Source: a virus
Lineage: Duplodnaviria; Caudoviricetes
IMG/VR virus record: IMGVR_UViG_2895427314_000002
Span: 27,646 to 91,645 of that record
Reading direction: 5' to 3' (one strand)
Length of the DNA stretch: 64,000 bases
In this document: positions 1 through 64,000 of the stretch, piece by piece
Layout of the letters: each line of letters opens with the position of its first letter
Position numbering within the stretch: the first letter of the stretch is position 1
Notes under the pieces: generated by a model
Seen by the model: the letters and a program-made list of their open reading frames with translations, nothing else
Databases searched by the model: none
What the model was told of the DNA's origin: nothing
Program-made: the position numbers and the translations under genes

Positions 1-1
1 C

Positions 2-364
2 AACGACGCCATCACCGGCGCCGAACGGCACCTCGCCGATCTCGACACCCGGCGCGAGGCCGTCCACGCGGAGATCGCCGAGCAGCAGGCCGCCGCCCAG
101 CGCCACCTCGCGGGCCTCCACCAGAGCCGCGAACAGCTCCTCGCGCTCGTCGGCAAGAACGAGTCTCGGGACCCCGGCAGCGAGGAGTCGCGGCCAACGC
201 TCGTGTGCTCCTGCGCCCGGCTCGCGGTCCTGGACCCGGTGCACGGCGCCGTGCACGAGGTCAACGGCACCCGCCTGCCCGCCATGGAGGCGTGCCAGAT
301 GCCGCCGCTCGGATTCCTCGGACTGCCGGGCCGCGTCGCCGGCGGAGAGGGCCCGATCACGTGA
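2..364 (+). CDS. 5'-partial hypothetical protein (coiled-coil N-part)
   Basis: Frame 2 is open from the window start (NDAITGAERHLADLD...) to TGA at 362-364, overlapping the next GTG. Confidence 0.7.
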   Translation, partial: NDAITGAERHLADLDTRREAVHAEIAEQQAAAQRHLAGLHQSREQLLALVGKNESRDPGSEESRPTLVCSCARLAVLDPVHGAVHEVNGTRLPAMEACQMPPLGFLGLPGRVAGGEGPIT

Positions 365-582
365 ACGGCTTGGTCTCCACGCCCGCCGCGACGGCGCCCA
401 CGGGTTTCTGGCTCGTGTTCGTGAACAACGTCGCGCTCAACCCCGAGCACCCGCTGCCGCTGCTGGCCGCGGCAGCAGCGTTCGTCCAGGCAGGCCTCAA
501 CCATCCCGGCCAGGAGGTCGGTGTCGCCCCCTGCGGCCCCGAAGACCTGGCCAACGCAGGAACCACCCAGGAGAGGGCATGA
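361..582 (+). CDS. hypothetical phage protein
   Basis: GTGA and ATGA coupling with neighbours. Confidence 0.65.
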   Translation: MNGLVSTPAATAPTGFWLVFVNNVALNPEHPLPLLAAAAAFVQAGLNHPGQEVGVAPCGPEDLANAGTTQERA

Positions 583-974
583 TTACCACCACCGACGTGA
601 CCGACGTCACCCCGGACATGATCCGGCCGAAAGCCCAGGCCGTGCTGCGCCGCGACGGCTGGATCCAGGACAACTACGCCGACCGGCGGACCGGCAAGCG
701 CGGCGTGTGCCTCGTCGAGGCCATCGGCCGCGCCGCCGGGCTCCCTCCGTTCACGCTCGCCCGCAAGAAGCTCCGCCGCGCCGACGCCCACCTGCACCCC
801 CAGTGGGAGGCGGCGCACAACCTCATCGACGAGCTCGCCACCCACCTGGGGCGCGACCCCGAGAACGACGAGCTGACCCCGCGCTGGTGGCTGACGCAGT
901 GGAACGACTGGTGCGACCGCACGCCCGAGCAGGTGCTGGCCGCCCTCGAACCCCCGGCCGTCGAGAAAGCATGA
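579..974 (+). CDS. DUF6197-like actinophage protein
   Basis: GWIQ...CLVEAI...WND...RTPEQVLAAL pattern. Confidence 0.65.
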   Translation: MITTTDVTDVTPDMIRPKAQAVLRRDGWIQDNYADRRTGKRGVCLVEAIGRAAGLPPFTLARKKLRRADAHLHPQWEAAHNLIDELATHLGRDPENDELTPRWWLTQWNDWCDRTPEQVLAALEPPAVEKA

Positions 975-1363
975 CCGCGCCCAGCCGGCCGCCCGCGCCC
1001 AGGCCTTCCCTGCCGATGCTGTCGATCGTCGCAGGGGTGGGCCTGGCCGTGTGGGTCCTCGGCCTCGTGCACACCGGCGTCGCCGTGTTCGTCGTGGCCG
1101 TCGTCTGCCTATGCATCGGCGCCGGGGCCTCGTTCGGCGTGGGCGACTACGTCGGCTACCGCCGCGCCGCCCGCCAGGTCGCCGCACTGCGCGACTACTG
1201 CGACAGCGCCTACAGCCAGGCTCGCCGCGCCCAGGCAGGCGAAGCGGACAAGACGGGCCGGCTCTACCGGGCGGAGAACGCGCTCCACGAGGCGCAGGCT
1301 GAGCTCGCCCGGCTGCGTGCCGAACGCGGCCAGGAGGCGGCCAGGGAGGTCGTGGATCAGTGA
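971..1363 (+). CDS. two-TM membrane protein with C-terminal coiled coil
   Basis: Two hydrophobic helices; ATGA overlap. Confidence 0.7.
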   Translation: MTAPSRPPAPRPSLPMLSIVAGVGLAVWVLGLVHTGVAVFVVAVVCLCIGAGASFGVGDYVGYRRAARQVAALRDYCDSAYSQARRAQAGEADKTGRLYRAENALHEAQAELARLRAERGQEAAREVVDQ

Positions 1364-1629
1364 TCGATCTCCTGGAGAAGCTGGTGGAGCTGTTCTGGGC
1401 GGCCATGACCGTGCTCGGCACGGTGGTGTTCGCGGCAGGCGCGGCCGGGTTCGTGTGGGCGTGGCGATCGCACCGCGCCGACCAGCGCGAGCAGCGGCGG
1501 CGGCGTGACGAGCGTGCTCGGGCCCAGACCCCGGACGCGGTGCAGGGCGAGGACGGCCTGCGCGTCTGGATGGACTTCGTTCGCGATCAGAAGCTGCACA
1601 CGATCCCGGCCCCGAAGGAGCGCCCGTGA
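1360..1629 (+). CDS. single-TM hypothetical protein
   Basis: Hydrophobic segment; coupled start and stop. Confidence 0.65.
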   Translation: MIDLLEKLVELFWAAMTVLGTVVFAAGAAGFVWAWRSHRADQREQRRRRDERARAQTPDAVQGEDGLRVWMDFVRDQKLHTIPAPKERP

Positions 1630-2180
1630 CGACGCCGCGCGTGTCCGGCCTCGACCAGGCCGCCGAGAAGACAGGGCTGGCGCTGCCGGACGGCACGACG
1701 AGCCTCGTCACCGCACCCAAGGTGAGAGCACGGAAGGGCGCGCGGCGGACGCTGACCGACAACATGCGGCGCATCGACCATGTGGAAGCCGAGACCGTCC
1801 GCCGCATCATCGAGGCGGGCACGCAGGCGATCGGCATCGAGGACTACGCCTTCCAGAAGCGGTCCTCGGCCACGCACCGGCTCGCCGAGATCGGCGGAAC
1901 CGTCCGGCTGGCCTGCTGGCGGGCACGGATCGCCGTGGCAGTCATCAACCTGAAACACCTGAAGTTGTACGCGACCGGGGACGGCGACGCCTCCAAACAG
2001 CAGATGGCCGACGCCGCCCGCACCTATGCGGGCGCCACCTTCCCCACCGAGGACGAATGCGACGCCGCCTGGGCGCGCTGGCTCCTCCTCGACCACCTCG
2101 GCCACCCCGAGGTCCACGTCCCCGCCGAGCATCGCCACGTGCTCGCCCACGTCACCCTGCACCGGAAGGAAGGACCGTGA
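1626..2180 (+). CDS. RuvC-like Holliday junction resolvase
   Basis: GLDQAAEKTG, IEDYAF, LKLYATGDGDASKQQM and DECDA motifs carry the RuvC acidic residues. Confidence 0.85.
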   Translation: MTTPRVSGLDQAAEKTGLALPDGTTSLVTAPKVRARKGARRTLTDNMRRIDHVEAETVRRIIEAGTQAIGIEDYAFQKRSSATHRLAEIGGTVRLACWRARIAVAVINLKHLKLYATGDGDASKQQMADAARTYAGATFPTEDECDAAWARWLLLDHLGHPEVHVPAEHRHVLAHVTLHRKEGP

Positions 2181-2395
2181 AAACCCCATCCGACGTCGCC
2201 GACGACGCTCGTTGGCGGAAACGCCAACGACCACGCATGCCGGACCGGCCACGCGCCGCCGTCTGGAACGGCGACCGCACCCGCCCGGTCGCCGTCGTCG
2301 AGGGCCGCCACCTGACCGCCGCCGACCTCGACGCCGCACGGCGACTGGCCACCCAGCCGAACATCCACCACCGCCACACCAGCTTCCAGGAGTAG
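2177..2395 (+). CDS. hypothetical protein
   Basis: GAAGGA RBS, GTGA overlap. Confidence 0.55.
   Translation: MKTPSDVADDARWRKRQRPRMPDRPRAAVWNGDRTRPVAVVEGRHLTAADLDAARRLATQPNIHHRHTSFQE
2211..2228. promoter_or_regulatory. 18-bp dispersed palindrome copy GTTGGCGGAAACGCCAAC
   Basis: One mismatch to GTTGGCGG-N2-CCGCCAAC. Confidence 0.7.
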
Positions 2396-2398
2396 GAG

Positions 2399-2710
2399 AT
2401 GACCACCACCACGCCGGTCGCCGTCCTCACCGAGGAACTGGCACGCCCCGACCCAACCCCGCGCCGTCTGCTGCGGGCGCTGCGCACCGCCGGGTTCGAG
2501 ATCAAGGCGGCACAGCCCCCGGCGTGGATGCCCAGCACGCCGGAGGCGCAGCACCTGGTCGAGCGGGCCGCCCAGCTCGCCCGGCAGGGCCAAGCACGCG
2601 ACGAGATCGCGGCGTGCCTGCGCAAGGACAAGCGAACGATCAACCGCTATCTGGCCGCCGCCGACGTGCTCGGCCTGCTCAGCCCCGACACGGAGGAGCC
2701 GCCGGAATGA
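2399..2710 (+). CDS. helix-turn-helix DNA-binding protein
   Basis: RDEIAACLRKDKRTINRYL HTH pattern. Confidence 0.75.
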   Translation: MTTTTPVAVLTEELARPDPTPRRLLRALRTAGFEIKAAQPPAWMPSTPEAQHLVERAAQLARQGQARDEIAACLRKDKRTINRYLAAADVLGLLSPDTEEPPE

Positions 2711-3081
2711 GCCGCTACCGCACCGCCCTTGACCTGCGCGCCACCGGCTCGGTGAACATACCGCAAGCGCCCTCGTGGCATCGAGACGCCGCCTGCCTCC
2801 GCGTAGGGCACGACCTATTCTTCGGCCCGGCCTCGGACCTGCCGCGCGAACTGCGCGAGACCACTGAGGAGAAGGTCGCACGCGAGGCTCGCGCCCGCGC
2901 GATGTGCCGCGGTTGCCCCGTCCGGCGGAACTGCCACGTCTACATCCACAGCTTCCCCATCGGCGACCAGGTCGGCATCTGGGCCGACACCGACCAGGAC
3001 GAGCGGCGCGTCGAGCGCCGCAAGAACCAGCGCAAGACCGCTGCCGCCCGGCGGCGGCGCGCAGAAGGGACAGCGCCGTGA
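2707..3081 (+). CDS. WhiB-family Fe-S transcription factor
   Basis: W..DAAC...LFFG...CRGCPVRRNC...GIWA; four Cys. Confidence 0.92.
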   Translation: MSRYRTALDLRATGSVNIPQAPSWHRDAACLRVGHDLFFGPASDLPRELRETTEEKVAREARARAMCRGCPVRRNCHVYIHSFPIGDQVGIWADTDQDERRVERRKNQRKTAAARRRRAEGTAP

Positions 3082-3395
3082 GCACCCGAGCCGACGCCCA
3101 GATGAGGGCCATCGACGAGGCCGCCGAGGTTCTGGCCAAGCGCATGCGCGAGTGGGCGGCGACGCCCGCTGACGAGCGTGAGGCGGTCGAGGTGTTCACG
3201 CGCCGCTTCATGCTCGACCTGAACGGGCACGGCTGGCGGCTCACGCCGGCTGCCCGGGTCAACCCGCTCGCGCGCAGGAGCGCCGCCGACCCTGCCGCGG
3301 CGGCGCAGCGGGGCGCCGCACTCGCCTTTGCTGAGCTCGCGAAGGTGATGGAGAAGCGAGCCGTGATCAGCCAGGCCGAGGGAGACGAGGAGTGA
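3078..3395 (+). CDS. hypothetical protein
   Basis: Coupled ORF in operon. Confidence 0.65.
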   Translation: MSTRADAQMRAIDEAAEVLAKRMREWAATPADEREAVEVFTRRFMLDLNGHGWRLTPAARVNPLARRSAADPAAAAQRGAALAFAELAKVMEKRAVISQAEGDEE

Positions 3396-3937
3396 GCCCG
3401 GCCAGGCCCGCGCACGAGCAGCCCGGCCACACTCCGGCGACCGTGCCGTACGACGAGTACGGCAACCTGCTGTCCACCACCGCGGGCGTGGACCCTGACC
3501 GCATCACCTGGCGGCCTCCGCACCCGTTCACCCAACCGCTCCACCTCCATGACGCTCGCGCGCTGCGCGGCATCACCCGGCCCGTGACGTGGAAGGACCC
3601 GCACGGGCCCGCCACGTTCCCGATGTTCGCCGACGACCTCGCCCGCGTCATCAAGGGGACGATCAGCGACCACGGGCTCGTCGTCGGCGCCACGTGGGTG
3701 CCGCTCGTCCGCCGCGATCGATATGGCATCTCCCTGAAGACCTTCCACGAGCAGGAAGAACCCGCCGCCGAACGCGAGCTGCCGGCGAGCCCGGCTGAGG
3801 AGGCCGCGGCCCGCTTTATCGACCGCGAGCACGTCGTCCAGCTCGTGCGCGTCGCCTTCTCCATGGGCGAGCCCGAGGCGGACCTTCCGCCGGACCTGAC
3901 CACCCTGATCCGCCACATCAGAGAGGACCAGCCATGA
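3392..3937 (+). CDS. hypothetical protein
   Basis: GAGGAG RBS, coupled. Confidence 0.7.
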   Translation: MSPARPAHEQPGHTPATVPYDEYGNLLSTTAGVDPDRITWRPPHPFTQPLHLHDARALRGITRPVTWKDPHGPATFPMFADDLARVIKGTISDHGLVVGATWVPLVRRDRYGISLKTFHEQEEPAAERELPASPAEEAAARFIDREHVVQLVRVAFSMGEPEADLPPDLTTLIRHIREDQP

Positions 3938-4233
3938 CAACGCGCCACGAAACGCTCCGCAGGCTCCCGCCGGGGGCACACACCCTGCTCAAGACGATCG
4001 CCGAACACGACGACGGCGACGGCGTCATGTTCGACCCGGCCCCGTACGGCCGGTGGACGCTGCGCGGCTCCGACTACGCCGTCAACCGCAGCACGTTCCA
4101 CACCCTCGCCGTGGCCCGCGGCTTCATCGACGTCGGCGACGGGTTCACCAACCCCGTGCGCATCACTCAGGCCGGGCGCGACTACCTCGACCACCACCAG
4201 AGCCGAACCGCCAGGAAGGACCGCCAGCAGTGA
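3934..4233 (+). CDS. winged-helix-like hypothetical protein
   Basis: GFI...VRITQAGRDYL wing motif. Confidence 0.6.
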   Translation: MTTRHETLRRLPPGAHTLLKTIAEHDDGDGVMFDPAPYGRWTLRGSDYAVNRSTFHTLAVARGFIDVGDGFTNPVRITQAGRDYLDHHQSRTARKDRQQ

Positions 4234-4553
4234 CCAGCCACCCCACCACCACCGCCGCGCGACCGCCGCAGTTTCCCCAGGCCGTCGAACGCCTCCTCGA
4301 CGCCATCGCCGCCAACCCTGACTACAAGCAGACCGGCGTCGTCACCTACACGCCCATCCCCTCCGCGCGCGGCCGATGGCAGGCCGGGGAGCACACCTGC
4401 GGCGACGGCACCATCAACACCGCCGCGACCAACAAGCTCATCACGCTTGAGCTGCTCGGGCCGAAGGTGCGCGTGCTCGCGCTCACCGCGGTCGGCCTCG
4501 ACCACGTGCAGGCCCGCCACGCCCGCCGGAGCCGAGAGGCGAACGCCCGATGA
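4230..4553 (+). CDS. winged-helix-like hypothetical protein, probable paralog of upstream gene
   Basis: LALTAVGLDHV motif; similar layout to 3934-4233. Confidence 0.55.
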   Translation: MTSHPTTTAARPPQFPQAVERLLDAIAANPDYKQTGVVTYTPIPSARGRWQAGEHTCGDGTINTAATNKLITLELLGPKVRVLALTAVGLDHVQARHARRSREANAR

Positions 4554-4861
4554 CCTACACCCGCCTGACCCACCTCCACGGATGCTTCGACCCCAGCCGG
4601 GAGTACACCGTCGAAGCCAGCATCATGATCCAGGACGAGCAGCAGACCAGCCAGGGCTTGCGCGCGGTGCTCACCCTCGACGACGGCACCGCCCTGATGA
4701 CCGCGCTCGTAGAGCCGCCTCTGTACGCGGAGGTGGGCGCCGACCGGCTCCTGCCGAGCGAGGACAGGCTGCGGTTCACCGGCCGCCTCGACCTGGAGGA
4801 GAACGAGCCGCGCCTGATCGTGCAGACCGTGCACGACCTCTCGAAGAGGGACACGCGGTGA
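4550..4861 (+). CDS. OB-fold-like hypothetical protein
   Basis: LTLDDGT...LRFTGRLD pattern resembles OB-fold domains. Confidence 0.55.
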   Translation: MTYTRLTHLHGCFDPSREYTVEASIMIQDEQQTSQGLRAVLTLDDGTALMTALVEPPLYAEVGADRLLPSEDRLRFTGRLDLEENEPRLIVQTVHDLSKRDTR

Positions 4862-5322
4862 CCGAGCAGAACATTCCCCAGCCGTACGACCCACTCGCCG
4901 TCTCACACGCCAAGCAGGCCATCACTGCCGCCCTCCACGAAGACGACGACACCACGGCCCAACTCGTCGCCACGATCGTGAACGAGACCGGCCTGCCCGG
5001 CATCCTCGATGCCGTCTTTGTGTGGTGCGCAACCATCCACGCCCGCATCGGGCTCCCGTTCGGCGTCATACTCACCCTCACCTACATCCACCCGGAGACC
5101 GGGGAACCGATCCCCGAGACGGAGGCAGACCCCGCGCTCATCTGGGCCAGCCACGTCATCCAGGCCTACGTGGCCCGCGACAAGCCCCGGTTCGACAGTC
5201 TGCTCAAGGACATGCTGGACGGCGATCCCGGACGGCTCGCCGCCCAGCTCATCACGATGGTCGAGCACGTGGCCGCGCACATCAGGCTCGCCAGCCTGCG
5301 CAGCACAGCGGAGCTGTCGTGA
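4858..5322 (+). CDS. hypothetical protein
   Basis: Coupled ORF. Confidence 0.7.
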   Translation: MTEQNIPQPYDPLAVSHAKQAITAALHEDDDTTAQLVATIVNETGLPGILDAVFVWCATIHARIGLPFGVILTLTYIHPETGEPIPETEADPALIWASHVIQAYVARDKPRFDSLLKDMLDGDPGRLAAQLITMVEHVAAHIRLASLRSTAELS

Positions 5323-7079
5323 CGCACCATGTCGTCCAGATGAGCGGCGGCCTGGGATCGTTCTGGGCCGCCGTCTTCGCCGTCCTGGTATACGGCAAGG
5401 AGAACGTCGTCCTTCTGTTCGCCGACACCCTGTGGGAACACCCCGACACGTACCGCTTCCTAGGGCAGGCCAGCGAACACCTCGACATCACCCCGATCAT
5501 CGTGTGCGACGGCCGCAACCCGTTCCAGGTGTATTTCGACCAGCACTTCCTCGGAAACTCCCGGATCGCGCCGTGCACGAAGGAACTCAAGCAGAAGCCC
5601 TGCCGCCGCTGGCTGGAGGAGCACTGCGACCCGGCCGACACCATCCTGTACGTCGGCCTCGACGCGGCCGAGGAGCGCCGCCGGCCCGGCGTCATCAAGG
5701 GATGGACGCCGTGGCGAGTCGAGTTCCCCCTGATGGACGACAAGACCTGGGACAAGAAGCGGATGAAGACCGAGTGCGCCAAGCTCGGCATCACCATCCC
5801 CCGCATGTACGAACTGGGGTTCTCCCACAACAACTGCTTGCACCCGGACACCCGCTACATCACGAGCGAGGGCATCAAGACCCTCCGCGAGACGTGCGGA
5901 CAGACCGTCAAGGTCCTGGGCCGCGGCGGCGGCTGGCGGGAGGCGGAGATCCGGTCGTTCGGCGAGCAGCCCACTTACGAGCTGCGGCTGCGACGGTACG
6001 ACGACGAGATGACCGTCATCACCACGGGGGACCATCTCTGGCCTGTGCGCAAGCGGGCTGGACGGAACGCCCACGAGTTCCGGCACACGCTCGTGCTCAG
6101 TGCAGGAGACCGCATCGCGGGCATGTATGGCCACGTCCGGAGCAACGTGGTGCCGTCCACGATCGGCATCATGGCCGGGTTCACCTTCGGCGACGGCACC
6201 GCTCCCGCCGTCAACGGGCAGAACCAGCCGGCCCGCGCCTATCTGTGTGGCGACAAGGACAAGGCGATGCTGCCGTACTTCGCGGGCTGCCGGATCAAGG
6301 AGGACAGACCCCGTGTCCTGAAGGTCCTGGACCTGCCGAGGTCGTGGAAGCAACCCCCGCCGCTGGAGGAATCCCAGTCGTACCTGTACGGATGGCTGGC
6401 CGGGTACTTCGCCGCTGACGGCAGCATGAGCGGCGGCAGCGCGGTCATCTACTCGGCGAACCAAGCCCGGCTCGAGACCGTGCAAGATGTGGCGGCCAGG
6501 ATTGGCATCGCGACGGGCCGCATCCGCACCGCGCACCGGACCGGGTACAACACCGAGCGGAGCCCGATCTACAGCGTGACGCTGGTGATGGCCACGCTCC
6601 GGGAGGACTTCTTCCTCCTGCCCCACCACCGGGAGAAGTTCCTCGCCCGCGAGAATCCCCAACGACCAGGTGACTGGCAAGTGGTCGAGGTCGTCCCCAC
6701 CGGGCGTGTCGAGGAGGTCATGTGCGCGGTCGTCCCTGACGGCCACGTGTTCACCCTCGACGGCAACCTGCTCACGCACAACTGCCAGGGCAGCTGTGTC
6801 CGGGCGGGACAGGCTCAGTGGCTTCTCACGCTCCGCGAGTTCCCGGAGCGGTACGCCCTGGCCGAGGCCGAGGAGCAGCGCTTCCGCGAGGAGCACGGCA
6901 AGGACGTGTCGATCCTCACCGAAACCGTGAACGGCGCGAAGTGCACGCTCACGCTCAGGAAGCTGCGGCTGCGCGCGGAGGTGGGCGTGATCCGTCTCCT
7001 CGCGCCTGGATCTGTTCAGCGCCGTCGTCACATGACCGTGAAGACAGAGCCGTTGTTCGAGATGGGGTGCCCGGCATGA
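5319..7079 (+). CDS. PAPS-reductase/PP-loop family protein interrupted by an intein
   Basis: SGGLGS PP-loop, FADTLWE, CTKELK, GFSHNN|CQGSCVRAG. Confidence 0.85.
   Translation: MTHHVVQMSGGLGSFWAAVFAVLVYGKENVVLLFADTLWEHPDTYRFLGQASEHLDITPIIVCDGRNPFQVYFDQHFLGNSRIAPCTKELKQKPCRRWLEEHCDPADTILYVGLDAAEERRRPGVIKGWTPWRVEFPLMDDKTWDKKRMKTECAKLGITIPRMYELGFSHNNCLHPDTRYITSEGIKTLRETCGQTVKVLGRGGGWREAEIRSFGEQPTYELRLRRYDDEMTVITTGDHLWPVRKRAGRNAHEFRHTLVLSAGDRIAGMYGHVRSNVVPSTIGIMAGFTFGDGTAPAVNGQNQPARAYLCGDKDKAMLPYFAGCRIKEDRPRVLKVLDLPRSWKQPPPLEESQSYLYGWLAGYFAADGSMSGGSAVIYSANQARLETVQDVAARIGIATGRIRTAHRTGYNTERSPIYSVTLVMATLREDFFLLPHHREKFLARENPQRPGDWQVVEVVPTGRVEEVMCAVVPDGHVFTLDGNLLTHNCQGSCVRAGQAQWLLTLREFPERYALAEAEEQRFREEHGKDVSILTETVNGAKCTLTLRKLRLRAEVGVIRLLAPGSVQRRRHMTVKTEPLFEMGCPA
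5835..6782 (+). mobile_element. Intein (316 aa) with LAGLIDADG homing endonuclease
   Basis: Starts CLHPDT, TTGDHLW block B, IMAGFTFGDG and WLAGYFAADGS motifs, ends LLTHN followed by Cys. Confidence 0.93.
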
Positions 7080-7252
7080 GGAAGATCGTCACGTGGCTGG
7101 GGCGTGTGGCCAGGTACCGACTCCGCTTCGGCCGCTTCCAGCTCTACATCGAGCCCCGCGACCTGTGGCGCGGGCTCTACATCGGCAAGGACGCGATCTA
7201 CTACTGCCCCTTGCCCACGCTCGTCTTCCGCTGGGCGAGGAGGCCGCGGTGA
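7076..7252 (+). CDS. small aromatic-rich hypothetical protein
   Basis: ATGA and GTGA coupling. Confidence 0.6.
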   Translation: MRKIVTWLGRVARYRLRFGRFQLYIEPRDLWRGLYIGKDAIYYCPLPTLVFRWARRPR

Positions 7253-8046
7253 ACACGACCATGCTGTACGAGGCGCTCGAACGCCACTACCGCAAGCCCG
7301 GCGCTGCCCATCAGGGCGAGATCCTGATCCGCGAGGTTCCCGCCCCCGGCAGCGGTCGGCAGGCGGACCTGATCCGGATCGGGCTCTGGCCATCACGCGG
7401 GTACGCGCTCGACGTCCACGAGCTCAAGGTGACCCGCGCGGACTGGCTACGCGAACTCGCCGACCCGGGCAAGGCCGACGCCTGGTGGCCGCACTGCTCC
7501 CGCTTCTGGGTCGTCGCTCCGGCCGGGGTCGTCCACACGAACGAGCTGCCGCCCGGGTGGGGATTGCTGCAGCCGCCCACGTCCGTGAACCGCCGCCGGT
7601 TCACCACCGTCGTGGACGCGGCGGTGAAGGAGCCCCAGCTCTCGTTGGAGCTGCTCGCCACCTTGGCCAGGCGGACCGACAACACCCGCCTGGCCGAGAT
7701 GGACCTACTGCGTGAGCAGCACCGCGACGCACTCTATAAGGCCCGCACCGAGGCCCGGCAGCACGCAGCGCAGACCGGCCTGGGCGAGTACGTGCGCCGC
7801 CGCCTGAACCTCCTGGACGAGCTGGAGAAACTGCTCGGCGCGACGCTCGACGACTTCGGATGGGGTGACGGTACCCGCCTGGACCGGATGACCCCGTACG
7901 AGCTGGCGTCGGCGCTGGCCGACTGCCGTGACCACATCCGGCTGCAGCAGCGGCAGGCTCGCGTGGAGGAGCTGATGGGCCGCCTGTCGTACGCGGCGCA
8001 GAACGTCATGACCGAGATGCGGAAGGTGGGAAACGGCAATGGGTGA
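7249..8046 (+). CDS. PD-(D/E)XK nuclease-like protein (MmcB-like)
   Basis: ADLI...HELKVTRADWLREL..PGK...FWVVAP. Confidence 0.75.
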   Translation: MNTTMLYEALERHYRKPGAAHQGEILIREVPAPGSGRQADLIRIGLWPSRGYALDVHELKVTRADWLRELADPGKADAWWPHCSRFWVVAPAGVVHTNELPPGWGLLQPPTSVNRRRFTTVVDAAVKEPQLSLELLATLARRTDNTRLAEMDLLREQHRDALYKARTEARQHAAQTGLGEYVRRRLNLLDELEKLLGATLDDFGWGDGTRLDRMTPYELASALADCRDHIRLQQRQARVEELMGRLSYAAQNVMTEMRKVGNGNG

Positions 8047-9040
8047 CTGGCGCACGGACACTGAACGGGCCCAGCTCGCGCTCATGGTGATCGGCCCCGA
8101 CCGGCGGGAACGCCTCATCACCAACTACGCGGACAGGCTGTCCCTGACCCACGGCATGACCGCCGCAGCGGCCCGGCGCTACGCCACCGAGTTGGTGGAC
8201 GACGCCGACTCCGGCGCCGTCCTCCGCATCGGGCAGACCTGGACACAGCGCGACGGCGAGTCCCTACCTGGTGCCGAGCACTTAAGAGCCCTGGTGAGAG
8301 ACGTGGCCGAGAAGTCCGTCACTGTGGTCGGGTTTACCGACGACGGCCTCGTGTCGGTCGGCGATGGCGACCTCCACCTGGGGCCGCACCTGTTCGACCG
8401 CATGTGGCTGACCGCGTGGCCGCCCGAGCACACGCTCATCGAGGAGCCACAGCCGCCGCAGGCCGCACTCGCTCCACCGGAGGAGGAGGTGACCGGCGAC
8501 GGCGACGCGGAGCGGTTCGACCCGAACCATCTGTGGGTCATGGCGCACCGGGCCAGCAAGGACGGCCTGCCGCGCGGCGAGGGCCTGCCGCTGCTCGGCG
8601 ACGACTACCAGGCCGTGAACTGGCGCAAACCCGAGTACGAGCCGTCCTACGGCAACGTCATCGACATCCCCGCCTACCTGAACAAGTACCTGGCCGACTA
8701 TCGGGCTGGCTGGCCCGAATTCCGCGCCCAGTTCCAGCATCAGCGCGGCGCCAACGTGCTGACGTACTTCAACACGCTCGGCTCGTGCGAGTGCGACAGC
8801 GCCGTCGCCGCCTACCTCGGCCACTGGCTGTGGCAGCGGGCTCGCGCCGACGTCGTCACCCAGTACGGCGGCACCGTGGACGACTACGACGTGATGTTCA
8901 TGTGGGGGCCGTTCATGGCCGACGCCGTGCTGGAGGCCGCTCCGTACGCGCACCCCGAGTGGCCGATCCCCGCCGATCACCCGCTGGCTCGGTGTGACGG
9001 CCAGGCCGACCTCTTCAGCGAAGGCGGGGAGCATGGCTGA
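8039..9040 (+). CDS. hypothetical protein
   Basis: 333-aa ORF coupled in operon. Confidence 0.75.
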   Translation: MGDWRTDTERAQLALMVIGPDRRERLITNYADRLSLTHGMTAAAARRYATELVDDADSGAVLRIGQTWTQRDGESLPGAEHLRALVRDVAEKSVTVVGFTDDGLVSVGDGDLHLGPHLFDRMWLTAWPPEHTLIEEPQPPQAALAPPEEEVTGDGDAERFDPNHLWVMAHRASKDGLPRGEGLPLLGDDYQAVNWRKPEYEPSYGNVIDIPAYLNKYLADYRAGWPEFRAQFQHQRGANVLTYFNTLGSCECDSAVAAYLGHWLWQRARADVVTQYGGTVDDYDVMFMWGPFMADAVLEAAPYAHPEWPIPADHPLARCDGQADLFSEGGEHG

Positions 9041-9416
9041 CGCACCAAGGAAGCTCACTCCCGAGCAGGCGCGCGACCTCTACCCGTTCCTGGAGGCCGG
9101 CCGGCGCGGGCTCGCCGCGGCGAAGTGGCGGGTCGGCATGGACGCCGACGACCTGCTGGCGCCCGTCGTGCTCGCGGTCATCGCGGAGATGAACCGGCGG
9201 GTCCAGCCGGGCAAGCAGATCGCCGCGGCCGGTGCGGGTTTCGTCTTCGTGCCCGTCGAACTGCTCGACGCTCTCTCTGACCCGGAGCCGTGCTACTTCG
9301 ACCATGACGGCGGATGCCAGGCCCATGGGCCGACGTTCACCTATCCGCGCTGCCCACACGCTCACGCCCGTGAACTGCTCGCCACCACCAGAGAGGAACC
9401 AGAAGATCATGCATGA
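9033..9416 (+). CDS. hypothetical protein with Cys/His cluster
   Basis: DPEPCYFDHDGGCQAH...CPH. Confidence 0.7.
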   Translation: MADAPRKLTPEQARDLYPFLEAGRRGLAAAKWRVGMDADDLLAPVVLAVIAEMNRRVQPGKQIAAAGAGFVFVPVELLDALSDPEPCYFDHDGGCQAHGPTFTYPRCPHAHARELLATTREEPEDHA

Positions 9417-10050
9417 GCACACGCCACCGCCCGCCGACCGGCTCGCCGAAATCCGAGACCTCCACGTGGGCTCCTGCACCGCCGACGCCCCGCACAACCC
9501 CGACGTGTGGGCACTGGAGAGCGCTCGTAAGGACCTGCTCGCCGAGGTGGACCGCCTCAACAAGGCAGTGGAGATCCTGGGCACGGCGTTGCAGATCGAC
9601 TCCCTGACCGTCATCGACGAACTCAAGCGACACGCCGGGGACGCCTGCCTCCCGATCGAGGACGTGGAGCGCTTCCTCAAGCGGGAGCGCGACGAGTACG
9701 AGGCGCGCGGGCAGGACTGGAACACCGTGGACAACGTGCTGGACTGCTTCCGCCTTCACATGGTCACCGGCACGCCGCTGACCGAACCGAGACCGGAGGA
9801 AGGCCCCAGCGACCCGAGCGTTGGCCGCCCGGGACTGACCGAGGCCGAGGAACTCCACGCCGAACTGGCCCGCGTCAAGGCGGAGCACGAGCGCGAGATG
9901 CTCAAGGTCATCGACGAGCGTGACCAGATGCACGACCTGCTCGACACGTTCGCCTACCGTGTCGCCCCCGTGGAGAAGATCGGGGAGCACTCCAGCGGCA
10001 ACGACCCGTGGCAGAACGCCCTCGAGCTGCTCACGCCACACCAGCCATGA
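9409..10050 (+). CDS. coiled-coil hypothetical protein
   Basis: Coupled ORF, heptad-rich. Confidence 0.7.
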   Translation: MHEHTPPPADRLAEIRDLHVGSCTADAPHNPDVWALESARKDLLAEVDRLNKAVEILGTALQIDSLTVIDELKRHAGDACLPIEDVERFLKRERDEYEARGQDWNTVDNVLDCFRLHMVTGTPLTEPRPEEGPSDPSVGRPGLTEAEELHAELARVKAEHEREMLKVIDERDQMHDLLDTFAYRVAPVEKIGEHSSGNDPWQNALELLTPHQP

Positions 10051-10080
10051 CCCCCACCATCACGAGAGATCGGAAACACG

Positions 10081-10554
10081 ATGACCGACCTCACCACTGC
10101 CATCGCCGCGCAGTACGTGCGCGGCCTGGAGCAGAACTTCGAGGACGCCGGAGACTGGGGTGTCCAGCCCACCCTCATACTGATCTGCACGTACACCAAC
10201 CAGCACACGGTCGGCCCTGATCTGCTCGTCCCCGTTCCCGTCGTCCCCTCCGCGTGGATCAACGATGGGGAACTGCCCGCCGACGCCCTCGACCGCATCG
10301 ACCCGGCGGCGCTCTGTACCGCTGGGCAACCGGTGCTGACTCCGGTCGCCGTCGCGCTCGCTCATGAGGTGGTCGTCCTGTCGGGCAAGGACGCGCGGCT
10401 GCTGTACTGCGGCCTCGCGGACGGCACTCTCGTCGGCGCCGGCCGGGTGCGCGGCGACGCGCCGAACGTGAAGGTGTATCCGCCGGACCACGAGCATGAT
10501 GTCACCCCGGCCGCGGTCCGCCGCCTGGCCATGGTGGTCCTCGGAGGCTCGTGA
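10081..10554 (+). CDS. hypothetical protein
   Basis: 157-aa ORF with typical codon bias. Confidence 0.7.
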   Translation: MTDLTTAIAAQYVRGLEQNFEDAGDWGVQPTLILICTYTNQHTVGPDLLVPVPVVPSAWINDGELPADALDRIDPAALCTAGQPVLTPVAVALAHEVVVLSGKDARLLYCGLADGTLVGAGRVRGDAPNVKVYPPDHEHDVTPAAVRRLAMVVLGGS

Positions 10555-10559
10555 CGCTT

Positions 10560-10577
10560 GTTGGCGGTACCGCTTAC
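10560..10577. promoter_or_regulatory. 18-bp palindrome copy GTTGGCGGTACCGCTTAC
   Basis: Two mismatches; intergenic, upstream of the initiator-like gene. Confidence 0.6.
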
Positions 10578-10641
10578 GGTGGGGGCTCACCCATTCCCTC
10601 AATGGGGCGAGCCCCCATCGCCGTGTCTGAGGGAGGATCGG

Positions 10642-11046
10642 GTGAGCGCACGCCTGTTCGGGCTGGTCGCCGCGTGGCTGGAAACTGCGGCTGCGGACGG
10701 CATGACCCAGTCCGAGCGGCTCGTGCTGCTGCTCATCGCGGAGCGGGCCCGGGACACCGATCGGCGCATGGTGTCGTTCCGGGCGGACCGGCGTGACGAC
10801 GGCACGAAGATCACGCTGACGGAGCTGCTGCAGGCGCGGGCCGGGCTGACGCCGCGCGGGCTGGCCGACACGGTGCAGCGCCTGGCACGGCGTGGCCTGG
10901 AAGTGCGGGTGCCGGTCGGCAAGGACCGCAACGGCGTGATCATGTACGCGCGTCGCGGCCACGCGACGGACTACCGGCTGCCGGATCTGCCTGCCTCGGT
11001 GAGCCTTCCTGAGCCACCGGCACGGCGCGGCTCACGCGCCTCCTGA
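10642..11046 (+). CDS. HTH replication-initiator-like protein (short or truncated)
   Basis: ERLVLLLIAERA...LARRGL..G.ATDYRLP winged-HTH pattern; GGAGG RBS; iterons directly downstream. Confidence 0.65.
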   Translation: MSARLFGLVAAWLETAAADGMTQSERLVLLLIAERARDTDRRMVSFRADRRDDGTKITLTELLQARAGLTPRGLADTVQRLARRGLEVRVPVGKDRNGVIMYARRGHATDYRLPDLPASVSLPEPPARRGSRAS

Positions 11047-11048
11047 CC

Positions 11049-11267
11049 TGTGGATAACCACCACCGAAACGATCACCAGCGGCGCGTTAGGTCACGTCTG
11101 GACGTGACCCGCACGGGTCACGTCCCAGCGTGACCCGCAGGTCACGTCCCAGCGTGACCCATGTCCCTACATATGTCCCTACAAAACCTCTATCCCTATG
11201 GCTCTGGCTGAGGTCCACACACCTACAGGTGGAAGTGCGAAGATCACCGCCGTGAGCCTGTGGACAA
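11049..11267. other. Putative replication origin: two DnaA boxes flanking three 20-bp iterons
   Basis: TGTGGATAA 11049-11057; TGTGGACAA 11259-11267; GGTCACG-N6-CGTGACC at 11090, 11116, 11140; ATGTCCCTACA twice at 11161-11183. Confidence 0.7.
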
Positions 11268-11752
11268 GCAGAGCCAGTGATCAGCCGCACGAGGACGACC
11301 AGGCAGGCGGGGGCGCTCGTCGTCCTCGTCGCTGACTGCTTGTCCCGTCGCGGACCGCACCGGCGACGCGAGAGACGCGCGAGCAGTGCGCCGCGATTCG
11401 CTCGGAATGGCCATCATGGTGGACGGTGAGCGCCTTACACGCCATGCCTGGCACGGAGAGACCAGGCCACCGCCAGAGCCGCTGAGAAGCGCTCACAGAC
11501 AAGATCCATAAGGAGGCGCAGAGAACACAGCAGCCGCCAGCATGCCGTTGGGGTCGGTGGTGTTCGATTCTCGCGTGTCAGCTTTGGTTGACGTCTAGAG
11601 GTTTTGTCGTGTCCGTAATCGAGACCGGTTTTTGGTCTTTCTGCTGGTCGTGTGGTGGCGGGTCATCGCTGGTTGACGGTCTGGGGCTCCAGCTCCGTAA
11701 CGGTGCGATCTCGGTGTTGTCCGAAAACTAGACCCTCTGTTATGCGCAAAAC

Positions 11753-12565
11753 ATGCTCGGCGGCATGCAGATCACACGTACGGCCAAGGCGCTCGGGAGC
11801 GCGGTAGGAACCGCCGCTCTCGCCGCGTCCATGGTCATCACAGCGGGTCACATGGGGGCGCTCACTGCCTCCCGCGTGGCCGATCCCACCATCATGGCCA
11901 CGTGCCCCGACCAGGATCCCCCGGTCGTGTGCATCGTCGGCCCCCAGGGCCCGCAGGGTCCGGCAGGCGAGCCGGGACCGCAGGGCCCCCAGGGTGAGCA
12001 GGGCCCCGCAGGGCCGACCGGACCCGCAGGCCCGACCGGGCAGCAGGGCCCCACTGGACCCGCAGGAAGCGCGGGCCCGACCGGTCCGCGCGGAGAGCAG
12101 GGCCCCCAGGGACCGCAGGGGCCCGCCGGAGCTACCGGCGCGGCGGGCGCGTCCGGACGTCCCGGCACCACCGGGCCGACCGGTCCCAGCGGAGCGGCGG
12201 GCAGCCCCGGACCTACCGGACCGCGCGGCGGGCAGGGACTTCCCGGACAGCCCGGCATGCCGGGCACCGCGCCGGAGTCATCTTCCGTCACGCGGGAAGA
12301 CGTGCCCCCGTTCGAGGAGGCATCGGAGACGCCCTCCACCATCCCCACGGCGGACATGTCCCCGGACACCTCCGACACGGCCAACGCCGCCAAGGCGGAG
12401 AACTCCGCCGAGTGGGACACCGGACGGTACCTGATCGGCGTGCTCGGGCTCATCCTGCTCACGGTCGCGATCGTGTGCATCGTGATCTACCGTCGCCGTC
12501 AGCGTGCACATGACGAGTGGTCCCGCACTTTCGTTGGCGGTTCCGCCAACGACAACGACGAGTAA
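11753..12565 (+). CDS. collagen-like surface protein (signal peptide, G-X-Y repeats, C-terminal TM anchor)
   Basis: Long uninterrupted GXY run; hydrophobic helix followed by RRRQR. Confidence 0.85.
12533..12550. promoter_or_regulatory. 18-bp palindrome copy GTTGGCGGTTCCGCCAAC
   Basis: Perfect match. Confidence 0.8.
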
Positions 12566-12624
12566 CCAGCCCTTCCGCCCCGGCTCGCAGGGAGCCGGGG
12601 CACCCAACCCGAAAGGACCCAGTA

Positions 12625-13251
12625 ATGGCCAGCAAGAACACCCCCGCCACCCCCGCGATCAGCCTGCCCGACGCCGTGCGCGCCGCGCTCGTGGAGATCG
12701 ACGGGGCGATCACCGGCCACACCGGTAACAACCTCGTAGAGAACGCCTACCGTCACCAGGGCTTCCGCCTCAGCCTCGCGGAGGTCATGGACTGGTTGGC
12801 CGCCGGACTCCGGATCTACGACGGCCCCAGCCGCACGGAGTTCGCCGCCATGGGCAAGGTCACCAACGAGCAGCGCGCCGCGTGGTACCACATCCCGGAC
12901 CGCGCCGGAGCAGGGGCGCGCGTCGCCGCGACCCTCTCCCGGTACGGACTCGCCGAGGATCACCCCGTCACGCTCGCCCCCGGACAGTCCGAGGTCAAGG
13001 CCGCGCTCGGGTCCGCCGAGCCCCTCGCGAAGCTCGCGGAGATCCACGCGGAAGCGGCCAAGAAGGAAGCCGAGCGGATCAAGGCCGAGCGTGAGCAGCG
13101 GATCAAGGACGCGGTCAAGACCGCTAAGGCCGTCGCTGATTTCGGCGGTGACCCCGCCCTGGTCTGGGCGAAGGCCATCGAGCAGGGAGCGGACGCCGCC
13201 GACCTCCGGCAGGCGTTCACCAACGCCGGATTGACCCCGCCCGCCGCGTAG
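12625..13251 (+). CDS. hypothetical protein
   Basis: GAAAGGA RBS preceded by a hairpin. Confidence 0.8.
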   Translation: MASKNTPATPAISLPDAVRAALVEIDGAITGHTGNNLVENAYRHQGFRLSLAEVMDWLAAGLRIYDGPSRTEFAAMGKVTNEQRAAWYHIPDRAGAGARVAATLSRYGLAEDHPVTLAPGQSEVKAALGSAEPLAKLAEIHAEAAKKEAERIKAEREQRIKDAVKTAKAVADFGGDPALVWAKAIEQGADAADLRQAFTNAGLTPPAA

Positions 13252-13327
13252 CAGCACAGCGCGCCCCCCGCGCCGCCACGCGCGGGGAGCGCACCCCACC
13301 ACCACCGACGATCCGAAAGGGGAGATC

Positions 13328-14026
13328 ATGACCACCCTGCAAGACCTTGCCGTCAGGTCCGCCGCCGCCGTCCGGCTGGGCGCCGCCGACCGCGCCCGGC
13401 ACGCGGAGCTGTGCGCCATGTGCCGCCCGGACCAGGAATGCCCCCGCGCCGCCGAGATGTTCACCGATCATCAGGCGCGCGTGCAGCGCTCCCGCTCCAA
13501 CCTCCTGGCGTACCTGCCGCGTACGTCCATGATCACCTACGCCGGGAAGGTCCGCAACCTGCACGGCGAATGGTGGGTCGCGGACACGTGCGCGGACTGT
13601 GATCACACCGCGTACCGGCTCACCCGCCCGCGCGGCATGGCCATGCGGCACGCGCACCTGTCCGAGATCAGCAGCGCGCCCGTGCTCCACCCCGGAGCCG
13701 GTGAGGCGCTGGCACCCGCCCGCGAGGCCGCCCGCGAGGCTGCCGCGATCCTGGCCATGTGCGGGATCGTGGTCCCCATCATCGTGGACATCAACGGGCT
13801 GGGCGCGTGCACGTTCGCCTACCCGCGCGCCACCTGGGAACACGAGCTGAGCGTCGCGGAGACCGCCGACACCGTCGAAGGGTCCTACGCGGCGGCGACG
13901 CTGCGCACCTTCCCCGACCTGGCCACCGCCACCAGCCGGGGCAACGCCCTCGGGATTCACCGCATGTCGCGCGTGCTGGACAAGCTCCGCGCCGCCGCCC
14001 AGGACACGCGCGGCAAGAGCAACTAG
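13328..14026 (+). CDS. hypothetical protein with CxxC motifs
   Basis: GAAAGGGGAG RBS; CAMC, CADC. Confidence 0.8.
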   Translation: MTTLQDLAVRSAAAVRLGAADRARHAELCAMCRPDQECPRAAEMFTDHQARVQRSRSNLLAYLPRTSMITYAGKVRNLHGEWWVADTCADCDHTAYRLTRPRGMAMRHAHLSEISSAPVLHPGAGEALAPAREAAREAAAILAMCGIVVPIIVDINGLGACTFAYPRATWEHELSVAETADTVEGSYAAATLRTFPDLATATSRGNALGIHRMSRVLDKLRAAAQDTRGKSN

Positions 14027-14040
14027 CTCCCCGCCGACCG

Positions 14041-14068
14041 GCCCCCGCGCGACCCCGCGCGGGGGCTT
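14041..14068 (+). terminator. hairpin terminator candidate
   Basis: GCCCCCGCGCG-accc-CGCGCGGGGGC-tt after the stop codon. Confidence 0.55.
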
Positions 14069-14216
14069 CCCCATGTCCAAGATCACCCCCGGTACCCCCT
14101 CCCCGCCGGTCCGGCCGTGGTGCCTTGCTTGTGTTGATCCGGATTGGTTTTGATCTTGCCGGTTGGTCGTAGGGTGTCCGAGTCTCATCGGGTGCGGCGG
14201 CCGGGAAGGGGTCGGG

Positions 14217-14978
14217 ATGGCGGATGGAGTGTGCGTGGGGCCGTGCAACAGGCATGCTCGCGCGGCGTGGTCTGCGTTCCTGGCGGCGCGGGAGGCGCAC
14301 GCGGATGCGGTGGACCGCTGGGTGGCGGACGGTGCGCGGGGCGAGCCGCCGCCCGAGCCTCCCATGCCGGTCCTGCAGTGGCGGCCGGGGGAGCCGCTGC
14401 ACTGCGGGCTCTGCCGGGAGACGTGCCGTCGTGCGCTGCTGCTGGTGGACGAGCTGGCCGCGAGCCTGGCGGCGCGGCCGGGCGTGGTGAAGGCGCAAAC
14501 CCGCTGGTCGCGGGTGAAGGGAACCAGGCCGCACGGCAGCATGTCGGGGGAGGGCGACGTCGTGCACACGGTGACGGGGGAGCTGCTGCGCCTGCGCCGG
14601 GAGGTGGCCCGCCGTCTGAAGCTGGCCGACCAGGTGCCCGCCGGCCGGTCGGGAGTGGTGCGGTCCCGGTCGGTCACGTGGCTGGTGGACAAGCTGGACG
14701 TGCTGCTCGCCCTCGACGGGCTCACGGTGCTGTCGAGCGTCGAGGACGAGGAGCGCGCCCCGGTGGAGCTCGGCCCGGTGGACTGGGCTCTCGCCTGGGA
14801 ATCCCGGCTGCGGCGCCTGGTGGACGACGAGCCCGGCCAGACACACGCGCGCTGCCCCGGATGCGGCCTACGGGAGCTGGAGTGGCAGCCGCGGGCCGGC
14901 TATTACGTGTGCGGGAACTGCTCCCGCCACGTCGGCGAGGCCGAGGCGATGGAAGCGGTCACGCAGGAGGCAGGGTGA
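14217..14978 (+). CDS. Zn-ribbon protein, possible transcription regulator
   Basis: CVGPC, CGLC, CPGC, CGNC motifs. Confidence 0.7.
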   Translation: MADGVCVGPCNRHARAAWSAFLAAREAHADAVDRWVADGARGEPPPEPPMPVLQWRPGEPLHCGLCRETCRRALLLVDELAASLAARPGVVKAQTRWSRVKGTRPHGSMSGEGDVVHTVTGELLRLRREVARRLKLADQVPAGRSGVVRSRSVTWLVDKLDVLLALDGLTVLSSVEDEERAPVELGPVDWALAWESRLRRLVDDEPGQTHARCPGCGLRELEWQPRAGYYVCGNCSRHVGEAEAMEAVTQEAG

Positions 14979-15050
14979 CTCAGTCCCGTGGTGGGACGGC
15001 ACAAGCTAATGGCCCCGCCGTGGGACGGGGCCCTCAGGCGGCTCATCCGA

Positions 15051-15485
15051 TCACTTGAGGATGATCTTATCGACCTTGTTGTTCCAGTCGGCCAGGTTGC
15101 TCAGATACTTCACATCGCCGAGATCCGGGATGAGCTGACCAGCGGGGACGGGCAGCGTGACATCGGGAACGACTCCGCTCCGGGAATCGACCAGAGTCAC
15201 GCTGGCGTTACGCCTGTTCCAGACGCTGCTGATCCGATCCCGCCAGCCGACGCCGCCCAGTTCCATGGTCCCGGCCGACTTGCGTGAATACCTGTCGCCT
15301 TGGCGGTTGGGATACTCCCAGACGCAGAGCCATCCGGGGGTGCACTCGCTCAAGTCGGCCACGACGACCACCCCGGACGTCTGGGGGGTTGGGCCCGTGA
15401 CTGCTTCGGCGGTGGCCGGTGTGGTCAGCATGGCGGCACCGGCCACGGCGGTAAGCAGGGCGGTTGTGTAGCGCTTGAATCGCAC
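15051..15485 (-). CDS. secreted peptidase-inhibitor I36 / beta-gamma-crystallin-like protein
   Basis: Signal peptide; CTPGWLCVWE..N..G and DRISSVWN motifs; GAGGAG RBS. Confidence 0.8.
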   Translation of the reverse strand: MRFKRYTTALLTAVAGAAMLTTPATAEAVTGPTPQTSGVVVVADLSECTPGWLCVWEYPNRQGDRYSRKSAGTMELGGVGWRDRISSVWNRRNASVTLVDSRSGVVPDVTLPVPAGQLIPDLGDVKYLSNLADWNNKVDKIILK

Positions 15486-15696
15486 GGTACTTCTCCTCTT
15501 GTCGTTTTCGCATTGGCTCATGAGGCCTGCGCCGGAGCTTGTCTCAGCTCCGTGTTGGGCTTTCGGTGAATGAGAGTGATTCGACATCTCCCTGTGTGAT
15601 GGGGAGTGGTGGAATGTGACTCATGCCACTTCCGGCCCGGCGGTTGAGCAGGAGCAACATTGCGATGGACCCGTCGCGTGTGCTCGCAGAGGTGGA

Positions 15697-15975
15697 GTGG
15701 CGGCGGGGGCGTTCCTCGACCAGTACGAGCTGACCGTCCGGCTGAGGGACGAGGCCGCCGCCCGCATCCGTGCCGCTGGCGACCGCCCGGATGGCGGCGA
15801 CCTGACGAGGTGGGAGCAGGCGCACGACGAGGTGGCGGTGATGAAGCCGATCGTGCGGGAGATGGCCGCCCCGTACGTGAGGTTGCCGGGGTTGCCCGTG
15901 GCCGCCGCCGTGGCGCGCCCGGAGACGCTTCAGCGGGAAATCAGTGAGCGTGGCCAGTACGACGAGAGCGCGTAA
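15697..15975 (+). CDS. hypothetical protein
   Basis: ORF with GAGGTGGA RBS. Confidence 0.6.
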   Translation: MAAGAFLDQYELTVRLRDEAAARIRAAGDRPDGGDLTRWEQAHDEVAVMKPIVREMAAPYVRLPGLPVAAAVARPETLQREISERGQYDESA

Positions 15976-16050
15976 CCAACGTCTGACCTGCGTGTTTGTG
16001 AGGTTTCGGTGCGTGCCGCTCACGTGCGCCGCGCTTCGGCTACGCTGACG

Positions 16051-16231
16051 GCAGGCTTACCGCGTGCCTGCCTCCGAGCTGATCTCGCCTACGCCGAGAC
16101 ACAGCACCGACGAGGCGAAGGTCCCCGTGGATCGCGTACCCCGCTCGCCCTCGACGCTGCGTACGCGGCGGCCGGTGCTCGTGTCTTCGAGGTGGGGTGC
16201 GTAGGACCGCCACCTGGAAGGACACCCCCCC
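16051..16231 (+). ncRNA. candidate structured cis-regulatory RNA leader
   Basis: Nested complementary stems (see findings); TACGCT -10-like box at 16040-16045. Confidence 0.55.
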
Positions 16232-16923
16232 ATGACCCGCAACGCCGCCTGGAAGAACCGTGTCCGCGCCTACGCGGCCGAGAACGGCCTTTCGTACCAG
16301 CAGGCCCACGCCGCGCTCACAGCCCAGGCCCCCGCCGGCGCGGGCTTCACTGCCAACTCTGCCGAGTGGACGCAGGTCGGCGCAGGCCGCTACCTCATCG
16401 AGTTCGGCGACCACGGGCTCGGCGGCCACGAGATCGAGCCGTTCCACCTCGACATCACCGCACCGACGACCTGCGCGAGCAGCTCGGCGCGTTCGCGATG
16501 GGCCGGAGCTGGTTCGGGTTCTACATCGAGCTGGACGGTCTGGCCGGGAGGTTTCGGCTGGACGTCGAGCCCGGCAACGCGGACCTGCTCGGGACGTTCA
16601 CGCTCCGGCTCGACCCCGCCGACGAGGACGTGGTCGAGCTGCCCCGCTCGTTCTCTCACGACATGCACGAGCTGATCGACGCCGTGCAGAGCCGCTTCGA
16701 CTGCACCGTGGACGCCTTCACGTTCGTGCGTGGTGCCCGCGGTGGCGACGTCGAGTACGTGGGCCTCATCTACCGGGCAGGGACGGAGATGTTCCACCTG
16801 CTCCACATCGCGGACCACGACGGCGGCTGGCAGTACACGCTGTCCGGCGGGTGGCCGCTCGCCCGCGACGAGGAGGCCGTCGAGGCGTTCCAGGCGAAGA
16901 TCGCCGAGCACATCCACGCCTGA
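16232..16923 (+). pseudogene. frameshifted hypothetical gene (shift near 16460)
   Basis: N-half MTRNAAWKNRVRAY...HLDIT continues in another frame as TDDLREQLGAF...AEHIHA. Confidence 0.65.
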
Positions 16924-16937
16924 CCCCGGACATGAAC

Positions 16938-16971
16938 AGAGGCCCGCCGCGCTGAGCTCGCGACGGGCCTC
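16938..16971. terminator. bidirectional hairpin between convergent genes
   Basis: AGAGGCCCG...CGGGCCTCT. Confidence 0.6.
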
Positions 16972-16983
16972 TGAAGTGCGGGT

Positions 16984-17532
16984 CTACTCGACGGAGTGCA
17001 CGACCTCCGCGACGGGGCCGGCGGGCCGGAGCACGGCCTCGACGGCCTCCGGCGTCACGGAGGTCCCGTACTCGTCCGTCAGGATCTGGCTGATGGCGGC
17101 CGGGGTCCGTGAGGAGTCGTCACCGTAGGCGTCCAGGATCAGCTCGCAGGTGGTGTCGTCCAGGGCGGCGGCGGCCTCGTGGTCGGGCGTGACGGTGGAC
17201 TCGACCGGGTGGTCGTTGTGGCTGTGGTCGTTGTGCCCGGTCATGGTGGTGCTCCTCAGGACCTGCTCAGCGCCAGCCTTGACATCGGAGAGATCGTCGA
17301 GCGCGTGTCCGGCCTGCTCGATGGCGGCGGACAGCAGCACCGAGGTCACCGCCCCGGGCGTCACCTCCTCGTCGTCGGTGTCCAGCGTCTCGGCGATCTG
17401 GTCCGGGGTGAGAGTCGGGTCGGCCGCGGCCGTCTCGACGATGAGCTTGCGGGTCTCGTCGGACAGCGCGGCGGCGGCCTCGGGGTCGGAGTGGCCGATC
17501 GGGTCCGGCGTGTGATCGTTACGTGCGGACAT
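16984..17532 (-). CDS. acidic protein with an internally duplicated ~55-aa domain
   Basis: EAAAAL.D.T..LI...D...TP..I...L......VTP.AV..VL occurs twice; GAAAGG RBS. Confidence 0.75.
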   Translation of the reverse strand: MSARNDHTPDPIGHSDPEAAAALSDETRKLIVETAAADPTLTPDQIAETLDTDDEEVTPGAVTSVLLSAAIEQAGHALDDLSDVKAGAEQVLRSTTMTGHNDHSHNDHPVESTVTPDHEAAAALDDTTCELILDAYGDDSSRTPAAISQILTDEYGTSVTPEAVEAVLRPAGPVAEVVHSVE

Positions 17533-17586
17533 GAGTTCTGCCTTTCGCGAGGAGAGCTTTCGTGTCTCCGCCATCATGAGGGGCTT

Positions 17587-17639
17587 GTTGGCGGTTTCGC
17601 ACACGTTTCGCCAAACAGCGCGTTGGCGGGACCGCCAAC
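17587..17639. promoter_or_regulatory. two 18-bp palindrome copies (degenerate 17587-17604; perfect 17622-17639) between divergent genes
   Basis: GTTGGCGGTTTCGCACAC and GTTGGCGGGACCGCCAAC. Confidence 0.75.
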
Positions 17640-17857
17640 GGTTGTGCTCGCACGACCTTCTGTGTCACACTTCGTGCGGGCGGCACCCCTATGCCTATCG
17701 GCAGAGCCCCCGACCTGCCCGTATACGAGTCGTGATGCTGAGCGCGTCTCTGGCAGGGCGTGTGCCGCCCCCACCTCCTCCTATGCGGCCGGTCGCGTTC
17801 GCGCGTCTACGGCCGCCTCAGCGCGTCGATCATTCCGGGCGAAACCAGCGAAAGTGG

Positions 17858-18100
17858 GTGAACGTGACCCCCGTGACCGCCCGCCAGGCCGCCGAACGAC
17901 TCGAACGGGAGCCGTGCACGATCCGCCAGTGGGCGCACCGCTACAAGGTGCGCGCCCTCGGCCGCGCCGGACGCGAGACCGTGTACGACTACGGGGACCT
18001 GGCCACGATCGAATGGTGCATCTGGGACGGCCAGGAGGTCCCGGCCACGCCGGAGGACCGCGACGAGCTTCGTGCCGCTCGCCGAGAAACCGCCACGTGA
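17858..18100 (+). CDS. MerR/excisionase-type HTH protein
   Basis: TARQAAERLER.PCTIRQWA.RY...YDYGDL. Confidence 0.75.
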   Translation: MNVTPVTARQAAERLEREPCTIRQWAHRYKVRALGRAGRETVYDYGDLATIEWCIWDGQEVPATPEDRDELRAARRETAT

Positions 18101-18102
18101 TC

Positions 18103-18279
18103 TCAGTCTGCGGGAATCTCCTCAAGGTGTACGAGGTAGGTGGTCCCATCCGCCAACTGGACGGTGAACTCCTCCTCGACACCGTTAAGGTGTGCGACGT
18201 CGGAGCAGTGCACCACCCAGTCGATCTGCAGGGCACTCTCGTGGAGCTTCTGGGAGAGGAAGGAGAGATACCAGACCAT
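18103..18279 (-). CDS. small acidic hypothetical protein (58 aa, absent from ORF track)
   Basis: MVWYLSFLSQKLHE...LEEIPAD; GAGAGGA RBS. Confidence 0.6.
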   Translation of the reverse strand: MVWYLSFLSQKLHESALQIDWVVHCSDVAHLNGVEEEFTVQLADGTTYLVHLEEIPAD

Positions 18280-18414
18280 GGCTGATCCTCTCAGAACTCA
18301 CGAGTGTCGCGCCGGGCACGAGTAGGCTTGATCAGCAGGACCGTCGTGCATGGCACCTCGATGTCGTCGCTCATGCTCCGATCCTCCCACCGGCCCGGCC
18401 GCGCTGTCCTTGCC

Positions 18415-18531
18415 TCACCGCAGCAGAGCGACGACGACGGGCACACTCACCGTCAATACGATCACGCATAAGCGCAGCGTCGTGCCCCAGCACTTGATCG
18501 CTTCTCGCAAGATCTGGGTGCTGACCTGCAT
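18415..18531 (-). CDS. 38-aa membrane peptide
   Basis: MQVSTQILREAIKCWGTTLRLCVIVLTVSVPVVVALLR; GAGGAGG RBS. Confidence 0.55.
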   Translation of the reverse strand: MQVSTQILREAIKCWGTTLRLCVIVLTVSVPVVVALLR

Positions 18532-18645
18532 GGCTTCCTCCTCAGCTCGGGGGGTGGATGCCTCCAGCGTGGCAACCGCCGGTAGAGGTGTGATGGGTGC
18601 TCGGTTGTGCGGTCCGGTATAGGTTCCTGAACGAAAGGCCCCCTT

Positions 18646-18870
18646 ATGGAGATCCGACCGCGCGTCCGCATCGTCGGCGCCGAACGCCACCAGCTCGCTC
18701 AGCACCTGGCCAGCCGCTACCAGGCGGGGGAATCCGTCCGCGCGCTCTCCCTCGCGATCGGCCGATCGTACGGGTTCGTCCACACGCTGCTGGAGGAGGC
18801 GAGCGTCGAGCTGCGCCACCGCGGCGGCAACCAGCGCAGCCGGCCCGCGGCGGCCGGGGCAGCGAAGTGA
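18646..18870 (+). CDS. small actinobacterial HTH protein
   Basis: YQAGESVRALS..IGRSYGFVH.LL.EA.V.LR.RGG. Confidence 0.85.
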   Translation: MEIRPRVRIVGAERHQLAQHLASRYQAGESVRALSLAIGRSYGFVHTLLEEASVELRHRGGNQRSRPAAAGAAK

Positions 18871-19022
18871 CGCCCGCCGAGATCGCCGCCACGAAGGCGG
18901 CAGAGCTGCTGGACAAGGCCGAGGAATACATCCTCGACGAGGGGGCCGTGAAGAACTGCGTGGCCATCGCGGACGGCTGGATGCGGCTGCACCTGGCTAT
19001 CACGACCGGTGCTGTCAGGTGA
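18867..19022 (+). CDS. small protein whose 3' end was replaced by the element insertion
   Basis: Removing the element restores ...ITTGAIMRFSPD* (stop at 20386-20388). Confidence 0.6.
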   Translation: MTPAEIAATKAAELLDKAEEYILDEGAVKNCVAIADGWMRLHLAITTGAVR

Positions 19023-19208
19023 CGCGGCATCTGGCCGCGTGCCAACCAAAGTGGCCAAACAATTGGCCGCTGCCATCGGAAGTGGCCAGCGCGGTAGCCG
19101 AGCGTACGGAATGGACCTTCGCCGTGGGAGTGCATGACTTCCGCCCTGACGCTACGTAGAGTAATCTTTTCCTGACTTTCGGTTGCTCTACGTACAGGAG
19201 ACAATGCC

Positions 19209-19589
19209 TTGACGTCACGATCACTCCGCACCCTGGCCACACTGGCGCTGGCCGCCACGGCCGCCACCAGCGTCGCCACCCCCGCCACCGCCGAAACCGA
19301 CGCCCCGTACGCGCGGGCCGCCGCCTCCGTTGCTGCGGACGGCAACCTGATCCACGGCAAGAACATCGTCTCCACCAGGCGCACCGCCACCGGCCGCTAC
19401 TGCGTCCAGGTCGACGACCGGATCAACCTGTCCAACGCGGTCATCCACGTCACCGTCCACGGGTCTCGAATTGGGAGCGCCGTCACTCCCTCCCCTAACT
19501 GCGGCAACGCCGCCGACACCATCGCCGTGAGCATCGTCACCTACCAAGGCAATTCGGGGGACACCGGCTTCTACCTGTCCATCTCCTAA
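19209..19589 (+). CDS. secreted small beta-rich protein (element cargo)
   Basis: Signal peptide; two Cys; AGGAGA RBS. Confidence 0.8.
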   Translation: MTSRSLRTLATLALAATAATSVATPATAETDAPYARAAASVAADGNLIHGKNIVSTRRTATGRYCVQVDDRINLSNAVIHVTVHGSRIGSAVTPSPNCGNAADTIAVSIVTYQGNSGDTGFYLSIS

Positions 19590-19742
19590 CCGAACTCCCC
19601 GCCGACAGCAGGCAGGGCTTGCAGGCGCGCACAGCTCCGACGCGCCACCGCGTTGGGAGCTGTGCGCGCTACTTGGGCGATGGCTGCTTCTCGCAATCGC
19701 GATTGACCGTAAGTCACCCCGAGAAGAGGAAGGAAACTCTCC

Positions 19743-20162
19743 GTGACGCATGCTGCTACTCACCGGGCGATACACGAGGCGTTCTCGCGCAGGAATTTCG
19801 ATGAAGTGGCTGCGAAGCAGCACCCAAGCACCGAATACCGCGATCGGGCGCGACAACTCACCGCCAACGGTCCGGCCGAGTCCATCGACTACCTGAAGGG
19901 GTGGACGACTGCCTTCTCCGACGCGGTCTTCGCCGATGGGATGTACCTGGACGGCACCGATCACAGCGTCTCGTTCTGCACGATGCGAGGCACAAACGAC
20001 GGCCCGTTTGGACCGTTTCCGGCCACCGGCAGCACGGTCGGGGTGCCGTTGTGTGAGGTCTTCCACTACGACGCAGACGGCCAGGTCATCGGCGCTGATC
20101 TCTTCTATGACGCAACGGCGTTCCTGGTTCAACTCGGCCACGCAGAAGCTCCGCCAGCCTGA
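19743..20162 (+). CDS. SnoaL-like/NTF2 ester cyclase family protein (element cargo)
   Basis: AFSD...RGTNDGPFG.FPATG..V....CEV...D.DG.V...DLFYD...L.QLG. Confidence 0.85.
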   Translation: MTHAATHRAIHEAFSRRNFDEVAAKQHPSTEYRDRARQLTANGPAESIDYLKGWTTAFSDAVFADGMYLDGTDHSVSFCTMRGTNDGPFGPFPATGSTVGVPLCEVFHYDADGQVIGADLFYDATAFLVQLGHAEAPPA

Positions 20163-20449
20163 GTTCGCGAGCACGACCGGGGACCTCGTATACCGTGTCC
20201 GGCTCCATCTTCGGCGAGGGGTGCCATCCCTCAAAGGACCCATCTCGCCGGAGATTGGCCACTTTGGATGGCAACGCATCGCCCGCCGACTGTGCCATCC
20301 AAAGTGGCCAGCGCGAGGTCACGCCATGCTCAAAGGCCAGATCAGATGTCACCTGACAGGTGCGATCATGCGCTTCTCGCCGGACTGACCAGTCCTCGGG
20401 ATGCAAATGGCGGAGCCCGCCGACAACACGGCGGGCTCCAGACCGTCAA

Positions 20450-20656
20450 TCAGATCAGGCGCAGCGCGGCGGCTCGCTCCGCCCGGACCTGCCTCATCTG
20501 CTCGGCCTCTTCGGGCGTATACAGGTGGTCGTCCTCGCCATCGGGGTCGTCGTGGTAGACCTGCGACACCACCCACGCGCGAGCGGTGTCCTCGTCGGGG
20601 GCCCGAACGGACTGGTGGTCGCCGGTCTCGGGGATCTCGAACTCGAACAGAGGCAC
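20450..20656 (-). CDS. hypothetical protein
   Basis: AGGAGAGG RBS. Confidence 0.65.
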   Translation of the reverse strand: MPLFEFEIPETGDHQSVRAPDEDTARAWVVSQVYHDDPDGEDDHLYTPEEAEQMRQVRAERAAALRLI

Positions 20657-20667
20657 CAGACCTCCTC

Positions 20668-20979
20668 CTAATGAAGGTAGCTGCGCAGTCTGACAGCAGC
20701 CGCACGCGCGGCGCGGGCTCCCTCCTCCGCGTTGATCTCGTCAGCGGGCAGCGGGTCGCTCTCTCGGCCCAGGTACAGGTCAGCGTGATCGCACACCAGC
20801 GCCATGGTGACCTCGTCGTAGAAGCGGCTGACCTCCGAGTAGTCGTCGGGAATCTGGGCGTTCGGGTGCCCGGCCAGTGCGATTCGTACGGCGCCATCCG
20901 GACTCAGACCGGGCCCTCCGTCGAGGAGGTTGGCCACCGTGTCCAGCATGTCGGCCACGCGAGCCCAGTCGGTGCTCAT
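20668..20979 (-). CDS. hypothetical protein
   Basis: Coupled in leftward operon. Confidence 0.7.
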   Translation of the reverse strand: MSTDWARVADMLDTVANLLDGGPGLSPDGAVRIALAGHPNAQIPDDYSEVSRFYDEVTMALVCDHADLYLGRESDPLPADEINAEEGARAARAAAVRLRSYLH

Positions 20980-21377
20980 GAGCACCTCGCCAGTTCGACG
21001 GCGTGCGCCTGACCCCACATGGCCTGCGCCACCTCGTCCAGATCGCTGCCCTCGACGTTCTGGTGTGACCAGTCCTCGACCTGCCGGAACAGGCGGGCCA
21101 CCTCACGCGCCGTGCTACGGGCGCTACCTGTCGGGATGTGTGCCACGTCCACGCTCGTGAGGCCGTCGAAGGTGCTGAATGTGGCGCTGGCGTAGTGCAG
21201 CTCCAAGGCGCGGGCGGCGACCTGGTACCGCGCCTGCTGGCCACAGTCGTCGCAGTGCGCTGGCTGGTCACCCCAGATGGCGCGGGTGAGCGCCTGCTCA
21301 GGGTCGAGACCGTGGTCGCCGAGCATAATGTCGGCCGCCCGCTCCAGCACGTATGCGATGCACGCGAAGCTGACCAT
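20976..21377 (-). CDS. hypothetical protein (similar to 20668-20979)
   Basis: Coupled ORF; shared N-terminal pattern. Confidence 0.7.
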   Translation of the reverse strand: MVSFACIAYVLERAADIMLGDHGLDPEQALTRAIWGDQPAHCDDCGQQARYQVAARALELHYASATFSTFDGLTSVDVAHIPTGSARSTAREVARLFRQVEDWSHQNVEGSDLDEVAQAMWGQAHAVELARCS

Positions 21378-21736
21378 CAGCGCGCCCCCGTCCCCATGCG
21401 GTACATGCAGGCCACGACCACCGGTAAGTGGCCGAACGGGATCATGACCCGGTGGGTGGTCCGGCCGTCCAACGTCCGATGCACGTCGATGCCGCCCTCC
21501 TCCACGAAGAACGTGAGCAGCGGGCTGTCGTCCTCGTCGCCCAGCGCGATGACGAGCGAGGGGACGCCGGGCTTGGGCGTCGAGAGCAGGTCGATAACCC
21601 ACAGGGCCGCCATCGGTGCAAGGGGGATGGGCTGGCCGGACACGTCTAGGACGATCGACCCGTATCGAGCGTCGTCGGCCGCGGCCCGCACGTCCAGGAA
21701 GGTGCCGTCCGGGCCGGCGTAGATGGGCGTGTTCAT
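21377..21736 (-). CDS. hypothetical protein (similar to 22982-23356)
   Basis: Y..PDGT..DV...GS....VSG pattern. Confidence 0.7.
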   Translation of the reverse strand: MNTPIYAGPDGTFLDVRAAADDARYGSIVLDVSGQPIPLAPMAALWVIDLLSTPKPGVPSLVIALGDEDDSPLLTFFVEEGGIDVHRTLDGRTTHRVMIPFGHLPVVVACMYRMGTGAR

Positions 21737-22044
21737 CTCGACCACCACACCACGTCGAGGGCCAGCAGCAGCACCCATCCCAACCCGCCTACGGTGGCCG
21801 ACCGGAGCAGAACCTCCCCGTACCGCCAGACGCCATAGGTGACGCGCAGGCAGAAGCCGGCGGTGATGAGCGTGGGCACCCAGGCCGCCCACCGCCAGTA
21901 CGGGTAGACCAGCCCCAGCTCGTGCAGCAGCCACGCGAACGTACTCCATTTGCTGATGGCCGCCAGGCCGAGCAGGAGGAACGCGAGGGATACTGCCATT
22001 TCCAGGCGAGCCAGGGTGATGAACATCGGTGCCCTCTTATTCAC
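21733..22044 (-). CDS. three-TM membrane protein
   Basis: Three hydrophobic segments. Confidence 0.7.
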   Translation of the reverse strand: MNKRAPMFITLARLEMAVSLAFLLLGLAAISKWSTFAWLLHELGLVYPYWRWAAWVPTLITAGFCLRVTYGVWRYGEVLLRSATVGGLGWVLLLALDVVWWSR

Positions 22045-22537
22045 CGGCGTCTCCCTCGCTGACGGGAGGAAGCGGCTCGTCCCCTGGCGCCCGGTGGGGC
22101 TGAGGGAGGTCGCACTCCGTCCACTCCAGTGCAGTCGTGTGCTCCGCCAGCGGCCGACCGCAGGAAGGACAGCCTTCGCTGCGAGCCCGTTGGAGGCGGA
22201 TCCGGTCCCGCTCCGCCTCCAGCAGTCCGTTCAGCGCGCCGTAGATTGCGGCCTCTCGCTCGGTGTAGAGCTGGACGCCCAGGTCGGCGGCGTACTGGAA
22301 CGCGGGCCCCTTGTGCGGGGTGATGGTCATCAGACCGTCGTTGTCGGCGAGGTCGGCGACCACGATGACCGGCTCGTCGCCTTCTCCGAACATCGGGTGC
22401 AGGATGACGTCGCCGATCTCCAGCAGGTGCGCCGCCTTGATGCTGGGGTCGTTGTCGGCGCAGGCGAGCCGCTGTTCCCAGGTCGTGTGCTGGGCGTACA
22501 GCTCGCCGCAGTGGCAGAGGGCCAGGATGTCAGTCAC
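22037..22537 (-). CDS. Zn-finger-containing hypothetical protein
   Basis: CHCG..Y..H and CPSCG..L..H motifs. Confidence 0.7.
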   Translation of the reverse strand: MTDILALCHCGELYAQHTTWEQRLACADNDPSIKAAHLLEIGDVILHPMFGEGDEPVIVVADLADNDGLMTITPHKGPAFQYAADLGVQLYTEREAAIYGALNGLLEAERDRIRLQRARSEGCPSCGRPLAEHTTALEWTECDLPQPHRAPGDEPLPPVSEGDAGE

Positions 22538-22859
22538 CCGTACTGCCCCCCTCCGCCTGCCAGACGGTGACCAGTGCTCTTGCCACCGCAGGCCAGTCAG
22601 CGCCCTCGATCTGCTCGTGGGTGAGGTCGGTGTGGAGGCGGGTGTCGTGGTCGTTGATTCCCGACCGGTCGGGGTTCCAGTGGTAGCTGACCAGGGTGTA
22701 TAGCTCAGTGAGGTACTGCTGGCGGTCGCCGGGGTACTCGATCCCGGGGTCCGGGTGGCCGGTGGCGTGGCGTGCTCGGTAGATGGCGTCCTCCCGCACG
22801 TAGTCGGGCGCGTTGAGGAGCCACTGGGTGATGCACTCGGTGGGATTCAGCTCACTCAT
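22530..22859 (-). CDS. hypothetical protein
   Basis: GAGGAGG RBS, coupled. Confidence 0.7.
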   Translation of the reverse strand: MSELNPTECITQWLLNAPDYVREDAIYRARHATGHPDPGIEYPGDRQQYLTELYTLVSYHWNPDRSGINDHDTRLHTDLTHEQIEGADWPAVARALVTVWQAEGGSTGD

Positions 22860-22989
22860 CGCTGGTGACCTCCTCGCCCTCGCTGGCGGGGACCTGGTCG
22901 GCCCAGGGCGTGCACCCGTCCGGGAAGCAGATCTCTTCCCAGCTCGGGTAGGTGATCACGCGAGGGGTCTCCGGGTTCGTCTTACTCAC
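22852..22989 (-). CDS. 45-aa hypothetical protein (absent from ORF track)
   Basis: MSKTNPETPRVITYPSWEEICFPDG...; fills the gap with 8-bp overlaps on both sides. Confidence 0.55.
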   Translation of the reverse strand: MSKTNPETPRVITYPSWEEICFPDGCTPWADQVPASEGEEVTSDE

Positions 22990-23356
22990 CGCTCGTGACC
23001 TCCTCGACGGCGGCGCGCACGGCGTCGGCCTGGTCGTGGGGGAGCGTCACCTGGCCGTTGCTCCCGCAGGCCGGGAAGCTGACGTTCAGAATCAGGCCGT
23101 GCGGGTCGGAGGTGGCGGTCAGCCACAGCGTGCCGTCCGGGTCGGAGATCGGGATCGTGATCTGGCCGTGCTGGGCGTTCGGGCCGAGCATGGCGAGTAC
23201 CTGCGCGAGGTCGTCCGGCTCCAGCCCGAAGAGGATGCCGGAGACGTTGACGATGACCGATCCGGCCGGGGCGTCGGGGAGCGCGTCGATGACGTCGAAG
23301 TACGTGCCGTCCGGCGCGGTGTAGAGCAGGGTCTTGGTGTCGAGGTAGTCGTTCAT
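22982..23356 (-). CDS. hypothetical protein
   Basis: GAAAGGA RBS. Confidence 0.75.
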   Translation of the reverse strand: MNDYLDTKTLLYTAPDGTYFDVIDALPDAPAGSVIVNVSGILFGLEPDDLAQVLAMLGPNAQHGQITIPISDPDGTLWLTATSDPHGLILNVSFPACGSNGQVTLPHDQADAVRAAVEEVTSGE

Positions 23357-23440
23357 GGTGGCGTTTGTCCTTTCGCGAGGAATGGGGGCCACCGTACGGC
23401 CGGCGTGGTGATCGAGTCGCGAGCCTGCTGAAATCTGGCC
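23357..23440 (-). promoter_or_regulatory. conserved promoter/leader unit, copy 1
   Basis: Aligns with 23684-23765. Confidence 0.6.
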
Positions 23441-23451
23441 GGAGACACGAA

Positions 23452-23478
23452 GAAGCCCGCCGACGCGCGGCGGGCTTC
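23452..23478 (-). terminator. intrinsic terminator
   Basis: GAAGCCCGCCG-N5-CGGCGGGCTTC downstream of 23495-23683. Confidence 0.7.
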
Positions 23479-23494
23479 AGGTGTGCAGGGCCGG

Positions 23495-23683
23495 TCAGCC
23501 GGTGATCGCCTTCCGGGCCAGGTCCTTCACCTCCTGCTGCAACTCCGGCGAGTACGGCAGGTGCTCGAACGTGGCGATCGGGATGTCCTCGTGGAGGATC
23601 GTGTAGCTGCTCGGGTCGTGCAAATTGTAGGTGACGGTGTACGAGTGGCCGGTCACCTGGAACGAGCTGATGTCCTGAAGCAT
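23495..23683 (-). CDS. hypothetical protein
   Basis: GAAAAGGA RBS; own leader and terminator. Confidence 0.7.
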   Translation of the reverse strand: MLQDISSFQVTGHSYTVTYNLHDPSSYTILHEDIPIATFEHLPYSPELQQEVKDLARKAITG

Positions 23684-23765
23684 GGCGGGTGTCCTTTTCG
23701 CGAGGAAGCCGCCGCCACGGTACGACCAGAACCTAGATCATGTCGGGAGCCCGCTGAGATTCGCG
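23684..23765 (-). promoter_or_regulatory. conserved promoter/leader unit, copy 2
   Basis: Aligns with 23357-23440. Confidence 0.6.
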
Positions 23766-24323
23766 TTACGGGACGAGGATGTTGATTAGAACGCCAATCG
23801 GGATCGAAACCGCCGCGCCCAGCGCAAAGAACATCCACTGAGTACGTCGCTCCGCGCGGATGGTGGCCTTCGTCTCACCGACGAGGATCTGGCGGATCCT
23901 TTCGGCCTGCTCCTTGTCAATTTCAAGCAGGCGTTCCTGCTCGGCAGCCTGAGACAAGAGCGCATCACGAGCAGCCTGTTGCGCGCGTAGATCACGATCC
24001 AACTCGTCCATCAGGGTCGCCGCCTCGCCGAAGGCTTCGTTGACCCGCTTGATGCGGTGCCGAAGCCGATCGCCGGGGTCCTCGTCGGCAGAGTCCCAGT
24101 CACTGCCGAGAAAGCTGACAAAGACGTGGACGACCCCAAGCAGAAACACCAGGCCAGCAAACCCGAGAGGTATCTTGATCACCAGAGGCAAGCCCGCAGT
24201 CCAGCCACGAATGGTCTCCTCTAGACCGATCGCGTCGCCAGCATATGACATCCCGAAGATCGCGCCCACCAGGAGGGCGGCGAGACCGATGCGGGCCTTG
24301 TGATCTTTAAGCCATTGCATCAC
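23766..24323 (-). CDS. membrane protein (2 TM, coiled coil, TM); lower-GC moron
   Basis: Hydropathy pattern; codon usage differs from neighbours. Confidence 0.75.
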   Translation of the reverse strand: MMQWLKDHKARIGLAALLVGAIFGMSYAGDAIGLEETIRGWTAGLPLVIKIPLGFAGLVFLLGVVHVFVSFLGSDWDSADEDPGDRLRHRIKRVNEAFGEAATLMDELDRDLRAQQAARDALLSQAAEQERLLEIDKEQAERIRQILVGETKATIRAERRTQWMFFALGAAVSIPIGVLINILVP

Positions 24324-24457
24324 TCCATTGCAGCGGCCGACCGTGACCTACGTTGCCTCCGTGATCATATTGCGATCTTGGAGCGGGCGCACATACCTAC
24401 ACGCGCACAGGTAACCGATGCGGACACGCTTGTGCGAGTTGTCGTTCATGGTGATCC

Positions 24458-25441
24458 CTATTCGTCCACGGTCAGCTTGTCAATGGCGGCCTGGCGGTCG
24501 GCGTCGGTGGGCAGGGTGTAGCGGCGGGCAGTCTCGAGCGAGTGGCCCAGCAGCTCTGCGATAGTGACGACATCCTCACCTTCGCGAGCAAGCTTCGTGC
24601 CGAGGGTGTGCCGCAGGACGTGGCTGGTGAAGTCTTCGTCGCGGCCGACCTCGATCCCGGCCCGGTCAGCGATGCCGTTCAGTACGTCGGTGGCGGAGCG
24701 GGCGGAGAGCCGTCCACCACGGGTGTTGAGAAACAGCGCCTTAGTCTTGTCGGCGCCGCGCAGGCTGGCTCGCTCGGTCAGGTACGTCTCCAACTCGGTA
24801 CGGAGCTTGACGTGCATGTTGACCTCGCGGTACTTGCCGTTCTTGCCCATGCGAATGATGAGCACGCCCTTACGGGCGCTGATGTGCAAGTCGTCGATGT
24901 CGAGCGCGACGAGCTCGTGAATGCGGGGGCCGGCGTAGAAGGCGGTGTAACCCATGGCGCGGTCGCGGGGTGCGCACAGCGCCGTCTCGCGCAGGAATCG
25001 CAACTGGGCTCGCTGATCGAGCGAACGCGGAGCGAGGTTGGGAAGCGCGGTGCGTTTGGCGGCTGCGGGGCCGAGGCCGAGACGGCGGTTGAAGTCGTCT
25101 ATGGCGGTCAGGTGCGCGTTGACGGTGGTGGGCTTGCGCTTGAGCACGGTCAGGAGATGGGCGCGGTAGTCCCGGGCGGCCCAGTCGCGGGTGGCGGGGT
25201 CGATGAGCGGGTCGCCGTCGAGGTCGGTCGCGTCGAGCCAGGCGAGGTACTGGCGGACGCGAGAAAGGTAGTTCCGGCGGGTGTCGTCGTCGAGCCGGAG
25301 AAGTGGGTCATTGACGGCGGTTTCATAGGCGGCGTAGACGTCGGTGTAGCGGTCGGGTACGGGTGTGGCGGTGGCTCCTGGACGTCGGCGGCTGGGGCGC
25401 TCATACGTTGTGGGATCTTGGTCTCTGATATCGGAAGTCAT
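24458..25441 (-). CDS. tyrosine recombinase (Xer/TnpI-like resolvase type)
   Basis: GPRIHE (R), GKNGK (K), HVLRH, LLGH, ARRY catalytic set; 327 aa with SAM-like N-domain and no evident arm-binding domain. Confidence 0.92.
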   Translation of the reverse strand: MTSDIRDQDPTTYERPSRRRPGATATPVPDRYTDVYAAYETAVNDPLLRLDDDTRRNYLSRVRQYLAWLDATDLDGDPLIDPATRDWAARDYRAHLLTVLKRKPTTVNAHLTAIDDFNRRLGLGPAAAKRTALPNLAPRSLDQRAQLRFLRETALCAPRDRAMGYTAFYAGPRIHELVALDIDDLHISARKGVLIIRMGKNGKYREVNMHVKLRTELETYLTERASLRGADKTKALFLNTRGGRLSARSATDVLNGIADRAGIEVGRDEDFTSHVLRHTLGTKLAREGEDVVTIAELLGHSLETARRYTLPTDADRQAAIDKLTVDE

Positions 25442-25525
25442 ATTGGTGTCCTGTTGACCTCGGAGAATCGAAATATCGGAAGCCGTACCTGGAGCGCGCT
25501 TCTTATATTCACAAGTATCTGAAGT
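25428..25525. other. putative recombination site: 11-6-11 core plus two accessory direct repeats
   Basis: GCTTCTTATAT-TCACAA-GTATCTGAAGT (25498-25525); ATATCGGAAG at 25428 and 25473. Confidence 0.65.
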
Positions 25526-25535
25526 CTGGCATTTC

Positions 25536-25553
25536 GTTGGCGGTTCCGCCAAC
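25536..25553. promoter_or_regulatory. 18-bp palindrome copy, extended to TTTC...GAAA
   Basis: TTTCGTTGGCGGTTCCGCCAACGAAA between divergent genes. Confidence 0.85.
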
Positions 25554-25602
25554 GAAAGCTACGATCGCGAGTGAAATCACTCTCCTCGCGAAAGAGATGA
25601 TC

Positions 25603-25878
25603 ATGAGCGAAGCTCACACCGTCACGGAGCAACTGCTCGACGCGATGGCAGCCGCCCAGCGACGCCGGTTACTCGCTGACTCACTGCTCGACGGCTTCAT
25701 CCTCAAGCGCGTCGATCTCGATGAAGCGAAAACCATCCTCCGGGGCATCTTCGGATCCGACCCCACCACCCTCTCCCTCTCTGAGACAGACGAGGGTGTC
25801 GATGTCCGGCACGCCGACTCCGCGTTCATCGCGGAGCTTCGGGAGGAGCTGCGCGCTGAGGGGCGGGACGTCCGTTGA
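25603..25878 (+). CDS. hypothetical protein
   Basis: First gene of a rightward small-gene operon. Confidence 0.7.
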   Translation: MSEAHTVTEQLLDAMAAAQRRRLLADSLLDGFILKRVDLDEAKTILRGIFGSDPTTLSLSETDEGVDVRHADSAFIAELREELRAEGRDVR

Positions 25879-26183
25879 CGACCTTCGTCATTCAGAAAGC
25901 AGAGGGCGCCGACCTCAAGCTGCCCTACCCGTACTTCGCCGACGAGTCCGGCATGATCGGCCGCCAGGACAAGTGGAAGGGCAACCCGACCCAGGTCATC
26001 GGCTTCCACAGCGATCCGAACATCATGCAGATCGACCTGCTGTGGGAGGACGCGATCCAGGACCCGGACCGGGCGTCGGGCATGTACCTCGTCACGGCCG
26101 ACGCCGAGGGCAACTTCGGCACGCACCTGACCCTCGTGGAGTCAGTGACGGTCGTCGCTCTGGCGGGTGGTGAGGTCCAGTGA
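25875..26183 (+). CDS. hypothetical protein
   Basis: TTGA coupling. Confidence 0.7.
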   Translation: MTTFVIQKAEGADLKLPYPYFADESGMIGRQDKWKGNPTQVIGFHSDPNIMQIDLLWEDAIQDPDRASGMYLVTADAEGNFGTHLTLVESVTVVALAGGEVQ

Positions 26184-26824
26184 GACTGCCCTACGAGTAC
26201 GGAATGCGGTCCAACGACGCTGACGGCGATCCGGTCATCGTCATGAGCACCAACGAGGCGCACGATCGCGCCGCCGCCGACGCCTGGTGCCGCACTCGGC
26301 GGGCCTGGCAGGAGGAGCGGGAGATCACGCCGGACGTCACCCTCATGCGGCGCCTGCCGGACGGGGAGTGGGAGGAAGACCCCGGCTGGAAGTCCGAGAT
26401 CACCACCTGGGAGGCCGGGTGCGCCCGCATCGAGGCCGCGCCCACCGATGAGGCGCGGCGCGATGCCCGCTCCGAGTTGGACGCATGGGTGGAGTTCAAA
26501 ACGACAGCGCGCGAGACCGGCCAGATCAGGGTCAAGGTGCGGGACTACTCTGCCGAGGCCCCGTGGGGCGTCGGGCTCACCAACCCCGTGGTCCGCGCCA
26601 TTGTCATCTCCGCGTACTGCGTGGTGTGCGGCTGCCCGCGTGGCATGCCCCGGCGGATCCACCAGTGCGATGATGGCGTGCACTACTGGCCGGACGTGTG
26701 GAACAACCCGTGCGGCCACACCGACATGTACGAGGCCGTGATCAAAGAGGCTGAGGAGTTCGCGCCGGCCGGTCGGATCACCCTGTTCGGCGAGTACGAC
26801 GAGTCGAGCGGTGAGGCCGGATGA
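26180..26824 (+). CDS. hypothetical protein with C-terminal Zn ribbon
   Basis: CVVCG.PRG...W.NPCGH.DMY. Confidence 0.75.
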   Translation: MRLPYEYGMRSNDADGDPVIVMSTNEAHDRAAADAWCRTRRAWQEEREITPDVTLMRRLPDGEWEEDPGWKSEITTWEAGCARIEAAPTDEARRDARSELDAWVEFKTTARETGQIRVKVRDYSAEAPWGVGLTNPVVRAIVISAYCVVCGCPRGMPRRIHQCDDGVHYWPDVWNNPCGHTDMYEAVIKEAEEFAPAGRITLFGEYDESSGEAG

Positions 26825-27192
26825 GCCTCATCGTCTACAAGACCGCCCCCGGCCGCGACGCCTACGTGATCTTCCGGACGGAAGACGACGTGCCCCTGTG
26901 CATGGGCGACCGCGCCGAGATCAGTGACCGGCTCTGCATGGAGATCCCTCCGGCCATCGTGGACGAGCTGATGGACCGGGCCGACCGGACCGGCACCACC
27001 TACAACGACGGCACCGGCGGCTGGGACGACACGGGGTTCATGGTCGGAGAGAACATGTTCCCCACCGACGTCGGGTCCCGGTTCCTGCCGCGCGCCAACC
27101 TGGAGGAGTTCGTCCGGGCCGCCGCGACGCAAGACATGGAGCGCATGGTCGCGCTGACGACCGAGATGCTCGAATCGGGTGAGGCCCGATGA
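26821..27192 (+). CDS. hypothetical protein
   Basis: Coupled ORF. Confidence 0.7.
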   Translation: MSLIVYKTAPGRDAYVIFRTEDDVPLCMGDRAEISDRLCMEIPPAIVDELMDRADRTGTTYNDGTGGWDDTGFMVGENMFPTDVGSRFLPRANLEEFVRAAATQDMERMVALTTEMLESGEAR

Positions 27193-27524
27193 GCAACACG
27201 GCCTACACCCCCGACGACGAGACACTCATCGCCTCCGAGCTGGACTCGGCCACCGCAGACGGGCGGCTAATCAGCGACGCAGGAGCCCGAGTCATTGCCG
27301 CCCAATTCGCCGTGGGTGGTGACGCGTTCGCCTGTCTGGCCAGCACCGGCACTATCTTGCTGGAGGAGATCCGTTCCGAGATCCCCAGTCTTCTGGAGGG
27401 TTACGACTCCGACAGCCTGTTCATCAGGGCGTTGACCGCGCTGGACCACTACGTCAGCCATCATGGTGTGCGGGGTACGGTCCCGGGCTGGAGCGACCTG
27501 TGGCTGCGTGGTGATGCCCGATGA
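27189..27524 (+). CDS. hypothetical protein
   Basis: Coupled ORF. Confidence 0.7.
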   Translation: MSNTAYTPDDETLIASELDSATADGRLISDAGARVIAAQFAVGGDAFACLASTGTILLEEIRSEIPSLLEGYDSDSLFIRALTALDHYVSHHGVRGTVPGWSDLWLRGDAR

Positions 27525-27739
27525 GCGACACCGTGAAGTTCCGTGTCTGGTCCGAGATCCGGGACATCAGGAACAGCTACGACGAAGAGATCACCGACTC
27601 GGAGATCTCGGTCGCGGACTGGGCCGCCATGACGCAGGCCGAGCGTGATGAGCTCGGCGAGCGGATCTATCAGGAGTACGTCGAGAACCGTGTCGGGGGC
27701 GCGGCCCAGCCGGTCGAGCCTACGGGCGGTGGTGCGTGA
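27521..27739 (+). CDS. small acidic hypothetical protein
   Basis: Coupled ORF. Confidence 0.7.
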   Translation: MSDTVKFRVWSEIRDIRNSYDEEITDSEISVADWAAMTQAERDELGERIYQEYVENRVGGAAQPVEPTGGGA

Positions 27740-28026
27740 TGGCGCTTACCGAGACGGAGCGGCTGGAGCGGATCGCGCGGTTGGTCCCGCCGTGCCCTCC
27801 GCCGAACGTGCACGAGGGCTACGATCTCTGCCCGCTCCACGGTGTGCCGTGGCCATGCCCCGATACGCAGGTGAACTGGCTCGCCCGTGGCCTTGACTTG
27901 GTCGAGGCCCAGCGGAAGCACATCGACGCCCTGCCGAAGTCTGCCGATCTCTTCCTCACCGCAGCGGACATGGAGTACGACCCCGCCGAGGATGACTCGG
28001 TAGGGTCGGTCGGGGGTGGCATGTGA
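27736..28026 (+). CDS. hypothetical protein
   Basis: CPLHGVPWPC motif; coupled. Confidence 0.65.
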   Translation: MMALTETERLERIARLVPPCPPPNVHEGYDLCPLHGVPWPCPDTQVNWLARGLDLVEAQRKHIDALPKSADLFLTAADMEYDPAEDDSVGSVGGGM

Positions 28027-28220
28027 CGGCACAGCGGGAAGCGGAGTGCTCGTGCGGGCGCACTGTGCGGGTGCATGTTCCTCGTCACGGCGACGGCAGC
28101 GAATTGCACACGTACTGGCACAAGGACGGTCGCGACCCCAGTCGATGGTGCCGTTCTTCTGTCGATGTGCTCGACACCCGTGTCGTTGCGGTGCTCACCG
28201 AAGCGCGAGGTGAAGCATGA
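28023..28220 (+). CDS. small Zn-binding hypothetical protein
   Basis: CSCGR...H...C. Confidence 0.65.
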   Translation: MTAQREAECSCGRTVRVHVPRHGDGSELHTYWHKDGRDPSRWCRSSVDVLDTRVVAVLTEARGEA

Positions 28221-28468
28221 GCGAAGGCCGGATGCGGTGGGTGAGCGACGGCTGCGTGGTCGTCTCCGCCTACACGCTGGGGTGGCCTTGCGCGAGCGGC
28301 ATCGTGGAGGACTACGGGCTCAACCCGGACGATTTCCCCGAGATGATGACGGACATGGAGCAGAGCGTAGGCGAGGCCGTCATCGACACCATCCTCCAGG
28401 TCCTCGATGAGAACGCCGCTGACCCGAGGATCGCCGTGGTGCTCGCCCAAGCGCGGGGCCAGGCATGA
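28217..28468 (+). CDS. hypothetical protein
   Basis: Coupled ORF. Confidence 0.65.
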   Translation: MSEGRMRWVSDGCVVVSAYTLGWPCASGIVEDYGLNPDDFPEMMTDMEQSVGEAVIDTILQVLDENAADPRIAVVLAQARGQA

Positions 28469-28713
28469 CCCCGCGTCTCACTCCGCGCCGGCTGGAGTTC
28501 CTGGGCCTCCTTGGCGAGCAGGGCAGTGTCGTGCTGTACGCTTCGTTCGAGGACATCCCGGAGTACGGTCTTGCCCAGGCCGACGTGGATGCTCTGGTCA
28601 CGCTGGGGTTGATCAGTGTGGGGGAGCCGAGCGGTCATCGCGGTACGGCTTGTAAGGCGGTGCTCACCGACGCGGGCCGGGCCGAGCTGGAACGGCGCGG
28701 GGCCGCGTCGTGA
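28465..28713 (+). CDS. winged-helix-like small protein
   Basis: LVTLGLI...LTDAGRAEL. Confidence 0.65.
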   Translation: MTPRLTPRRLEFLGLLGEQGSVVLYASFEDIPEYGLAQADVDALVTLGLISVGEPSGHRGTACKAVLTDAGRAELERRGAAS

Positions 28714-28967
28714 ACCGCCTTCGAGCCGAGGTGCGCGCGTTTGCCCAGGGCGTCGTGGAGCTGCTGCATACGTTCGATGTGGTCTCGGTCGCTGGGCCGC
28801 CGTGGCGGTGGCGCGTGATCGACACCGGATCAGCCAAGCGGATCGCTGCGGTTCACGCGGGTCGGCGGAAGATAGGGCCCGAGGTGCCTACGCCCCGTAC
28901 GGTCTTCGATGATCTGATCGAGGTTCTTAAAGATCGGCGGCGGGCTCGGATGCGGGGCCGCCGGTAA
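28710..28967 (+). CDS. hypothetical protein
   Basis: Coupled ORF. Confidence 0.55.
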   Translation: MNRLRAEVRAFAQGVVELLHTFDVVSVAGPPWRWRVIDTGSAKRIAAVHAGRRKIGPEVPTPRTVFDDLIEVLKDRRRARMRGRR

Positions 28968-29347
28968 TGGATCGCCGTTGGTGGGTGGTCACCGCCGCCT
29001 GCATCGAGGAGGGCGGGATCGTGGTCGAGGCCCCGTCCGCCCGCCAGGCGGTCGCCCAGGTGAAGCGGAGCCTCGAAGAGGCCGATCATGAGAACGGCAA
29101 CACGTGGCGGTCGGCCCATGCCTGGGTCCGAGATCAGGCAGTCCAGTTCAGCCACGGTCCGCTCGACGACCGTGAGGCCTTCGAGTACGAGCTTGGCTGG
29201 ACGCTGGCGTCCGCGTTCGCTCGGGTGCTGCTTACGCAATGGCGGGGCGAGCCGGTGAACCCGATCTCGCGTCAGGAGGCGTTGCGGATAGTGACAGAGG
29301 AGCAGGTCGCGGGCATCGAACGGCGGCTGGCGGCCAAGTTTGGGTGA
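28967..29347 (+). CDS. hypothetical protein
   Basis: TAATG coupling. Confidence 0.65.
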   Translation: MDRRWWVVTAACIEEGGIVVEAPSARQAVAQVKRSLEEADHENGNTWRSAHAWVRDQAVQFSHGPLDDREAFEYELGWTLASAFARVLLTQWRGEPVNPISRQEALRIVTEEQVAGIERRLAAKFG

Positions 29348-29386
29348 CCGTTGAGTCGTGATCACCGCACGAAAGGATCTTCGCGT

Positions 29387-29404
29387 GCTGGCGGTTCCGC
29401 AAAC
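29387..29404. promoter_or_regulatory. 18-bp palindrome copy GCTGGCGGTTCCGCAAAC
   Basis: Two mismatches; intergenic. Confidence 0.6.
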
Positions 29405-29534
29405 GGCCAGGCATGCGCGGAATGCTCATTATGGAGGCCGCTCGCGGCCTGACTGACCTGGTCTGATGGCCAGCGTCGCTCGCGAGGTGAGGCGCTGAGA
29501 TTCGCTCTCAGCGCCTCCCTGGCTCACGACAAGA

Positions 29535-29735
29535 TCACACTACGTTCGGATGCCGGGGATACTTGACGTACGGGGGCCGGACGGACGAAATCTCGACCAT
29601 CGGGCCGGTCATGCCGGACCTGACCGTGCCATCGCCATATGGATCCGGCATGGGCCGGGCGTCCTGGGCGAGCGCGGACGTTGCGGTGATCAGTAGCGCT
29701 CCACCAGTCAGCAGCGTGACGAGCAGTTTCTTCAT
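29535..29735 (-). CDS. small secreted peptide
   Basis: MKKLLVTLL...ALA signal peptide plus 43-aa mature part. Confidence 0.7.
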   Translation of the reverse strand: MKKLLVTLLTGGALLITATSALAQDARPMPDPYGDGTVRSGMTGPMVEISSVRPPYVKYPRHPNVV

Positions 29736-29889
29736 GCAGTCCCCCGGTGCGTGAGGAGTTCGCCTTCGATAGTGCGGTGGTCTGCCCTGATTCGTGTGCG
29801 AACGCTGAACGGATCACCGCTGGTATTGGCTCCTGCTGGATCCGGCGGGCCACTATCGCGCCATCACATTGATCGATCTGGAGGCACTG

Positions 29890-30504
29890 GTGCGTCGTAT
29901 CGAGTACATGCCCCTCCCCGAGATCGTGCGGGCCGTCCGGAATCCCAAGGAGCACGATCTCGGCTCCATCAGGAAGTCGATCGAGAAGTTTGGCTGCACG
30001 GTCGCGGGCGAGCTGGACGAGCGGACCGGCCGCCTCGTCGCCGGGCACGGGCGGCTGCTCGTGCTGGAGGCGATGGCCGGCGAGGGCAAGTCGCCGCCCG
30101 AGGGCGTCAAGGTCGGCGACGACGGCGTGTGGCTGGCGCCCATCGTGCGCGGCTGGTCCTCCCGTTCCGACGCGGATGCGGAAGCGTACCTCGTGGCCAA
30201 CAACTCGACGTCCGAGCGCGGCGGGTGGGACCGCGGCGCTCTGGCCGACATGCTGGCCGACATCTTCCAGGCCGACGAGGAGCTGCTGGCCGCGACCGGC
30301 TACAACCCCACCGACATCGAGGACCTGGTGCCCGCCGACCTCGGGGACGCGCCGCCCGCGCCGGTGCCAACGCCGGGGCCGGCCGAGCGCGTCGAGCCGC
30401 CGGACGTGTGGGGCGTCATCATCACCTGCAACAGCGAGGAGGAGCAGGTCGAACTTCTGGAGCGGCTGGCCGCCGAAGGCCGCTCTGTCCGAGCCCTCAT
30501 GTAG
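29890..30504 (+). CDS. ParB/Srx-like N-terminal domain protein
   Basis: RNPK.HD...SIEKFG...LVAGHGRL...YLVANN...GGWD; GGAGG RBS. Confidence 0.85.
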   Translation: MRRIEYMPLPEIVRAVRNPKEHDLGSIRKSIEKFGCTVAGELDERTGRLVAGHGRLLVLEAMAGEGKSPPEGVKVGDDGVWLAPIVRGWSSRSDADAEAYLVANNSTSERGGWDRGALADMLADIFQADEELLAATGYNPTDIEDLVPADLGDAPPAPVPTPGPAERVEPPDVWGVIITCNSEEEQVELLERLAAEGRSVRALM

Positions 30505-31774
30505 GCCCATCACCTGCCCGTCCAGTGCGCAGCGTAGGCTCCGCGCCTGACTGCTCCTTCGCTGTACTCGTGGCGGGCAGATCGCCAAGTCTCAGTAGGG
30601 CGCCAGCAGGCCCGCTCACCAGTCGCCAGCCCGGTGGCCACGTATGCATCCCCTCAACCTGCGTCACGCGGGCCCCGCCCAGATCGACGCATGCACCCTG
30701 CGTGTTCTCGAACGAGACATCGCTGGCGAAGGTTGCGGCGCCGAACCAAGCTCTGCCCGTGAAGCTCGCTCCGTCGAAGCGCGCATCGCCGGCGAAGGTT
30801 GCGGCATCGAACCAAGCTCTGCCCGTGAACTTCGCTCCGTCGAACCAGACATGATGGGTGAACATTGTCCCGTTGAACAACGCGTTGCTGGCGAACGTCG
30901 CCCCAGTGAACCAGGCGTCGCCGGTGAATCTGGCCTGTTCGAACCAGGCGCGTCCGGTGAAGGTAGCCGTGACGAACAAGGCGTCGCCGACAAAGGTAGC
31001 CCCATCGAGATCGATGTGATGAGCATGGCAGCCAATGAAGTCGAAGTCGAGCAAGGTGGCATCAGTCAGGTCGAGCCGGATTCCTGGCCAGAAGAGAGGG
31101 TTTACGGCGATAGAGCGTTTCCACCAGCGGCGTTTGCTCCAACGTAGGTGATCGGCCAGCAGGCGTTGGGCGGTCAGCCGAATTTGACGTTCTTCGTCAG
31201 TGCTTCGGCCAGTTCGTGTCGTGGTACGGCTTGTAAGCCCAGTGCGCGCGGTTCGCTGGGCGGTGCGGATCCTCTGCTGCTGGTCGGCCTCGCGCTGCGG
31301 TGTCCATGGCATCCGCAAGTAGGAGCAGATCACGTCCACAACCCTTTGCCGTAACTCGGGATTGTCTTGCGCGAGTTGTTCGAGGGCATACAGGCCGCCG
31401 AGTCGGATGGGAGCTTGGTCGCTGCCGAGTTGCTCCACCGCATTGCTGAACCGGTCTACGTCAAGCCCTCGTTCGCTGAGTCGGAAGGTTCGCCGGGCCG
31501 TGTCAGCATTGCGGGCGGTGTAGAACACGGCCAGCAGTGCGGCCAGGCCAGTGGCCATCGCCAGAACATTCCCTCGTACGGCAGAGACGGCGGCGGCCCA
31601 GTCTTTACCGGTCAGCTCGTTTGGTGGCAAGGATGCTGGTGGCCGAACGTCATCGTTGAGAGTGATCCCGTCAACGTTTCGCAGCACCCATATGGCGCCC
31701 GGACCGAGCATCCATGTCAACGTCAGCACAGCAATGGGCGCCAGCATGACGACGATGATCGAGGAAGGTTTCAC
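30497..31774 (-). CDS. membrane-anchored pentapeptide-repeat protein (moron 1)
   Basis: 2 TM, RFSNAVEQLGS...RLGGLYALEQLAQD, then A(T/R)F.G.AWF repeats. Confidence 0.88.
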   Translation of the reverse strand: MKPSSIIVVMLAPIAVLTLTWMLGPGAIWVLRNVDGITLNDDVRPPASLPPNELTGKDWAAAVSAVRGNVLAMATGLAALLAVFYTARNADTARRTFRLSERGLDVDRFSNAVEQLGSDQAPIRLGGLYALEQLAQDNPELRQRVVDVICSYLRMPWTPQREADQQQRIRTAQRTARTGLTSRTTTRTGRSTDEERQIRLTAQRLLADHLRWSKRRWWKRSIAVNPLFWPGIRLDLTDATLLDFDFIGCHAHHIDLDGATFVGDALFVTATFTGRAWFEQARFTGDAWFTGATFASNALFNGTMFTHHVWFDGAKFTGRAWFDAATFAGDARFDGASFTGRAWFGAATFASDVSFENTQGACVDLGGARVTQVEGMHTWPPGWRLVSGPAGALLRLGDLPATSTAKEQSGAEPTLRTGRAGDGPT

Positions 31775-31885
31775 CGTCAGAAATACCGCTTCGTGCTTGC
31801 CGCGCCCATGAATCTGATGATGCCCCGACAGCCTGCCGTGCGGACGCTCAGTGATGGGATCGTAACTCGGAATGAGGAGGCGCTC

Positions 31886-32986
31886 GTGCGCGCGGACATC
31901 ACGCTCGCCACCCCCGTCCACCGCACCGCCCGCGTCCTCCAGTTGCAGGGCTTGTTCGACGTGCCGCTGGAGGAGAAGCTGACGAACTCCTGGCAGGTGA
32001 ACCTGCCCGTCGAGGACCGCCGGTGGAACGTCGGCCTGCTCGTCGGCCCGTCCGGGTCCGGGAAGTCCACCATCGCGAACGAGCTTTGGCCCGGCCGGCT
32101 CGTCCGGGATCACCCCTGGGGGGATCGGGCGCTCGTGGACGACTTCCCGCCGGGAATGGGCATCAAGGACATCGTCGGCCTGCTGACCGCCGTGGGACTC
32201 TCGAGCCCACCCGCGTGGCTCCGGCCGTACAAGACGCTGTCCAACGGGGAGGCGTTCCGCGCGTCCATGGCCCGCGCCCTCGCCGAGCACCAGGGCCTGC
32301 TCGTCGTGGACGAGTTCACCAGCGTGGTGGACCGGCAGGTCGCCAAGGTCGCGTCGCACGCGGTCGCGAAGTCCGTTCGCCGCGCCGGGCGGCAGCTCGT
32401 CGCGGTCACCTGCCACTACGACGTGACAGACTGGCTGCAACCGGACTGGATCTACGACCTGGCGGCGGGCTCGTTCGCGTGGAGGTCGGTTCAACCCCGG
32501 CCAGCCGTCCAGCTTGACATCCACGCGGCCGACCGGTCCTTGTGGAGCCTGTTTCGCCACCATCACTATCTGAGCAGCGACATCAGCAACGCCGCGCAAT
32601 GCTTCGCCGGGTGCATCGACGGCAAACCGGTAGCTTTCGCTGCCTACAGGCACTTCCAGCATCCGAAGGTGCGTGACATCAAACTCGGTCACCGCCTGGT
32701 GGTGCTGCCGGACTTCCAAGGACTGTCGATCGGCGGGCACCTGGAGGACTGGATCGGCCAGCACCTGCATGCGCAGGGGTTCCGGTACCGGAATGTGACG
32801 TCGCACCCGGCGTTGATCGCCTACATGGAGCGCAGCCCGCGGTGGCAGAGGCAGGGCCGCGCCACCAAGCTCCACACCAGCAGCAAGCGGCGGAACCAGC
32901 ACGCCAACACTCTGGACCCGCGCCGGCTCGGGCTCGTCTCATTCGAGTACGTTCCGCCCGCGCGGCCGAGCCGCCCGGTCAGGTGA
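31886..32986 (+). CDS. ABC-type ATPase fused to a GNAT (Mom-like) acyltransferase
   Basis: GPSGSGKST, LSNGE, VVDEFTSVVDR; then F.HHHYL and RLVVLPDFQGLSIG acetyl-CoA motif. Confidence 0.88.
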   Translation: MRADITLATPVHRTARVLQLQGLFDVPLEEKLTNSWQVNLPVEDRRWNVGLLVGPSGSGKSTIANELWPGRLVRDHPWGDRALVDDFPPGMGIKDIVGLLTAVGLSSPPAWLRPYKTLSNGEAFRASMARALAEHQGLLVVDEFTSVVDRQVAKVASHAVAKSVRRAGRQLVAVTCHYDVTDWLQPDWIYDLAAGSFAWRSVQPRPAVQLDIHAADRSLWSLFRHHHYLSSDISNAAQCFAGCIDGKPVAFAAYRHFQHPKVRDIKLGHRLVVLPDFQGLSIGGHLEDWIGQHLHAQGFRYRNVTSHPALIAYMERSPRWQRQGRATKLHTSSKRRNQHANTLDPRRLGLVSFEYVPPARPSRPVR

Positions 32987-33245
32987 GCTTGCTCCGCAGG
33001 CTGGCCAGTGCCTCGTCCGGGGTGTCGCCGACGCCGATCATGCCGCCGTGCTCCTTCCACCAGCCGTACGCAACCCGGTCGTCCGCGAAGGCGTCTTGAG
33101 GCACGTCCCACGGCTCCGTCAGGAACGCGGCAAAGGTGCCGCCCTCGTAGCTGCCGCTGTAGCGCGTCTTGACGATCGTCACCGGGTACAGCGGGTCGAT
33201 GCCTTCGGGGAAGACGCGGTTCAGGGGGCGGGGCAGGTCGGTCAC
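32979..33245 (-). CDS. hypothetical protein
   Basis: RYSGSYEGG...GDTPDEALASL. Confidence 0.7.
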   Translation of the reverse strand: MTDLPRPLNRVFPEGIDPLYPVTIVKTRYSGSYEGGTFAAFLTEPWDVPQDAFADDRVAYGWWKEHGGMIGVGDTPDEALASLRSKLT

Positions 33246-33389
33246 GCCGTCATTGTTCCAGCATCACAGCCGAAACGGGTCGGACATCGGTCGCCGCGTC
33301 CGTGTTCGTCATGCCGCCATGCTCGCATCCGCCGCCCCAGCGCGCTTCAGATTCCTCGTCCTCTGCCAACAACCTCGCAGAACGGAGAG

Positions 33390-34490
33390 ATGACCATGGC
33401 CGTCGAGCAGCCGACCGGCATGCGGCGAACGCTGGGGCTGGTGGTTGCCGCTGCCGCGCTCCTCGCCAGCGCGGTCGCGCAGCCGCCCGCAGCCGCAGCT
33501 TCCACGGACGGGGTAGCCGTCCACAAGGACATCGCCTACGCACCCGCGCAACCTGAGGGCAGCCGCGGTCACCTGCTCGACCTGTACGTGCCGACCCAGG
33601 CACACCGTGCGCTGAGACCGGTTCTGATCGTGACGGGCGGCAGCGCCTGGCGTAGGGACGATGGCAAAGAGTGGGCGGCCCAGATCGCGCCGCGGTTCAC
33701 CGCAGCGGGCTACGTGGTCGCTGGCGTCAGCGTCCGCTCCAGTGAGCAGGCGGTCTTCCCGGCCCAGGTGCATGATGCCAAGGCAGCGGTCAGGTGGCTC
33801 CGGGCGAACGCGGCCACATACCGGCTCGACCCGAACCGGTTCGCGATGATGGGGGACTCCTCCGGCGCTTGGGCGAGCGCCATGGTGGCGGTCACGGGCG
33901 ACGTACCTGCGCTGGAAGGAGCGGTGGGTGTCACCGGCGTGTCCAGCGCGGTGCAGGCAGCGGTGGATGTGTACTCGCCGACCGACTTCCTGACGATGAA
34001 CGCGCAGATGCTTCCGGGGGCCTGCCAGACGTTCAACGCGCAGATGGGAGTGACGGACTGCCATGATGACCCGGGCTCTCCCGAGTCGCAGCTCATCGGC
34101 TGCGCCATTCAGACCTGTCCGGCTCGCGCTCGCGCGGCCAACCCGATCACGTACGTCTCTCGCGGCGACCCGCCGATCCTCATCGTGCACGGCCAGGCGG
34201 ACACGCTCGTTCCTCACGGCCAGAGCTGGCTGCTGTACCGCGCGCTGGAGCGCGCCTGCGTGACCGCCACGTTCTACTCTGTGCCGGGCGTTGGCCACTC
34301 CACTGCCATCCTGCGGCCGGATGTCACCAAGCCCGCTGCGCATGCGACGTCGCGCTGCCGACCCCAGCCAGTGAAGCGGCTGGAGCGTCGGCCGACGCTC
34401 GACACCATCGGCGCGTTCATCGAACGCGCCTGGCACCGCACCCGATGCAGGCCGCCGTCGCCCAGCGCGGCAGCAGGAACGGAGAACTGA
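33390..34490 (+). CDS. secreted alpha/beta hydrolase (HSL-type esterase/lipase)
   Basis: Signal peptide; LDLY.P, GDSSG nucleophile, HGQADTLVP, GVGH. Confidence 0.9.
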   Translation: MTMAVEQPTGMRRTLGLVVAAAALLASAVAQPPAAAASTDGVAVHKDIAYAPAQPEGSRGHLLDLYVPTQAHRALRPVLIVTGGSAWRRDDGKEWAAQIAPRFTAAGYVVAGVSVRSSEQAVFPAQVHDAKAAVRWLRANAATYRLDPNRFAMMGDSSGAWASAMVAVTGDVPALEGAVGVTGVSSAVQAAVDVYSPTDFLTMNAQMLPGACQTFNAQMGVTDCHDDPGSPESQLIGCAIQTCPARARAANPITYVSRGDPPILIVHGQADTLVPHGQSWLLYRALERACVTATFYSVPGVGHSTAILRPDVTKPAAHATSRCRPQPVKRLERRPTLDTIGAFIERAWHRTRCRPPSPSAAAGTEN

Positions 34491-34492
34491 CC

Positions 34493-34822
34493 ATGGCTGT
34501 GCACATCCACCGATACGAGCCCCTCGACACCGTCGTGGAGGCGGTCGAGGTGAACGGGCTCGACCTGGACGACATCGTCGTCTGGATCAACGACACCTCC
34601 AAGCTGAAGGGCATCGTCGGGCAGACCGCGTTGCGCGGCCGGTCGGCGGAGTACATCGACCTGCAGACGCCCGAGGGGATGCTGCGCGCGGTCCTGGGCG
34701 ACTTCGTGGTGACGGACGGTGCGGGCTCGTTCTGGAAGGTGTCGCGGTCGGTGTTCCAGCGCAGCTACGCCCCCGTCGCGCCCGCCGGCGAGGAGAGCGG
34801 CGAGGACGAGGGCGGGGAGTAG
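34493..34822 (+). CDS. phage hypothetical protein
   Basis: VEAV...TPEG...A..GDFVV....G.FW......F..SY pattern. Confidence 0.75.
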   Translation: MAVHIHRYEPLDTVVEAVEVNGLDLDDIVVWINDTSKLKGIVGQTALRGRSAEYIDLQTPEGMLRAVLGDFVVTDGAGSFWKVSRSVFQRSYAPVAPAGEESGEDEGGE

Positions 34823-35079
34823 TGCGGATCCACGTGCTGCGGCTGCCGCTCTACGAGCTGGGCGGCGTGTCGGAGGAGCCGTTCGCGCTCATCGTGAACC
34901 AGGCCCCGCCCGAGGGGGACGGCTGGTCGATGCCCGCGCTGGCGGTGTTCGCCGAGCAGATCGACGCCCGCGGCGTGTGGGTGACCGCGCACACGGTGGA
35001 GATCGTGGACCAGTTCCCACCCGAGATCGTGGATCACGTGCCGATGGGCGGCCCGGCCGAGACCGTGGACGGCCCCTGA
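34822..35079 (+). CDS. hypothetical protein
   Basis: Coupled ORF. Confidence 0.65.
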   Translation: MRIHVLRLPLYELGGVSEEPFALIVNQAPPEGDGWSMPALAVFAEQIDARGVWVTAHTVEIVDQFPPEIVDHVPMGGPAETVDGP

Positions 35080-35081
35080 GC

Positions 35082-35099
35082 GTTGGCGGAACCGACAAC
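35082..35099. promoter_or_regulatory. 18-bp palindrome copy GTTGGCGGAACCGACAAC
   Basis: One mismatch; just upstream of the small terminase. Confidence 0.75.
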
Positions 35100-35125
35100 G
35101 AGCGTCCAGAAGGAGGCGTGCCCGG

Positions 35126-35632
35126 GTGGCCGACGACAAGCGGAAGCTCGAACTCGCCCAGCGCCGCAACCAGGCGCTCCAGATGCGGATCGCCGGCGTC
35201 TCGCCCACGCTGATCGCTGAGCGGCTGGGGTACAACAGCCCGCAGGCTGCGTCCGGGGACATCACTGCCGCGCTGAAGCGGGCCGCGAAGGTGGAGGGGC
35301 TCGCCGCCGAGCATCTGCTGCATCTGGAGTTGTCCCGGCTGGATAGGATGCTGGCCGCGCTGTGGCCGAAGGTGCTCAAGGGCGAGGTACAGGCGGCGGA
35401 AGTCTGCCACAAAATCATTAAGACCCGGGCGTCGCTGACCGGCGTGTCCGAGCTGAACCGCCACGGTGCCCCGGACAACGACATGGCGTCGCTGCTCGGC
35501 GCGATGCTGGCCCAGCTCCAGCAGCGTTACCAGGTGCCCGACCCGGACCTTGACGCCATCGCCTCGGCCGACGTGCAGGCCGACGTTGTCACGGGCGAAG
35601 TGCTGTGGGACGACGCCGGCGGCGAGGCATGA
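35126..35632 (+). CDS. terS: terminase small subunit
   Basis: N-terminal HTH (IAERLGY), ELSRLD, directly upstream of terL. Confidence 0.8.
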   Translation: MADDKRKLELAQRRNQALQMRIAGVSPTLIAERLGYNSPQAASGDITAALKRAAKVEGLAAEHLLHLELSRLDRMLAALWPKVLKGEVQAAEVCHKIIKTRASLTGVSELNRHGAPDNDMASLLGAMLAQLQQRYQVPDPDLDAIASADVQADVVTGEVLWDDAGGEA

Positions 35633-36921
35633 CCGAGGCGCTCGGGCTGGCGGTGCGGCTGTCGCCCAAGCAGGAACGGTCGATCGCCGAATCGACGGCA
35701 CGCCTGAACATCTGGCAGGGGGCTATCCGAAGCGGGAAGACGATCGCTTCGCTGCTGCGCTGGCTGGCGTTCGTCGCGAACGCGCCGCGCGGCGGATCCC
35801 TTATCGTCGTCGGCAAGACCGCCGACACGATCAGCCGGAATATCTTCGACCCGCTCATGGACGCAGCGATCACAGGGCCGCTCGCGGCGCGGATCTCCTA
35901 CACCAGGGGTGCCCCCACGGCGACGATCCTGGGCCGCAAGGTGGAGATCATCTCATGCGCGGACGCCCGCGCCGAGACCCGGCTGCGCGGCATGACCGGC
36001 GTCGGCGCGTACGTGGATGAGATCACGCTGATTGAGCGGCCGTTCTGGGACATGCTCCTGTCGAGGTTGAGCGTGCCGGGCGCGAAACTCTTCGGGAGCA
36101 CGAACCCCGACAGCCCTTCCCACTGGCTGAAGCGCGACTTCCTCGACCGGGCCGGCGAGCTCGACCTGCGGTCGTGGCACTTCAGGTTGGACGACAACCA
36201 CGCCCTGGACGCCGCGTACGTGGCCGCGCTCAAGAAGGAGTACACCGGGCTCTGGTACAAGAGATTCGTCCTCGGGGCGTGGGTGATGGCCGAGGGCGCG
36301 ATCTTCGACATGTGGGACGAAGACCGCCACATGGTCACCAGCCTGCCACTGATGGAGAAGTGGCTCGCGCTCGGCATCGACTACGGCACCGCTAATCCGT
36401 TCGACGCCGTGCTCGTCGGCGTGTCCGTCCCCGACGCCCACGGCCAGCGGCGCATCTACGTCACCAACGAGTGGCGGTGGGACTCCCGCCAGCAGCGCCG
36501 CCAGCTCACCGACGCCGAGTACAGCGTGCGGCTGGCCGACTGGCTCGACGCCATCCCCGACACCTACGGCCCCGGCACGCGCGGGGTCCGACCGGCGTGG
36601 CTGATCGTGGACCCCAGCGCGGCCTCGTTCGTGACCCAGCTCCACCACGACGGGTTCCGCCCCCAGCAGGGCGACAACTCCGTCCTGGACGGGATCAGGA
36701 CCGTGTCCAACCTGATGGCTGCCGACCACCTCCGCGTCCACGCCTCCTGCCGCGACCTGCTGGACGAGATCGTCGGCTACGCCTGGGACGACAAGAAGGC
36801 CGCCGCGGGCGAGGACGCCCCCGTCAAGGAGCACGACCACTCCGTGGACGCCCTCCGGTACGCCCTCCACACCACGCAGGCGGTGTGGATGCGGCTGCTC
36901 GAACCCGTGCCTGCCTATTAG
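35629..36921 (+). CDS. terL: terminase large subunit (PBSX-like)
   Basis: GAIRSGKT, YVDE, STNPD, GIDYG, DHSVDALRY. Confidence 0.96.
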   Translation: MTEALGLAVRLSPKQERSIAESTARLNIWQGAIRSGKTIASLLRWLAFVANAPRGGSLIVVGKTADTISRNIFDPLMDAAITGPLAARISYTRGAPTATILGRKVEIISCADARAETRLRGMTGVGAYVDEITLIERPFWDMLLSRLSVPGAKLFGSTNPDSPSHWLKRDFLDRAGELDLRSWHFRLDDNHALDAAYVAALKKEYTGLWYKRFVLGAWVMAEGAIFDMWDEDRHMVTSLPLMEKWLALGIDYGTANPFDAVLVGVSVPDAHGQRRIYVTNEWRWDSRQQRRQLTDAEYSVRLADWLDAIPDTYGPGTRGVRPAWLIVDPSAASFVTQLHHDGFRPQQGDNSVLDGIRTVSNLMAADHLRVHASCRDLLDEIVGYAWDDKKAAAGEDAPVKEHDHSVDALRYALHTTQAVWMRLLEPVPAY

Positions 36922-36983
36922 ACGCGCGCCGCCCAGGGGAGTTCCGGTTGTGGCGGTCGGACCCTCCCCTGCGGCGGCGCGTC
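36921..36983. promoter_or_regulatory. long GC hairpin after terL
   Basis: GACGCGCGCCGCCCAGGGGAG ... CTCCCCTGCGGCGGCGCGTC. Confidence 0.55.
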
Positions 36984-37123
36984 TGCTCCGCGCGGCTTCC
37001 CCGTACGCGTGTCGAGCACCCGGCGCGGGCCGCACGCCTCCTCTGCTGTTGAGGGGCAGCACGAAAGGCCCCGGCCCGCGCCGCTGGACCCCCACCACCC
37101 CGTGACCTGAGGGAGAACCCGTC

Positions 37124-37606
37124 GTGGCCGACTTCACATGTAACATCGCGCTCGGCCGGGCCGTCGAGCTGGTCAACCGGGTCAAGACCGGCGACCCCGC
37201 CGGCTCCAGCCTGATCGTGGTGGCGCTGGCCACGTCCGGCCTGGAGTCGGACGCGGTGCTGCGCGACAAGGACACCCTGGCCGACCTCGTCGCGGGCACC
37301 ACCAACGAGGTCCCGGTCGGCAATGGCTACGCCCGCAAGAGCATCGTCGCGGCCGACCTCAACCCGGTCGCTCCGGACGACGTCAACGACCGCACCGACC
37401 TCGACATCCCCGACCAGACGTGGGCGAGCGTGCTGGCCGCGTCGGGAGGCTGGTCCAAGCTCGTCATCTGCTACAAGCCCGCCGCCGCCTCGACCGACGC
37501 CCAGATCGTCCCCCTCACCTGTCACGACTTCGTGATCGCACCGGATGGGACTGACATCGTGGCACAGATCTCCGCCACTGGGTTCTTCCGCGCTGCCCCC
37601 CTGTAG
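37124..37606 (+). CDS. virion structural protein (fibre/tail-like)
   Basis: GNGYARK...P.GTDI..QI...GFF beta-rich pattern. Confidence 0.65.
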   Translation: MADFTCNIALGRAVELVNRVKTGDPAGSSLIVVALATSGLESDAVLRDKDTLADLVAGTTNEVPVGNGYARKSIVAADLNPVAPDDVNDRTDLDIPDQTWASVLAASGGWSKLVICYKPAAASTDAQIVPLTCHDFVIAPDGTDIVAQISATGFFRAAPL

Positions 37607-37614
37607 GCCGGGCC

Positions 37615-38913
37615 GTGCTGCGCAGGAACTCCTTCAACGGCGGCACCGCGGGGACGTCCGTCACCGTCGCGAATTCGGGCGGAACCTCTGGCGACGCCTT
37701 CCAGGTGACCAACGGGTCTCCCACGTACGTGGCCGCCACCGGCACGCGGGCGCCGCTCGCCGCGTCGCTTAACGACCCCGACACGGTGCAATGGCGGAAC
37801 ATCGTCACCGCCGGGCGCGAGCTGTGGATCCGCACCTACGTGATGTTCGCGTCGCTCCCCTCGGCCGAAGACTGGTGGTTCGAGCTGAACCAGCAGGCCA
37901 CCTCCACCGCCGTGGCCCGGCTCACGGTCGGCCCAACCGGGACCATCGCCATCCGGCGCGACATCAACAACCCCATCCTGTGCTCCATCCCAGCCGCCGT
38001 CACCGCCGGCCAGTGGGCGCGGATCGAGGCACGGGTGCTGGTCGGCACCACCACCACGAACGGGCAGGTCAACCTGTGGGTGTACCAGACGCCCGAGGCG
38101 GCAACCACGACGTTGCAGGCGAGCGCCACCGGCGTCAACGTCGGCACCACGCTCATCGATGAGGCCGCGGTCGTCTACTTGCCCGGCTACACGCTCACGG
38201 CCGACGACTTCGCCGTCTCCGACCAGGGCAAGCTCGGCGCGGCGTTCCCGTCGAACCCGGCCATCGTCGTGCAGGCCGCCGCCACCACCGAGCAGGCCCA
38301 GGCGGTGGGACGACTCAAGCAACGGACGCTTGGCCACCCCGCGTCCCAGGAGACGGCGGCCTCGATCCGGCCCATCCGGCGGCGCACGCTCGGGCAAGCC
38401 GCCGAAGCCGCCACCGCCCTGCCGGTCACCGCGTCGAAGATCCACACCCTCCAGACCGCGCACGAGACCAACACCGCGCACCTCGTAGCGGGCGCGCACC
38501 GCCGCCTCGTCGGCCCAGCCGCCGAAGGCGACCAGGCGCAGCCCATCACGAACGGCACGTTCCTCAGCGTCGCCACCGAAGCGAACCTCGCGCTGCCGAT
38601 CACGCCGCGCAAGACGCGGACGCTCGGGACCGCCCTCGACGCGAGCACGGCCACCACGGTCCGGCCGGCGAGGGCCCGCACGGTGGGCCAGGCCGTCGAG
38701 TCCGGGCAGGCGCAGCCGGTCGGCCGCCGCAAGATCCGGCTCGTCGCCGCCGTCGTGGAGGCCGACCAGGCGCAGCCGCTCCGGCGGCTCGGCCGCGAGG
38801 TCACCGGCGCAGAAGGGCCGCACCGCACGTGGGGTGCCACGCTGACGCGCCGCAGTTGGAGCGCCGACCCGCCTCGCCGTACCTGGTCCGCCGCGCGCAC
38901 GAAGGAGCCGTGA
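37615..38913 (+). CDS. lectin-like domain followed by ~20-aa repeats; probable virion fibre
   Basis: Beta-sandwich-like N-half (GQWARIE); repeats LG.A.E...A.P......RT. Confidence 0.65.
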   Translation: MLRRNSFNGGTAGTSVTVANSGGTSGDAFQVTNGSPTYVAATGTRAPLAASLNDPDTVQWRNIVTAGRELWIRTYVMFASLPSAEDWWFELNQQATSTAVARLTVGPTGTIAIRRDINNPILCSIPAAVTAGQWARIEARVLVGTTTTNGQVNLWVYQTPEAATTTLQASATGVNVGTTLIDEAAVVYLPGYTLTADDFAVSDQGKLGAAFPSNPAIVVQAAATTEQAQAVGRLKQRTLGHPASQETAASIRPIRRRTLGQAAEAATALPVTASKIHTLQTAHETNTAHLVAGAHRRLVGPAAEGDQAQPITNGTFLSVATEANLALPITPRKTRTLGTALDASTATTVRPARARTVGQAVESGQAQPVGRRKIRLVAAVVEADQAQPLRRLGREVTGAEGPHRTWGATLTRRSWSADPPRRTWSAARTKEP

Positions 38914-39212
38914 TGGCTGAGTCGATCTCGTCGCTGTCGTGCGAGTACCTGCCGTTCTTCGTGCGCGGCGCGACCGGTACCGAGCAGGTGGAGATCGCGT
39001 TCACTACGCCCGGCGTCGAGCCCGCGCCGGGCGACTGGAAGGCGGCCGAATGGAAGCCCGGATCGGCCGGGGAGCGCGGTGCGACCGCGCAGATCCTGTT
39101 CGGTCTCGGCGGCACCACCTCCCGCCCGGAAGGCACCTGGCAGGCGTGGGTGCGCGTCACCGCGCCGCCGCAACTCCCGGTTCTGCCTGCCGGGCTGATC
39201 GACGTCATCTGA
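38913..39212 (+). CDS. small Ig-like structural protein
   Basis: DW.AAEW...GTWQAWVRVT.PP..PVL.AG. Confidence 0.65.
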   Translation: MAESISSLSCEYLPFFVRGATGTEQVEIAFTTPGVEPAPGDWKAAEWKPGSAGERGATAQILFGLGGTTSRPEGTWQAWVRVTAPPQLPVLPAGLIDVI

Positions 39213-39942
39213 TCCCTGATCGGGCCGGGCCGCCGCGCCGTCTGCCGAGCAGTACTCCGACCCCAACGGCGACGACCACCGCCATCCCACTCAGCACGAG
39301 ACCCCGAGACGGCTCACTTCGGGTCAGGCGCGAACGTTCAGCGACCGCCTCACCCGCCTGTACAGCCTTCTGATACTCCTCCTCGACGATCTCGCCGAAC
39401 CGTCGATCGTGATGGTTACGCTCGCTCGCCCGGAACCAGGTCCGGTTGACCTCCCAGTGCTCGCGGCCCATCCGCGACCGGAACCTGGCGGACGCCTGCA
39501 TCCGGAGTGCTTCTGTCGTCGTCTCCTTGAGCGCGTAGAACGACCGGAGGAGCGCGAGTTGCATGTTGGTGTACGCCCACCGCCGCATCTCCTCAAGCCC
39601 CTCCTCCGTGCCATCCCACATCGAGCCTTCCATCTGCATGAGGGACGGATCTTCTATCGCGAAACGCATCATCTCGACATGGAGCATCCGCACGGTGGTC
39701 TCCGACGAGATCCGCGCCGCCCGCGCTTGAAAAGCCACCGAAACGGCCAGCACCAAGATTGACGTCGCGGTCAACAGCGCGACGGCGGAGCCGTAGGCGT
39801 CACCGACGTCAGCGAGCAAGGCCCAGTTGACACCCGTCGCGTCGGCGAGCCGATCGAGCGCGAAGGGTGAGGCCAAGAGCATCAGAAGGACCGAGAGTCC
39901 TGCTGCCACCCCACCGGCCCACTTTGAGACGACTCTCGCCAT
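39205..39942 (-). CDS. DUF6082-like membrane protein (moron)
   Basis: W..LADVGDAYG..., 3 TM, antisense within the late operon. Confidence 0.75.
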   Translation of the reverse strand: MARVVSKWAGGVAAGLSVLLMLLASPFALDRLADATGVNWALLADVGDAYGSAVALLTATSILVLAVSVAFQARAARISSETTVRMLHVEMMRFAIEDPSLMQMEGSMWDGTEEGLEEMRRWAYTNMQLALLRSFYALKETTTEALRMQASARFRSRMGREHWEVNRTWFRASERNHHDRRFGEIVEEEYQKAVQAGEAVAERSRLTRSEPSRGLVLSGMAVVVAVGVGVLLGRRRGGPARSGIR

Positions 39943-40141
39943 GGCTTCGCCCCTCTCCGAAAGATGTCCACCCCCGGTATCCGCTCCCACCGCGACGGCA
40001 TTACAGGAGTCGTGCGGACTCGTTGCAGGCCAAGGCGCTCACGACGGTTCGCATCTGCAGTCCCGCCGCACCCTGCTGTGTGCGCTTGCCGTGCTGCCCT
40101 ACACGCTGCGTCCCTTCGAGAAGGAATGAGGGCGAAAGATC

Positions 40142-41716
40142 ATGCCGCTTCCGGTTAATGATCAGGAGTGGCCGCCGCCGCATCTCAAGCGCGAGATGCG
40201 GCTGTACCGCGAGTGGGGTGCCTGGTACGCGGGCGACCCGGACGAGTTGGCCGACGTGTACGGCTCGACGGGGATGATGCACGGCATCGGCCTGGACCCC
40301 AAGGGCTGGGACCGGCCGTCCAAGGGGTTCACCGGATGGATCCAGCGCGCCGCCCGCTGGTTCTGGGGTGCACCCGTCCCGCTCGGGCAGGTCCGCTCCA
40401 CGAAGCTGCACGTTCCGATCGCCGGGGACATCTCCGCGACCAGCGCGGACTTGTTGTTCTCGGAGCCGCCCACGCTGAGGATCGCCGGGAAGAAGTCGCA
40501 GGCCCGCCTCGACCGCGTCATGCGCGACGCGGGCATCTACGGTTCGCTGCTGGAAGCGGCCGAGATCGGCTCCGCGTACGGTGGTGCCTACCTGCGGGCC
40601 GGGTGGGATACGGAGATGTACGACCACCCGGTCATGAGCGTGCTGCCGCCGGATGCCGCCGTGCCGGAGTTCAGGTACGGCAGGTTGAGCGCCGTCACGT
40701 TCTGGCGGGTGCTCGCCGAAGACGGCGACCGGCAGGTGTGGCGGCACCTGGAACGCCACGAGAAGGGCAGAGTGCTGCATGGCCTGTACCTGGGCACGCC
40801 GGATCGGCTCGGCCACCAGGTGCCGCTGGCTGACCACCCGGAAACCGAGATCTACGCCGACGAGGTGGACGAGGATGGCGGGTTCGACTCACGGTTTCCG
40901 CGCGGTCTGCTGGTGTCGTACATCCCGAACATGCGCCCCCACCGGCTGATCAGGGGCACCAGCCTGGGCCGGTCCGACTACCAGGGCGTCGAGCACCTGA
41001 TGGACGCCCTGGATGAGGTGTGGACGAGCTTCATGCGCGACTTCCGAATCGGGAAGGGCCGCGTGATCGTCCCAGACATCTTCCTCGACTCACTCGGGCG
41101 CGGCCAGGGCGCGGCGTGGGATCCGGACCGGGAAATCTACGCGGGACTCGGCATGCTGCCGCCGCCTGGCGCCCAGGCCAACTCCATGCTGACGATCACG
41201 CAGTTCGCCATCCGGGTGAAGGAGCACGTGGATGGCGGGAAGGCGCTCGCCGCGCAGATCCTGCGCGGCGCCGGATACTCGGCGCAGTCGTTCGGCGAGT
41301 CGGACGGGTCCGGGCAGCAGATCACCGCGACCGAGGTCCACGCACGCGAGCGTAAGAGCTTTTCCACGCGCGGACGGAAGACCGGGTACTGGAATCCCAC
41401 CCTGCAATGGACACCGGACGTGCTGCTGTCCATCGACCGCGAGGTGTTCGGGCGGAAGGTCAGCGCGGACAAGGTCGAGGTGCACTGGCCGGACGGCGTC
41501 CAGCCCGATCCCGAAGCTCTCGGCCGCACCGTGGAGCTGTTCAACCGGGCACAGGCCATGAGCGTGGAGACGAAGATCCGCACCGTGCACCCGGAGTGGG
41601 ACGACGACCAAGTGCGCGAGGAGACGCACCGGTTGCGTGACGAACTCGGCCTCAACGTGCCCGACCCGGACCGGCTCGACGACGTGCTCGTGCCCAGCGC
41701 CGCCGGCGACGAGTAG
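40142..41716 (+). CDS. portal protein (SPP1/A118-like)
   Basis: 524 aa; SADLLFSE, GRSDY...LMDALDE, TATEV. Confidence 0.93.
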   Translation: MPLPVNDQEWPPPHLKREMRLYREWGAWYAGDPDELADVYGSTGMMHGIGLDPKGWDRPSKGFTGWIQRAARWFWGAPVPLGQVRSTKLHVPIAGDISATSADLLFSEPPTLRIAGKKSQARLDRVMRDAGIYGSLLEAAEIGSAYGGAYLRAGWDTEMYDHPVMSVLPPDAAVPEFRYGRLSAVTFWRVLAEDGDRQVWRHLERHEKGRVLHGLYLGTPDRLGHQVPLADHPETEIYADEVDEDGGFDSRFPRGLLVSYIPNMRPHRLIRGTSLGRSDYQGVEHLMDALDEVWTSFMRDFRIGKGRVIVPDIFLDSLGRGQGAAWDPDREIYAGLGMLPPPGAQANSMLTITQFAIRVKEHVDGGKALAAQILRGAGYSAQSFGESDGSGQQITATEVHARERKSFSTRGRKTGYWNPTLQWTPDVLLSIDREVFGRKVSADKVEVHWPDGVQPDPEALGRTVELFNRAQAMSVETKIRTVHPEWDDDQVREETHRLRDELGLNVPDPDRLDDVLVPSAAGDE

Positions 41717-41722
41717 CCGCCG

Positions 41723-43600
41723 GTGAGCACGCCGACGCTGGCGCTCCCGGCCGGGCCGCAGGAGGCTGCCCAGATCGAGGCTGCGCTGGAGCACGCCCGA
41801 GCCGTGGCCGCCCTGTACTGGCAGGCCGAACGCGAACTGCTGCGCGTGGTGTCGGAGGCGCTGGCCAAGCGGGAGGGCGAACCCGCGTACGCGGGCCCGC
41901 GCTTCGCCGAACTCCGGGCGCTGCGCCGCGAGGCCCATCGCGTCGTCGGCCGCCTGGAACGGCTGTCGGAGCGGCTGGTGACGACCGGTGTCAACGCGGC
42001 GTGGCGGCGCGGCACCGCCCGCGCTCTGGACGACCTTGCACATCTCGGCGCCCAGCGCGGTATCCCGCAGGGGCAGGGCGTCATCGAGCTCGCCCGCCGC
42101 GGTGTCCGCCTGGTGGCCTCCACTCAGCCGGGCATGCGGTCGTCGCCGGAGTTCCTGTTCCAGCAGATCGTCAACGAGGTGTCGGCGCTCGCGCTCACCG
42201 GCGCGATCTCCCGCCACCAGGCCCAGGCCCGCGCCCTGGACAAGGTGGCCAGGAGAGGGATCACCGGGTTCACCGACACGTCCGGCCGCGTCTGGTCCGT
42301 GACCGCGTACGCGGAGGCGGCGGTGCGGGCCGCGATGGCGCAGGCCGCGACGGACGGCCACCTGGCCACTCTCGCCGAGAACGGGATCGACCTCGTCATC
42401 GTGTCCCGGCTGTCGTACACGTGCGACCGGTGCGCCCGCTGGGAGGGCAAGATCCTGTCCCAGGAGGGGCCGATCGGCTTCCGCCAGGTCGAGTCGGCCG
42501 TCTCCGACGACATGGTGGACGTGCTGGTTGAGGGCACCGTCGCGCAGGCCCGCGCCGCCGGCCTGCTCCATCCCGGCTGCGGCCACACGCTCGGTGCCTA
42601 CCTGCCTGGCGCGACGCGTCCGCCCCGCCCGGCCCCGCATCGCGGCACCTACCAGGGGGCGCAGAAGATGCGCCGCCTGGAGTCGGAGCTGCGTAGCGCG
42701 AAGCGGCAGGCGGGGGTCGCGCTGGACGCCGGGCAGCGGCGCAAGGCCGACGCGCGGGCCGCCCGCCTCACCCAGCAGATCCGGGAGCATGCCAGAGCGT
42801 CCGGCATCCCGTCCCGCGCCGACCGGCAGCGCCAGGACACGCTGCCGCGCGACCTCGACCGGCTGCCGGACGAGGACCTGGCCGCGCTGCTGGGCCGATG
42901 GGGGAACGACGAGGCGGCGGTCGCCCGCATCACCGGCGTGCTGGAGCGGCGCGACACCGAACGCGACCAGCAACGCGAGGAGCGGGTGCGGGAGGCGGTC
43001 GCCGAGCTGCCGCCGGAGTTCGTGAACGCCTCCGACGATCAGGTGCTGGACCTGGTGCGGCAGTTCTCGGAGGCGGGCGACACCGTGGCGCTGGAGCGGC
43101 TGCTGGCCGAACTCGACGCCCGCGAGGAGAACCCGACGTGGTCGTGGCGGGCCGACGACACCGCAGAGGACCGCGCCGTCACCGACCTCATCGACGACGG
43201 CATCGACCCGATGGACGCCTACGCGCAGGTGTACGGCCTCGATCCCGAGGTGATGCGAAGGCAGGAGTCCCGCCAGGTCGCCGAGCAGATGCGGCGGCCG
43301 GGGGAGACCCTCGACCAGGTGGCACGACGGCTGTACGACGAATGGCTGGAGATCCAGTTCGTCGCGGCCGAACGGTACACGCGCGGCATCCTCGTCAACG
43401 CCGCCGGGCGCGCAGCCGGGATAGACGGCCGGACGCTGCTGTCCGGGCCGCAGGCACGAGCCGACCGGTACGCCTCCGACGAGCTGCGCGCGTGGTGGGA
43501 GCAGCACCCGCGCATGACGCTCGTGGAGTTCCGGGCGCAGATGCTGGGCCGCGCCTCTGACCGCAGAGCCGCCCAGCGAGCGAGGGAGCAGCGCCGATGA
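41723..43600 (+). CDS. minor capsid (MuF-like) protein with a long C-terminal extension
   Basis: GFTD.SGR.W, CDRC..WEG, GLLHPGCGH; about 250 extra C-terminal residues. Confidence 0.85.
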   Translation: MSTPTLALPAGPQEAAQIEAALEHARAVAALYWQAERELLRVVSEALAKREGEPAYAGPRFAELRALRREAHRVVGRLERLSERLVTTGVNAAWRRGTARALDDLAHLGAQRGIPQGQGVIELARRGVRLVASTQPGMRSSPEFLFQQIVNEVSALALTGAISRHQAQARALDKVARRGITGFTDTSGRVWSVTAYAEAAVRAAMAQAATDGHLATLAENGIDLVIVSRLSYTCDRCARWEGKILSQEGPIGFRQVESAVSDDMVDVLVEGTVAQARAAGLLHPGCGHTLGAYLPGATRPPRPAPHRGTYQGAQKMRRLESELRSAKRQAGVALDAGQRRKADARAARLTQQIREHARASGIPSRADRQRQDTLPRDLDRLPDEDLAALLGRWGNDEAAVARITGVLERRDTERDQQREERVREAVAELPPEFVNASDDQVLDLVRQFSEAGDTVALERLLAELDAREENPTWSWRADDTAEDRAVTDLIDDGIDPMDAYAQVYGLDPEVMRRQESRQVAEQMRRPGETLDQVARRLYDEWLEIQFVAAERYTRGILVNAAGRAAGIDGRTLLSGPQARADRYASDELRAWWEQHPRMTLVEFRAQMLGRASDRRAAQRAREQRR

Positions 43601-43767
43601 GCCTCACCGACCTCGACCGGCGCGCGGCCATCACGACCGCGCGGTGGGCCGCGCAGCGGTCGCGGCCGGTCACGGAATGCCCGTACGACGCCGCCGGTGA
43701 CGCCCGCTCCCGGGCGCTCGCCGTGCTGTGGCTGCGCATCTACCGCAGGTACCGGCCACCGGCCTGA
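43597..43767 (+). CDS. 56-aa Rmf/CrpP-like protein (absent from ORF track)
   Basis: AA...P..ECPY......LA.LW...Y; ATGA coupled to the minor capsid gene. Confidence 0.65.
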   Translation: MSLTDLDRRAAITTARWAAQRSRPVTECPYDAAGDARSRALAVLWLRIYRRYRPPA

Positions 43768-43854
43768 CGCCGGAGCTGATCACCTGCCCTGTCTTGTCGG
43801 GGCCCGCCTGGCGCGGGCCCGTTCTCATGTCCGGCTCCGGGAGGGCCAGCACCG

Positions 43855-44751
43855 ATGTCCGATCACAAGCTGCCGACGACGCCTGGCGCGATCATCGGCT
43901 ACCGCAAATCCGGTCGGCCCATCCGTCTCATCGCGGGAGGCAACGGCGAAGGCGACGGCACCGGCAGCGGGGGAGCCGGAAGCGGATCCCCGAGCGGAAG
44001 CGAAGGCCAGCCACAGGAAGACGGCGCCCAGCAGGGCGGCGGCACGACCGCGGCCGGGGTCACGCAGCCGGACAGGTCCTCATGGATTAACCCGGACGAG
44101 CCGATCGACCCGGACGCCATCAAAGTGGACCAGCTCCCGTCGTGGGGGCAGAAGCTGTTCCGCGACCTGCGCAAGGAAGCGGCCGACTACCGGTCCAAGC
44201 TGGCCGACGCGACCAAGGCCGCAGACGACGCCGCCAAGGCGAAGGGCCCGTCCCCGGAGGAGATCACCGCGCAGGTGCAGGCCGACTTCGCGGCGCAGAT
44301 CGGCAAGGCGCTGGGGCTGGTCACTGACGAGCAGGACACCAAGCTCACCCCCGAGCAGGTGATCGAACAGCTCACCGGTGAGCGGGACACCACCGCGAAG
44401 GAGCGCGACGAGGAGAAGGGGCGGCACCGCCGCGCCCTGGTCGAGCTGGCCGTGCACCGCGCCGGCTCGAAGATGGGCGCCGACCCTGACGCCCTCCTCG
44501 ACAGCCGGTCCTTCGTGAAGAAGATCCGCGACCTGGACCCTGACGCCGAGGACTTCGTGACGGCGCTAGGCGACATCATCCAGCTCGCGCTCGATGACAA
44601 CCCCAAGTACAAGGCGGGCTCCCTGGCGGGGCCGCCCCCGAGGAGCGGAGGGGAGTTCGCCGGCGGGCCTGGCGGGCGTCCCAGCGGCTCCGAGCCCACC
44701 ATCGACGACTTCCGCAAGCGCCGCGCGGCGGCCAAGCAGAAGCCGTCCTAG
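43855..44751 (+). CDS. capsid scaffolding protein
   Basis: LRKEAADYR, ALLDSRSF, RSGGEF; directly upstream of the capsid gene. Confidence 0.85.
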   Translation: MSDHKLPTTPGAIIGYRKSGRPIRLIAGGNGEGDGTGSGGAGSGSPSGSEGQPQEDGAQQGGGTTAAGVTQPDRSSWINPDEPIDPDAIKVDQLPSWGQKLFRDLRKEAADYRSKLADATKAADDAAKAKGPSPEEITAQVQADFAAQIGKALGLVTDEQDTKLTPEQVIEQLTGERDTTAKERDEEKGRHRRALVELAVHRAGSKMGADPDALLDSRSFVKKIRDLDPDAEDFVTALGDIIQLALDDNPKYKAGSLAGPPPRSGGEFAGGPGGRPSGSEPTIDDFRKRRAAAKQKPS

Positions 44752-44759
44752 CCCTGCTT

Positions 44760-44777
44760 GTTGGCGGTCCTGCCAAC
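44760..44777. promoter_or_regulatory. 18-bp palindrome copy GTTGGCGGTCCTGCCAAC
   Basis: One mismatch; between scaffold and capsid genes. Confidence 0.75.
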
Positions 44778-44805
44778 CGGCTCGCATGTTCAGGAGTAAG
44801 GCCCG

Positions 44806-45744
44806 ATGCCGAACACGTTTCTCACGCCGTCGATCATCGCCCGGCAGGCGCTGGCGAACCTCTACGAAACCACGGTCATGAGCCAGCTCGTGCACCGTGA
44901 CTATGAGGAGGAGTTCGTCAACCGGATCGGCGACACGATCACGATCCGCAAGCCCGCGATCTTCGAGGCGACCCAGTTCAACCGCACCACGGGCATCGTC
45001 ATCCAGAACGCGACGGAGGGATCGATCCCGATCACCCTCGACAAGTTCGTTGACGTCAGCTTCGCGGTGACGTCCGAGGAGTTGACCTTGGACATCATCG
45101 ACTTCAACGCCCAGCTCCTCGCCCCCGCGGTCGAGGCGATCGCGCAGCGGATCGACCGCGACATCCTGACCCTGCGCAGCGACATCGTCCAGCGCACCGG
45201 GGTCGCCGGCTCCACGGTGACCGGCGTGACCGGCACCAACGAGTGGGCCTGGGACAACCCGCGCGTCGTCATCGACGCGCGCCGGGTGCTCAACCAGAGG
45301 AACGTGCCGCCGACCGATCGGAACGTGGTGGTGGGGCCGGAGATCGAGGCGCAGTGGCTCGGCGACCCGCTGTTCCACCAGGCCGACACGAGAGGCGACA
45401 CGGAGGGTCTCCGCGAGGCCAACCTCGGCAGGCGCATCTTCGGTCACGACGGCTACCAGACGCAGAACATCAAGGGCCCGACCGGCACGCCGGCGTCCGG
45501 TCAGCCGAACACGGAGATCGGCGTCGCGTTTCATAAGACGGCGTTCGCCCTCGTGACCAGGCCCTTGGTTCTGCCGCAGGGCGCGGCCAACGCTCACGTC
45601 GAGAGCTACAAGGGGTTCGCGCTCAGGGTGGTCATGGGCTACGACCAGACCAAAAAGCAGGACGTCGTGAGCATCGACACGCTCTATGACGTCAAGACGT
45701 TGGACCCGAACAGGGCCGTGTTGATCCACGGAGTTGCGGCCTGA
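44806..45744 (+). CDS. major capsid protein (P22 coat-like)
   Basis: MPNTFLTP.IIA, GDTITIRKP, AFHKTAFALVTRPL..P, D.LY.VKTLDP. Confidence 0.93.
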   Translation: MPNTFLTPSIIARQALANLYETTVMSQLVHRDYEEEFVNRIGDTITIRKPAIFEATQFNRTTGIVIQNATEGSIPITLDKFVDVSFAVTSEELTLDIIDFNAQLLAPAVEAIAQRIDRDILTLRSDIVQRTGVAGSTVTGVTGTNEWAWDNPRVVIDARRVLNQRNVPPTDRNVVVGPEIEAQWLGDPLFHQADTRGDTEGLREANLGRRIFGHDGYQTQNIKGPTGTPASGQPNTEIGVAFHKTAFALVTRPLVLPQGAANAHVESYKGFALRVVMGYDQTKKQDVVSIDTLYDVKTLDPNRAVLIHGVAA

Positions 45745-46088
45745 TGTGGCGCTACACCAACGCCAACACCGGCCAGGTCGTGGACGTGCCAGAGCGGGAC
45801 GCGTGCCTGGACATGCTGCCGAACTGGACGGCCACCCGCGACCCCGCCGAACCCGCCGTCGCGGGCGCGGGGTCGCCTCTACCGCCGTCGCTGGTCGATG
45901 TCGTCGCGGCGGCCACACAGGGCATTCGCCCGCCGGAGGGCGCCAAGAAGGACGCGTGGATCGCCTACGCCGTGGCGCGCGGCATGGCCGAGGCCGACGC
46001 CCGCGCGCTGCGCAAGGACGCGCTCATCGAGGAGTTCGGCGAGAACTCCGACGACGACGAGGAGGGGAGCAGCGATGGCCAGGACTGA
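45744..46088 (+). CDS. hypothetical virion-associated protein
   Basis: C-terminal helix pair WIAYA...KDALI. Confidence 0.7.
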   Translation: MWRYTNANTGQVVDVPERDACLDMLPNWTATRDPAEPAVAGAGSPLPPSLVDVVAAATQGIRPPEGAKKDAWIAYAVARGMAEADARALRKDALIEEFGENSDDDEEGSSDGQD

Positions 46089-46419
46089 CCTGCCGATCAC
46101 GCCCATGCCGCGCGCCGGGCTCAGCCTGGCAGGGGCGCTGCCCACGGCGGCCATCGCGGACGGCCACATGTTCGGCCAGTCCGCCAAGCGATTCGTCCGC
46201 GTGAAGAACTCCGGCGGCACCCCGCGCACGGTGACCGCGGTCATCCCCGGCGAGCTGGAGGGCCAGCCGCTCCCCGACGTGCCGTACACGATCCCGGCCA
46301 CCACCGGGGACGTGCTGATCCCGCCGCTCGGCGACGTATTCCGGCAGAGCGACGGCAAGGTGCACCTCAACTACGACGACCCGGCCGGGCTGACCATCGC
46401 CGTGTACGAGCTGCCCTGA
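46075..46419 (+). CDS. putative head decoration/structural protein
   Basis: VKNSGG..RTVT beta-sandwich; position in head module. Confidence 0.65.
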   Translation: MARTDLPITPMPRAGLSLAGALPTAAIADGHMFGQSAKRFVRVKNSGGTPRTVTAVIPGELEGQPLPDVPYTIPATTGDVLIPPLGDVFRQSDGKVHLNYDDPAGLTIAVYELP

Positions 46420-46429
46420 GGAGGCCGTC

Positions 46430-46825
46430 GTGGTGGTGTACGCGACCGCGGCCGACTACGCGACCTACACCGGGCAGCCGGCCTCAGCCGGGATCGACGC
46501 GGTGCTGGCGCGGGCGTCGGAGCGAATCGACGAACTGCTCGTGGCGGCGCTCTACGACACCGACCCGGTCACGCAGATGCCGACCGACCCTGCAGAGGCC
46601 GAGGCGATCACGCGGGCGACGTGCGCGCAGGCCGCGTGGTCGCTCGCGGTCGGCGACCCGTACGGCGTGGCGTCGGCGTACTCAGAGGTGAAGATCGGCT
46701 CTGTCAACCTGAAGGCGACCAACGGCGGCGGCGCTGGACCGGCGCGCCATGCTCCGGACGCAGCCAGCATCCTGCGGACCGCAGGACTGCTGCCGGGCTA
46801 CGTGATCGATCAAGGCGCGTGGTAG
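46430..46825 (+). CDS. head-to-tail adaptor
   Basis: YAT..DY...LARASE.ID...ATCAQ...IGSV. Confidence 0.8.
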   Translation: MVVYATAADYATYTGQPASAGIDAVLARASERIDELLVAALYDTDPVTQMPTDPAEAEAITRATCAQAAWSLAVGDPYGVASAYSEVKIGSVNLKATNGGGAGPARHAPDAASILRTAGLLPGYVIDQGAW

Positions 46826-47139
46826 TGGTGCTGATTCCTGAGTGGATGTTCAGGCACACCGCGACCATTGAGCCGTTCGAGGGCGACGGCGCCTATGGCC
46901 CGATCTACGGCGACCCGGTCACAGAGAAGTGCCTCGTGGACGACGAGCGGCGACTGGTCCGCAACGCCGAAGGGTCGGAGGTCGTGTCCGATATGACGAT
47001 CTTCCTGCGGGCCGGCGCGTACTACCCGGCGGGGAGCCGGGTCACGGTCGGCGGGCGGACAACCACGGTCATCGCCTCCAAGAACCGCGACGGCGGCGGA
47101 CTCCCGACACCGGATCACACAGAGGTGGTGTGCCGATGA
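46825..47139 (+). CDS. head-to-tail stopper
   Basis: Synteny; LVRN..G.EVVS, GSRVT. Confidence 0.75.
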   Translation: MVLIPEWMFRHTATIEPFEGDGAYGPIYGDPVTEKCLVDDERRLVRNAEGSEVVSDMTIFLRAGAYYPAGSRVTVGGRTTTVIASKNRDGGGLPTPDHTEVVCR

Positions 47140-47531
47140 GCGAGCGCGTGATCGAGGTGGACGTGCGGCTGGACCTGCACGTCACCCCCGAGCAACTGGC
47201 CGGTGAGATAGGACGTGCGGCAGCCAAGGGCCTGTACCTGGCATGCGAGCACGTCTTGACGACCGCGTCCCCGCGTGTGCCATATCAGTCCGGCGACCTG
47301 GAGCGCTCTGGTGACCCCACGAGCCGGCCCGGATCGATCGCCGTAGACAACGGCAAGCTGGAGGGGATGATCGGCTACGACACCCCGTACGCGGTGGCGC
47401 AGCACGAGGAGTTGGACTGGGACCATCCGCTCAGGGGCGAACCCAAGTGGTTGGAGCTCACGCTCTACGAGGAGATGGCCACGGTCAGGCGCATCGTCGC
47501 TACACAGATTCGGCGGGCGCTGCGTTCATGA
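47136..47531 (+). CDS. neck/minor capsid protein (HK97 gp10-like)
   Basis: VP..SGDL.RS, YDTPYAV.QHE. Confidence 0.8.
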   Translation: MSERVIEVDVRLDLHVTPEQLAGEIGRAAAKGLYLACEHVLTTASPRVPYQSGDLERSGDPTSRPGSIAVDNGKLEGMIGYDTPYAVAQHEELDWDHPLRGEPKWLELTLYEEMATVRRIVATQIRRALRS

Positions 47532-47989
47532 CGACGCCCCTGCCTGGTCAGTTCTCCCGTGCTCTGCTGAACGGGCTGGCCGAGTTGCTCGCTGCTCGGG
47601 GTGTGGGCGTCTGGTCGCCCATCGGCAAGTACCTGGCGGACCAGCTCGCGCTCACGATCGGCGGCCTGCCCTCCACCCCGGACACGGCGATCTCACTGGC
47701 GGTGTACGGCACCGCCGGTGACGACCTGGAGGGCGGGGATTCGATCGTCCTCGTGCAATTCCGGATGCGGGCCAAGGGCGACCCGCGTGACGTTGGTGAC
47801 TACGCTGATGCGGTCTTCTCGGTGCTGCACGGCCTGACCGAGACGCGGCTACCGTCCGGAGTGCTGGTGCTGCTCGCTCGGCGGACGGTGGTGGCGCCGC
47901 CGTCGCGTGACTCCTCCGGCCGGTGGGAGCGCGCCGACTCCTACGAGCTGATGGTGCACTGGCCCACCGTCCAGCGGGACGACGAATAG
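47528..47989 (+). CDS. tail terminator
   Basis: VQFR.R...A..VF..LHG...D..GRWE. Confidence 0.78.
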   Translation: MTTPLPGQFSRALLNGLAELLAARGVGVWSPIGKYLADQLALTIGGLPSTPDTAISLAVYGTAGDDLEGGDSIVLVQFRMRAKGDPRDVGDYADAVFSVLHGLTETRLPSGVLVLLARRTVVAPPSRDSSGRWERADSYELMVHWPTVQRDDE

Positions 47990-48035
47990 CCCCCGCTCTC
48001 TTCCTCCACCTTTTCGCACGAACGGAGTAACGATC

Positions 48036-48512
48036 ATGGCTCTGGTGAGCATGCTCGCCAAGCACTGGCGCATGGACGTCAACACCGCCGGGCCGGGCGC
48101 GGCCACCCCCGCGTGGGTGATCGTGCGGGGGCTGTCCAAGTTCGAGAAGTCCACTGACGACAACGTCGAGGACGACGGCGACTTCGACGACGAGACGGGC
48201 TACGGCTCCGACGTGGTGACCGAGAGGAAGTGGAAGATCGAGGCCGAGGGGCGCAGGAAGCGGCAGAACACGCAGGTGTTCACCCCCGACGCCGGGCAGG
48301 AGTACATCCGCCAGGCGGCCCGCAAGGTCGGCCTGGGCGCGTTCATCGAGGTCCGCTGGTACCGGCGCGACGGTTCCGACGAGGCGTACCAGGGGCTGTG
48401 CCAGGTCAATGAGTTCAAGATGGGCGGCGAAAAGACCGACCTCGAACCGTTCTCCTTTACCCTGCTCGGCTCCGGCGAGGACGTCGAGATCGACAACCCG
48501 CTGGCGGCATGA
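48036..48512 (+). CDS. major tail tube protein
   Basis: DAGQEYIR, VRWY.R.G..EAY.G, FSFTL.G.G. Confidence 0.85.
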   Translation: MALVSMLAKHWRMDVNTAGPGAATPAWVIVRGLSKFEKSTDDNVEDDGDFDDETGYGSDVVTERKWKIEAEGRRKRQNTQVFTPDAGQEYIRQAARKVGLGAFIEVRWYRRDGSDEAYQGLCQVNEFKMGGEKTDLEPFSFTLLGSGEDVEIDNPLAA

Positions 48513-48994
48513 TGGCCCAGTTCCGGAACCTGGACGAGTTCTTCAATCCCACCCTGCCGCTGCCCATCGGCGCCAAGACGTACGTCGTTCCGCCGCCGGA
48601 CGCCGAGGTGGGCCTGCTGGTGCAGCGGCTCATGCATGCCGGGATCGCCGCCGAGGCCGGACACGAGGTGGACTCCGAAGGGCTGAGCGCCCTCGCCGAG
48701 TCCGTGATCACCAACGAAAGCAAGGACACCGACCTCTACCAGCGGCTGCTCGGCCCGGTCTGGGACGAGATGTTCTCTGACGGGCTGGACTGGCCGGTCA
48801 TCCAGCACGTCGGGGAGACGGTGCTCATCTGGGTCGCGGCAGGGGTGGACGCCGCCGTCAAGCACTGGGACGCCGGCGCGGGGGAAGCGGCGGCCCCGAA
48901 TCGGAGGACTCGCCGGGCGGCGGCGGCGCAGGCCCGATCGACCCGATCACGGGGCTCGCGGAGTGGTACGACCCGGACGACGGGCTCGGACTGA
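48509..48994 (+). CDS. tail assembly chaperone (G-like)
   Basis: Between tail tube and tape measure; PNRRTRR. Confidence 0.85.
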   Translation: MMAQFRNLDEFFNPTLPLPIGAKTYVVPPPDAEVGLLVQRLMHAGIAAEAGHEVDSEGLSALAESVITNESKDTDLYQRLLGPVWDEMFSDGLDWPVIQHVGETVLIWVAAGVDAAVKHWDAGAGEAAAPNRRTRRAAAAQARSTRSRGSRSGTTRTTGSD

Positions 48995-49215
48995 CCGGCG
49001 GGCCCGCCGTGTCCTGGGTGGACCTGCTGACGCGGTGGGAGCTGATCGAAGCCGACCTCCACTCCGAGTACGGGATCGACCTCGACCGGTCCGCCATGCT
49101 GCGCGGCCGGTCGTGGCGATGGCTCCGCACCCGGATCGCCGGGCTCCTCGTGTGTGACTCGCGCCTCGCCCGCGCGCTCGACCCTGGCGACGAGCGGCCC
49201 GGCCGCCGCCGCTAA
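48880..49215 (+). CDS. tail assembly chaperone -1 frameshift extension (GT-like)
   Basis: Slippery G GGG GAA at 48880-48886; the -1 frame is open to TAA at 49215 (WELIEADL..YGIDL...W). Confidence 0.78.
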   Translation, partial: GGSGGPESEDSPGGGGAGPIDPITGLAEWYDPDDGLGLTGGPAVSWVDLLTRWELIEADLHSEYGIDLDRSAMLRGRSWRWLRTRIAGLLVCDSRLARALDPGDERPGRRR

Positions 49216-49234
49216 CCACTCCCTCTCTTCTCTC

Positions 49235-49252
49235 GTTGGCGGTACCGCCAGC
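49235..49252. promoter_or_regulatory. 18-bp palindrome copy GTTGGCGGTACCGCCAGC
   Basis: One mismatch; upstream of the tape measure gene. Confidence 0.75.
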
Positions 49253-49290
49253 GAGCCACCGCCACGACCTGCTGTCGATCGTGAAGGGCG

Positions 49291-51537
49291 GTGGCCGTCG
49301 TGAACGTCGGCGAACTGTTCGCCAGGCTGCGGCTCCGCGACCACCTCACCAACGCGCTCGGCCGCGCCCTCAACTTCTTCAAGTCGAAGGCGAAGGAGTT
49401 CGCCTCCCACGCCGGATCCATCGCGTCCGGCAGCGCCCAGATGGGCACGCGGCTCGCCGCCCTGTCGGTGGCCGGAGCGTCGGCCGCCGCCGGTCTGGCG
49501 TCGGCCGCGCAGGGCGGCGTCGCCCTGGTCGCCGCGCTCGCCCCGGCCATCGGGATCGTCGCGGCGCTGCCGGGGGCCATCGCGCTCTCCCGCGCCGCGA
49601 TGATCACACTCCAGGTCGCGCTGTCCGGCGTGCAGGAGGCCTTCAAGGCCGCGCTCGCCGACGACCCGGCCAAGTTCGCCAAGGCGCTGGAAGGCCTGTC
49701 ACCGGCGGCCCGCGCCGCCGCGATGGAGCTGCGGCTGGCCAAGCCCGCCATCGACGCCTTGCGCTCGTCGGTGCAGGATGCGTTCTTCGCGCCGCTCGCC
49801 GGCCACATCACCGCCGTGGCGTCGGCTCTGTCGGGGCCGCTCACGTCCGGCATGTCCGGGGCGGCCTCCCAGATGGGGCTGGCGGCGGTGGAGGCGGCCC
49901 GGTTCGCCGCTTCCGCGCAGACGTCGGCCGCCGTCACGTCGATCTTCGGTGCGCTGCGGTCGGCGGTCGCCGCGATCCAGCCCGCGATCGTGCCGCTGCT
50001 GGCCGGTTTCCGGGATCTGGCCGTCGTCGGCGCGGGCTTCTCGGCCGGGCTCGTTCCCGGCATCGCCGCGGCGGCGGCCCGGTTCGGCCAGTTCCTGTCG
50101 AACGCTGCCGCCTCCGGGCAGGCGCTCGCGTGGATGCAGGGCGCCGTCGCCGTGTTCCGGCAGCTCGCCAGCATCGCCGGAGACGTGATCGGGATCTTGC
50201 GCGGGGTCTTCTCCGCGATGCAGACCGGCGGCACCGGAGCGCTCGGCGTGGTCGGGCAGCTTCTCGGCCAGGTGAACGCGTTCGTCAACAGCGCGCAGGG
50301 CCAGCAGATCCTCGTCACGATCTTCCAGTCGCTGTCGCAGGTCGGAGGGGCCCTCTTCCCGATCTTCACCGCGCTGGCCGGGTCACTGGCGCTGGTGGCG
50401 CCGCACGTCGCGGCCATCGCGGTCGCCCTGGGGCCGGGGCTGGCCGCCGCCGTGGGTGCGCTCGGGCCTGCGCTGGCGGCGCTCGGTCCTGGGCTGACCG
50501 TGGTGGCGCAGATGCTCTCGGCGGCCTTCGCCAATCCGCTCCTTCAGGCGGGGCTGCTTGCGCTCGGTCAAGGGATCTCGGCTGTGCTGACGGCGGCGGC
50601 TCCGCTGCTGCCGGTGATCGGGCAGCTCGCCGGGATCTTGGGCCAGATCCTGGGCGCCGCGCTGGCCAATCTGTCGGCCGTACTCGGGCCCGTGATTTCT
50701 GCCCTTTCGTCCAGTTTGCAGCCTATTCTTCCGGTTTTGTCTCAGGCGGTCACCGAGCTGGCGGCGGCCACGGCCCCGCTCGCGGCGGCTTACGGGCAGC
50801 TCCTGGCCCAAGCCCTGAAAATGATCTTGCCGCCGTTGCTGCAGCTCGCCCAGAGCTTGCTGCCGCCGATCCTCGACCTGGTCAAGGCCATGATCCCGCT
50901 GGTGACGTCGTGGGTCGGCGAACTGTCCAAGATCCTCGGCGTCATTCAGCCGATCATCCCACCACTGGTGCAGATCGGGACGGCGCTACTGCCCGTCTGG
51001 ATCAAGATCATCACCGCCGTGGTCAAGCTGCTGCAAGGCGACTTCCGGGGCGCCCTCCAATCGATCATGTCGGCCATCAAGGGCTTCGGCGACACGATCA
51101 CGAACGCCGGAAAAGCCCTCATGGAAGGGCTCTGGAACGGCATCGTCGCCGCCGGAAACCAGATCAAATCCCGCATCGTCGGCTTCCTCCGCTCCATCCT
51201 CCCGCAGCCCGTCCTCGACTTCCTCGGCATCGCCAGCCCCAGCAAGCTGTTCGCCTGGATGGGCCGCCAGGTCCCCGCCGGGCTCGCGCTCGGCATCACC
51301 CGCGGCGGCGGCCTCGTCCGCGCCGCCGTCCAGCGCATGGCCGGGATCGTCGCCGGCGCGGGCATCCCCGACGTGCCCATGCCCGGCCTCGCCGTCCCCG
51401 GCGGCGGCGCGGCGGGAGGGCTCGGCGGCACGGCACGGACGGTGATCCACCAGACGAACTACTACCCGCAGGCCGAACCGACCTCGACGTCCGTCAACCG
51501 CGGGCTCCAGCTCGCGGGCGCACTGGGGGTGATCTGA
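49291..51537 (+). CDS. tape measure protein
   Basis: 748 aa Ala/Leu/Gly-rich helical repeats; LGIASPSKLF. Confidence 0.92.
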   Translation: MAVVNVGELFARLRLRDHLTNALGRALNFFKSKAKEFASHAGSIASGSAQMGTRLAALSVAGASAAAGLASAAQGGVALVAALAPAIGIVAALPGAIALSRAAMITLQVALSGVQEAFKAALADDPAKFAKALEGLSPAARAAAMELRLAKPAIDALRSSVQDAFFAPLAGHITAVASALSGPLTSGMSGAASQMGLAAVEAARFAASAQTSAAVTSIFGALRSAVAAIQPAIVPLLAGFRDLAVVGAGFSAGLVPGIAAAAARFGQFLSNAAASGQALAWMQGAVAVFRQLASIAGDVIGILRGVFSAMQTGGTGALGVVGQLLGQVNAFVNSAQGQQILVTIFQSLSQVGGALFPIFTALAGSLALVAPHVAAIAVALGPGLAAAVGALGPALAALGPGLTVVAQMLSAAFANPLLQAGLLALGQGISAVLTAAAPLLPVIGQLAGILGQILGAALANLSAVLGPVISALSSSLQPILPVLSQAVTELAAATAPLAAAYGQLLAQALKMILPPLLQLAQSLLPPILDLVKAMIPLVTSWVGELSKILGVIQPIIPPLVQIGTALLPVWIKIITAVVKLLQGDFRGALQSIMSAIKGFGDTITNAGKALMEGLWNGIVAAGNQIKSRIVGFLRSILPQPVLDFLGIASPSKLFAWMGRQVPAGLALGITRGGGLVRAAVQRMAGIVAGAGIPDVPMPGLAVPGGGAAGGLGGTARTVIHQTNYYPQAEPTSTSVNRGLQLAGALGVI

Positions 51538-51539
51538 CC

Positions 51540-52421
51540 GTGCCGCAGTACCACCTGGACGGCGTGCCGCTCGACCATCCCGGCGGCTGCTGGCGGCTGA
51601 AGAAGGGCACCCAGCGGCGTCCGCTCCCTGGCGCACGTGCGGTGCGGGTCACCGTGCCCGGCCGCGCGGGGGAGCTGCCGATCACGGGCCTGGACCACGA
51701 GCTCACCTCGTTCAGCCTGGTGTTCTCGGTGACCGGCGCGACCCCGGCCGGGGCGGACGGCGGCTTCGCCCAGCTCGAAACCAACCTCGAAGCCCTCAGC
51801 GCGTTGCTAGGGGTGCGGCACCGGCTCATGAGCCTCCGCTACACCGCGGGCGGCATCGTCCGCGTCGCCGACGTGACCATCGTCGCTGCGAGCGAACCGG
51901 AGCTGTGGGTCGGCGCCGCCCGCGCCCGCCTCACGGCGGTCGTCGAGGTGCCGTCCGTCTACTGGCGCGACGAGACCACGACCACATGGGCCGGGAATGC
52001 CGACGCCGACGACCAGCCCATCACCACCCTGGCCGGCTCGACCGCGCCCATCGTGGACTCGGTCATCCGGGTCACGGGCCCCATCTCGTCGATCACCGTG
52101 ACCGACGTGGCCACCCAAGGGAAGCTCGGCCTGCTCACGCCGGGCTCGAACAGTCTGGCGGCGGGGGAGCGGCTGCTGCTCGATTGCGCCGCCATGCGCG
52201 CCGCGCTCGTCACGACCGACACCTGGGACCTCGCGGCCGGGAGCGATCGGACCGGGGTTGTCTCCGTGTTCGGGCCAGGAAGCGCGTCGCGCTGGCTGCA
52301 CCTCACCCCAGCCGTGGCACTCGGTGACCCGTTCTCCCGGGCGGTACTCATCTCGTGCTCCGGCTCCGGCGTCACCGCCGCGTCCCGGCTGGAGCTTCGG
52401 GCGCGGCGGTCATTTCTCTAA
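51540..52421 (+). CDS. distal tail / minor tail protein
   Basis: Follows the tape measure; VPGRAG, GSTAP..D, ends RARRSFL. Confidence 0.82.
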   Translation: MPQYHLDGVPLDHPGGCWRLKKGTQRRPLPGARAVRVTVPGRAGELPITGLDHELTSFSLVFSVTGATPAGADGGFAQLETNLEALSALLGVRHRLMSLRYTAGGIVRVADVTIVAASEPELWVGAARARLTAVVEVPSVYWRDETTTTWAGNADADDQPITTLAGSTAPIVDSVIRVTGPISSITVTDVATQGKLGLLTPGSNSLAAGERLLLDCAAMRAALVTTDTWDLAAGSDRTGVVSVFGPGSASRWLHLTPAVALGDPFSRAVLISCSGSGVTAASRLELRARRSFL

Positions 52422-52740
52422 TGGAGTGAAGATGCTCTGTAACGCGGTGGGATAAATCTAATAACTAGAAGTAGCCTCTTCCCCCGGCGATCACGTACCG
52501 TAACCGGATGTGAGCAAAAGGTAGCGCAGGGCAGGGCGACATGGTAGTCTTTCGCACACTCCTGGCGGAATGAGCCGCACAAAGTAATGCTCGACTTCCC
52601 GCACCTCGTCAAAGGTTCAGCTAACCTAGGCGACACCGGGAATTTCGCCGGGAAACACAAAGACCCCGATCCCAAGCGCCTGCAGACGTCGGATCGGGGC
52701 CTTGCGCGAGGCTCAGCTGGGTGCCACCGCGAGGTGGTAG

Positions 52741-52854
52741 CTAGCTGAGTCCTCCGTATTTGAGCGACCAGTCGAGAAGGATCAGCAACAGCTGCAAGAG
52801 CAACAGCAGCTTCTCCTCGTCGTTGTCATCTGGCCCCTCGTGAAGGGGGAACAC
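52741..52854 (-). CDS. 37-aa Leu-rich peptide (absent from ORF track)
   Basis: MFPLHEGPDDNDEEKLLLLLQLLLILLDWSLKYGGLS; GGAAAGAGAG upstream. Confidence 0.45.
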   Translation of the reverse strand: MFPLHEGPDDNDEEKLLLLLQLLLILLDWSLKYGGLS

Positions 52855-53155
52855 GGCAGAGATCTCTCTTTCCCGGACCGGCTTGGTGCCTTGTGGGTGA
52901 CCGCGGTCCGTGTCGGTCGGCCCCTAGGGAGTCGCCGACCGGCTCAGTGAGACTTGCATGCCCTCCATGTCAATGAATCGTAGTGGGCGCGGGAGTTCGC
53001 GAGGCAAATTTCAGCATCACATCCAAAAGTTTTTTTGCGCACTTGCGCCCGATTTGAGCTACTCGGTACCGATTTTTTCGAGAGATCCGAACGCGATTTC
53101 TTTTCATTTCAATGCGCTGTCGCGTCAAATATAGATAATGGGACGGGGGACCTGT

Positions 53156-54310
53156 GTGTATGATCTCCGCCTCGTCGCTTACACCCCCAACGGGGCACGC
53201 CTGGGCATCCTTCCGCATCCTCTGTTCATCCAGGTCGCCTGGCCTCTCAACGACGTCCCCTCGCTGAAGTTCGCGTACAGCACCCACGCGGTCGGCGCGC
53301 ACCTCCTCGCTCAGCCGTGCGAGATCGGCGTGCAGTGGTCAGCGGACGGCGCGATCTGGATCGAGAACGGCGACGGCCGCTTCATCCTGGCCCGCCGCGA
53401 AGGCGACCAGCTCGACCGCTCCGGCCTCTGGCGGTTCGACTGCCCCTCCTACCTGTGGGTGCTGCGCAAGGCAGTCACGTACGCGCACGCCTCCATCGCC
53501 CCGGTCAACGGCCAGCGCGTCTACGGCTCCCCGACGCCGAACGCGACGGCCGGGTTCATCATGAACTCGCTGCTGACAGAGGCGCAGGCGCGCGGCGCCC
53601 TGGCCGGATTCGCCTGGACGTTCACCGGCAGCCTCGACACCGCGGGCCTGACCTGGAACCAGACCTTCGGCCTGGGCATCCCGCTCGGCACCGACGTGCT
53701 CGCCGTGCTGCTGACGCTGGTGGAGGCGGGCCTGATCGACATCCGCATGACCGGTCCCCGCACCCTGTCCGCGTGGCGGCCGGGCACCGCCGTCTTCCGC
53801 GACCTCACCACCATCCCCACGCCCGTCGAGCTTGCCGCCGGCCGCGACGTCCGCACAGCCCCTGACGTCGGCACCCTGGAAGACCTGGCCAGTGCCGCGT
53901 ACGTCGTCGGCGACAGCAGCTTCCGCACCGAGCGCGTCAACATCGGCACGCCGCTGCCGTGGGGCCGGTGGGAGGTCGGCGTCCGCCAGGTCGGCGTGAC
54001 CGAGGCGACCGCGGCCACGCTGGTGGGCGACTCCCTGCTCGTGCGCGGCGCGGTCGAGCGGGTCCAGCGCACCCGCGAGCTGTCCTTCGCCCACGGCGCA
54101 CGCTGGCTACCGCTGCGGGACTACCTGCCTGGCGACCGCATCTGGGCCCCCGGCAACGCAGGGCAGCGGGTCGCGCTGCGCGTCCGGCAGATCACCCTCA
54201 CCCGCACCGACCGAGGCGTGGTGTCCGGGAACCTCGTCCTCGATGACCGGCTCGCCGACCAGGAGATCCGGTTACGCCGCCGCATCGCAGGCATGTCGAT
54301 CAGACCATAG
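53156..54310 (+). CDS. minor tail/baseplate hub protein, short paralog
   Basis: LRL.AY.PNG.RLG.LPH...PLNDVPSLK, PWGRWE, LRVRQIT. Confidence 0.82.
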   Translation: MYDLRLVAYTPNGARLGILPHPLFIQVAWPLNDVPSLKFAYSTHAVGAHLLAQPCEIGVQWSADGAIWIENGDGRFILARREGDQLDRSGLWRFDCPSYLWVLRKAVTYAHASIAPVNGQRVYGSPTPNATAGFIMNSLLTEAQARGALAGFAWTFTGSLDTAGLTWNQTFGLGIPLGTDVLAVLLTLVEAGLIDIRMTGPRTLSAWRPGTAVFRDLTTIPTPVELAAGRDVRTAPDVGTLEDLASAAYVVGDSSFRTERVNIGTPLPWGRWEVGVRQVGVTEATAATLVGDSLLVRGAVERVQRTRELSFAHGARWLPLRDYLPGDRIWAPGNAGQRVALRVRQITLTRTDRGVVSGNLVLDDRLADQEIRLRRRIAGMSIRP

Positions 54311-54321
54311 CCCCAGGGTGA

Positions 54322-55665
54322 TCAGACGAAGAACGTAGTTTCATCGACTAGAGCTACCTTTCTTATTTCGTCCTCCGTGACTCCAACTACTTCGCCCAGG
54401 TACGCGCCGCGCAGGTCCGCCTCGGTCAGGTTCGCACCGCTCAAGTTGGCGCCGATCAGGTCCGCGCCGCGCAGGTCCGCACCGCTCAGGTTCGTGACGC
54501 GTAGGGTCGCTTCGGTGAATTTCGCGCGGGTTAGGTTCGTGCCGGTCAGGTTCGCGAGAGTCAGGTTCGTGCCGATCAGGTCCGCGAGGTTCAGGTCCGC
54601 GCCGCGCAGGTCCACACTGCTCAGATCCGCACGGGTCAGGTCAGATGCGCTCAGACCCGCGTGGTGCAGGTCCGCGCCGGTCAGGACCGCATCGGTCAGG
54701 ACCGCATCGGTCAGGACCGCATCGATCAGAGTCGCCTCGATCAGAGTCGCGTGGTGCAGGGCCGCGCCGGTCAGGTCCGCGCCGGTCAGGTCCGCGAGGT
54801 TCAGAGTCGCATCGCGCAGGTTCGCACCGCGTAGAGCAGCCCCAGGAGTCCGGATCTCGGCAAGATTAGGCCTACGTACAGCTCGGGTACCGTCTCGACG
54901 GCTGATGACGGTCAACGCCGCCTGGACATCAGTGGCTGGCTTGTCAGGGAGATCCTTCGCTTTGACGCTGGGTTTCGGATCGTGCTCGCGAACAAACGCG
55001 GTCAGCACGTCGTAAACGGTCCCATGATCGCGCGGGGAGTCTTGCGCGAGCCGCTCCAACGCGTACAGGCCCCCGAGACGGACGTCCAGCGTAGTGGAGC
55101 CGAGTTGTTCGACCGCCTTGGTGTACCGATCGGTAATCAGCCCCTGTTCCGCTGTCCGCTGAGCCTGCCGGGAAGCGTCTAGGGACTGCGCCGTGTACCA
55201 CAGGCCCTGTGCTGTGAAGACGACACCGCCGATGACGACCAAGCCGGTGGCAGCCTGAATCAGGGTGTGGCGGGCTGCGTTGACAGCTTCGACGCGTTCG
55301 GTGGCGGTCATCTGCTGACGCTCGGTCGGCGTCAGCGGGTGGCGTTCGCCGGCCAGGCGGCGTGCGGCGGGTCCGACGAGTACGGCGATGGCGAGGACGG
55401 AGATTCCGGCTAGTGCGGTACCGGCCAGGGTCCAGCGTCCCCACTCTGGGATGGTCGCGATGGCCGCGGCGACGGAGGCTCCGGCGATTCCCAGCAGAAG
55501 CGGAGCCAGCCACAGTAAGCGCCGGAGCCGTCGTCGAGCAGGTATCTCGGCCGGAACGGAGGCTGGCAGAGGCTCGGCTTCAGCTCTGGCCATCCGACGT
55601 GCCTTCGCTGTGGTCGCTGCTGCAATGACCTGCCGGGCGGGCGGCCGCAAGTGTCTAGCTGACAT
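54322..55665 (-). CDS. membrane-anchored pentapeptide-repeat protein (moron 2)
   Basis: 3 TM, RYTKAVEQLGS...RLGGLYALERLAQD, long A(D/N)L.. repeats. Confidence 0.9.
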   Translation of the reverse strand: MSARHLRPPARQVIAAATTAKARRMARAEAEPLPASVPAEIPARRRLRRLLWLAPLLLGIAGASVAAAIATIPEWGRWTLAGTALAGISVLAIAVLVGPAARRLAGERHPLTPTERQQMTATERVEAVNAARHTLIQAATGLVVIGGVVFTAQGLWYTAQSLDASRQAQRTAEQGLITDRYTKAVEQLGSTTLDVRLGGLYALERLAQDSPRDHGTVYDVLTAFVREHDPKPSVKAKDLPDKPATDVQAALTVISRRDGTRAVRRPNLAEIRTPGAALRGANLRDATLNLADLTGADLTGAALHHATLIEATLIDAVLTDAVLTDAVLTGADLHHAGLSASDLTRADLSSVDLRGADLNLADLIGTNLTLANLTGTNLTRAKFTEATLRVTNLSGADLRGADLIGANLSGANLTEADLRGAYLGEVVGVTEDEIRKVALVDETTFFV

Positions 55666-55759
55666 GGCCTCATTGCACCCGTGCTTCGCGTGGTGGGTGC
55701 TTCGAGTGCTGCAACCGTTACCGCAGGCGGACGATCGTGACGCCCTTTCTGGAGGATTC

Positions 55760-58492
55760 GTGCAGGTCATCACGCGCGGACTGCCGGAGCCGTATGCGCT
55801 GCGCCTGGCCGCCTACGTGCCCAACGGCGGCAGGCTCGGGACGCTGCCGCACCACCTCGGGTTCGAGGCCGGGCTCCCACTCAACGACGTACCGTCCTTG
55901 AAGATGACGTACTCGGCGGCCGGCGCGGGCTCCGGGTGGCTGGCGCAGCCGGTGGAGCTCGCCGTGGAGGTGTCGGTCGGCGGCAGCCCCTGGCTTGAGC
56001 CGAACGACGCCCGCTTCCTGCGGATCAAGCGCGGCAGCAACGCCACCGACGCCACCGGTGCCCGCACCTACGACTGCCCCGGCTACAGCTGGATGTTGCG
56101 CAAGCTCGTCCTGTACGCCGGGCTGGTGATGGCGGACGGCAAACGCCCGTTCAGCGCGGTCAGCGCGGGGGCGATCCTGCGGACCTTCATCGACGAGGGC
56201 CAGGCGCGCGGTGCGCTGCCCGGCCTCGCGGTCAGCTTCTCCACCACGCACGACTCCGCCGGTCAGCCGTGGAACAAGACGCTGACGCTCCAGATCGAGC
56301 CCGGCACCGACCTGCTCACCCTCCTGCTCAACCTGTCCGAGCAGGGTGTGTGTGACTGGACCATGGCCGGCCGGACGCTGCGCGTCTACAACGAGGGCAC
56401 CGTCCTGGCTGAGGACCTGGCCAGCGGCCCCGCCCCCGTCGATCTGCGGCTCGGCCGCGACATCGACGACGCCCCCGCCACGGCGACTCTCGAGGATCTG
56501 GCGACCGCGATCCTCGTGCGTGGCGACGCCGGGCTGACCGTCGAGCGGACCAACCCGTCCGCGCCCGCACCGTGGGGACGCTGGGAGGCGCCGCAGTCGC
56601 AGGGCGGCGTCACCGACCAGGGCACGGCCATCCTCCTCGGGGACAACGCCTTGCAGCGCGCCGGGCGCGAGCGCACCCAGCTCACCCGCGGCATCCGCGT
56701 CGGCGCGGCGCGATGGCTGCCGCTGGCGCACTACCGGCCGGGAGACGTAGTGCTCGCGCCGGGGGAGACCGGCGCGATGGAGCCGCTCCGAGTCCGGCAG
56801 ATCACCGTGTCCTGCGCGGCGGACGGCGCGCTCAGCGGCAACCTCGTGCTCAACGACCGGTTCATCGAACGTGAGATCCGGCTCGCCCGTCAGGCGGCCG
56901 GGATCCTCGCCGGTGGCGTCTCATCCGGCGGCACCGGAGGGGAGCCCGCGCCGGAGCTGCCGGGCGGGCGGGTTGCCGCGCCGCCGCAGGGGCTGGTCGT
57001 GACTCCGGCCGCGTACGTGGACGAGTACGGGTTCGCGCGCGGTCAGGTGACCGCGACTTGGTCGCCGGTCACCGCCGACACCGCCGGGGTGGTCATTGAC
57101 CCGGACCGGTACGAGCTGTACGCCCGCGTCAACGAGGCAGGTCAGGTGTGGCGGCTCATCGCCTCCTCGGACGACACCACGGCGACGTACTCGCCGCTGG
57201 TCGTGGACGAGACGTACGGGTTCAAGGTGCGCGCGGTCGCGCAGGGTACGCCGGGGGAGTTCTCGGCGGTGTTCGTGGTGCTCATCCCCGACGACGTGAC
57301 CCCGCCGCCGGTCCCCTCGATGCCGGTCCTGTCCACCAGGTTGGGCGTGATCGAGGTGGCCTGGGACGGCCTGTCTTTCACGGGCGCGGCGATGCCGTCC
57401 GATTTCGAGCTCGTGCGCGTGCATATGGCCGCCGACGAGGCCGGCCCGTACGAGGTGGTGGATCACCTGCGCGCGGCCGGGCAGGGGCTGGTCGCCGACC
57501 AGCCGTATAATGAGCTGCGCTGGTTCCGGCTGACGGCGCTCGATCGGCGCGGCAACGAGTCCGCTCCTTCGGCCGCCGCCTCGATTGCCACGCAGCCGCT
57601 GGTCAACGGCGACCTGATCGGGAAGATTCTCGACGGGGCGAACATCATCGACGGCACCGTGAACGCGGCCGACGCGCTCATCGCCAACACCATCACCGGC
57701 GAGCTGATCCAGGCACTCGCGATTGAGACCCCGCATCTGAAGGCCAACGCGGTCACGCTCGACAAGCTGGCGGCCGGATCGGTGGACGCGGCCAAGCTCA
57801 CGGCCACGGCGATCGACGGCAAGACCATCACGGGGGCGTTCATCCGCACCGCCGCCACGGGCCGGCGGCTGGAGTTCGCGCCACCCGGGAGCACCTACCC
57901 GGAGATCAGGTTCATCCCGGCAGGGGCCGGTACCAACTTCACCCGCTTGAGGACGCGGGACGACCGGTTCGCAGGCGAGGCCACGTTCGAGGTCACCTCC
58001 GGCACCAACAGCTCCGTCACCGCCGCCAGCCAGACGACCATCGCGGCCGGGTACATGCAGATGCAGGTTCGTGACGCGTCGCTCACCGGCGACAACGGCG
58101 GGTTGATGGAGGTGGCCGAGTCGTACGCCAGCTACGGCTACATGCACAACGCGTCCGACGAGCAGTACTTCTGGTTCGACTCCAGCGGCCGGACCCGCCA
58201 CGTCGGCAAGTGGTGGGACTTCACGAACCTCGGCTCCACCGCGGGCATCCTCGCTGGCTCCATCGTGTTCGCCTCGGCCGGGTCCGGCGCCAACATCCGC
58301 TTCCTGTCGTACGGGACGGAGATGAACGGCAACATGGGGCCGGTCTGCGTGCTGCGGCGAGGTCTGTCCAGCCCGACCTCGCACACGCCCTCAGGGTCGT
58401 GGTACGAGACCGAGTCGCTCCAGACCGGGTTCCGGATCTCCAGTTCGTTCCCGGACGGGTTCGCCATCTACTGGTGGTCGCACCGCCACTGA
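55760..58492 (+). CDS. minor tail hub / central fibre protein with FnIII-like domains
   Basis: Same hub domain as 53156-54310, then YGFKVRAV and LTALDRRGNES FnIII motifs and a fibre region; GGAGG RBS. Confidence 0.88.
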   Translation: MQVITRGLPEPYALRLAAYVPNGGRLGTLPHHLGFEAGLPLNDVPSLKMTYSAAGAGSGWLAQPVELAVEVSVGGSPWLEPNDARFLRIKRGSNATDATGARTYDCPGYSWMLRKLVLYAGLVMADGKRPFSAVSAGAILRTFIDEGQARGALPGLAVSFSTTHDSAGQPWNKTLTLQIEPGTDLLTLLLNLSEQGVCDWTMAGRTLRVYNEGTVLAEDLASGPAPVDLRLGRDIDDAPATATLEDLATAILVRGDAGLTVERTNPSAPAPWGRWEAPQSQGGVTDQGTAILLGDNALQRAGRERTQLTRGIRVGAARWLPLAHYRPGDVVLAPGETGAMEPLRVRQITVSCAADGALSGNLVLNDRFIEREIRLARQAAGILAGGVSSGGTGGEPAPELPGGRVAAPPQGLVVTPAAYVDEYGFARGQVTATWSPVTADTAGVVIDPDRYELYARVNEAGQVWRLIASSDDTTATYSPLVVDETYGFKVRAVAQGTPGEFSAVFVVLIPDDVTPPPVPSMPVLSTRLGVIEVAWDGLSFTGAAMPSDFELVRVHMAADEAGPYEVVDHLRAAGQGLVADQPYNELRWFRLTALDRRGNESAPSAAASIATQPLVNGDLIGKILDGANIIDGTVNAADALIANTITGELIQALAIETPHLKANAVTLDKLAAGSVDAAKLTATAIDGKTITGAFIRTAATGRRLEFAPPGSTYPEIRFIPAGAGTNFTRLRTRDDRFAGEATFEVTSGTNSSVTAASQTTIAAGYMQMQVRDASLTGDNGGLMEVAESYASYGYMHNASDEQYFWFDSSGRTRHVGKWWDFTNLGSTAGILAGSIVFASAGSGANIRFLSYGTEMNGNMGPVCVLRRGLSSPTSHTPSGSWYETESLQTGFRISSSFPDGFAIYWWSHRH

Positions 58493-58531
58493 CCTGCCCA
58501 CCCTTGCCCATCCTGCACGAGGGGACTCATC

Positions 58532-59206
58532 ATGCCTGCCGAGCTGGTGCAGGTGTGGGACGCCGAGCTGTCCTACACGCACACTCCGCTCCGAGACACC
58601 GGGACACCGGTCGCGCCGCACACGGACGGGGCCGAACCGCTGTGGTGCGTCTACCAGTACGCCCCCGCGAACGCGGTAGAGATCCACCACGCGCTCCCGC
58701 ACACGCTGCTGGAATGGCGATGCGCCCTGTACGGGCTCGACCCGGACGATGTCCCGACGCTGCTCGACATCGCCATGCACGAGCCGTACATCCCCGACCG
58801 CAACGACATGCTGACTCGTACGGACCCCGGCGCGGTGAAGGTCCTGGAAGCCACGCGCGGCCTGCCGACCTGCTGGACCCCCGGCGTCCCCGAGCACGAG
58901 CGGCGCGCGGCCTACGTGGAGCGGATCAGGCTCGTCAAAGAGCACCGGGTCCGCCTGAAGCCGGCGCCGCGGGCGCTGCGGGCCGAAGCGCTCGCCTACG
59001 TCGGCTCGGCCCGGGTCGCGCCGCCGGATCCGCTGGAGCCGATCCTGTCCCTAGTCCGGCTCGACCCTGTCCGGGTGGAGTCGCGGCGCATGGCCACCGA
59101 GTGGTTGCGTGCGGAACGCGGCGACCAGCTCCCGCAGCCGACGTTCCAGCTCAAGCCTCCGGCCACGTTCGTGGGGACGCAGCCCCGGGCGGGCGGTACC
59201 GCTTGA
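58532..59206 (+). CDS. hypothetical tail-associated protein
   Basis: Position after the fibre gene; RBS. Confidence 0.7.
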   Translation: MPAELVQVWDAELSYTHTPLRDTGTPVAPHTDGAEPLWCVYQYAPANAVEIHHALPHTLLEWRCALYGLDPDDVPTLLDIAMHEPYIPDRNDMLTRTDPGAVKVLEATRGLPTCWTPGVPEHERRAAYVERIRLVKEHRVRLKPAPRALRAEALAYVGSARVAPPDPLEPILSLVRLDPVRVESRRMATEWLRAERGDQLPQPTFQLKPPATFVGTQPRAGGTA

Positions 59207-59544
59207 CCAGTGACGACACGACCAGCCTCGCTCTGTCCCTGGAGACGCTGCGTCGTCTGGTCGAGGTGGGGTTCGCTCAAGTCAACGGCCAGATCGCGCT
59301 GGTACGGCAGGAGCTGGAGCAGGTCAACGACCAGCACGCCAAGCTCGCCCAGCGCGTCGAGCAGGACCGCATGACCGCTGACGTTCGCCATGCAGCGCTG
59401 GAGGCCCGCCTGGACAACATCGAACGGGAGGCCGTGACACGATCCCAGCTCGCTGACCGCACCCGGCAGATCATCGCCGTCGTGGGCGTGCTCGTCACCG
59501 TGGCCAGCGCGGTGATCGCGCTGATCGCATTGACGCGAGGCTGA
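59203..59544 (+). CDS. coiled-coil protein with C-terminal TM (lysis module)
   Basis: Heptad pattern plus terminal hydrophobic helix. Confidence 0.72.
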   Translation: MTSDDTTSLALSLETLRRLVEVGFAQVNGQIALVRQELEQVNDQHAKLAQRVEQDRMTADVRHAALEARLDNIEREAVTRSQLADRTRQIIAVVGVLVTVASAVIALIALTRG

Positions 59545-59545
59545 A

Positions 59546-59716
59546 CTACTTCCGTGCCTGGTTACGGTCGTGCGCAGCCTGGATGCGTCGTGCCGCGCCT
59601 GACGTGGCCAGGGCGCCGTCAGGGTGACGTGACGCGCTCCGCATCGCGCTGGCCTTCTCCTTCGCGGACGGGCCCTTGGCGCTACGTGCGCTCTTACCGC
59701 TGCTGTTGTTCGCCAT
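59546..59716 (-). CDS. 56-aa basic peptide
   Basis: MANNSSGK...AARRIQAAHDRNQARK fills the gap antisense. Confidence 0.5.
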   Translation of the reverse strand: MANNSSGKSARSAKGPSAKEKASAMRSASRHPDGALATSGAARRIQAAHDRNQARK

Positions 59717-59883
59717 AACCCGAGTATCCCTGTCCGGCCGCAACCAGAAAGGTGCCAGTGGCCTTGCTGGTGCTGCCCACCCGCGACGGCGTGCTCCTCG
59801 TGCCCGCCGTCCTTCCCATCCGCGTCAGCCACGACGAGCTGAAGATGACTGTCGCCGACTGGCTCGCCCTCAAGGAGATCACC

Positions 59884-60057
59884 ATGCCCCAGCCCTCGCC
59901 CGAGCCGATCGATGTCCTCGACGGCCAGGATCCACTCCCGATGCCGCCGTTCGCCGACGCGAGCACGACCGTGCTCGACCCCAGCCAGGACGGGCTGCCC
60001 CAGGACCCCGGCAGCACCATCGACGACGAGGAGGAGGTGACCACGCATGACGGTTGA
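59884..60057 (+). CDS. small acidic protein
   Basis: AAGGAG RBS. Confidence 0.55.
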   Translation: MPQPSPEPIDVLDGQDPLPMPPFADASTTVLDPSQDGLPQDPGSTIDDEEEVTTHDG

Positions 60058-60316
60058 CCGGCTGCCCATGACCTGCGACATCGTCCGCTATCGCGGCCAA
60101 CATGGTCTCCAGGCTGTCCGAGCGGCAGTCGTGGTAGCCGACGTGCACACTCTCGACCCCGCCGGAGTGCGGTCGGGGACGGTCCCCGCGCTCGACAGCC
60201 CCGAGCATGTTCATCTGCTGGTGTTCACTCCTGGGGCGCGCGGCTCGTTCTGGGAGTTCAACGTGCCGCCCGGCGACGGACCCGGCGCGTGGCACTGGCC
60301 GCCGGAGCGCTCATGA
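60047..60316 (+). CDS. phage hypothetical protein
   Basis: IVRY...RAAVV...VHL.VF.P...GAWHWP pattern. Confidence 0.75.
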   Translation: MTVDRLPMTCDIVRYRGQHGLQAVRAAVVVADVHTLDPAGVRSGTVPALDSPEHVHLLVFTPGARGSFWEFNVPPGDGPGAWHWPPERS

Positions 60317-61092
60317 TAGCCAAGACGTCAGCGAAGCCCGCCGATCGGCTCCTGGCCGTCGTGCGCTCCCAGCTCGGGGAGACCGAGTCGCCGACCGGGT
60401 GGACGAAGTACGGCTCCTGGTGGGCGAAGCGGCACGACAAGTCGGCCGCCTGGGCGGTGGCCGCTTGGTGCGACATGTTCCTGGCCTGGTGTGCCGCGCA
60501 GGCCGGGCTCATCGCCGTCGTCGGGGATCACGCCTACACGCCGTCTCACGCCGCCTGGTTCAAGGACCGAGGCCAGTGGGGGCACACACCCCGGCGCGGC
60601 GCGATCGTGTTCTTCGACTGGGGCGGCACCCGCGACATCAAGGCGATCGACCACGTCGGCATCGTCGAGGCCGTCCGCGACGGTGGCCGGACCATCGTGA
60701 CGATTGAGGGCAACACCGAGAACCGCGTCATGCGCCGAGTGCGCTCGCTGGCGAACGTGGCCGGGTTCGGCTACCCCGCCTACCTGCCCGAGCCGGCCAC
60801 GCCGAAGCCTCCCGCCGCTCCGGCACTCACCTGGACGGAGACGATGATGAAGGAACTGCCCACGCTGCGGCGCGGCGACGGCAAGGACCCCAACGACCCG
60901 GCCCGGTGGGACGTCAAGACGGTCTTTTACCTGCTGCACGCCCGCGGCTTCGGCGTGGGCGGCGGCGTGGACGACACCGTGTTCGGCGCCGCGCTGGAGG
61001 ACGCGGTTCGCTCCTTCCAGCGCCACGCCGGTCTCAAGGTGGACGGCGTGGTTGGGCCGAAGACGTGGCCCGCGCTCGTCCGCGTGTCCTAA
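60313..61092 (+). CDS. endolysin (CHAP domain plus peptidoglycan-binding domain)
   Basis: WCDMF..W, IDHVGIVE, TIEGNT; FQ...GLKVDGVVGPKTW. Confidence 0.93.
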   Translation: MIAKTSAKPADRLLAVVRSQLGETESPTGWTKYGSWWAKRHDKSAAWAVAAWCDMFLAWCAAQAGLIAVVGDHAYTPSHAAWFKDRGQWGHTPRRGAIVFFDWGGTRDIKAIDHVGIVEAVRDGGRTIVTIEGNTENRVMRRVRSLANVAGFGYPAYLPEPATPKPPAAPALTWTETMMKELPTLRRGDGKDPNDPARWDVKTVFYLLHARGFGVGGGVDDTVFGAALEDAVRSFQRHAGLKVDGVVGPKTWPALVRVS

Positions 61093-61109
61093 CACCGCGA
61101 GGAGTGATC

Positions 61110-61520
61110 ATGCTCAGGTTCGTGTCCACCGTGCTCGCCGCCCTCGTCGCCGTGCTGCTCGCGGCCGGGCTCGGCGGAGCCGTCGCGCTGGCGGCGGCCG
61201 AGCCGAAGGCCCTCGGCTTCTGCGCCAAGCAGACCGGCGGCGCGCTCCGCCTGCTGGAGCCGAAGAACATCGCCAAGTCGCAGTGGGGCAAGTGCAAGTC
61301 CGGCGAGACCCGCGTGCAGCTCCCCACCACTGCGGCCAAGGGCCCCAAGGGCGACACCGGCCCGGCCGGACCGAAGGGCGACACCGGCGCCCCCGGCAAG
61401 GACGGCAAGGACGGGCGCAGCTTCGACGGCGCCCCCTTCACCATGACGTTCACCGGCAACGGCCCCTGGAAGTGCACCTGGAAGGCCGACACCGCCACGC
61501 TCGCCTGCGTCACCCCTTAA
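61110..61520 (+). CDS. secreted protein with short collagen repeat
   Basis: Signal peptide; GPKGDTG repeats; four Cys. Confidence 0.78.
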   Translation: MLRFVSTVLAALVAVLLAAGLGGAVALAAAEPKALGFCAKQTGGALRLLEPKNIAKSQWGKCKSGETRVQLPTTAAKGPKGDTGPAGPKGDTGAPGKDGKDGRSFDGAPFTMTFTGNGPWKCTWKADTATLACVTP

Positions 61521-61528
61521 CCCCTCTC

Positions 61529-61546
61529 GTTGGCGTGAACGCCAAC
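61529..61546. promoter_or_regulatory. 18-bp palindrome variant GTTGGCGTGAACGCCAAC
   Basis: Perfect arms with a symmetric G>T / C>A change; upstream of the holin. Confidence 0.72.
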
Positions 61547-61561
61547 AGATTGGAGACCTGC

Positions 61562-61954
61562 ATGGTCAGCTCCACTGCGAAGAAGCTCACCATCCTGGGT
61601 CAGGAGCCCGCGGCGATCGCGTACATCCTCAACGCGCTGCTCGCGTTCCTCGTCACCATCCCGCAGCTCGGCCTCACCGAGGAGGCCGCGGGCTACGTGT
61701 CCACCATCGGGTCGGGTGTGCTCACGCTCATCGTGGCGTGGCAGACCCGGCCGTGGGTGATCTCGGCGCTGACGGGCGCCGTGTCCACGGTCCTCACCGG
61801 CGTCTCCCATTTCTGGCTGGTGCTCACCCCCGCGCAGACGGCGGCGTTCATCCTGCTGCTGTCCGCGGTGCTTGGCCTGGCCTTGCGCGGCCAGGTCAGC
61901 CCGAAGGCCGGGCCGGTTGCGCACGTGGTCGTCGTGGAGGAGAAGCTGCCATAA
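61562..61954 (+). CDS. holin (4 TM)
   Basis: GQEPA...LT.AQ...RGQVSP; next to the endolysin. Confidence 0.8.
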   Translation: MVSSTAKKLTILGQEPAAIAYILNALLAFLVTIPQLGLTEEAAGYVSTIGSGVLTLIVAWQTRPWVISALTGAVSTVLTGVSHFWLVLTPAQTAAFILLLSAVLGLALRGQVSPKAGPVAHVVVVEEKLP

Positions 61955-61975
61955 GTTCTTCAGTCGGCAGGTCGA

Positions 61976-62011
61976 AGCCCCGTCCACCTCCTATGGGAGG
62001 TGGACGGGGCT
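61976..62011 (+). terminator. late-operon terminator
   Basis: 16-bp perfect stem AGCCCCGTCCACCTCC-tatg-GGAGGTGGACGGGGCT followed by a T-rich tail. Confidence 0.85.
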
Positions 62012-62247
62012 CGTTCGTGTTTCACGAGGTCAGTGTGTGGCTCGGGCTCTATTGCCAGATCGACTGGCCTTCAGGTACGACCGTCACACCGATCCGACCC
62101 CGCCTGACGTTCGTTCCACTTCACCCGCAGAAATGGATGATTCTCCACCATTGCCAGCCAGGACGGTCAAGATGCTGTGGGGCGGACGCCCGCTGGCCAA
62201 GGGGCTCAGCTGAACTTTGGAGCCTGTGCCGCTCTGCGCAAATTTTG

Positions 62248-63126
62248 TCACTCACTCGCCGTGCCGCGGGGTAAATCCGTGTCGTCCGGTCTCCTAGCGG
62301 ACAACATGCCGCGCAGTACCTCCGTGGTGATGGTGGCCTGCTGGTTGGGCTCCAATCGCTCAATGCCATTAAGGAGACGCTCGGCCGCCAGATAGCGCGA
62401 GAACTCCAACGGCTGGTCGAAATAGGAACGCAGATGTGCCGCAGCGCTCTCCTGTGAGCGGACGAAGGTCCGACCGATGAAGGCAGCAAACGCCGCCGCT
62501 GTTGCGCCCAGCGCACCGGTGACGACGGCCCCCGTTGAGGTTTGGGCAGCGAGCGCTAAGATTGCGAAGACGACCAGAAGAAGAAACCCAACCGTCATGG
62601 CAATCTGCGCATTGCGAAACGACTGACGGGCCTGTCCGGTAGCGATCTCGTGGTAATAGTCCAGTCGTGCATGAGTGACCTTCCACAGCGCTGGCAGCGT
62701 CAACTCGTCTGCGACGATGAGCTCATTCTCAACACGCGAGAGATCGCGGCGGGCGGCCTCTTGAGCCTGGGCTGTACCAGATGCGGTCGGCTTGTGTCCT
62801 TGACGGACCCGATCGAGCGCTTTCATCCAGTCAGTGATTGCATCTTGAGAAAGATGAAGCGCCAGGAGGAGATTTCGAACGACGAACGGAGCAGGAAGAT
62901 ACTGGCCACTTGTAAGCGCATTTACATCCGTTCTACCGACATTTGCCGCCCTGGCGAGATCGTCCGTTGAGAGGCCACTGGAATTGCGGAGATTCCGAAA
63001 CGCTTCGAAAAATTCATCGGAGTTCCGGATGCTACGAGGTTGGACACCTGCTGACGAAGATCTCTGTCGGGCGCCCTGGGCTGCCTCATGCGCTTCGCTC
63101 ATACTTCTGTAATCGTGCGATCGCAT
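62248..63126 (-). CDS. XRE-HTH fused to a two-TM domain (TRADD-N-associated-like)
   Basis: LRNSSGLSTDDLAR.ANV....V..L..G..LP; YYH.IA..QARQSF..AQ followed by 2 TM. Confidence 0.72.
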   Translation of the reverse strand: MRSHDYRSMSEAHEAAQGARQRSSSAGVQPRSIRNSDEFFEAFRNLRNSSGLSTDDLARAANVGRTDVNALTSGQYLPAPFVVRNLLLALHLSQDAITDWMKALDRVRQGHKPTASGTAQAQEAARRDLSRVENELIVADELTLPALWKVTHARLDYYHEIATGQARQSFRNAQIAMTVGFLLLVVFAILALAAQTSTGAVVTGALGATAAAFAAFIGRTFVRSQESAAAHLRSYFDQPLEFSRYLAAERLLNGIERLEPNQQATITTEVLRGMLSARRPDDTDLPRGTASE

Positions 63127-63244
63127 CGTATCGCTACCTGTCAAGGTGGGTAGAAGTGGTAGGCGACCGATCCGTGCGTCTTGAATGTAGCCATCTGAAA
63201 GGTCCGAAAACTCAAATTCGGATGTCCGCTCACTAAGGAGAGGA

Positions 63245-64000
63245 TCACAGTGCCATGCGCTCGTCGGTGAACCGTACACGGGCCGGATTGGCGACAATAC
63301 GCAGCAGCTCGACCGCTCGGCCGCACTCATCCACGATGACCTGGTCGGCGGCCAGCACCCACGAGCCCGTGGCCAGCCTGAGCCGTGAGGGCTCATCACC
63401 AGTCGCGAGCCGGGCCCGCACCGTCCGGCGCGCGACCACTGCGGGGGCGTGGCCGGCGTGGGCCAGCGTCGCGTAGATCCCTCCCGGCACCGCACGCTCG
63501 GTCGCGATCGGCGTGCCCTCGACGACCTGCCGGGGGTAGATGGCTTCGTCCAGCCGAACCGGGACGTCGCCGGCGAACGCGGTCCGGGCCCGGGTGACGA
63601 TGTCGGTGCCGGGCTCGATGCCGAGGAGCGCAGCCACGTCCTGGTTGGCGTGGCCGGGGGTGACGGAGTCGGTCACCATGCGTCCGTCGAGTCCGGCGAG
63701 CTTGCAGCACTCAGGCCAGGGGAGGGGGCCGTGGCCGGTGGGGTTGTGCAGCACCAGGTCCACGACGACGGGGCTGGGGTCTTGGACGATCATGCCGACT
63801 GCGGCGTTGCGGCGGATCAGCCCTTCCGCTTTGAGAATCTTGTACGCCTCTCGGAGGACGTTGTCGGAGCCGAGACCGTAGGAGCGCAGCAGGTCTCGAC
63901 TGTGGGGAAGGGGCTGGCCTACGGGGTAGCTGCCGTTGAGGATCTTCTCGCGGAGGTCGTTGGCGACCTGCTGGTAGCGACGGACGGGCTTCTCGGCCAT
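63245..64000 (-). CDS. GntR-family regulator with UTRA domain (HutC subfamily)
   Basis: YQQVANDLR.KI..G.Y..G..LP; C-terminal UTRA pattern. Confidence 0.92.
   Translation of the reverse strand: MAEKPVRRYQQVANDLREKILNGSYPVGQPLPHSRDLLRSYGLGSDNVLREAYKILKAEGLIRRNAAVGMIVQDPSPVVVDLVLHNPTGHGPLPWPECCKLAGLDGRMVTDSVTPGHANQDVAALLGIEPGTDIVTRARTAFAGDVPVRLDEAIYPRQVVEGTPIATERAVPGGIYATLAHAGHAPAVVARRTVRARLATGDEPSRLRLATGSWVLAADQVIVDECGRAVELLRIVANPARVRFTDERMAL

Follow-up and report, generated by a model that had tools for sequence, protein, structure and literature searches.

What is the function of an 18-bp palindrome that recurs 11 times within 64,000 nucleotides of phage DNA, the stretch that we refer to as the window? 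The original prediction read it as a site bound by a dimeric protein, belonging either to a genome-wide silencing network or to a distributed parS-type centromere. The window is part of a 91.6-kb provirus record of a temperate phage, approximately 105 kb long, the host of which belongs to the genus Nonomuraea.

Sequence and distribution of the palindrome

All 11 copies listed previously were recovered at their coordinates in the window. Perfect copies of the 8-2-8 arrangement are located at positions 12533, 17622, and 25536, whereas none is expected from 100 shuffles of the window. Matches with up to three mismatches number 12, against 0.93 expected in the shuffled sequences; the additional one, with three mismatches at position 40456, is probably due to chance. 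The repeated unit reaches outward beyond the 18-mer to tC...Ga and forms a symmetric 22-bp dyad, tCGTTGGCGG-WW-CCGCCAACGa, with the invariant core GTTGGCG-N4-CGCCAAC (7-4-7). The complete record contains 11 perfect copies of the 7-4-7 core and 18 copies with up to two mismatches, including seven located upstream of the window (genome positions 2315, 2827, 9583, 14779, 15605, 15865, and 24250). The arms had been described as conserved, which holds for the 7-4-7 core but not for positions 8 and 11 of the 18-mer, which are only about 75% conserved. The two central nucleotides do not vary freely, as had been proposed: in 110 sites the centre is AA in 34, TT in 38, TA in 19, and AT in none. The copy at 61529 carries the symmetric double change noticed earlier, T...A at positions 8 and 11.

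The palindrome is clearly a phage-specific element. In a scan of ten Nonomuraea genomes of 10–14 Mb, which had been suggested as a check, perfect copies are almost confined to phage contigs. The numbers on the phage contig or contigs, relative to the genome totals, are 4/4, 10/10, 11/12, 7/7, and 7/8, and each genome has zero or one perfect copy outside phage DNA. Two of the three stray copies examined adjoin genes of related phages. A host repetitive extragenic palindrome is rejected, as the density across the host chromosome is not similar, and a host transcription-factor box is ruled out because the motif is absent from the host chromosomes. The palindrome is also a sensitive indicator of the phage clade in assemblies of Nonomuraea. 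The sequences of Mycobacterium and Tsukamurella that match the 18-mer exactly are centred on GGATCC and represent a different repeated element, and those in Solirubrobacterales are within coding sequence. Scans of IMG/VR with the exact pattern returned only singletons, with the exception of one relative, and a literature search for the 16-mer or its 8-mers found nothing relevant.

Relatives of the phage from at least eight Nonomuraea isolates are collinear with it at about 80% nucleotide identity and contain 10–21 copies each. The sites occupy orthologous gene boundaries in G001, G002, G008p, G009p, G012, and a relative from N. angiospora, and the intergenic DNA that flanks them has diverged. 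Some are kept within coding ends, where they fix the peptide of otherwise diverged proteins. Certain copies differ in presence among the relatives, for example the one before gene 25597, and one orthologous copy in G001 has lost the two central base pairs and could still form a hairpin. In genome G003, the 35 kb covered contain only two copies, both of them degenerate. The distant capsid relatives G005 and G016, which have only structural genes in common with the phage, lack a repeated palindrome, and contigs G013c and G014c were discarded as a remnant and a chance match, respectively. A megablast search with a 16-kb structural segment against INPHARED gave no match.

A repeat spread by its own mobility or by recombination, either REP/MITE-like or marking the boundaries of exchanged modules and lacking a regulatory role, could account for copies at the borders of functional modules and for their variable presence, and the phage encodes RecT- and YqaJ-type recombination proteins. 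We nevertheless regard such a selfish repeat as hardly credible, given that most copies are stably orthologous and under strong purifying selection, coding ends included, that target-site duplications and flanking element sequence are absent, and that the gene order of the relatives is collinear. The collinear gene order also led us to reject a recombinase site.

Positions of the copies relative to genes and promoters

The copies, none of which is assigned to a strand, are described here in order along the window. According to the new gene calls, eight of the 11 are strictly intergenic, one fewer than predicted, and those at 2211, 12533, and 17587 overlap gene ends, where they lie within the first or last approximately 15 codons. 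The copy at 2211–2228 has a perfect 7-4-7 core and is located 30 nt past a RuvC-like gene. It is inside codons 12–17 at the 5′ end of a conserved 72-aa open reading frame (RWRKRQR), and is retained at the orthologous place in five genomes. The degenerate copy at 10560–10577 has two mismatches and is positioned 5 nt past a stop codon; a GC-rich terminator-like hairpin follows directly, and then the winged-helix gene 10642. Orthologues of this copy are present in G001 and G002. The perfect copy at 12533–12550 encodes the last residues (VGGSAND) of an otherwise poorly conserved open reading frame and is followed by the stop codon, a terminator-like hairpin, and gene 12625.

Two copies are separated by 35 bp. 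The degenerate one at 17587–17604, with two mismatches in the 7-4-7 core and three relative to the 18-mer, overlaps the start of the minus-strand open reading frame 16984–17604 and is also found in G002 and G009p. The other, at 17622–17639, is perfect and forms the 5′ edge of a conserved leader of about 220 nt upstream of the MerR/Xis-like gene 17858. The perfect copy at 25536–25553 is in a divergent gap between a minus-strand tyrosine recombinase gene and the plus-strand operon that begins at 25597, and could overlap a putative −35 element and spacer (TTGGCG-17-TACGAT). The degenerate copy at 29387–29404, with two mismatches, follows the final gene of a plus-strand block by 39 nt and precedes a convergent minus-strand open reading frame.

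The remaining copies are in the structural and lysis regions, where PHROGs confirmed the gene context claimed previously, with sites preceding the gene in the terS position (35126) and the genes for the major head protein (44806), tape measure (49300), and holin (61562). The copy at 35082–35099 has one mismatch, follows a stop codon by 2 nt, and precedes by 26 nt the terS-position gene, which is directly upstream of terL. It is retained in G001, G002, G004, G008p, and G009p, and is degenerate in G003. The copy at 44760–44777, with one mismatch of the G.T type, is 8 nt past a scaffold-like gene and 28 nt ahead of the major head protein gene. The copy at 49235–49252, also with one mismatch, separates a 68-aa gene from the tape measure gene. 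The copy at 61529–61546 has a perfect 7-4-7 core with the centre TGAA, a stop codon 8 nt upstream, and the holin gene 15 nt downstream.

The association with gene boundaries extends to the relatives. In five genomes, 62 of 73 sites are within 45 nt of a boundary, and about 11–13% of the DNA is non-coding. Most copies follow a stop codon by 2–39 nt and precede the next start by 12–47 nt, immediately upstream of the Shine-Dalgarno sequence. Sites are present in 16 of 62 divergent gaps, compared with 41 of 565 plus-plus junctions. The frequencies in plus-plus and minus-minus junctions do not differ significantly, and a tie to lytic-strand genes is therefore not proven.

The Cro-position gene is the one case in which a promoter could be placed. 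A conserved promoter, GTGACA-17-TAGGCT, with its own operator is located upstream of this gene, and the palindrome is about 95 nt downstream of the promoter and therefore within the transcribed leader. The operator of this early promoter is a 14-bp inverted repeat distinct from the palindrome. A promoter or activator site was rejected because there is no conserved −10 element at a fixed distance and many sites are merely 14–19 nt from a start codon. A scan for consensus promoters and terminators in positions 10001–30000 gave matches at or below the level of shuffled sequence.

Double-stranded DNA site or RNA hairpin

The logo of 73 sites is symmetric across 22 bp, without an asymmetric flank, and the centres of the half-sites are 11 bp apart. 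Positions 7 and 10 are complementary, even though a hairpin with a 2-nt loop would not allow them to pair. AA occurs about as often as TT in the centre, which makes the sites strand-neutral and without orientation. Among 80 departures from the consensus in the arm pairs, 76 break the pair and four are compensated. The symmetry through positions that cannot pair, the equal use of AA and TT, and the uncompensated changes in the arms together speak for a double-stranded DNA site recognised by a dimeric protein rather than for an RNA hairpin. The symmetric logo, half-site spacing, and strand-neutral centre thus support the dimeric binding site of the original prediction.

The RNA alternative is an intercistronic hairpin in polycistronic lytic transcripts, with a stem of 7–9 bp and a 4-nt loop, which would serve as a processing site, a stabiliser of 3′ ends, a signal for pausing or termination, or a site at which a phage RNA-binding protein adjusts the translation of the gene that follows. 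The location of most copies between a stop codon and the next start, just ahead of the Shine-Dalgarno sequence, is compatible with this role, as is the Cro-position site inside a transcribed leader. The RNA of every good copy is predicted to fold with an energy of −10 to −15.5 kcal/mol, the G001 copy with the 2-bp central deletion can still fold, and two symmetric double changes in G002 (54288 and 103729) preserve the pairing. However, the sequence of the stem is itself conserved, beyond what pairing demands, as reflected in the prevalence of pair-breaking departures, whereas real hairpins nearby, the terminators adjoining the 10560 and 12533 sites, change by compensatory substitutions. The loop-closing positions 7 and 10 are complementary without being able to pair, and the two main centres are equally common although the GAAC and GUUC loops differ in RNA. 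Furthermore, the logo has no asymmetric flank or fixed distance to the Shine-Dalgarno sequence, and Rfam gave no match at gathering thresholds. We consider a primary function as an RNA hairpin unlikely. The same palindromes might fold in lytic transcripts and have a second role there.

Possible silencing or partition, and comparison with known systems

On balance, we favour the palindrome being a double-stranded DNA operator for a phage-encoded protein that silences the prophage in lysogeny by acting as a roadblock to transcription. The position of the Cro-position site downstream of its promoter, in a transcribed leader, suggests a roadblock-type ("stoperator-like") silencing network. Binding would involve a symmetric dimer, or two units located on the same helical face. 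The copies lie at the starts, ends, and internal junctions of the plus-strand lytic blocks for recombination, replication, DNA modification, packaging, head, tail, and lysis, and operons running out of divergent regulatory regions carry further sites in their transcribed leaders. The bound protein may block or occlude RNA polymerase at many points, and in this way keep the prophage of approximately 105 kb silent. The network would then provide a second level of control, global in reach, in addition to a local CI/Cro-like switch with the distinct 14-bp operator. Our more specific proposal of two-tier control, in which an orientation-free, dimer-bound "stoperator" network separate from the local switch covers every functional module, coding ends included, is a tentative one that we hold with considerable doubt. 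If it is true, a protein family without known relatives would have come independently to silence elongation throughout a genome.

Of the two functions put forward originally, silencing is the better reading, which we infer from the position of the sites, and the centromere is disfavoured. A distributed centromere, or a KorB-like system combining partition with silencing, would segregate an episomal prophage and maybe silence neighbouring genes. Dispersed palindromes are used by RK2 KorB and N15 SopB. Several relatives are stand-alone contigs of 103–113 kb, one of them with a 95-bp terminal overlap that indicates a circle, and G002 and G008p encode a ParA-type ATPase (PF13614, E 2.6e-34) downstream of a ribbon-helix-helix gene and followed by an HTH protein. 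The restriction of the ParA gene to these two relatives argues against a centromere: neither ParA nor its partner is encoded in G000, G012, or the complete 113-kb contig G009p, each of which keeps 15–20 sites, and no PF13614 match was found in G000, G001, G009p, or G012. The copy of the phage in G012 is inside a 753-kb contig and therefore embedded in a large replicon. Moreover, G000, G001, and G002 have no match to PF02195 (ParB_N), and the ParB-like protein at 29890 lacks an HTH and resembles Gordonia phage proteins with a ParB-like nuclease domain, the genes for which are at the end of the genome or next to that of an ATP-binding protein. For a centromere, such exact placement at gene junctions is also not expected, and we consider a role in partition very improbable.

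Candidates for the binder of the putative operator include a clade-restricted 168-aa protein in the CI position (genome 23468–23974, minus strand), a tandem ribbon-helix-helix protein (genome 15184–15687, minus strand), a GntR/XRE/GntR cluster, the first member of which is at the right end of the window (63245–64000), and the small HTH proteins at 17858 and 18646. The binder may be a protein other than the CI-position repressor, given that the operator at the early promoter is a different one. Covariation of motif and regulator failed to single out a binder, because the motif is constant within the clade, even where the CI-position protein is only 49–57% identical, and the candidate regulators are equally conserved. 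Pfam and PHROGs searches with the candidates were mostly blank, tblastn of the CI-position protein against INPHARED phages gave no match, the GntR protein had only weak matches to phages, and no homologues of known actinophage repressors were detected among the candidates. The earlier statement that the cognate protein cannot be identified from the window applies equally to the whole element and its relatives.

Repressors that halt elongation at numerous intergenic sites have been described in cluster A mycobacteriophages (PMC9283540) and in R4-like phages of Streptomyces (PMC10276819). The sites of cluster A phages L5, Bxb1, and TipsytheTRex and of the R4-like phages are held to stop elongating RNA polymerase and thereby silence the prophage (PMC9283540, PMC10276819). 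The Nonomuraea phage resembles them in having one short site in many copies across a temperate genome (18 in 91.6 kb), mostly in the short intergenic gaps of lytic operons and near promoters. In contrast, stoperators are asymmetric 13-mers that are read by a monomer and have one orientation relative to transcription, whereas the site described here is a perfect 22-bp dyad without asymmetry or an orientation that follows transcription. L5 uses one repressor for operators and stoperators, whereas here the local CI/Cro-like promoter has a different operator. The Nonomuraea phage is also about twice as large as the cluster A and R4-type phages, and unrelated to them in sequence, with no INPHARED match to its 16-kb structural segment or its CI-position protein. 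Elongation-stopping dispersed repressor sites are so far known in a few actinophage groups, as asymmetric monomer-read sites. A symmetric version in an unrelated, much larger phage would, if true, mean that silencing by roadblocks across a whole genome evolved on more than one occasion. A compact pair of a 22-bp operator and its cognate protein would also become available for controlling genes in Nonomuraea and the antibiotic-producing actinomycetes related to it, for which few genetic tools exist at present.

The conserved inverted repeats (CIRs) of phiC31 are approximately 17 bp long, are present in highly conserved intergenic copies genome-wide, and are bound by the oligomeric repressor encoded by the c gene. 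The palindrome is similar to them as an actinophage inverted repeat in intergenic copies across the genome. The operators of RK2 KorB and P1 C1 and the centromeres of N15 SopB are palindromic or repeated sites dispersed over a large episome and, like the palindrome as we read it, served by one global regulator; they either coincide with promoters or keep a set distance from them, or they have a function in partition. In contrast, the sites of the Nonomuraea phage are at the junctions between cistrons, and their network is maintained where ParA is absent. Mycobacteriophages of clusters K and O contain start-associated sequences (SAS) and 17-bp palindromes, respectively, the binder of which is not known; SAS are asymmetric and include the ribosome-binding site, and the palindromes of cluster O reportedly flank promoters. 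The Nonomuraea palindromes share with these repeats their conservation, short length, and location just upstream of start codons or between genes in actinophage genomes, and differ from them in having no fixed relation to the Shine-Dalgarno sequence or to promoter hexamers.

The palindrome and the phages that carry it

The motif GTTGGCGG-NN-CCGCCAAC has three exact matches in the window and none in 100 dinucleotide-preserving shuffles. With up to three mismatches there are 12 matches, versus 0.93 expected, and these include all 11 copies of the original prediction. A scan of the whole 91,645-bp IMG/VR provirus record, of which the window covers bases 27646–91645 and which has a G+C content of about 69%, defined the invariant part as GTTGGCG-N4-CGCCAAC (7-4-7 core), with 11 perfect copies, or 18 when up to two mismatches are allowed. 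Seven of these precede the window, at genome positions (coordinates in the whole record) 2315, 2827, 9583, 14779, 15605, 15865, and 24250. The logo of 73 sites from five related genomes has the consensus tCGTTGGCGGWWCCGCCAACGa and forms a 22-bp dyad, the information content of which is mirror-symmetric and falls to the background level directly outside.

The 16-kb structural segment of the element has no megablast match among the sequenced phages of INPHARED, and a query with its major head protein returned six relatives in IMG/VR. The hosts, found by an exact-motif scan of GTDB genomes, are Nonomuraea species. Stand-alone contigs of 103–113 kb come from N. wenchangensis (phage genome G002; 106,863 bp, with a terminal overlap of 95 bp), Nonomuraea sp. 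NPDC050202, MG754425, and NPDC050786; phage fragments are present in SYSU D8015 and N. basaltis, and one phage copy is embedded in a 753-kb contig of NPDC049141. The relatives are collinear, mutually circularly permuted, and about 80% identical in DNA sequence, and constitute a previously undescribed clade of large temperate Nonomuraea phages. The record analysed here is a trimmed piece of the phage: both its ends consist of phage genes that have orthologues in the relatives, and approximately 15–20 kb of the G002 content is missing from it. The record stops precisely on the start codon of a GntR/UTRA gene (window 63245–64000), which is conserved in the relatives and in G002 belongs to a GntR-XRE(444 aa)-GntR operon on the minus strand. 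The terL, portal, major head protein, tape measure, endolysin, and holin genes were matched by PHROGs where the original prediction had placed them. A LAGLIDADG_3 domain (residues 358–412) splits the PAPS-reductase-like protein encoded at window 5319–7079 and may reflect either an intein or a homing endonuclease fused to it. Directly 3' of a palindrome copy and of the gene for a 662-aa C5 cytosine methyltransferase, genome 9627–10271 (L123) encodes a 214-aa protein with a region resembling the RNA polymerase alpha C-terminal domain (PF03118, E 2.3e-5).

Perfect 7-4-7 copies were counted in ten Nonomuraea genomes of 10–14 Mb. Their confinement to phage contigs is almost complete (4/4, 10/10, 11/12, 7/7, and 7/8), and in two fragmented assemblies they are found on small contigs or contig ends bearing phage genes. 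Two of the three stray copies examined adjoin genes of related phages. A host repeat, for which a similar density across the chromosome was anticipated, is thus ruled out by this near-confinement and by a motif density that in phage DNA is about 1000 times that of host DNA. With GGATCC at its centre, never found in the phage copies, the exact 18-mer is present in Mycobacterium, Tsukamurella, and an Actinomycetota MAG (stretches L158, L165, L168, L170, L184, L194, and L208). There it sits in a larger conserved repeat with GTGGCGGA-type flanks, apparently a repeated or mobile element distinct from the phage motif.

Conservation and placement of the sites

The palindrome is a real, phage-specific element under strong selection. 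The relatives carry 10–21 copies each with up to two mismatches. Shared junctions lie upstream of the Cro-position gene (placed as in a CI/Cro switch), the terS-position gene directly upstream of terL, and the head, tape-measure, and holin genes; further shared places are 3' of a 157-aa gene and within the 5' end of a 72-aa ORF. The remainder of the site-bearing intergenic gaps is often barely alignable between relatives. Copies overlapping coding sequence pin the encoded peptide: close to its N-terminus the 72-aa protein keeps RWR(K/N)RQ, for example, and another protein, very divergent elsewhere, keeps VGGSxN as its C-terminal peptide. In the N. angiospora relative, the CI-position protein is just 57% identical, yet the motif and its places are unchanged.

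In genomes with 87–89% coding DNA, most sites (62 of 73) are no more than 45 nt away from a gene boundary. Among the other 11, five represent the conserved copy that lies some 34 nt inside the 72-aa ORF and four a conserved one-mismatch copy in the 5' part of a ribbon-helix-helix gene. This last copy, GTTCGCG...CGCCAAC, lies about 80 nt into the coding region (genome 15605, L123) and is conserved in every genome examined, with orthologues at G002:182 and in G008p and G009p. Sites are most enriched in divergent gaps (16 of 62, versus 41 of 565 plus-plus junctions), where they adjoin the plus-strand gene. They also end plus-strand blocks facing convergent genes, for example at genome 14779 and window 29387.

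No hexamer is conserved at a fixed distance from the sites, and the start codon is only 14–19 nt from many copies; therefore, the site is not part of a promoter. All five genomes share a conserved GTGACA-17-TAGGCT promoter upstream of the Cro-position gene, with an inverted repeat of its own, GTGTCGCGAGACAC, after it. About 95 nt separate this promoter from the palindrome further downstream, so that the palindrome falls within the transcribed leader of the Cro-position gene. GTGTCGCGAGACAC is a putative second, local operator overlapping the start region of this promoter, between the CI- and Cro-position genes, and also occurs in the divergent gap of the ribbon-helix-helix gene (genome 24100–24200, L124, and 15750–15775, L123, both upstream of the window). 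AAGATC/GATCTTG blocks are repeated near it.

Between a palindrome and the MerR/Xis-like gene there is a highly conserved leader of about 220 nt (window 17640–17860; orthologues L132:8155–8365, L139:2579–2800, L273:10519–10746, and L277:9719–9930). In it, GGGCGGCAC / GUGCCGCCC make up a long-range stem that is invariant, and the consensus folds at −52 kcal/mol. The sequences differ too little to show much covariation. The leader could be a structured regulatory RNA.

Probable recognition of the palindrome

Four features of the sequence favour duplex DNA, recognised by a symmetric protein, as the form in which the palindrome may act. An RNA hairpin is unlikely, even if good copies would fold as RNA at −10 to −15.5 kcal/mol and one G001 orthologue, which has lost two central base pairs, could still form it. 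G at position 7 and C at position 10 (about 75% each) are complementary, but their pairing would need an unfeasible 2-nt loop. The centre is AA in 34 cases, TT in 38, TA in 19, and AT in 0, so that neither strand is preferred; as RNA loops, GAAC and GUUC would not be equivalent. Across 110 sites, 76 of 80 arm-pair departures from the consensus break the pair and four are compensated, a count biased by the choice of sites for their similarity to the consensus; the GC-rich terminator-like hairpins 3' of sites 10560 and 12533, in contrast, do evolve by compensatory change. The half-site centres are spaced by 11 bp, which is one helical turn.

Candidate binders are the 168-aa CI-position protein, the tandem ribbon-helix-helix protein, the GntR-XRE-GntR cluster, the MerR/Xis-like protein, and the HTH_58 protein. 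The N-terminal 110 or so residues of the CI-position protein are strongly conserved, and its family is confined to the clade (10 clusters among 5.8 billion proteins). The original prediction considered the cognate protein not identifiable from the window; even with the relatives, covariation between motif and regulators provides no handle, because the motif never varies.

A role in partition, proposed earlier as a parS-type centromere, is very improbable. A ParA-type ATPase gene (PF13614, E 2.6e-34) is present in G002 and G008p, directly 3' of the ribbon-helix-helix gene, and the gene of an HTH protein comes after it (G002 104788–106861, L136; compared with genome 14776–15183 of the window's record). 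However, G000, G009p (a complete 113-kb contig), and the embedded G012 are without ParA, yet retain 15–20 sites each. PF02195 has no match in G000, G001, or G002, and the protein at 29890 is similar to a type of ParB-like nuclease-domain protein from Gordonia phages that has no HTH. The tyrosine recombinase (window 24458–25441) is absent from G002 and G008p, which have ParA and its HTH partner, and present in G000, G001, and G009p, in which ParA is absent. This distribution looks like an exchange of a partition module for a recombinase module, a hint that some of the phages may live as episomes and others integrated.

Comparison with stoperators

The palindrome most probably constitutes a dispersed operator network. 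Its sites occupy leaders, internal junctions, and block ends, in both early and late regions. The same pattern characterizes the stoperators of cluster A mycobacteriophages (PMC9283540) and R4-like Streptomyces phages (PMC10276819), at which bound repressor halts elongation. This likeness gives a moderate preference to roadblock-type silencing, in which a protein bound at the palindromes would likewise halt elongating transcription. The genome-wide silencing network of the original prediction agrees with the dispersed gene-boundary pattern, from which the repression itself is inferred. Compared to the known stoperator-type dispersed systems, what is new is the symmetric site.

What the first reader, a model, noticed from the sequence alone, without database searches (positions are those of the whole stretch)
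16051..16231. Multi-stem, possibly switchable RNA leader upstream of an MTRNAAWKNRVRAY...GLSYQQA gene
Seen nested pairings: CCTACGC(16088-94)/GCGTAGG(16199-205), GAGACAC(16096-102)/GTGTCTT(16181-87), AGCACCG(16103-09)/CGGTGCT(16173-79), CGAGGCGA(16111-18)/TCGCCCTCG(16145-53), plus hairpins at 16155-70 and 16051-72. An alternative AGGTGG(16190-95)/CCACCT(16210-15) stem abuts the RBS GGAAGGA and competes with the outer stem. The downstream protein starts with a short basic two-helix module. Inference: an autoregulatory RNA/protein pair or riboswitch-like element controlling an accessory gene.
Basis: partly seen in the sequence, partly recalled or inferred. Interest (0 to 1): 0.7.

Follow-up and report, generated by a model that had tools for sequence, protein, structure and literature searches.

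The report
New structured mRNA leader of Actinomycetes

Summary
Window 16041-16234 holds a predicted promoter and a folded 5' leader for the provirus gene that starts at 16232. Single-sequence folding is not significant (z -1.3 to -1.5). Comparison with about 50 related leaders is decisive. On 34 aligned leaders, 92.6% of cells pair, against 40-49% in slid controls. 27 of 39 pairs show compensatory changes, and 0 of 500 shuffles reach the observed values.

The supported fold is:
- hairpin P0;
- a long hairpin P1-P2-P3;
- hairpin C1;
- a variable hairpin Pc;
- a 3' hairpin Pd whose lower stem carries the Shine-Dalgarno sequence.

Two tertiary contacts join these. The P0 loop pairs with the segment just after C1.

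No Rfam 15 family matches, and no paper was found. The leader sits in front of ORFs that start with one fixed N-terminal two-helix module. That module is fused to unrelated domains such as DUF4287/SRPBCC, BtrH_N, CN_hydrolase, APH and Clp_N.

I think the leader is most likely a translational operator answering to that module. A riboswitch is the main rival. Neither binding nor a ligand has been shown.

The parts
16041..16046 (+). -10-like hexamer TACGCT (predicted promoter; start of transcription inferred at about 16052-16054)
   Evidence: A TANNNT hexamer lies 2-14 nt upstream of P0 in 26 of 32 leaders. The sigma-70 consensus scan found nothing here, and no RNA-seq run was listed. This part is therefore inferred.
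16050..16072 (+). P0 hairpin: GGCAGGC 16050-56, loop 16057-65, GCCTGCC 16066-72. The family-wide core is AGGC/GCCT. The last 3 bases overlap P1.
   Evidence: A hairpin ends at model positions 3-7 in 31 of 32 leaders. Its stems differ widely, for example GGCC/GGCC, GGCGG/CCGCC, CGGCU/AGCCG and UGGCUG/CAGCCA.
16070..16116 (+). P1: GCCTC 16070-74 with GAGGC 16112-16, plus CG 16075-76 with CG 16108-09. P1 closes the P2-P3 hairpin.
   Evidence: 90% of cells pair and 3 of 5 pairs covary. A base pair is deleted on both strands in L062. U-A changes to C-G in class-wide members (CCUCC/GGAGG against CCCCC/GGGGG).
16078..16105 (+). P2: GCTG 16078-81 with CAGC 16102-05
   Evidence: 93% of cells pair and 2 of 4 pairs covary (GC, CG and UA types). 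The window and L010 carry GCUG/CAGC where the others have GCGC/GCGC.
16083..16099 (+). P3 hairpin: TCTC 16083-86, loop L3 GCCTACGCC 16087-95, GAGA 16096-99
   Evidence: 97% of cells pair and 4 of 4 pairs covary. At least three unrelated stem versions surround the same loop.
16088..16094 (+). Kissing partner 1: CCTACGC in the P3 loop
   Evidence: It pairs with 16199-205 in 99% of cells, and this helix was not part of the search model. Variants are listed under the partner at 16199-16205.
16120..16133 (+). C1 hairpin: GGTCC 16120-24, loop CCGT, GGATC 16129-33
   Evidence: 98% of cells pair and 4 of 5 pairs covary. Loop length varies from 3 to 6 nt. L067 has one extra pair and L072 one fewer, changed on both strands.
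16134..16138 (+). Segment GCGTA just 3' of C1: partner of the P0 loop (second tertiary contact, PK2). In this window it is only 4-5 pairs with a bulge or wobbles.
   Evidence: Complementarity between the P0 loop and this segment exceeds all 2000 permutations across members. Clear cases are UCACGC:GCGUGA, UCCCGU:GCGGGG, GAACGUU:AGCGUUC, GUGU:ACAC and CGUGC:GCACG. It is weak in the window's own subgroup.
16155..16170 (+). Pc hairpin (CGCTGC / GTAC / GCGGCG) inside the variable region 16143-16180
   Evidence: A hairpin sits here in all 8 close relatives with different stem sequences. The region cannot be aligned in distant members, so support is local only.
16181..16188 (+). Pyrimidine-rich strand GTGTCTTC that pairs with the Shine-Dalgarno region (lower stem of Pd)
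   Evidence: All 6 lower-stem pairs show compensatory changes, and about 75% of cells pair. The window's duplex energy is -8.8 kcal/mol.
16190..16215 (+). Pd upper stem AGGTGG 16190-95 with CCACCT 16210-15; 14-nt loop 16196-16209
   Evidence: 5 of the 6 upper-stem pairs have both-side changes, for example GGGCGG/CCGCCC, GGCUG/CAGCC and GGGCU/AGCCC.
16199..16205 (+). Kissing partner 2: GCGTAGG in the Pd loop
   Evidence: An exact complement of the P3-loop 7-mer lies 26-45 nt before the start codon. Counts are 11/11 for CCTACGC, 12/15 for CCCACGC, 3/4 for CCCACGT and 7/8 for CTCACGC. The CCCCAGC/GCTGGGG class was read by eye in 8 loci.
16216..16222 (+). Shine-Dalgarno sequence GGAAGGA, 9 nt before the ATG
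   Evidence: Read directly from the sequence. It is invariant in the 8 close relatives and forms the 3' strand of the lower Pd stem.
16232..16327 (+). Codons 1-32: N-terminal two-helix basic module (MTRNAAWKNRVRAYAAENGLSYQQAHAALTAQ)
   Evidence: The profiles A6 and A10 were built from it. It always starts at Met1, with Tyr at residue 22 and no indel in 30 sequences. AlphaFold2 predicts two helices, residues 5-18 and 22-35. No Pfam, NCBIfam or PDB relative was found.
16232..16923 (+). Downstream gene (about 230 aa in relatives). Here it is broken by a 1-base frameshift near 16460-16465, moving from frame 2 to frame 1.
   Evidence: Translations are. The family occurs only in Nonomuraea.

Best explanation
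Window 16041-16234 is the promoter-proximal 5' untranslated leader of the provirus gene at 16232. It belongs to a previously uncatalogued family of 170-200-nt structured mRNA leaders of Actinomycetes.

The RNA folds into P0, a long P1-P2-P3 hairpin, C1, a variable insert (Pc) and a 3' hairpin Pd whose lower stem contains the Shine-Dalgarno sequence. Two tertiary contacts tie the ends together. One is a 7-bp kiss between the P3 loop and the Pd loop. The other pairs the P0 loop with the segment just after C1.

This much is shown by covariation, and I put it at about 0.9.

The following is inferred. The compact fold holds the ribosome-binding site in a helix, so the leader acts as a translational operator. 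Its effector is the 30-residue basic two-helix module that begins every protein encoded behind such a leader. That module would act from the gene's own product, from paralogues, or from free-standing module-only peptides, and would stabilise the closed fold (autogenous or family-wide feedback). I put this effector part at about 0.35-0.4.

In this provirus a host-type leader-plus-module cassette drives an accessory gene, which is frameshifted in this copy.
For: Structure:
- On A9 (34 leaders), 92.6% of cells pair against 40-49% in slid controls. 27 of 39 pairs have compensatory changes, and 0 of 500 shuffles reach the observed values.
- The same picture holds on A7 and A8.
- The kissing helix was not in the search model, yet it pairs in 99% of cells and exists in five complementary versions.
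- C1 changes by whole base pairs.
- P0 and the P0-loop contact are supported.
- G-U pairs, and an unstable fold of the opposite strand, mark the + strand as the RNA.

The leader is under selection. Against the most divergent homologue it is 77-84% identical. Codon third positions are 62-67% identical and first and second positions 69-76%.

Position: the Shine-Dalgarno sequence is the 3' strand of the lower Pd stem. A -10-like hexamer lies upstream of P0 in 26 of 32 leaders. No intrinsic terminator is present.

Link to the module:
- RNA-only models find leaders that end at start codons of module ORFs with unrelated C-termini.
- The peptide profile finds genes across the class, and 17 of the 27 examined give a model hit at E<0.1; reading by eye brings this to 26 of 27.
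- The leader subtype follows the module subtype and not the C-terminal domain. L072 differs in both from L081 and L088, although all three share the same Cys-rich C-terminus.
- The module is basic, is predicted to be helical, and keeps a fixed register from Met1.
Against: - No binding data exist.
- The module resembles no known RNA- or DNA-binding family.
- At least two module genes lack a recognisable leader: L057 and the Streptomyces example L273.
- Several paralogous leader-module genes occur per genome. G001 has five. Feedback would therefore be shared among unrelated enzymes, which is unusual.
- The predicted probability that the Shine-Dalgarno 6-mer is unpaired is 0.36, the same as with a shuffled 5' part (0.35). 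Thermodynamics alone shows no special occlusion.
- Co-occurrence could reflect simple physical linkage of two adjacent elements.
- Two tertiary contacts and many invariant unpaired bases are also what a riboswitch aptamer looks like.
Confidence: 0.42

Rival explanations
1. It is an orphan riboswitch. The P0-P3/C1/Pd core with its two tertiary contacts would be an aptamer for a small molecule or ion. Ligand binding would fix or release the helix that holds the Shine-Dalgarno sequence. The N-terminal module would be unrelated to sensing.
For: - The size (about 190 nt), two long-range contacts and blocks of invariant unpaired bases (CGAG, CGAC, AAGG and the bases flanking the kiss) are typical of aptamers.
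- There are several copies per genome.
- Downstream domains include small-molecule-handling families: APH, SRPBCC/AHSA1 with DUF4287, CN_hydrolase and BtrH_N. One cluster member is annotated as a glyoxalase.
Against: - The controlled genes share no pathway, transporter or biosynthetic theme.
- The near one-to-one coupling with one N-terminal peptide module is left unexplained.
- One copy controls a provirus accessory gene.
- No Rfam aptamer matches.
Confidence: 0.25
2. The leader answers to another trans-acting factor, such as a global RNA-binding protein, an sRNA, an RNase or temperature. The module is merely its neighbour. Leader plus first 30 codons would travel together as a recombination cassette onto which different C-terminal domains are swapped.
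For: - The leader subtype tracks the module subtype whatever the C-terminus, as expected for linked inheritance.
- Pro/Ala-rich linkers follow the module.
- The same kissing sequences recur in many paralogues, which would suit one common factor.
Against: - Linkage alone does not explain why both parts are kept together across several orders while everything downstream is exchanged.
- The tertiary complexity is far beyond known RNA thermometers.
- No candidate factor has been identified.
Confidence: 0.17
3. It is a co-translational device. The first 30 or so residues would act as a nascent peptide on the translating ribosome, through pausing or exit-tunnel sensing. The leader, whose P1 5' strand mimics the 16S anti-Shine-Dalgarno sequence, would re-fold in response and so set the rate of re-initiation.
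For: - The module always starts at Met1, with no indel in 30 sequences. Its length is about that of the exit tunnel.
- The 5' strand of P1 reads (A)ACCUCC in most class-wide members and pairs with an internal GGAGG. CCUCC is the anti-Shine-Dalgarno core of 16S rRNA, which is established knowledge.
Against: - The module is predicted to fold as a two-helix unit and stays on the mature proteins.
- Known arrest peptides sit in separate upstream ORFs, which is established knowledge.
- The conserved residues are spread over the whole module rather than clustered at a stall site.
Confidence: 0.08
4. It is not an RNA element at all. The complementarity would be chance in G+C-rich DNA, or a DNA-level site such as an operator, an attachment site or an origin.
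For: - The single-sequence fold is not significant (z -1.3 to -1.5).
- Direct repeats of GGCTAYCG lie near the predicted promoter.
Against: - Compensatory changes occur in 27 of 39 pairs, and 0 of 500 shuffles reach the observed values.
- Strand-specific G-U pairs are present.
- Whole base pairs are inserted or deleted.
- The element ends at the start codon in dozens of unrelated loci.
- No tRNA or attachment-site-like feature is present.
Confidence: 0.03

Closest known systems
Autogenous translational operators in mRNA leaders (ribosomal-protein leaders such as rpsO/S15 and L20; phage T4 gene 32 and regA operators)
   Same: A structured 5' leader includes the ribosome-binding site. Pseudoknot or long-range pairing holds it closed. 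The idea that the encoded protein binds its own leader matches the strict pairing of this leader with one protein module.
   Different: The proteins are not ribosomal or replication proteins. Only a 30-residue N-terminal module is shared, and it is fused to unrelated enzymes. Several paralogous pairs occur per genome. Binding has not been shown, and no Rfam leader family matches.
Riboswitches whose aptamer is closed by loop-loop or pseudoknot contacts and whose 3' helix carries the Shine-Dalgarno sequence (ZTP/pfl, guanidine-II, SAM-II, preQ1-II; loop-loop kiss of purine riboswitches)
   Same: The size, strong covariation, invariant junction bases, a kissing contact that bridges 5' and 3' parts, and a ribosome-binding site in the last helix are all shared.
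   Different: No sequence or structure match to any Rfam aptamer was found. The only ZTP hit lies elsewhere in locus L267. The downstream genes have no common metabolic theme. No ligand is known. The coupling to a peptide module has no riboswitch precedent that I know of.
Orphan actinobacterial RNA motifs in Rfam (for example msiK, ydaO/yuaA, 6C, raiA, Actino-pnp)
   Same: They are G+C-rich structured motifs restricted to Actinobacteria, and some lie in 5' leaders.
   Different: None scores on this element even at E up to 10, or on 25 further loci. The architecture and the gene association differ.
RNA thermometers (ROSE, fourU)
   Same: The Shine-Dalgarno sequence is base-paired in a 3' hairpin.
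   Different: Thermometers are short, simple hairpins. This element has at least six helices and two covarying tertiary contacts. No Rfam thermometer matches.

Membership tests
Any Rfam 15 family (4227 covariance models) | A covariance-model score at or above the family's gathering score | tested here: not met
   There were 0 matches in the whole window at gathering scores. There were 0 matches in 15950-16300 even at E up to 10. Nothing overlapped the element in 25 further loci carrying it.
Riboswitch | A conserved, structured aptamer supported by covariation | tested here: met
   27 of 39 pairs show compensatory change, 92.6% of cells pair, and there are two tertiary contacts.
Riboswitch | Selective binding of a small molecule that changes the RNA fold | not testable with these tools
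   This needs in-line probing, SHAPE or ITC.
Riboswitch | Controlled genes share a pathway, transporter or ligand-related function | tested here: not met
   The C-terminal domains are unrelated: DUF4287+AHSA1, BtrH_N+DUF4872, CN_hydrolase, APH, Clp_N, Cys-rich domains and phage-specific domains. A loose theme of small-molecule handling cannot be excluded.
Autogenous translational operator | The operator structure includes or abuts the ribosome-binding site of the regulated gene | tested here: met
   The Shine-Dalgarno sequence (16216-22) is the 3' strand of the lower Pd stem. All six of those pairs covary, although only about 75% of cells pair.
Autogenous translational operator | The regulated gene encodes a protein that binds the operator RNA | not testable with these tools
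   Only co-occurrence is shown: 17 of 27 loci give a model hit at E<0.1, and 26 of 27 carry the leader by my own reading. The module has no detectable relative among known nucleic-acid-binding families.
Transcription attenuator | An intrinsic terminator hairpin with a U-tract between leader and gene | tested here: not met
   There are 0 terminator-like sites in 15400-17200, and no U-run follows Pd.
Protein family of the downstream gene (about 230-aa Nonomuraea proteins P0003-P0008) | Full-length alignment to the 223-233-aa homologues in one open frame | tested here: not met
   Both halves align at 56-84% identity. The window copy needs a frame change near 16460-65, so it is a broken copy or carries a sequencing error.

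The most novel reading that the evidence does not exclude
The leader and the first 30 codons form a portable RNA-peptide regulatory cassette. The N-terminal module of the nascent or finished protein would recognise the folded leader of its own (and its paralogues') mRNA. Any enzyme, including a phage accessory protein, that acquires the cassette by domain swapping would then join one post-transcriptional feedback circuit. Free-standing module-only peptides, such as the 41-aa ORF behind the L091 leader, would act as its master regulators.
Probability: 0.3. Interest if true: 0.9.

Novelty: new variant of a known kind. Interest (0 to 1): 0.8.

Why it matters
Large structured RNA families with two covarying tertiary contacts are rare finds. 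This one has escaped Rfam although it occurs in several orders of Actinomycetes (Streptosporangiales, Frankiales, Jiangellales and Motilibacter). These bacteria matter for antibiotics and for nitrogen fixation.

Its strict pairing with a short, uncharacterised N-terminal peptide module is unusual. That module is fused to many different enzymes, among them phosphotransferases, SRPBCC proteins, hydrolases and Clp_N proteins. The pairing gives both orphans a testable function. Either it is a new kind of modular autoregulation, or it is a new riboswitch class with a regulon of unknown purpose.

The finding also shows a temperate phage placing an accessory gene under a host-type post-transcriptional control element. 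The five natural versions of the kissing pair are ready-made compensatory mutants for experiments.

Tried and rejected
- **Single-sequence folding as evidence.** The z-scores of -1.3 and -1.5 are not significant.
- **RNAalifold on MAFFT alignments of the close relatives.** It gave a muddled consensus with no covariation, because the variable parts were misaligned. A hand-segmented alignment fixed this.
- **P1a (GCCU 16066-69 with AGGU 16119-22).** I dropped it. It conflicts with C1, which has compensatory indels, and U4 is G in L067.
- **Alternative helix GCGUACCCC (16134-42) with GGGGUGCGU (16195-203).** It makes 9 pairs in all close relatives but is not kept in L062 and more distant members. 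It may still be a local alternative conformer.
- **Possible anti-anti-SD pairing.** The P3 3' strand (AGGGAC or GAGAC) pairs with GUCUU in 6-8 of 8 close relatives (first five pairs). I did not follow this in distant members, so it is left open as a possible switch.
- **Metagenome pattern scan.** All 9 hits were false and lay inside coding genes.
- **Three pattern scans of viral contigs, the two larger ones screened with the model.** Apart from the Nonomuraea wenchangensis record already in hand, no true hit was found.
- **blastn-type search of 401 family genomes with the leader.** It returned only noise apart from G001.
- **RNA-seq.** No RNA holder was listed.
- **Structure of the 230-aa protein.** The AlphaFold2 model has pLDDT 63.5 and pTM 0.38. 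Foldseek against the PDB found nothing at E<=0.001.
- **ESM Atlas on the module.** No usable hit.
- **Word-based homologue search on residues 1-40.** It was too insensitive.
- **Thermodynamic accessibility of the Shine-Dalgarno sequence.** There was no difference from shuffled controls.
- **Literature.** Four searches found no description of the RNA or of the peptide module.
- **Earlier findings of this scan.** Nothing was found.
- **uORF reading of the leader (46-aa GTG ORF at 16064-16204).** Rejected. Relatives differ by 1-2-nt indels, and conservation shows no 3-base periodicity.
Full report
**What is at the site.** The window is high-G+C actinomycete DNA. It lies in an IMG/VR provirus record of 91,645 bases that is estimated to be 93% complete. 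PHROG searches find a terminase at 35605-36921, a portal at 40142-41716, a major head protein at 44806-45744 and a tape measure at 49291-51537.

The finding lies in the 256-base gap between a 119-aa ORF that ends at 15975 and an ORF that starts at 16232. That ORF reads MTRNAAWKNRVRAY...YQQA. It changes frame near 16460-65. The two halves together align with 223-233-aa proteins found only in Nonomuraea. Neither half has a Pfam or NCBIfam family.

**The observation itself.** That fold is not better than shuffled sequence, with z of -1.32 and -1.50. From this one sequence, nothing could be concluded.

**Close relatives.** I fetched seven further distinct loci that carry the 230-aa homologue. The 200 bases upstream of their start codons are strikingly conserved, while the DNA further upstream and the upstream genes differ.

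Against the most divergent homologue the leader is 77-84% identical. Codon third positions are 62-67% identical, and first and second positions 69-76%. Conservation comes in invariant blocks separated by variable stretches. It shows no three-base periodicity, and 1-2-base indels occur, so this is not a small ORF.

Two leaders (the window and L010) carry a different stem around the same 9-base loop. They have GCUG/CAGC and UCUC/GAGA where the others have GCGC/GCGC and CCCU/AGGG. That gave the first compensatory evidence.

**Widening the family.** A covariance model of the eight leaders (R1) found diverged copies in other Nonomuraea genomes. Two rounds of rebuilding followed (R2, R3). They raised this to 15 of 110 Nonomuraea genomes and 10 of 151 sampled genomes of the order.

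Only one extra weak hit appeared in an even sample of 151 genomes of the class under strict filters. That sample includes G001 itself.

A profile of the N-terminal peptide module (A10) finds it in 33 of 301 sampled genomes of the class. This tally includes two unpublished genomes, G543 and G552. No sequence from them was used in any analysis here.

I examined 27 of those loci with filters off. 17 gave a model hit at E<0.1, and most of those hits end at the start codon. A regex and reading by eye found the same elements in diverged form upstream of 13 more loci that gave no hit or only a partial or misplaced one. Only the Streptomyces example, L273, lacks them. That makes 26 of 27 loci by my own reading; no single script scored this.

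The organisms named by the protein records are Nonomuraea, Streptosporangium, Planomonospora, Jiangella, Frankia, Pseudofrankia, Parafrankia, Motilibacter and Streptomyces.

**The supported structure, in window coordinates.**

| Element | Coordinates |
|---|---|
| P0 | 16050-56 with 16066-72 |
| P1 | 16070-74 with 16112-16, plus 16075-76 with 16108-09 |
| P2 | 16078-81 with 16102-05 |
| P3 | 16083-86 with 16096-99, around loop 16087-95 |
| C1 | 16120-24 with 16129-33 |
| Pc (variable) | 16155-70 |
| Pd, upper stem | 16190-95 with 16210-15 |
| Pd, lower stem | GUGUCUUC 16181-88 with the Shine-Dalgarno region 16216-25 |

On the 34-sequence alignment, 92.6% of cells form standard pairs. When the partners are slid by 1-3 columns the figure is 40-49%. 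27 of 39 pairs have changes on both sides, and none of 500 shuffles reaches any observed measure. The 11- and 23-sequence alignments give the same picture.

These alignments were fitted to the model, which favours its helices. One is the kissing helix. The other is C1, which also gains a pair in L067 and loses one in L072, on both strands. P1 loses one whole pair in L062.

**The tertiary contacts.** It pairs in 99% of cells.

Five versions exist. In four of them the exact complement is found 26-45 bases before the start codon:
- CCTACGC/GCGTAGG in 11 of 11;
- CCCACGC/GCGTGGG in 12 of 15;
- CCCACGT/ACGTGGG in 3 of 4;
- CTCACGC/GCGTGAG in 7 of 8.

The fifth version, CCCCAGC/GCTGGGG, was read by eye in eight Frankia-type and Motilibacter-type loci.

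A second contact pairs the P0 loop with the bases just after C1. Examples are UCACGC:GCGUGA, UCCCGU:GCGGGG, GAACGUU:AGCGUUC, GUGU:ACAC and CGUGC:GCACG. The observed complementarity exceeds all 2000 permutations of loops among members. In the window's own subgroup this contact is weak.

**What is not supported.** The first five pairs of the first stem are kept, in 6-8 of 8 sequences. This may mark an alternative pairing of the P3 3' strand with the pyrimidine strand that otherwise covers the Shine-Dalgarno sequence. I did not test this in distant members.

The predicted probability that the Shine-Dalgarno 6-mer is unpaired is 0.36. It is 0.35 when the 5' part is shuffled. Occlusion of the ribosome-binding site therefore rests on covariation of the lower Pd stem, not on thermodynamics.

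**Where transcription starts.** No RNA-seq run was listed, and the sigma-70 consensus scan found nothing. A TANNNT hexamer, the actinobacterial -10 pattern, lies 2-14 bases upstream of P0 in 26 of 32 leaders. In the window it is TACGCT at 16041-46. This places the whole fold in the 5' UTR, by inference only. No intrinsic terminator is present, so control is more likely to act on translation than on transcription.

**The protein link.** The ORFs behind the leaders start with one module, MT.N..(F/W/R)K..(V/I)R.(R/Y).A..(T/H)G..Y..A...L. It always starts at Met1, has Tyr at residue 22, and shows no indel in 30 sequences. Codon third positions vary most. AlphaFold2 predicts two helices.

After a Pro/Ala-rich linker come unrelated domains:
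- the Nonomuraea 230-aa domain;
- Clp_N;
- a Cys-rich domain;
- proteins of about 500 aa;
- DUF4287 with AHSA1/SRPBCC;
- BtrH_N with DUF4872;
- CN_hydrolase;
- APH.

The module has no Pfam, NCBIfam or PDB relative.

The leader subtype follows the module subtype and not the C-terminal domain. Two module genes lack a recognisable leader, L057 and L273.

About nine of thirty Streptosporangiales copies, including the window's, have truncated or frameshifted ORFs.

**How it most likely works.** It is shown that this is a compact, conserved leader RNA whose last helix contains the ribosome-binding site. Loop-loop contacts tie that helix to the 5' domain.

It is inferred that the closed fold limits initiation and that something stabilises or opens it. 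I favour the shared N-terminal module as the effector. It is the only feature common to all controlled genes, it is basic and helical, and it is kept with the leader while everything else is exchanged.

A small-molecule riboswitch is the main rival. Simple linkage with an unknown trans factor, and a nascent-peptide device, are further rivals. The 5' strand of P1 reads (A)ACCUCC in most class-wide members and pairs with an internal GGAGG. This is an anti-SD/SD look-alike that could take part in a switch, but I could not establish that.

**Comparison with what is known.** No Rfam 15 family matches the window, the region at E up to 10, or 25 other loci. Four full-text searches found no description.

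The element works like ribosomal-protein and phage translational operators, or like pseudoknotted SD-sequestering riboswitches. It is a member of none of them.

**Verdict.** The element is a new family of structured leaders with an unusual, near-obligatory peptide partner.

Noticed in passing
window 16455-16470: The gene behind the leader changes reading frame here. HLDITA is read in frame 2 and DDLREQLG in frame 1, as if one base were missing relative to the homologues. There is no slippery heptamer. It is either a pseudogene or a sequencing error.
   Followed up: partly
L075, L078, L079, L083, L087, L090, L091, L097 (ORFs directly after the leader): About nine of thirty Streptosporangiales copies have ORFs cut to 14-62 codons, often just after the module. 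They may be decaying copies, toxic genes under counter-selection, or genuine module-only peptides such as the 41-aa ORF in L091.
   Followed up: partly
G079:C30:77822-77966 (+) and 89706-89850 (-) = L097, L090: Two nearly identical leader copies face each other about 12 kb apart on one contig. Both have truncated ORFs. They could be the ends of a mobile or duplicated segment.
   Followed up: no
L061 1501-1600 (-): This is a remnant of the leader (P0 to C1 only) fused to unrelated, lower-G+C DNA that encodes a small membrane protein. It marks a deletion or rearrangement scar.
   Followed up: partly
L057 2280-2840: A 376-aa Nonomuraea basaltis protein (P0012) starts with the module but has a quite different upstream region of lower G+C and no leader.
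   Followed up: yes
upstream of the -10-like hexamer in many members (for example window 16036-16040; L077, L076, L083, L090, L095): A conserved GTCGG box lies next to the -10-like hexamer in the window's subgroup and about 10 nt upstream of it in the other subgroup. It could be an operator or an unusual promoter element.
   Followed up: no
class-wide leaders, 130-160 nt before the start codon (L259, L263, L274, L278, L279 and others): The 5' strand of P1 reads (A)ACCUCC, and ACCUCCUU in L259. This is the same as the anti-Shine-Dalgarno end of 16S rRNA. It pairs with an internal GGAGG followed by CAAAGG.
   Followed up: partly
window 35605-58492: This is a complete siphovirus-type structural module: terminase, portal, head maturation and minor head protein, major head protein, tape measure and tail proteins. 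The record is a provirus estimated to be 93% complete.
   Followed up: yes
window 15051-15587 (-): A 178-aa ORF with a signal-like N-terminus and a Peptidase inhibitor I36 domain (E 5e-10) lies two ORFs upstream of the leader, on the opposite strand.
   Followed up: no
window 18646-18870 (+); L010 4594-4818; L014 5001-5228: A 74-aa HTH_58 protein is conserved a few genes downstream in the related proviruses. In L014 its neighbours include a Tad2-like (anti-Thoeris family) gene and a small Sigma70_r4 protein. This suggests an early or anti-defence region.
   Followed up: no
L267 2984-3066 (+): A ZMP/ZTP riboswitch (RF01750, 42.2 bits against a gathering score of 39) lies about 500 nt downstream of the end of the leader-controlled CN_hydrolase gene in a Pseudofrankia genome. 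It is unrelated to the leader.
   Followed up: no
L012 1081-2067 and L013 271-1257: In one related element the gene just upstream of the leader is an ATP-dependent DNA ligase. In other elements different genes are there. The leader-plus-gene unit therefore moves as a module.
   Followed up: no

Follow-up and report, generated by a model that had tools for sequence, protein, structure and literature searches.

A probable transposase-free, cargo-carrying Tn7-like cassette in a Nonomuraea prophage and a family of copies with related ends

Work on Tn7-like transposons has mostly dealt with large autonomous elements that use dedicated attachment sites. The ends of Tn7 suffice in cis when the Tns proteins come in trans. 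Laboratory mini-Tn7, in which the ends alone are enough in cis with Tns proteins provided in trans, follows the same rule, and mini-element assays illustrate it (PMC11837452, PMC11014353). Tn7 and its relatives have TGT/ACA tips, 5-bp target-site duplications, variable cargo and asymmetric ends with several sites of about 20 bp, close-packed at the end beside tnsA and spread out at the other. A survey of Tn7-like cargo reported a clade dominated by Actinobacteria that has no characterised member and no experimental characterisation; the terms “non-autonomous” and “nonautonomous” are absent from its text (Benler et al., 2021; PMC8649781). Degraded natural Tn7-like elements, with tns genes deleted and ends intact, have been described, and movement in trans was suggested for them (PMC11837452). 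In Tn7, the TnsE pathway steers insertions toward conjugal plasmids and phage DNA undergoing replication (background in PMC11837452; PMC12153342). Outside the Tn7 world, IS families and Tn3 have derivatives that carry cargo and lack a transposase, namely MICs, MITEs and TIMEs, in which ends surround one or two passenger genes, cargo varies and gene-less miniatures coexist (PMC4133298, PMC5444012, PMC4337579). In the limited literature that we consulted, which is not proof of novelty, miniature Tn7-type cassettes with swapped cargo were not described as a natural family, and neither was clustering of such cassettes in prophages.

The locus described here lies in the virus record IMGVR_UViG_2895427314_000002, of which a stretch of 64,000 nucleotides was analysed (the window). 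The record, a provirus by classification and about 93% complete, spans approximately 313.6-405.3 kb of a 614-kb contig in assembly GCA_008086045.1. Within the window a short element with a GC content of 63.8%, versus 68.8% for the window, interrupts a small phage ORF (Table 1). An earlier note on this DNA, made from the sequence alone, had placed a transposase-less cargo transposon at 19008-20363, an interval that takes in the element proper together with both copies of its target-site duplication. The interior was said to hold only a secreted-type protein gene and a SnoaL-like gene, and ORF and Pfam analyses agree, with no transposase between the ends. The reading that we favor, with a probability of roughly 80%, is that this is a non-autonomous, cargo-carrying derivative of a Tn7-like transposon (a mobile insertion cassette), belonging to a family found in Nonomuraea and its relatives and presumably mobilised in trans.

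Table 1. Features of the element and its phage surroundings (window coordinates), insertions of family members in related prophages, and autonomous relatives.
Feature	Position	Strand	Remarks
Phage HTH_58 regulator gene	18646-18870	+	Just upstream of small ORF; vicinity carries family copies in several related prophages
Interrupted small phage ORF	18867-19025	+	Last seven codons IMRFSPD swapped for VR-stop
Left target-site duplication copy, GGTGC	19008-19012		Single GGTGC at the L112 empty site
Whole non-autonomous element	19013-20358	+	1,346 bp, oriented from L-type end to R-type end
L-type terminal repeat: tip TGTCAGGTGAC and terminal site L1	19013-19036	+	Kept in all family members
Terminal site L1	19019-19036	+	Begins 6 bp inward of tip
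Site L2	19039-19057	+	Motif scan and family alignment
Half-site ending TTGGCC, between L2 and L3	19058-19068	+	Family-wide conservation
Site L3	19070-19088	+	Motif scan and family alignment
Cargo gene 1	19209-19589	+	126-aa protein, signal-peptide-like N-terminus, no Pfam family; called gene in host assembly
Hairpin between cargo genes	19625-19669		Perfect 14-bp stem; inverted-repeat scan
Cargo gene 2	19743-20162	+	139-aa SnoaL-like protein; PF07366 E 4.6e-10, PF12680 E 6.5e-8; called gene
Site R3	20256-20273	-	Normal inward orientation; 86-103 bp from right tip
Site R2'	20293-20310	+	Opposite orientation, overlaps R2; inverted site here family-wide, autonomous elements included
Site R2, degenerate copy	20305-20322	-	Family-wide conservation
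R-type terminal repeat: tip and terminal site R1	20335-20358	-	Inverted copy of left end
Right target-site duplication copy, GGTGC	20359-20363		Abuts R-type tip
Displaced 3' end of interrupted small ORF	20364-20388		Beyond right duplication
Prophage insertion, window			End of small ORF
Prophage insertion, G009	~100 bp past small ORF		Different cargo
Prophage insertion, G001	~1 kb away		
Prophage insertions, G100 and G004:C217	R-type tip abuts HTH_58 ribosome-binding site		Same base in both
Sixth copy, G004:C14	1.8 kb away		Another related prophage
G481 element	G481:C15:483678-488949		L-type end, tnsA-like, tnsB, tniQ-like, R-type end; tnsC region outside sequence examined
G370 element	G370:C291:961-6019		L-type end, tnsA-like, tnsB, tnsC, tniQ-like, R-type end, in order

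The ends have the form that had been claimed for them, a tip, five bases and then a repeat, with GGTGC on both sides. On the left the order is tip TGTCAGGTGAC, 5 bases, then ATCTGGCC (19013-19036), and by sequence inspection the tips are TGT/ACA and the 5-bp duplication is perfect. A motif scan recovered all four positions that had been proposed for an 18-bp motif, with starts at 19040(+), 19071(+), 20293(+) and 20256(-); with at most one mismatch allowed these are exactly 4 matches in the 64-kb window, versus 0.00 expected (100 shuffles). No further copies of the 18-bp motif or of the 11-bp tip were found in the rest of the 91,645-bp record. Two degenerate copies had also been suggested: the one near 20322 corresponds to 20305-20322, the second right-end site across the family, while the one near 20222 is a weak match that other family members do not share.

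Relative to the tip, the sites of the L-type end start at 7, 27 and 58, with the half-site between the last two, and those of the R-type end start at 7, 37 and 86, with one inverted site at 49-66. The two ends differ from each other and each is conserved across copies. The mixed orientation of the right-end sites, which the earlier note had regarded as unusual, is real and family-wide: the inverted site is present in every member, autonomous elements included. TGT...ACA termini, a 5-bp duplication and two structurally different multi-site ends are the marks of Tn7-like ends, and the element has all three. From their sequence, the 18-19-bp subterminal repeats are predicted to be protein-binding sites. 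Two subtypes can be told apart. In the subtype of the window element (W-type) the sites begin GTGAC or GTGCC, and in the second subtype all sites at both ends, the inverted one included, begin GTCTC. Such a concerted change at all sites suggests co-evolution with one DNA-binding protein, and the two subtypes provide a natural test of end-site recognition by TnsB. The ends are also compact (~90 and 115 bp) and defined enough for mini-elements in actinomycete genetics.

The element is a true insertion into the prophage. When the element and one GGTGC are removed in silico, a 56-codon ORF ending ...TGAIMRFSPD* is restored, as had been predicted, and a natural allele bears this out: in the related prophage L112 the same ORF end is unbroken and GGTGC occurs once at the junction. 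The empty site that the earlier note hoped to see in related prophages therefore exists, to the base. L112 matches part of the Nonomuraea wenchangensis genome (G109:C9) with 100% identity, and the prophage family is for that reason considered resident in Nonomuraea. The perfect 11-bp tips, perfect duplication, intact sites and two open cargo genes are what a recent event would leave.

Copies of the ends with different cargo, another expectation of the earlier note, were sought and found. A scan of 185,579 species, one genome each, with a 24-nt end pattern gave 22 matches, of which 19 were in Nonomuraea and 1 in Streptosporangium, the other 2 being apparently due to chance. When 0-1 mismatch is tolerated, the tip is present in about 20 of the 110 Nonomuraea species genomes. 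Eight copies are complete (0.65-4.4 kb), each with its own perfect 5-bp duplication, and the eight duplications are all different (GGTGC, CCGGC, GCCGC, CTCGG, GCGGC, CCAAG, CGAGA and CTGGC). Complete Nonomuraea copies of 655, 862, 952, 978 and 1,959 bp each have a perfect 5-bp duplication, and decayed copies measure ~92, 241, 764, 964, 1,034 and 1,328 bp. What the copies have in common is the ends alone, about 80 nt at the L-type end and 110-140 nt at the R-type end. Their interiors are unrelated, with cargo that includes an EF-hand protein, a BP74_N protein, a histidine phosphatase, an NmrA-like protein together with TetR, and orphan ORFs; some have no cargo at all. A more distant subtype, with the tip TGTCAGGTCTC, is found in other genomes of the same taxonomic family. 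One copy of it (G343) is 1,673 bp long, with a duplication that reads TCTCG on the locus strand (CGAGA from L to R) and a 425-aa orphan ORF. This ORF was considered as a transposase, which is not evident, as it belongs to no Pfam family and its homologues number only 12, all single-copy.

Besides paired ends, the genomes contain 16 unpaired ones, which we read as solo ends or remnants. Their flanking interiors, of up to 18 kb each, have no gene in common; genes beside them encode a two-component system, TnpB, AraC, STAND NTPases, a multicopper oxidase, an aldo-keto reductase, an IS110 transposase, a beta-lactamase-fold protein and glutamine synthetase. No target motif shared by the flanks of the eight complete insertions was seen, and with eight different duplications and no common flank motif a fixed attachment site is not evident. 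Public phage and plasmid collections contained no DNA matching the 3.5-kb region around the element by megablast, and distant blastn with the element matched nothing beyond cargo gene 1, and there by chance. In viral contigs, pattern scans returned single matches, apparently by chance, and a metagenome scan returned two matches, both without subterminal sites. A recurrent tip-like 22-mer was set aside, as it lies within the coding sequence of a 1.3-kb IS unrelated to the family.

The family thus resembles several described systems without coinciding with any of them. As in MICs, MITEs and TIMEs, ends and a duplication enclose transposase-free DNA in several copies, one or two passenger genes vary from copy to copy, gene-less miniatures coexist with cargo-bearing forms, and mobilisation in trans is presumed. 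Those cases are IS- or Tn3-derived, whereas the present family is of the multi-protein Tn7-like kind and has long, asymmetric, multi-site ends. With Tn7-like transposons it shares the tips, the length of the duplication, variable cargo and end asymmetry, including close-packed sites beside tnsA and spread sites at the other end. In contrast to them, the window element lacks transposition genes and measures just 1.35 kb (~0.09-4.4 kb across the family), the right end contains a conserved site in opposite orientation, and no fixed attachment site is evident. The degraded natural Tn7-like elements are single copies, while the present elements form a family spread over many species, with varied cargo. 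If our reading is right, a Tn7-like system can also yield many tiny transposase-less cassettes, with one or two different genes each.

A transposase is tied to ends of this architecture by elements in other genomes; with the further copies and the empty site, each of the three conditions that the earlier note set for refuting its reading came out in that reading's favor. The first is a copy in G173, reconstructed from three contigs joined via exact 127-bp overlaps, which is 4,371 bp long and has L-type and R-type ends and the duplication CTGGC. It encodes an alpha/beta hydrolase, a weak TnsA-like ORF and a tnsB that stops near residue 341, its remaining part, as far as the R-type end, being deleted. 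In the stretch surrounding the first catalytic aspartate, the truncated tnsB and a Nonomuraea Tn7-like TnsB (residues 272-340) are 72% identical (E 6e-29). A search with the fragment led to full-length genes in G481 and G370, 87-90% identical, inside units of 5.1-5.3 kb whose ends have the family layout and whose genes follow the Tn7-like order (tnsA-like, tnsB, tnsC, tniQ-like; Table 1). The tnsA-like gene has 52% identity to a protein matching PF08722, and the tnsB gene encodes 727-731 aa with HTH_32 and Mu-transpos_C domains. The tnsC/TniB-like gene was seen in G370 only, where 54% identity to a TniB-family protein (E 3e-50) extends over its last 149 residues. The tniQ-like gene stops about 87 bp from the tip, and this end of tniQ accounts in part for the long conserved R-type end.

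End profiles connect these units to the cassettes. Profiles made from four Nonomuraea cassettes alone matched the G481 and G370 ends in the right place and on the right strand, with E 1.4e-6 and 2.3e-5 for the R-type and E 4.6e-4 and 2.3e-3 for the L-type, and profiles that included the second subtype gave E 1e-13 to 1e-18. The W-type ends themselves have only 50-58% identity to the ends of these elements over 112 nt. Furthermore, neither autonomous element has a clean 5-bp duplication and their right tips are slightly degenerate, so they are perhaps inactive. A Tn7-like element in G104 (L136) has a similar site layout and a weak R-type profile match (E 0.003-0.008), and is treated as a distant relative only. 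Judged from these comparisons, the kind of parent is most probably a Tn7-like transposon with tnsA, tnsB, tnsC and tniQ.

The autonomous parent itself, which the earlier note had proposed to look for, was found in part: there are Tn7-like relatives with the same end layout and the other site subtype, and no autonomous element with GTGAC/GTGCC sites turned up. Matching autonomous elements in the same host, as for mobile insertion cassettes, were likewise absent from the set searched, which comprised 110 Nonomuraea species genomes and about 400 genomes of the family, one per species, with the host assembly GCA_008086045.1 outside it. During this search several Nonomuraea TnsB lineages were considered as the parent and their loci had no family ends; the loci of rve-domain genes from five Nonomuraea genomes were also fetched, and family ends were absent there as well.

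Other origins have to be weighed against a Tn7-like one. Among the candidate parents named in the earlier note, the Tn7-like type is favored by the tns genes between like ends, while the Tn5053- and IS21-types have different ends. A Tn5053/Tn402-type parent (TniA, TniB, TniQ and a resolvase), in place of a TnsA-containing Tn7-like one, is very unlikely. Elements of that type likewise have ends beginning TGTC, 5-bp duplications and repeated subterminal sites, and they are present in at least 10 Nonomuraea genomes (TniB E ~1e-77). However, their ends in Nonomuraea begin TGTCACTTCTCGAAG and have other repeats, the family end profiles found no match in ten such TniB loci, and the G173 tnsB remnant and the two autonomous elements belong to a lineage with a tnsA-like gene. 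Slightly more improbable still is another DDE system, be it IS21 (IstA/IstB), a Mu-like phage transposase or a transposase of the same phage, even though IS21 and Mu also have TG/CA ends with several subterminal sites and several family copies are located in prophages. IS21-type loci in Nonomuraea lack the family ends and IstA/IstB were not found between them. As for the phage, no rve-type transposase was detected in the provirus, even at E 1, and ten of its large ORFs encode unknowns and methylase, DUF5131, regulator, YqaJ, RecT and PAPS-reductase proteins. A search with the Mu DDE_2 model (PF02914) gave no match, with controls equally silent, which makes the result uninformative. That the two genes were instead gained by recombination or moron exchange, with incidental terminal repeats, has a negligible probability. 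The insertion site does lie in a variable region of the phage family, and L112 carries an additional 409-bp segment near it, but the junctions are exact, excision yields the empty allele to the base with one GGTGC left, and seven further copies have 5-bp duplications of their own.

A stronger challenge concerns the present rather than the origin. The cassette could be a fossil, its Tn7-like parent gone and the element immobile in its current host, and we consider this a serious possibility, though the less likely one. Among the genomes searched none yielded a parent of the matching subtype, many of the family copies have decayed or survive as solo ends next to ordinary host genes, and the autonomous relatives look imperfect. 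On the other hand, the window copy itself shows no decay in its tips (perfect over 11 bp), duplication, sites or two open cargo genes, and the parent search covered one genome per species in a set to which the host assembly did not belong.

Returning to the favored reading of a trans-mobilised Tn7-like cassette, it is from the intact state of this copy and the established behavior of Tn7 that we infer mobilisation in trans and present-day activity. By analogy with Tn7, TnsB would bind the arrays of 18-19-bp sites behind the TGT tips and assemble the transpososome, with an autonomous relative providing TnsA and TnsB in trans, and activation would proceed via the TnsC ATPase and a TniQ-type target selector. 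The cassette would be cut out and then pasted with 5-bp staggered joining, which would leave the GGTGC duplication in the 3' end of the small phage ORF. With the insertion the prophage gained two genes, for a secreted protein and a SnoaL-like protein. That such cassettes reach phage genomes gives a concrete mechanism for the origin of some prophage accessory genes.

The association with prophages extends beyond the window. With the L112 empty-site region as query, related loci were surveyed across Nonomuraea genomes, and a family element lies within about 1.5 kb of the HTH_58 operon in 5 of the 13 prophage loci found (insertions in Table 1). The two insertions at the same base, in G100 and G004:C217, may derive from one event. 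About 6 of approximately 32 copies or solo ends are in prophages of this kind, and these account for under 1% of a genome of 10-14 Mb; this enrichment is more than chance, and it lends support to the suggestion in the earlier note that the element loads cargo into prophages. Orientation relative to the phage is identical in five of the six prophage copies. Directed targeting, insertion tolerance in a variable region that the phage can spare, and dissemination of phages that already carry a cassette could each cause the enrichment, and the present data cannot separate them. The TnsE pathway is a precedent for Tn7-type insertion into phage DNA, comparable to the enrichment of copies in related prophages seen here, but no tnsE homologue was identified in this case and the enrichment may reflect insertion tolerance or shared ancestry. 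A bolder proposal is that a Tn7-like lineage actively targets the early regulatory region of one temperate Nonomuraea phage family, via a TniQ-type selector or a feature of replicating DNA, and that the cassettes are a dedicated route by which chromosomal genes are loaded as phage accessory genes and spread between species. We regard this proposal as speculative and rather unlikely; if the enrichment does reflect targeting, it would represent a new target-selection behavior for the Tn7-like class.

DNA homologues of cargo gene 1, at 68-77% identity, occur in many Nonomuraea genomes. The hairpin between the two cargo genes has no T-run and is possibly a terminator.

The site just past the small phage ORF that is interrupted by the element is a variable slot of this phage family, because a related prophage with an empty site (L112, identical to Nonomuraea wenchangensis G109:C9) carries there an additional 409-bp segment that is absent from the window phage, and in other related prophages the corresponding position is taken up by 450-790 bp of unrelated DNA. 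At the HTH_58 regulator gene of two further related prophages (G100 and G004:C217), a family R-type tip adjoins the ribosome-binding site at the identical base in both; the final 17 bp of the element end are present in duplicate in G100.

Further copies and ends of the cassette family were observed elsewhere. Both tips of the G009 copy carry an identical A-to-G change (TGTCGGGTGAC) and its duplication is still perfect, which hints at a third tip subtype. A single L-type end, matching the window's element in subtype, was found in a 9-Mb genome from the family that includes Nonomuraea (G445), directly followed by a large gene that, judged by eye, is S9 prolyl-oligopeptidase-like. Within the gene-less 655-bp copy of G001 lies a stretch of approximately 125 bp that is also found in many other Nonomuraea genomes, apart from any family end; it appears to be a second short repeat family, unrelated to the cassettes.

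Nonomuraea genomes also hold other transposons. A Tn5053-like element of 3.8-4.7 kb (L101-L110) is common to at least 10 Nonomuraea species at 88-97% identity; it matches TniB strongly (E about 1e-77), and its end starts TGTCACTTCTCGAAG. A Tn7-like unit in G104 has two TniQ genes in succession alongside tnsA, tnsB, and tnsC; since end-like sites cluster between the two TniQ genes, it may represent nested or tandem elements.

One 753-aa ORF of the provirus has both a PAPS-reductase and a LAGLIDADG-type domain, a combination suggestive of an intein or homing endonuclease inserted into a DNA-modification gene of the phage. Upstream of the window, the provirus encodes a SARP/STAND-type regulator of 984 aa, unusual in a phage, whose domains are BTAD, NB-ARC, and TPR.

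Locations of the features described in the text
Feature	Location	Additional location
Additional segment of empty-site prophage	L112:4416-4823	compared with window 20390-20410
R-type tip at HTH_58, G100	L078:17855-17963	
R-type tip at HTH_58, G004:C217	L066:100-188	
G009 copy	L098:610-1471	
Single L-type end	L241:1-1524	G445:C1
Repeat within G001 copy	L067:2458-2583	
Tn5053-like element (example)	L102:6064-9861	
Tn7-like unit	L136:1202-7411	G104:C46
753-aa ORF	window 4818-7076	
984-aa protein	G000:18956-21907	L193:956-3907
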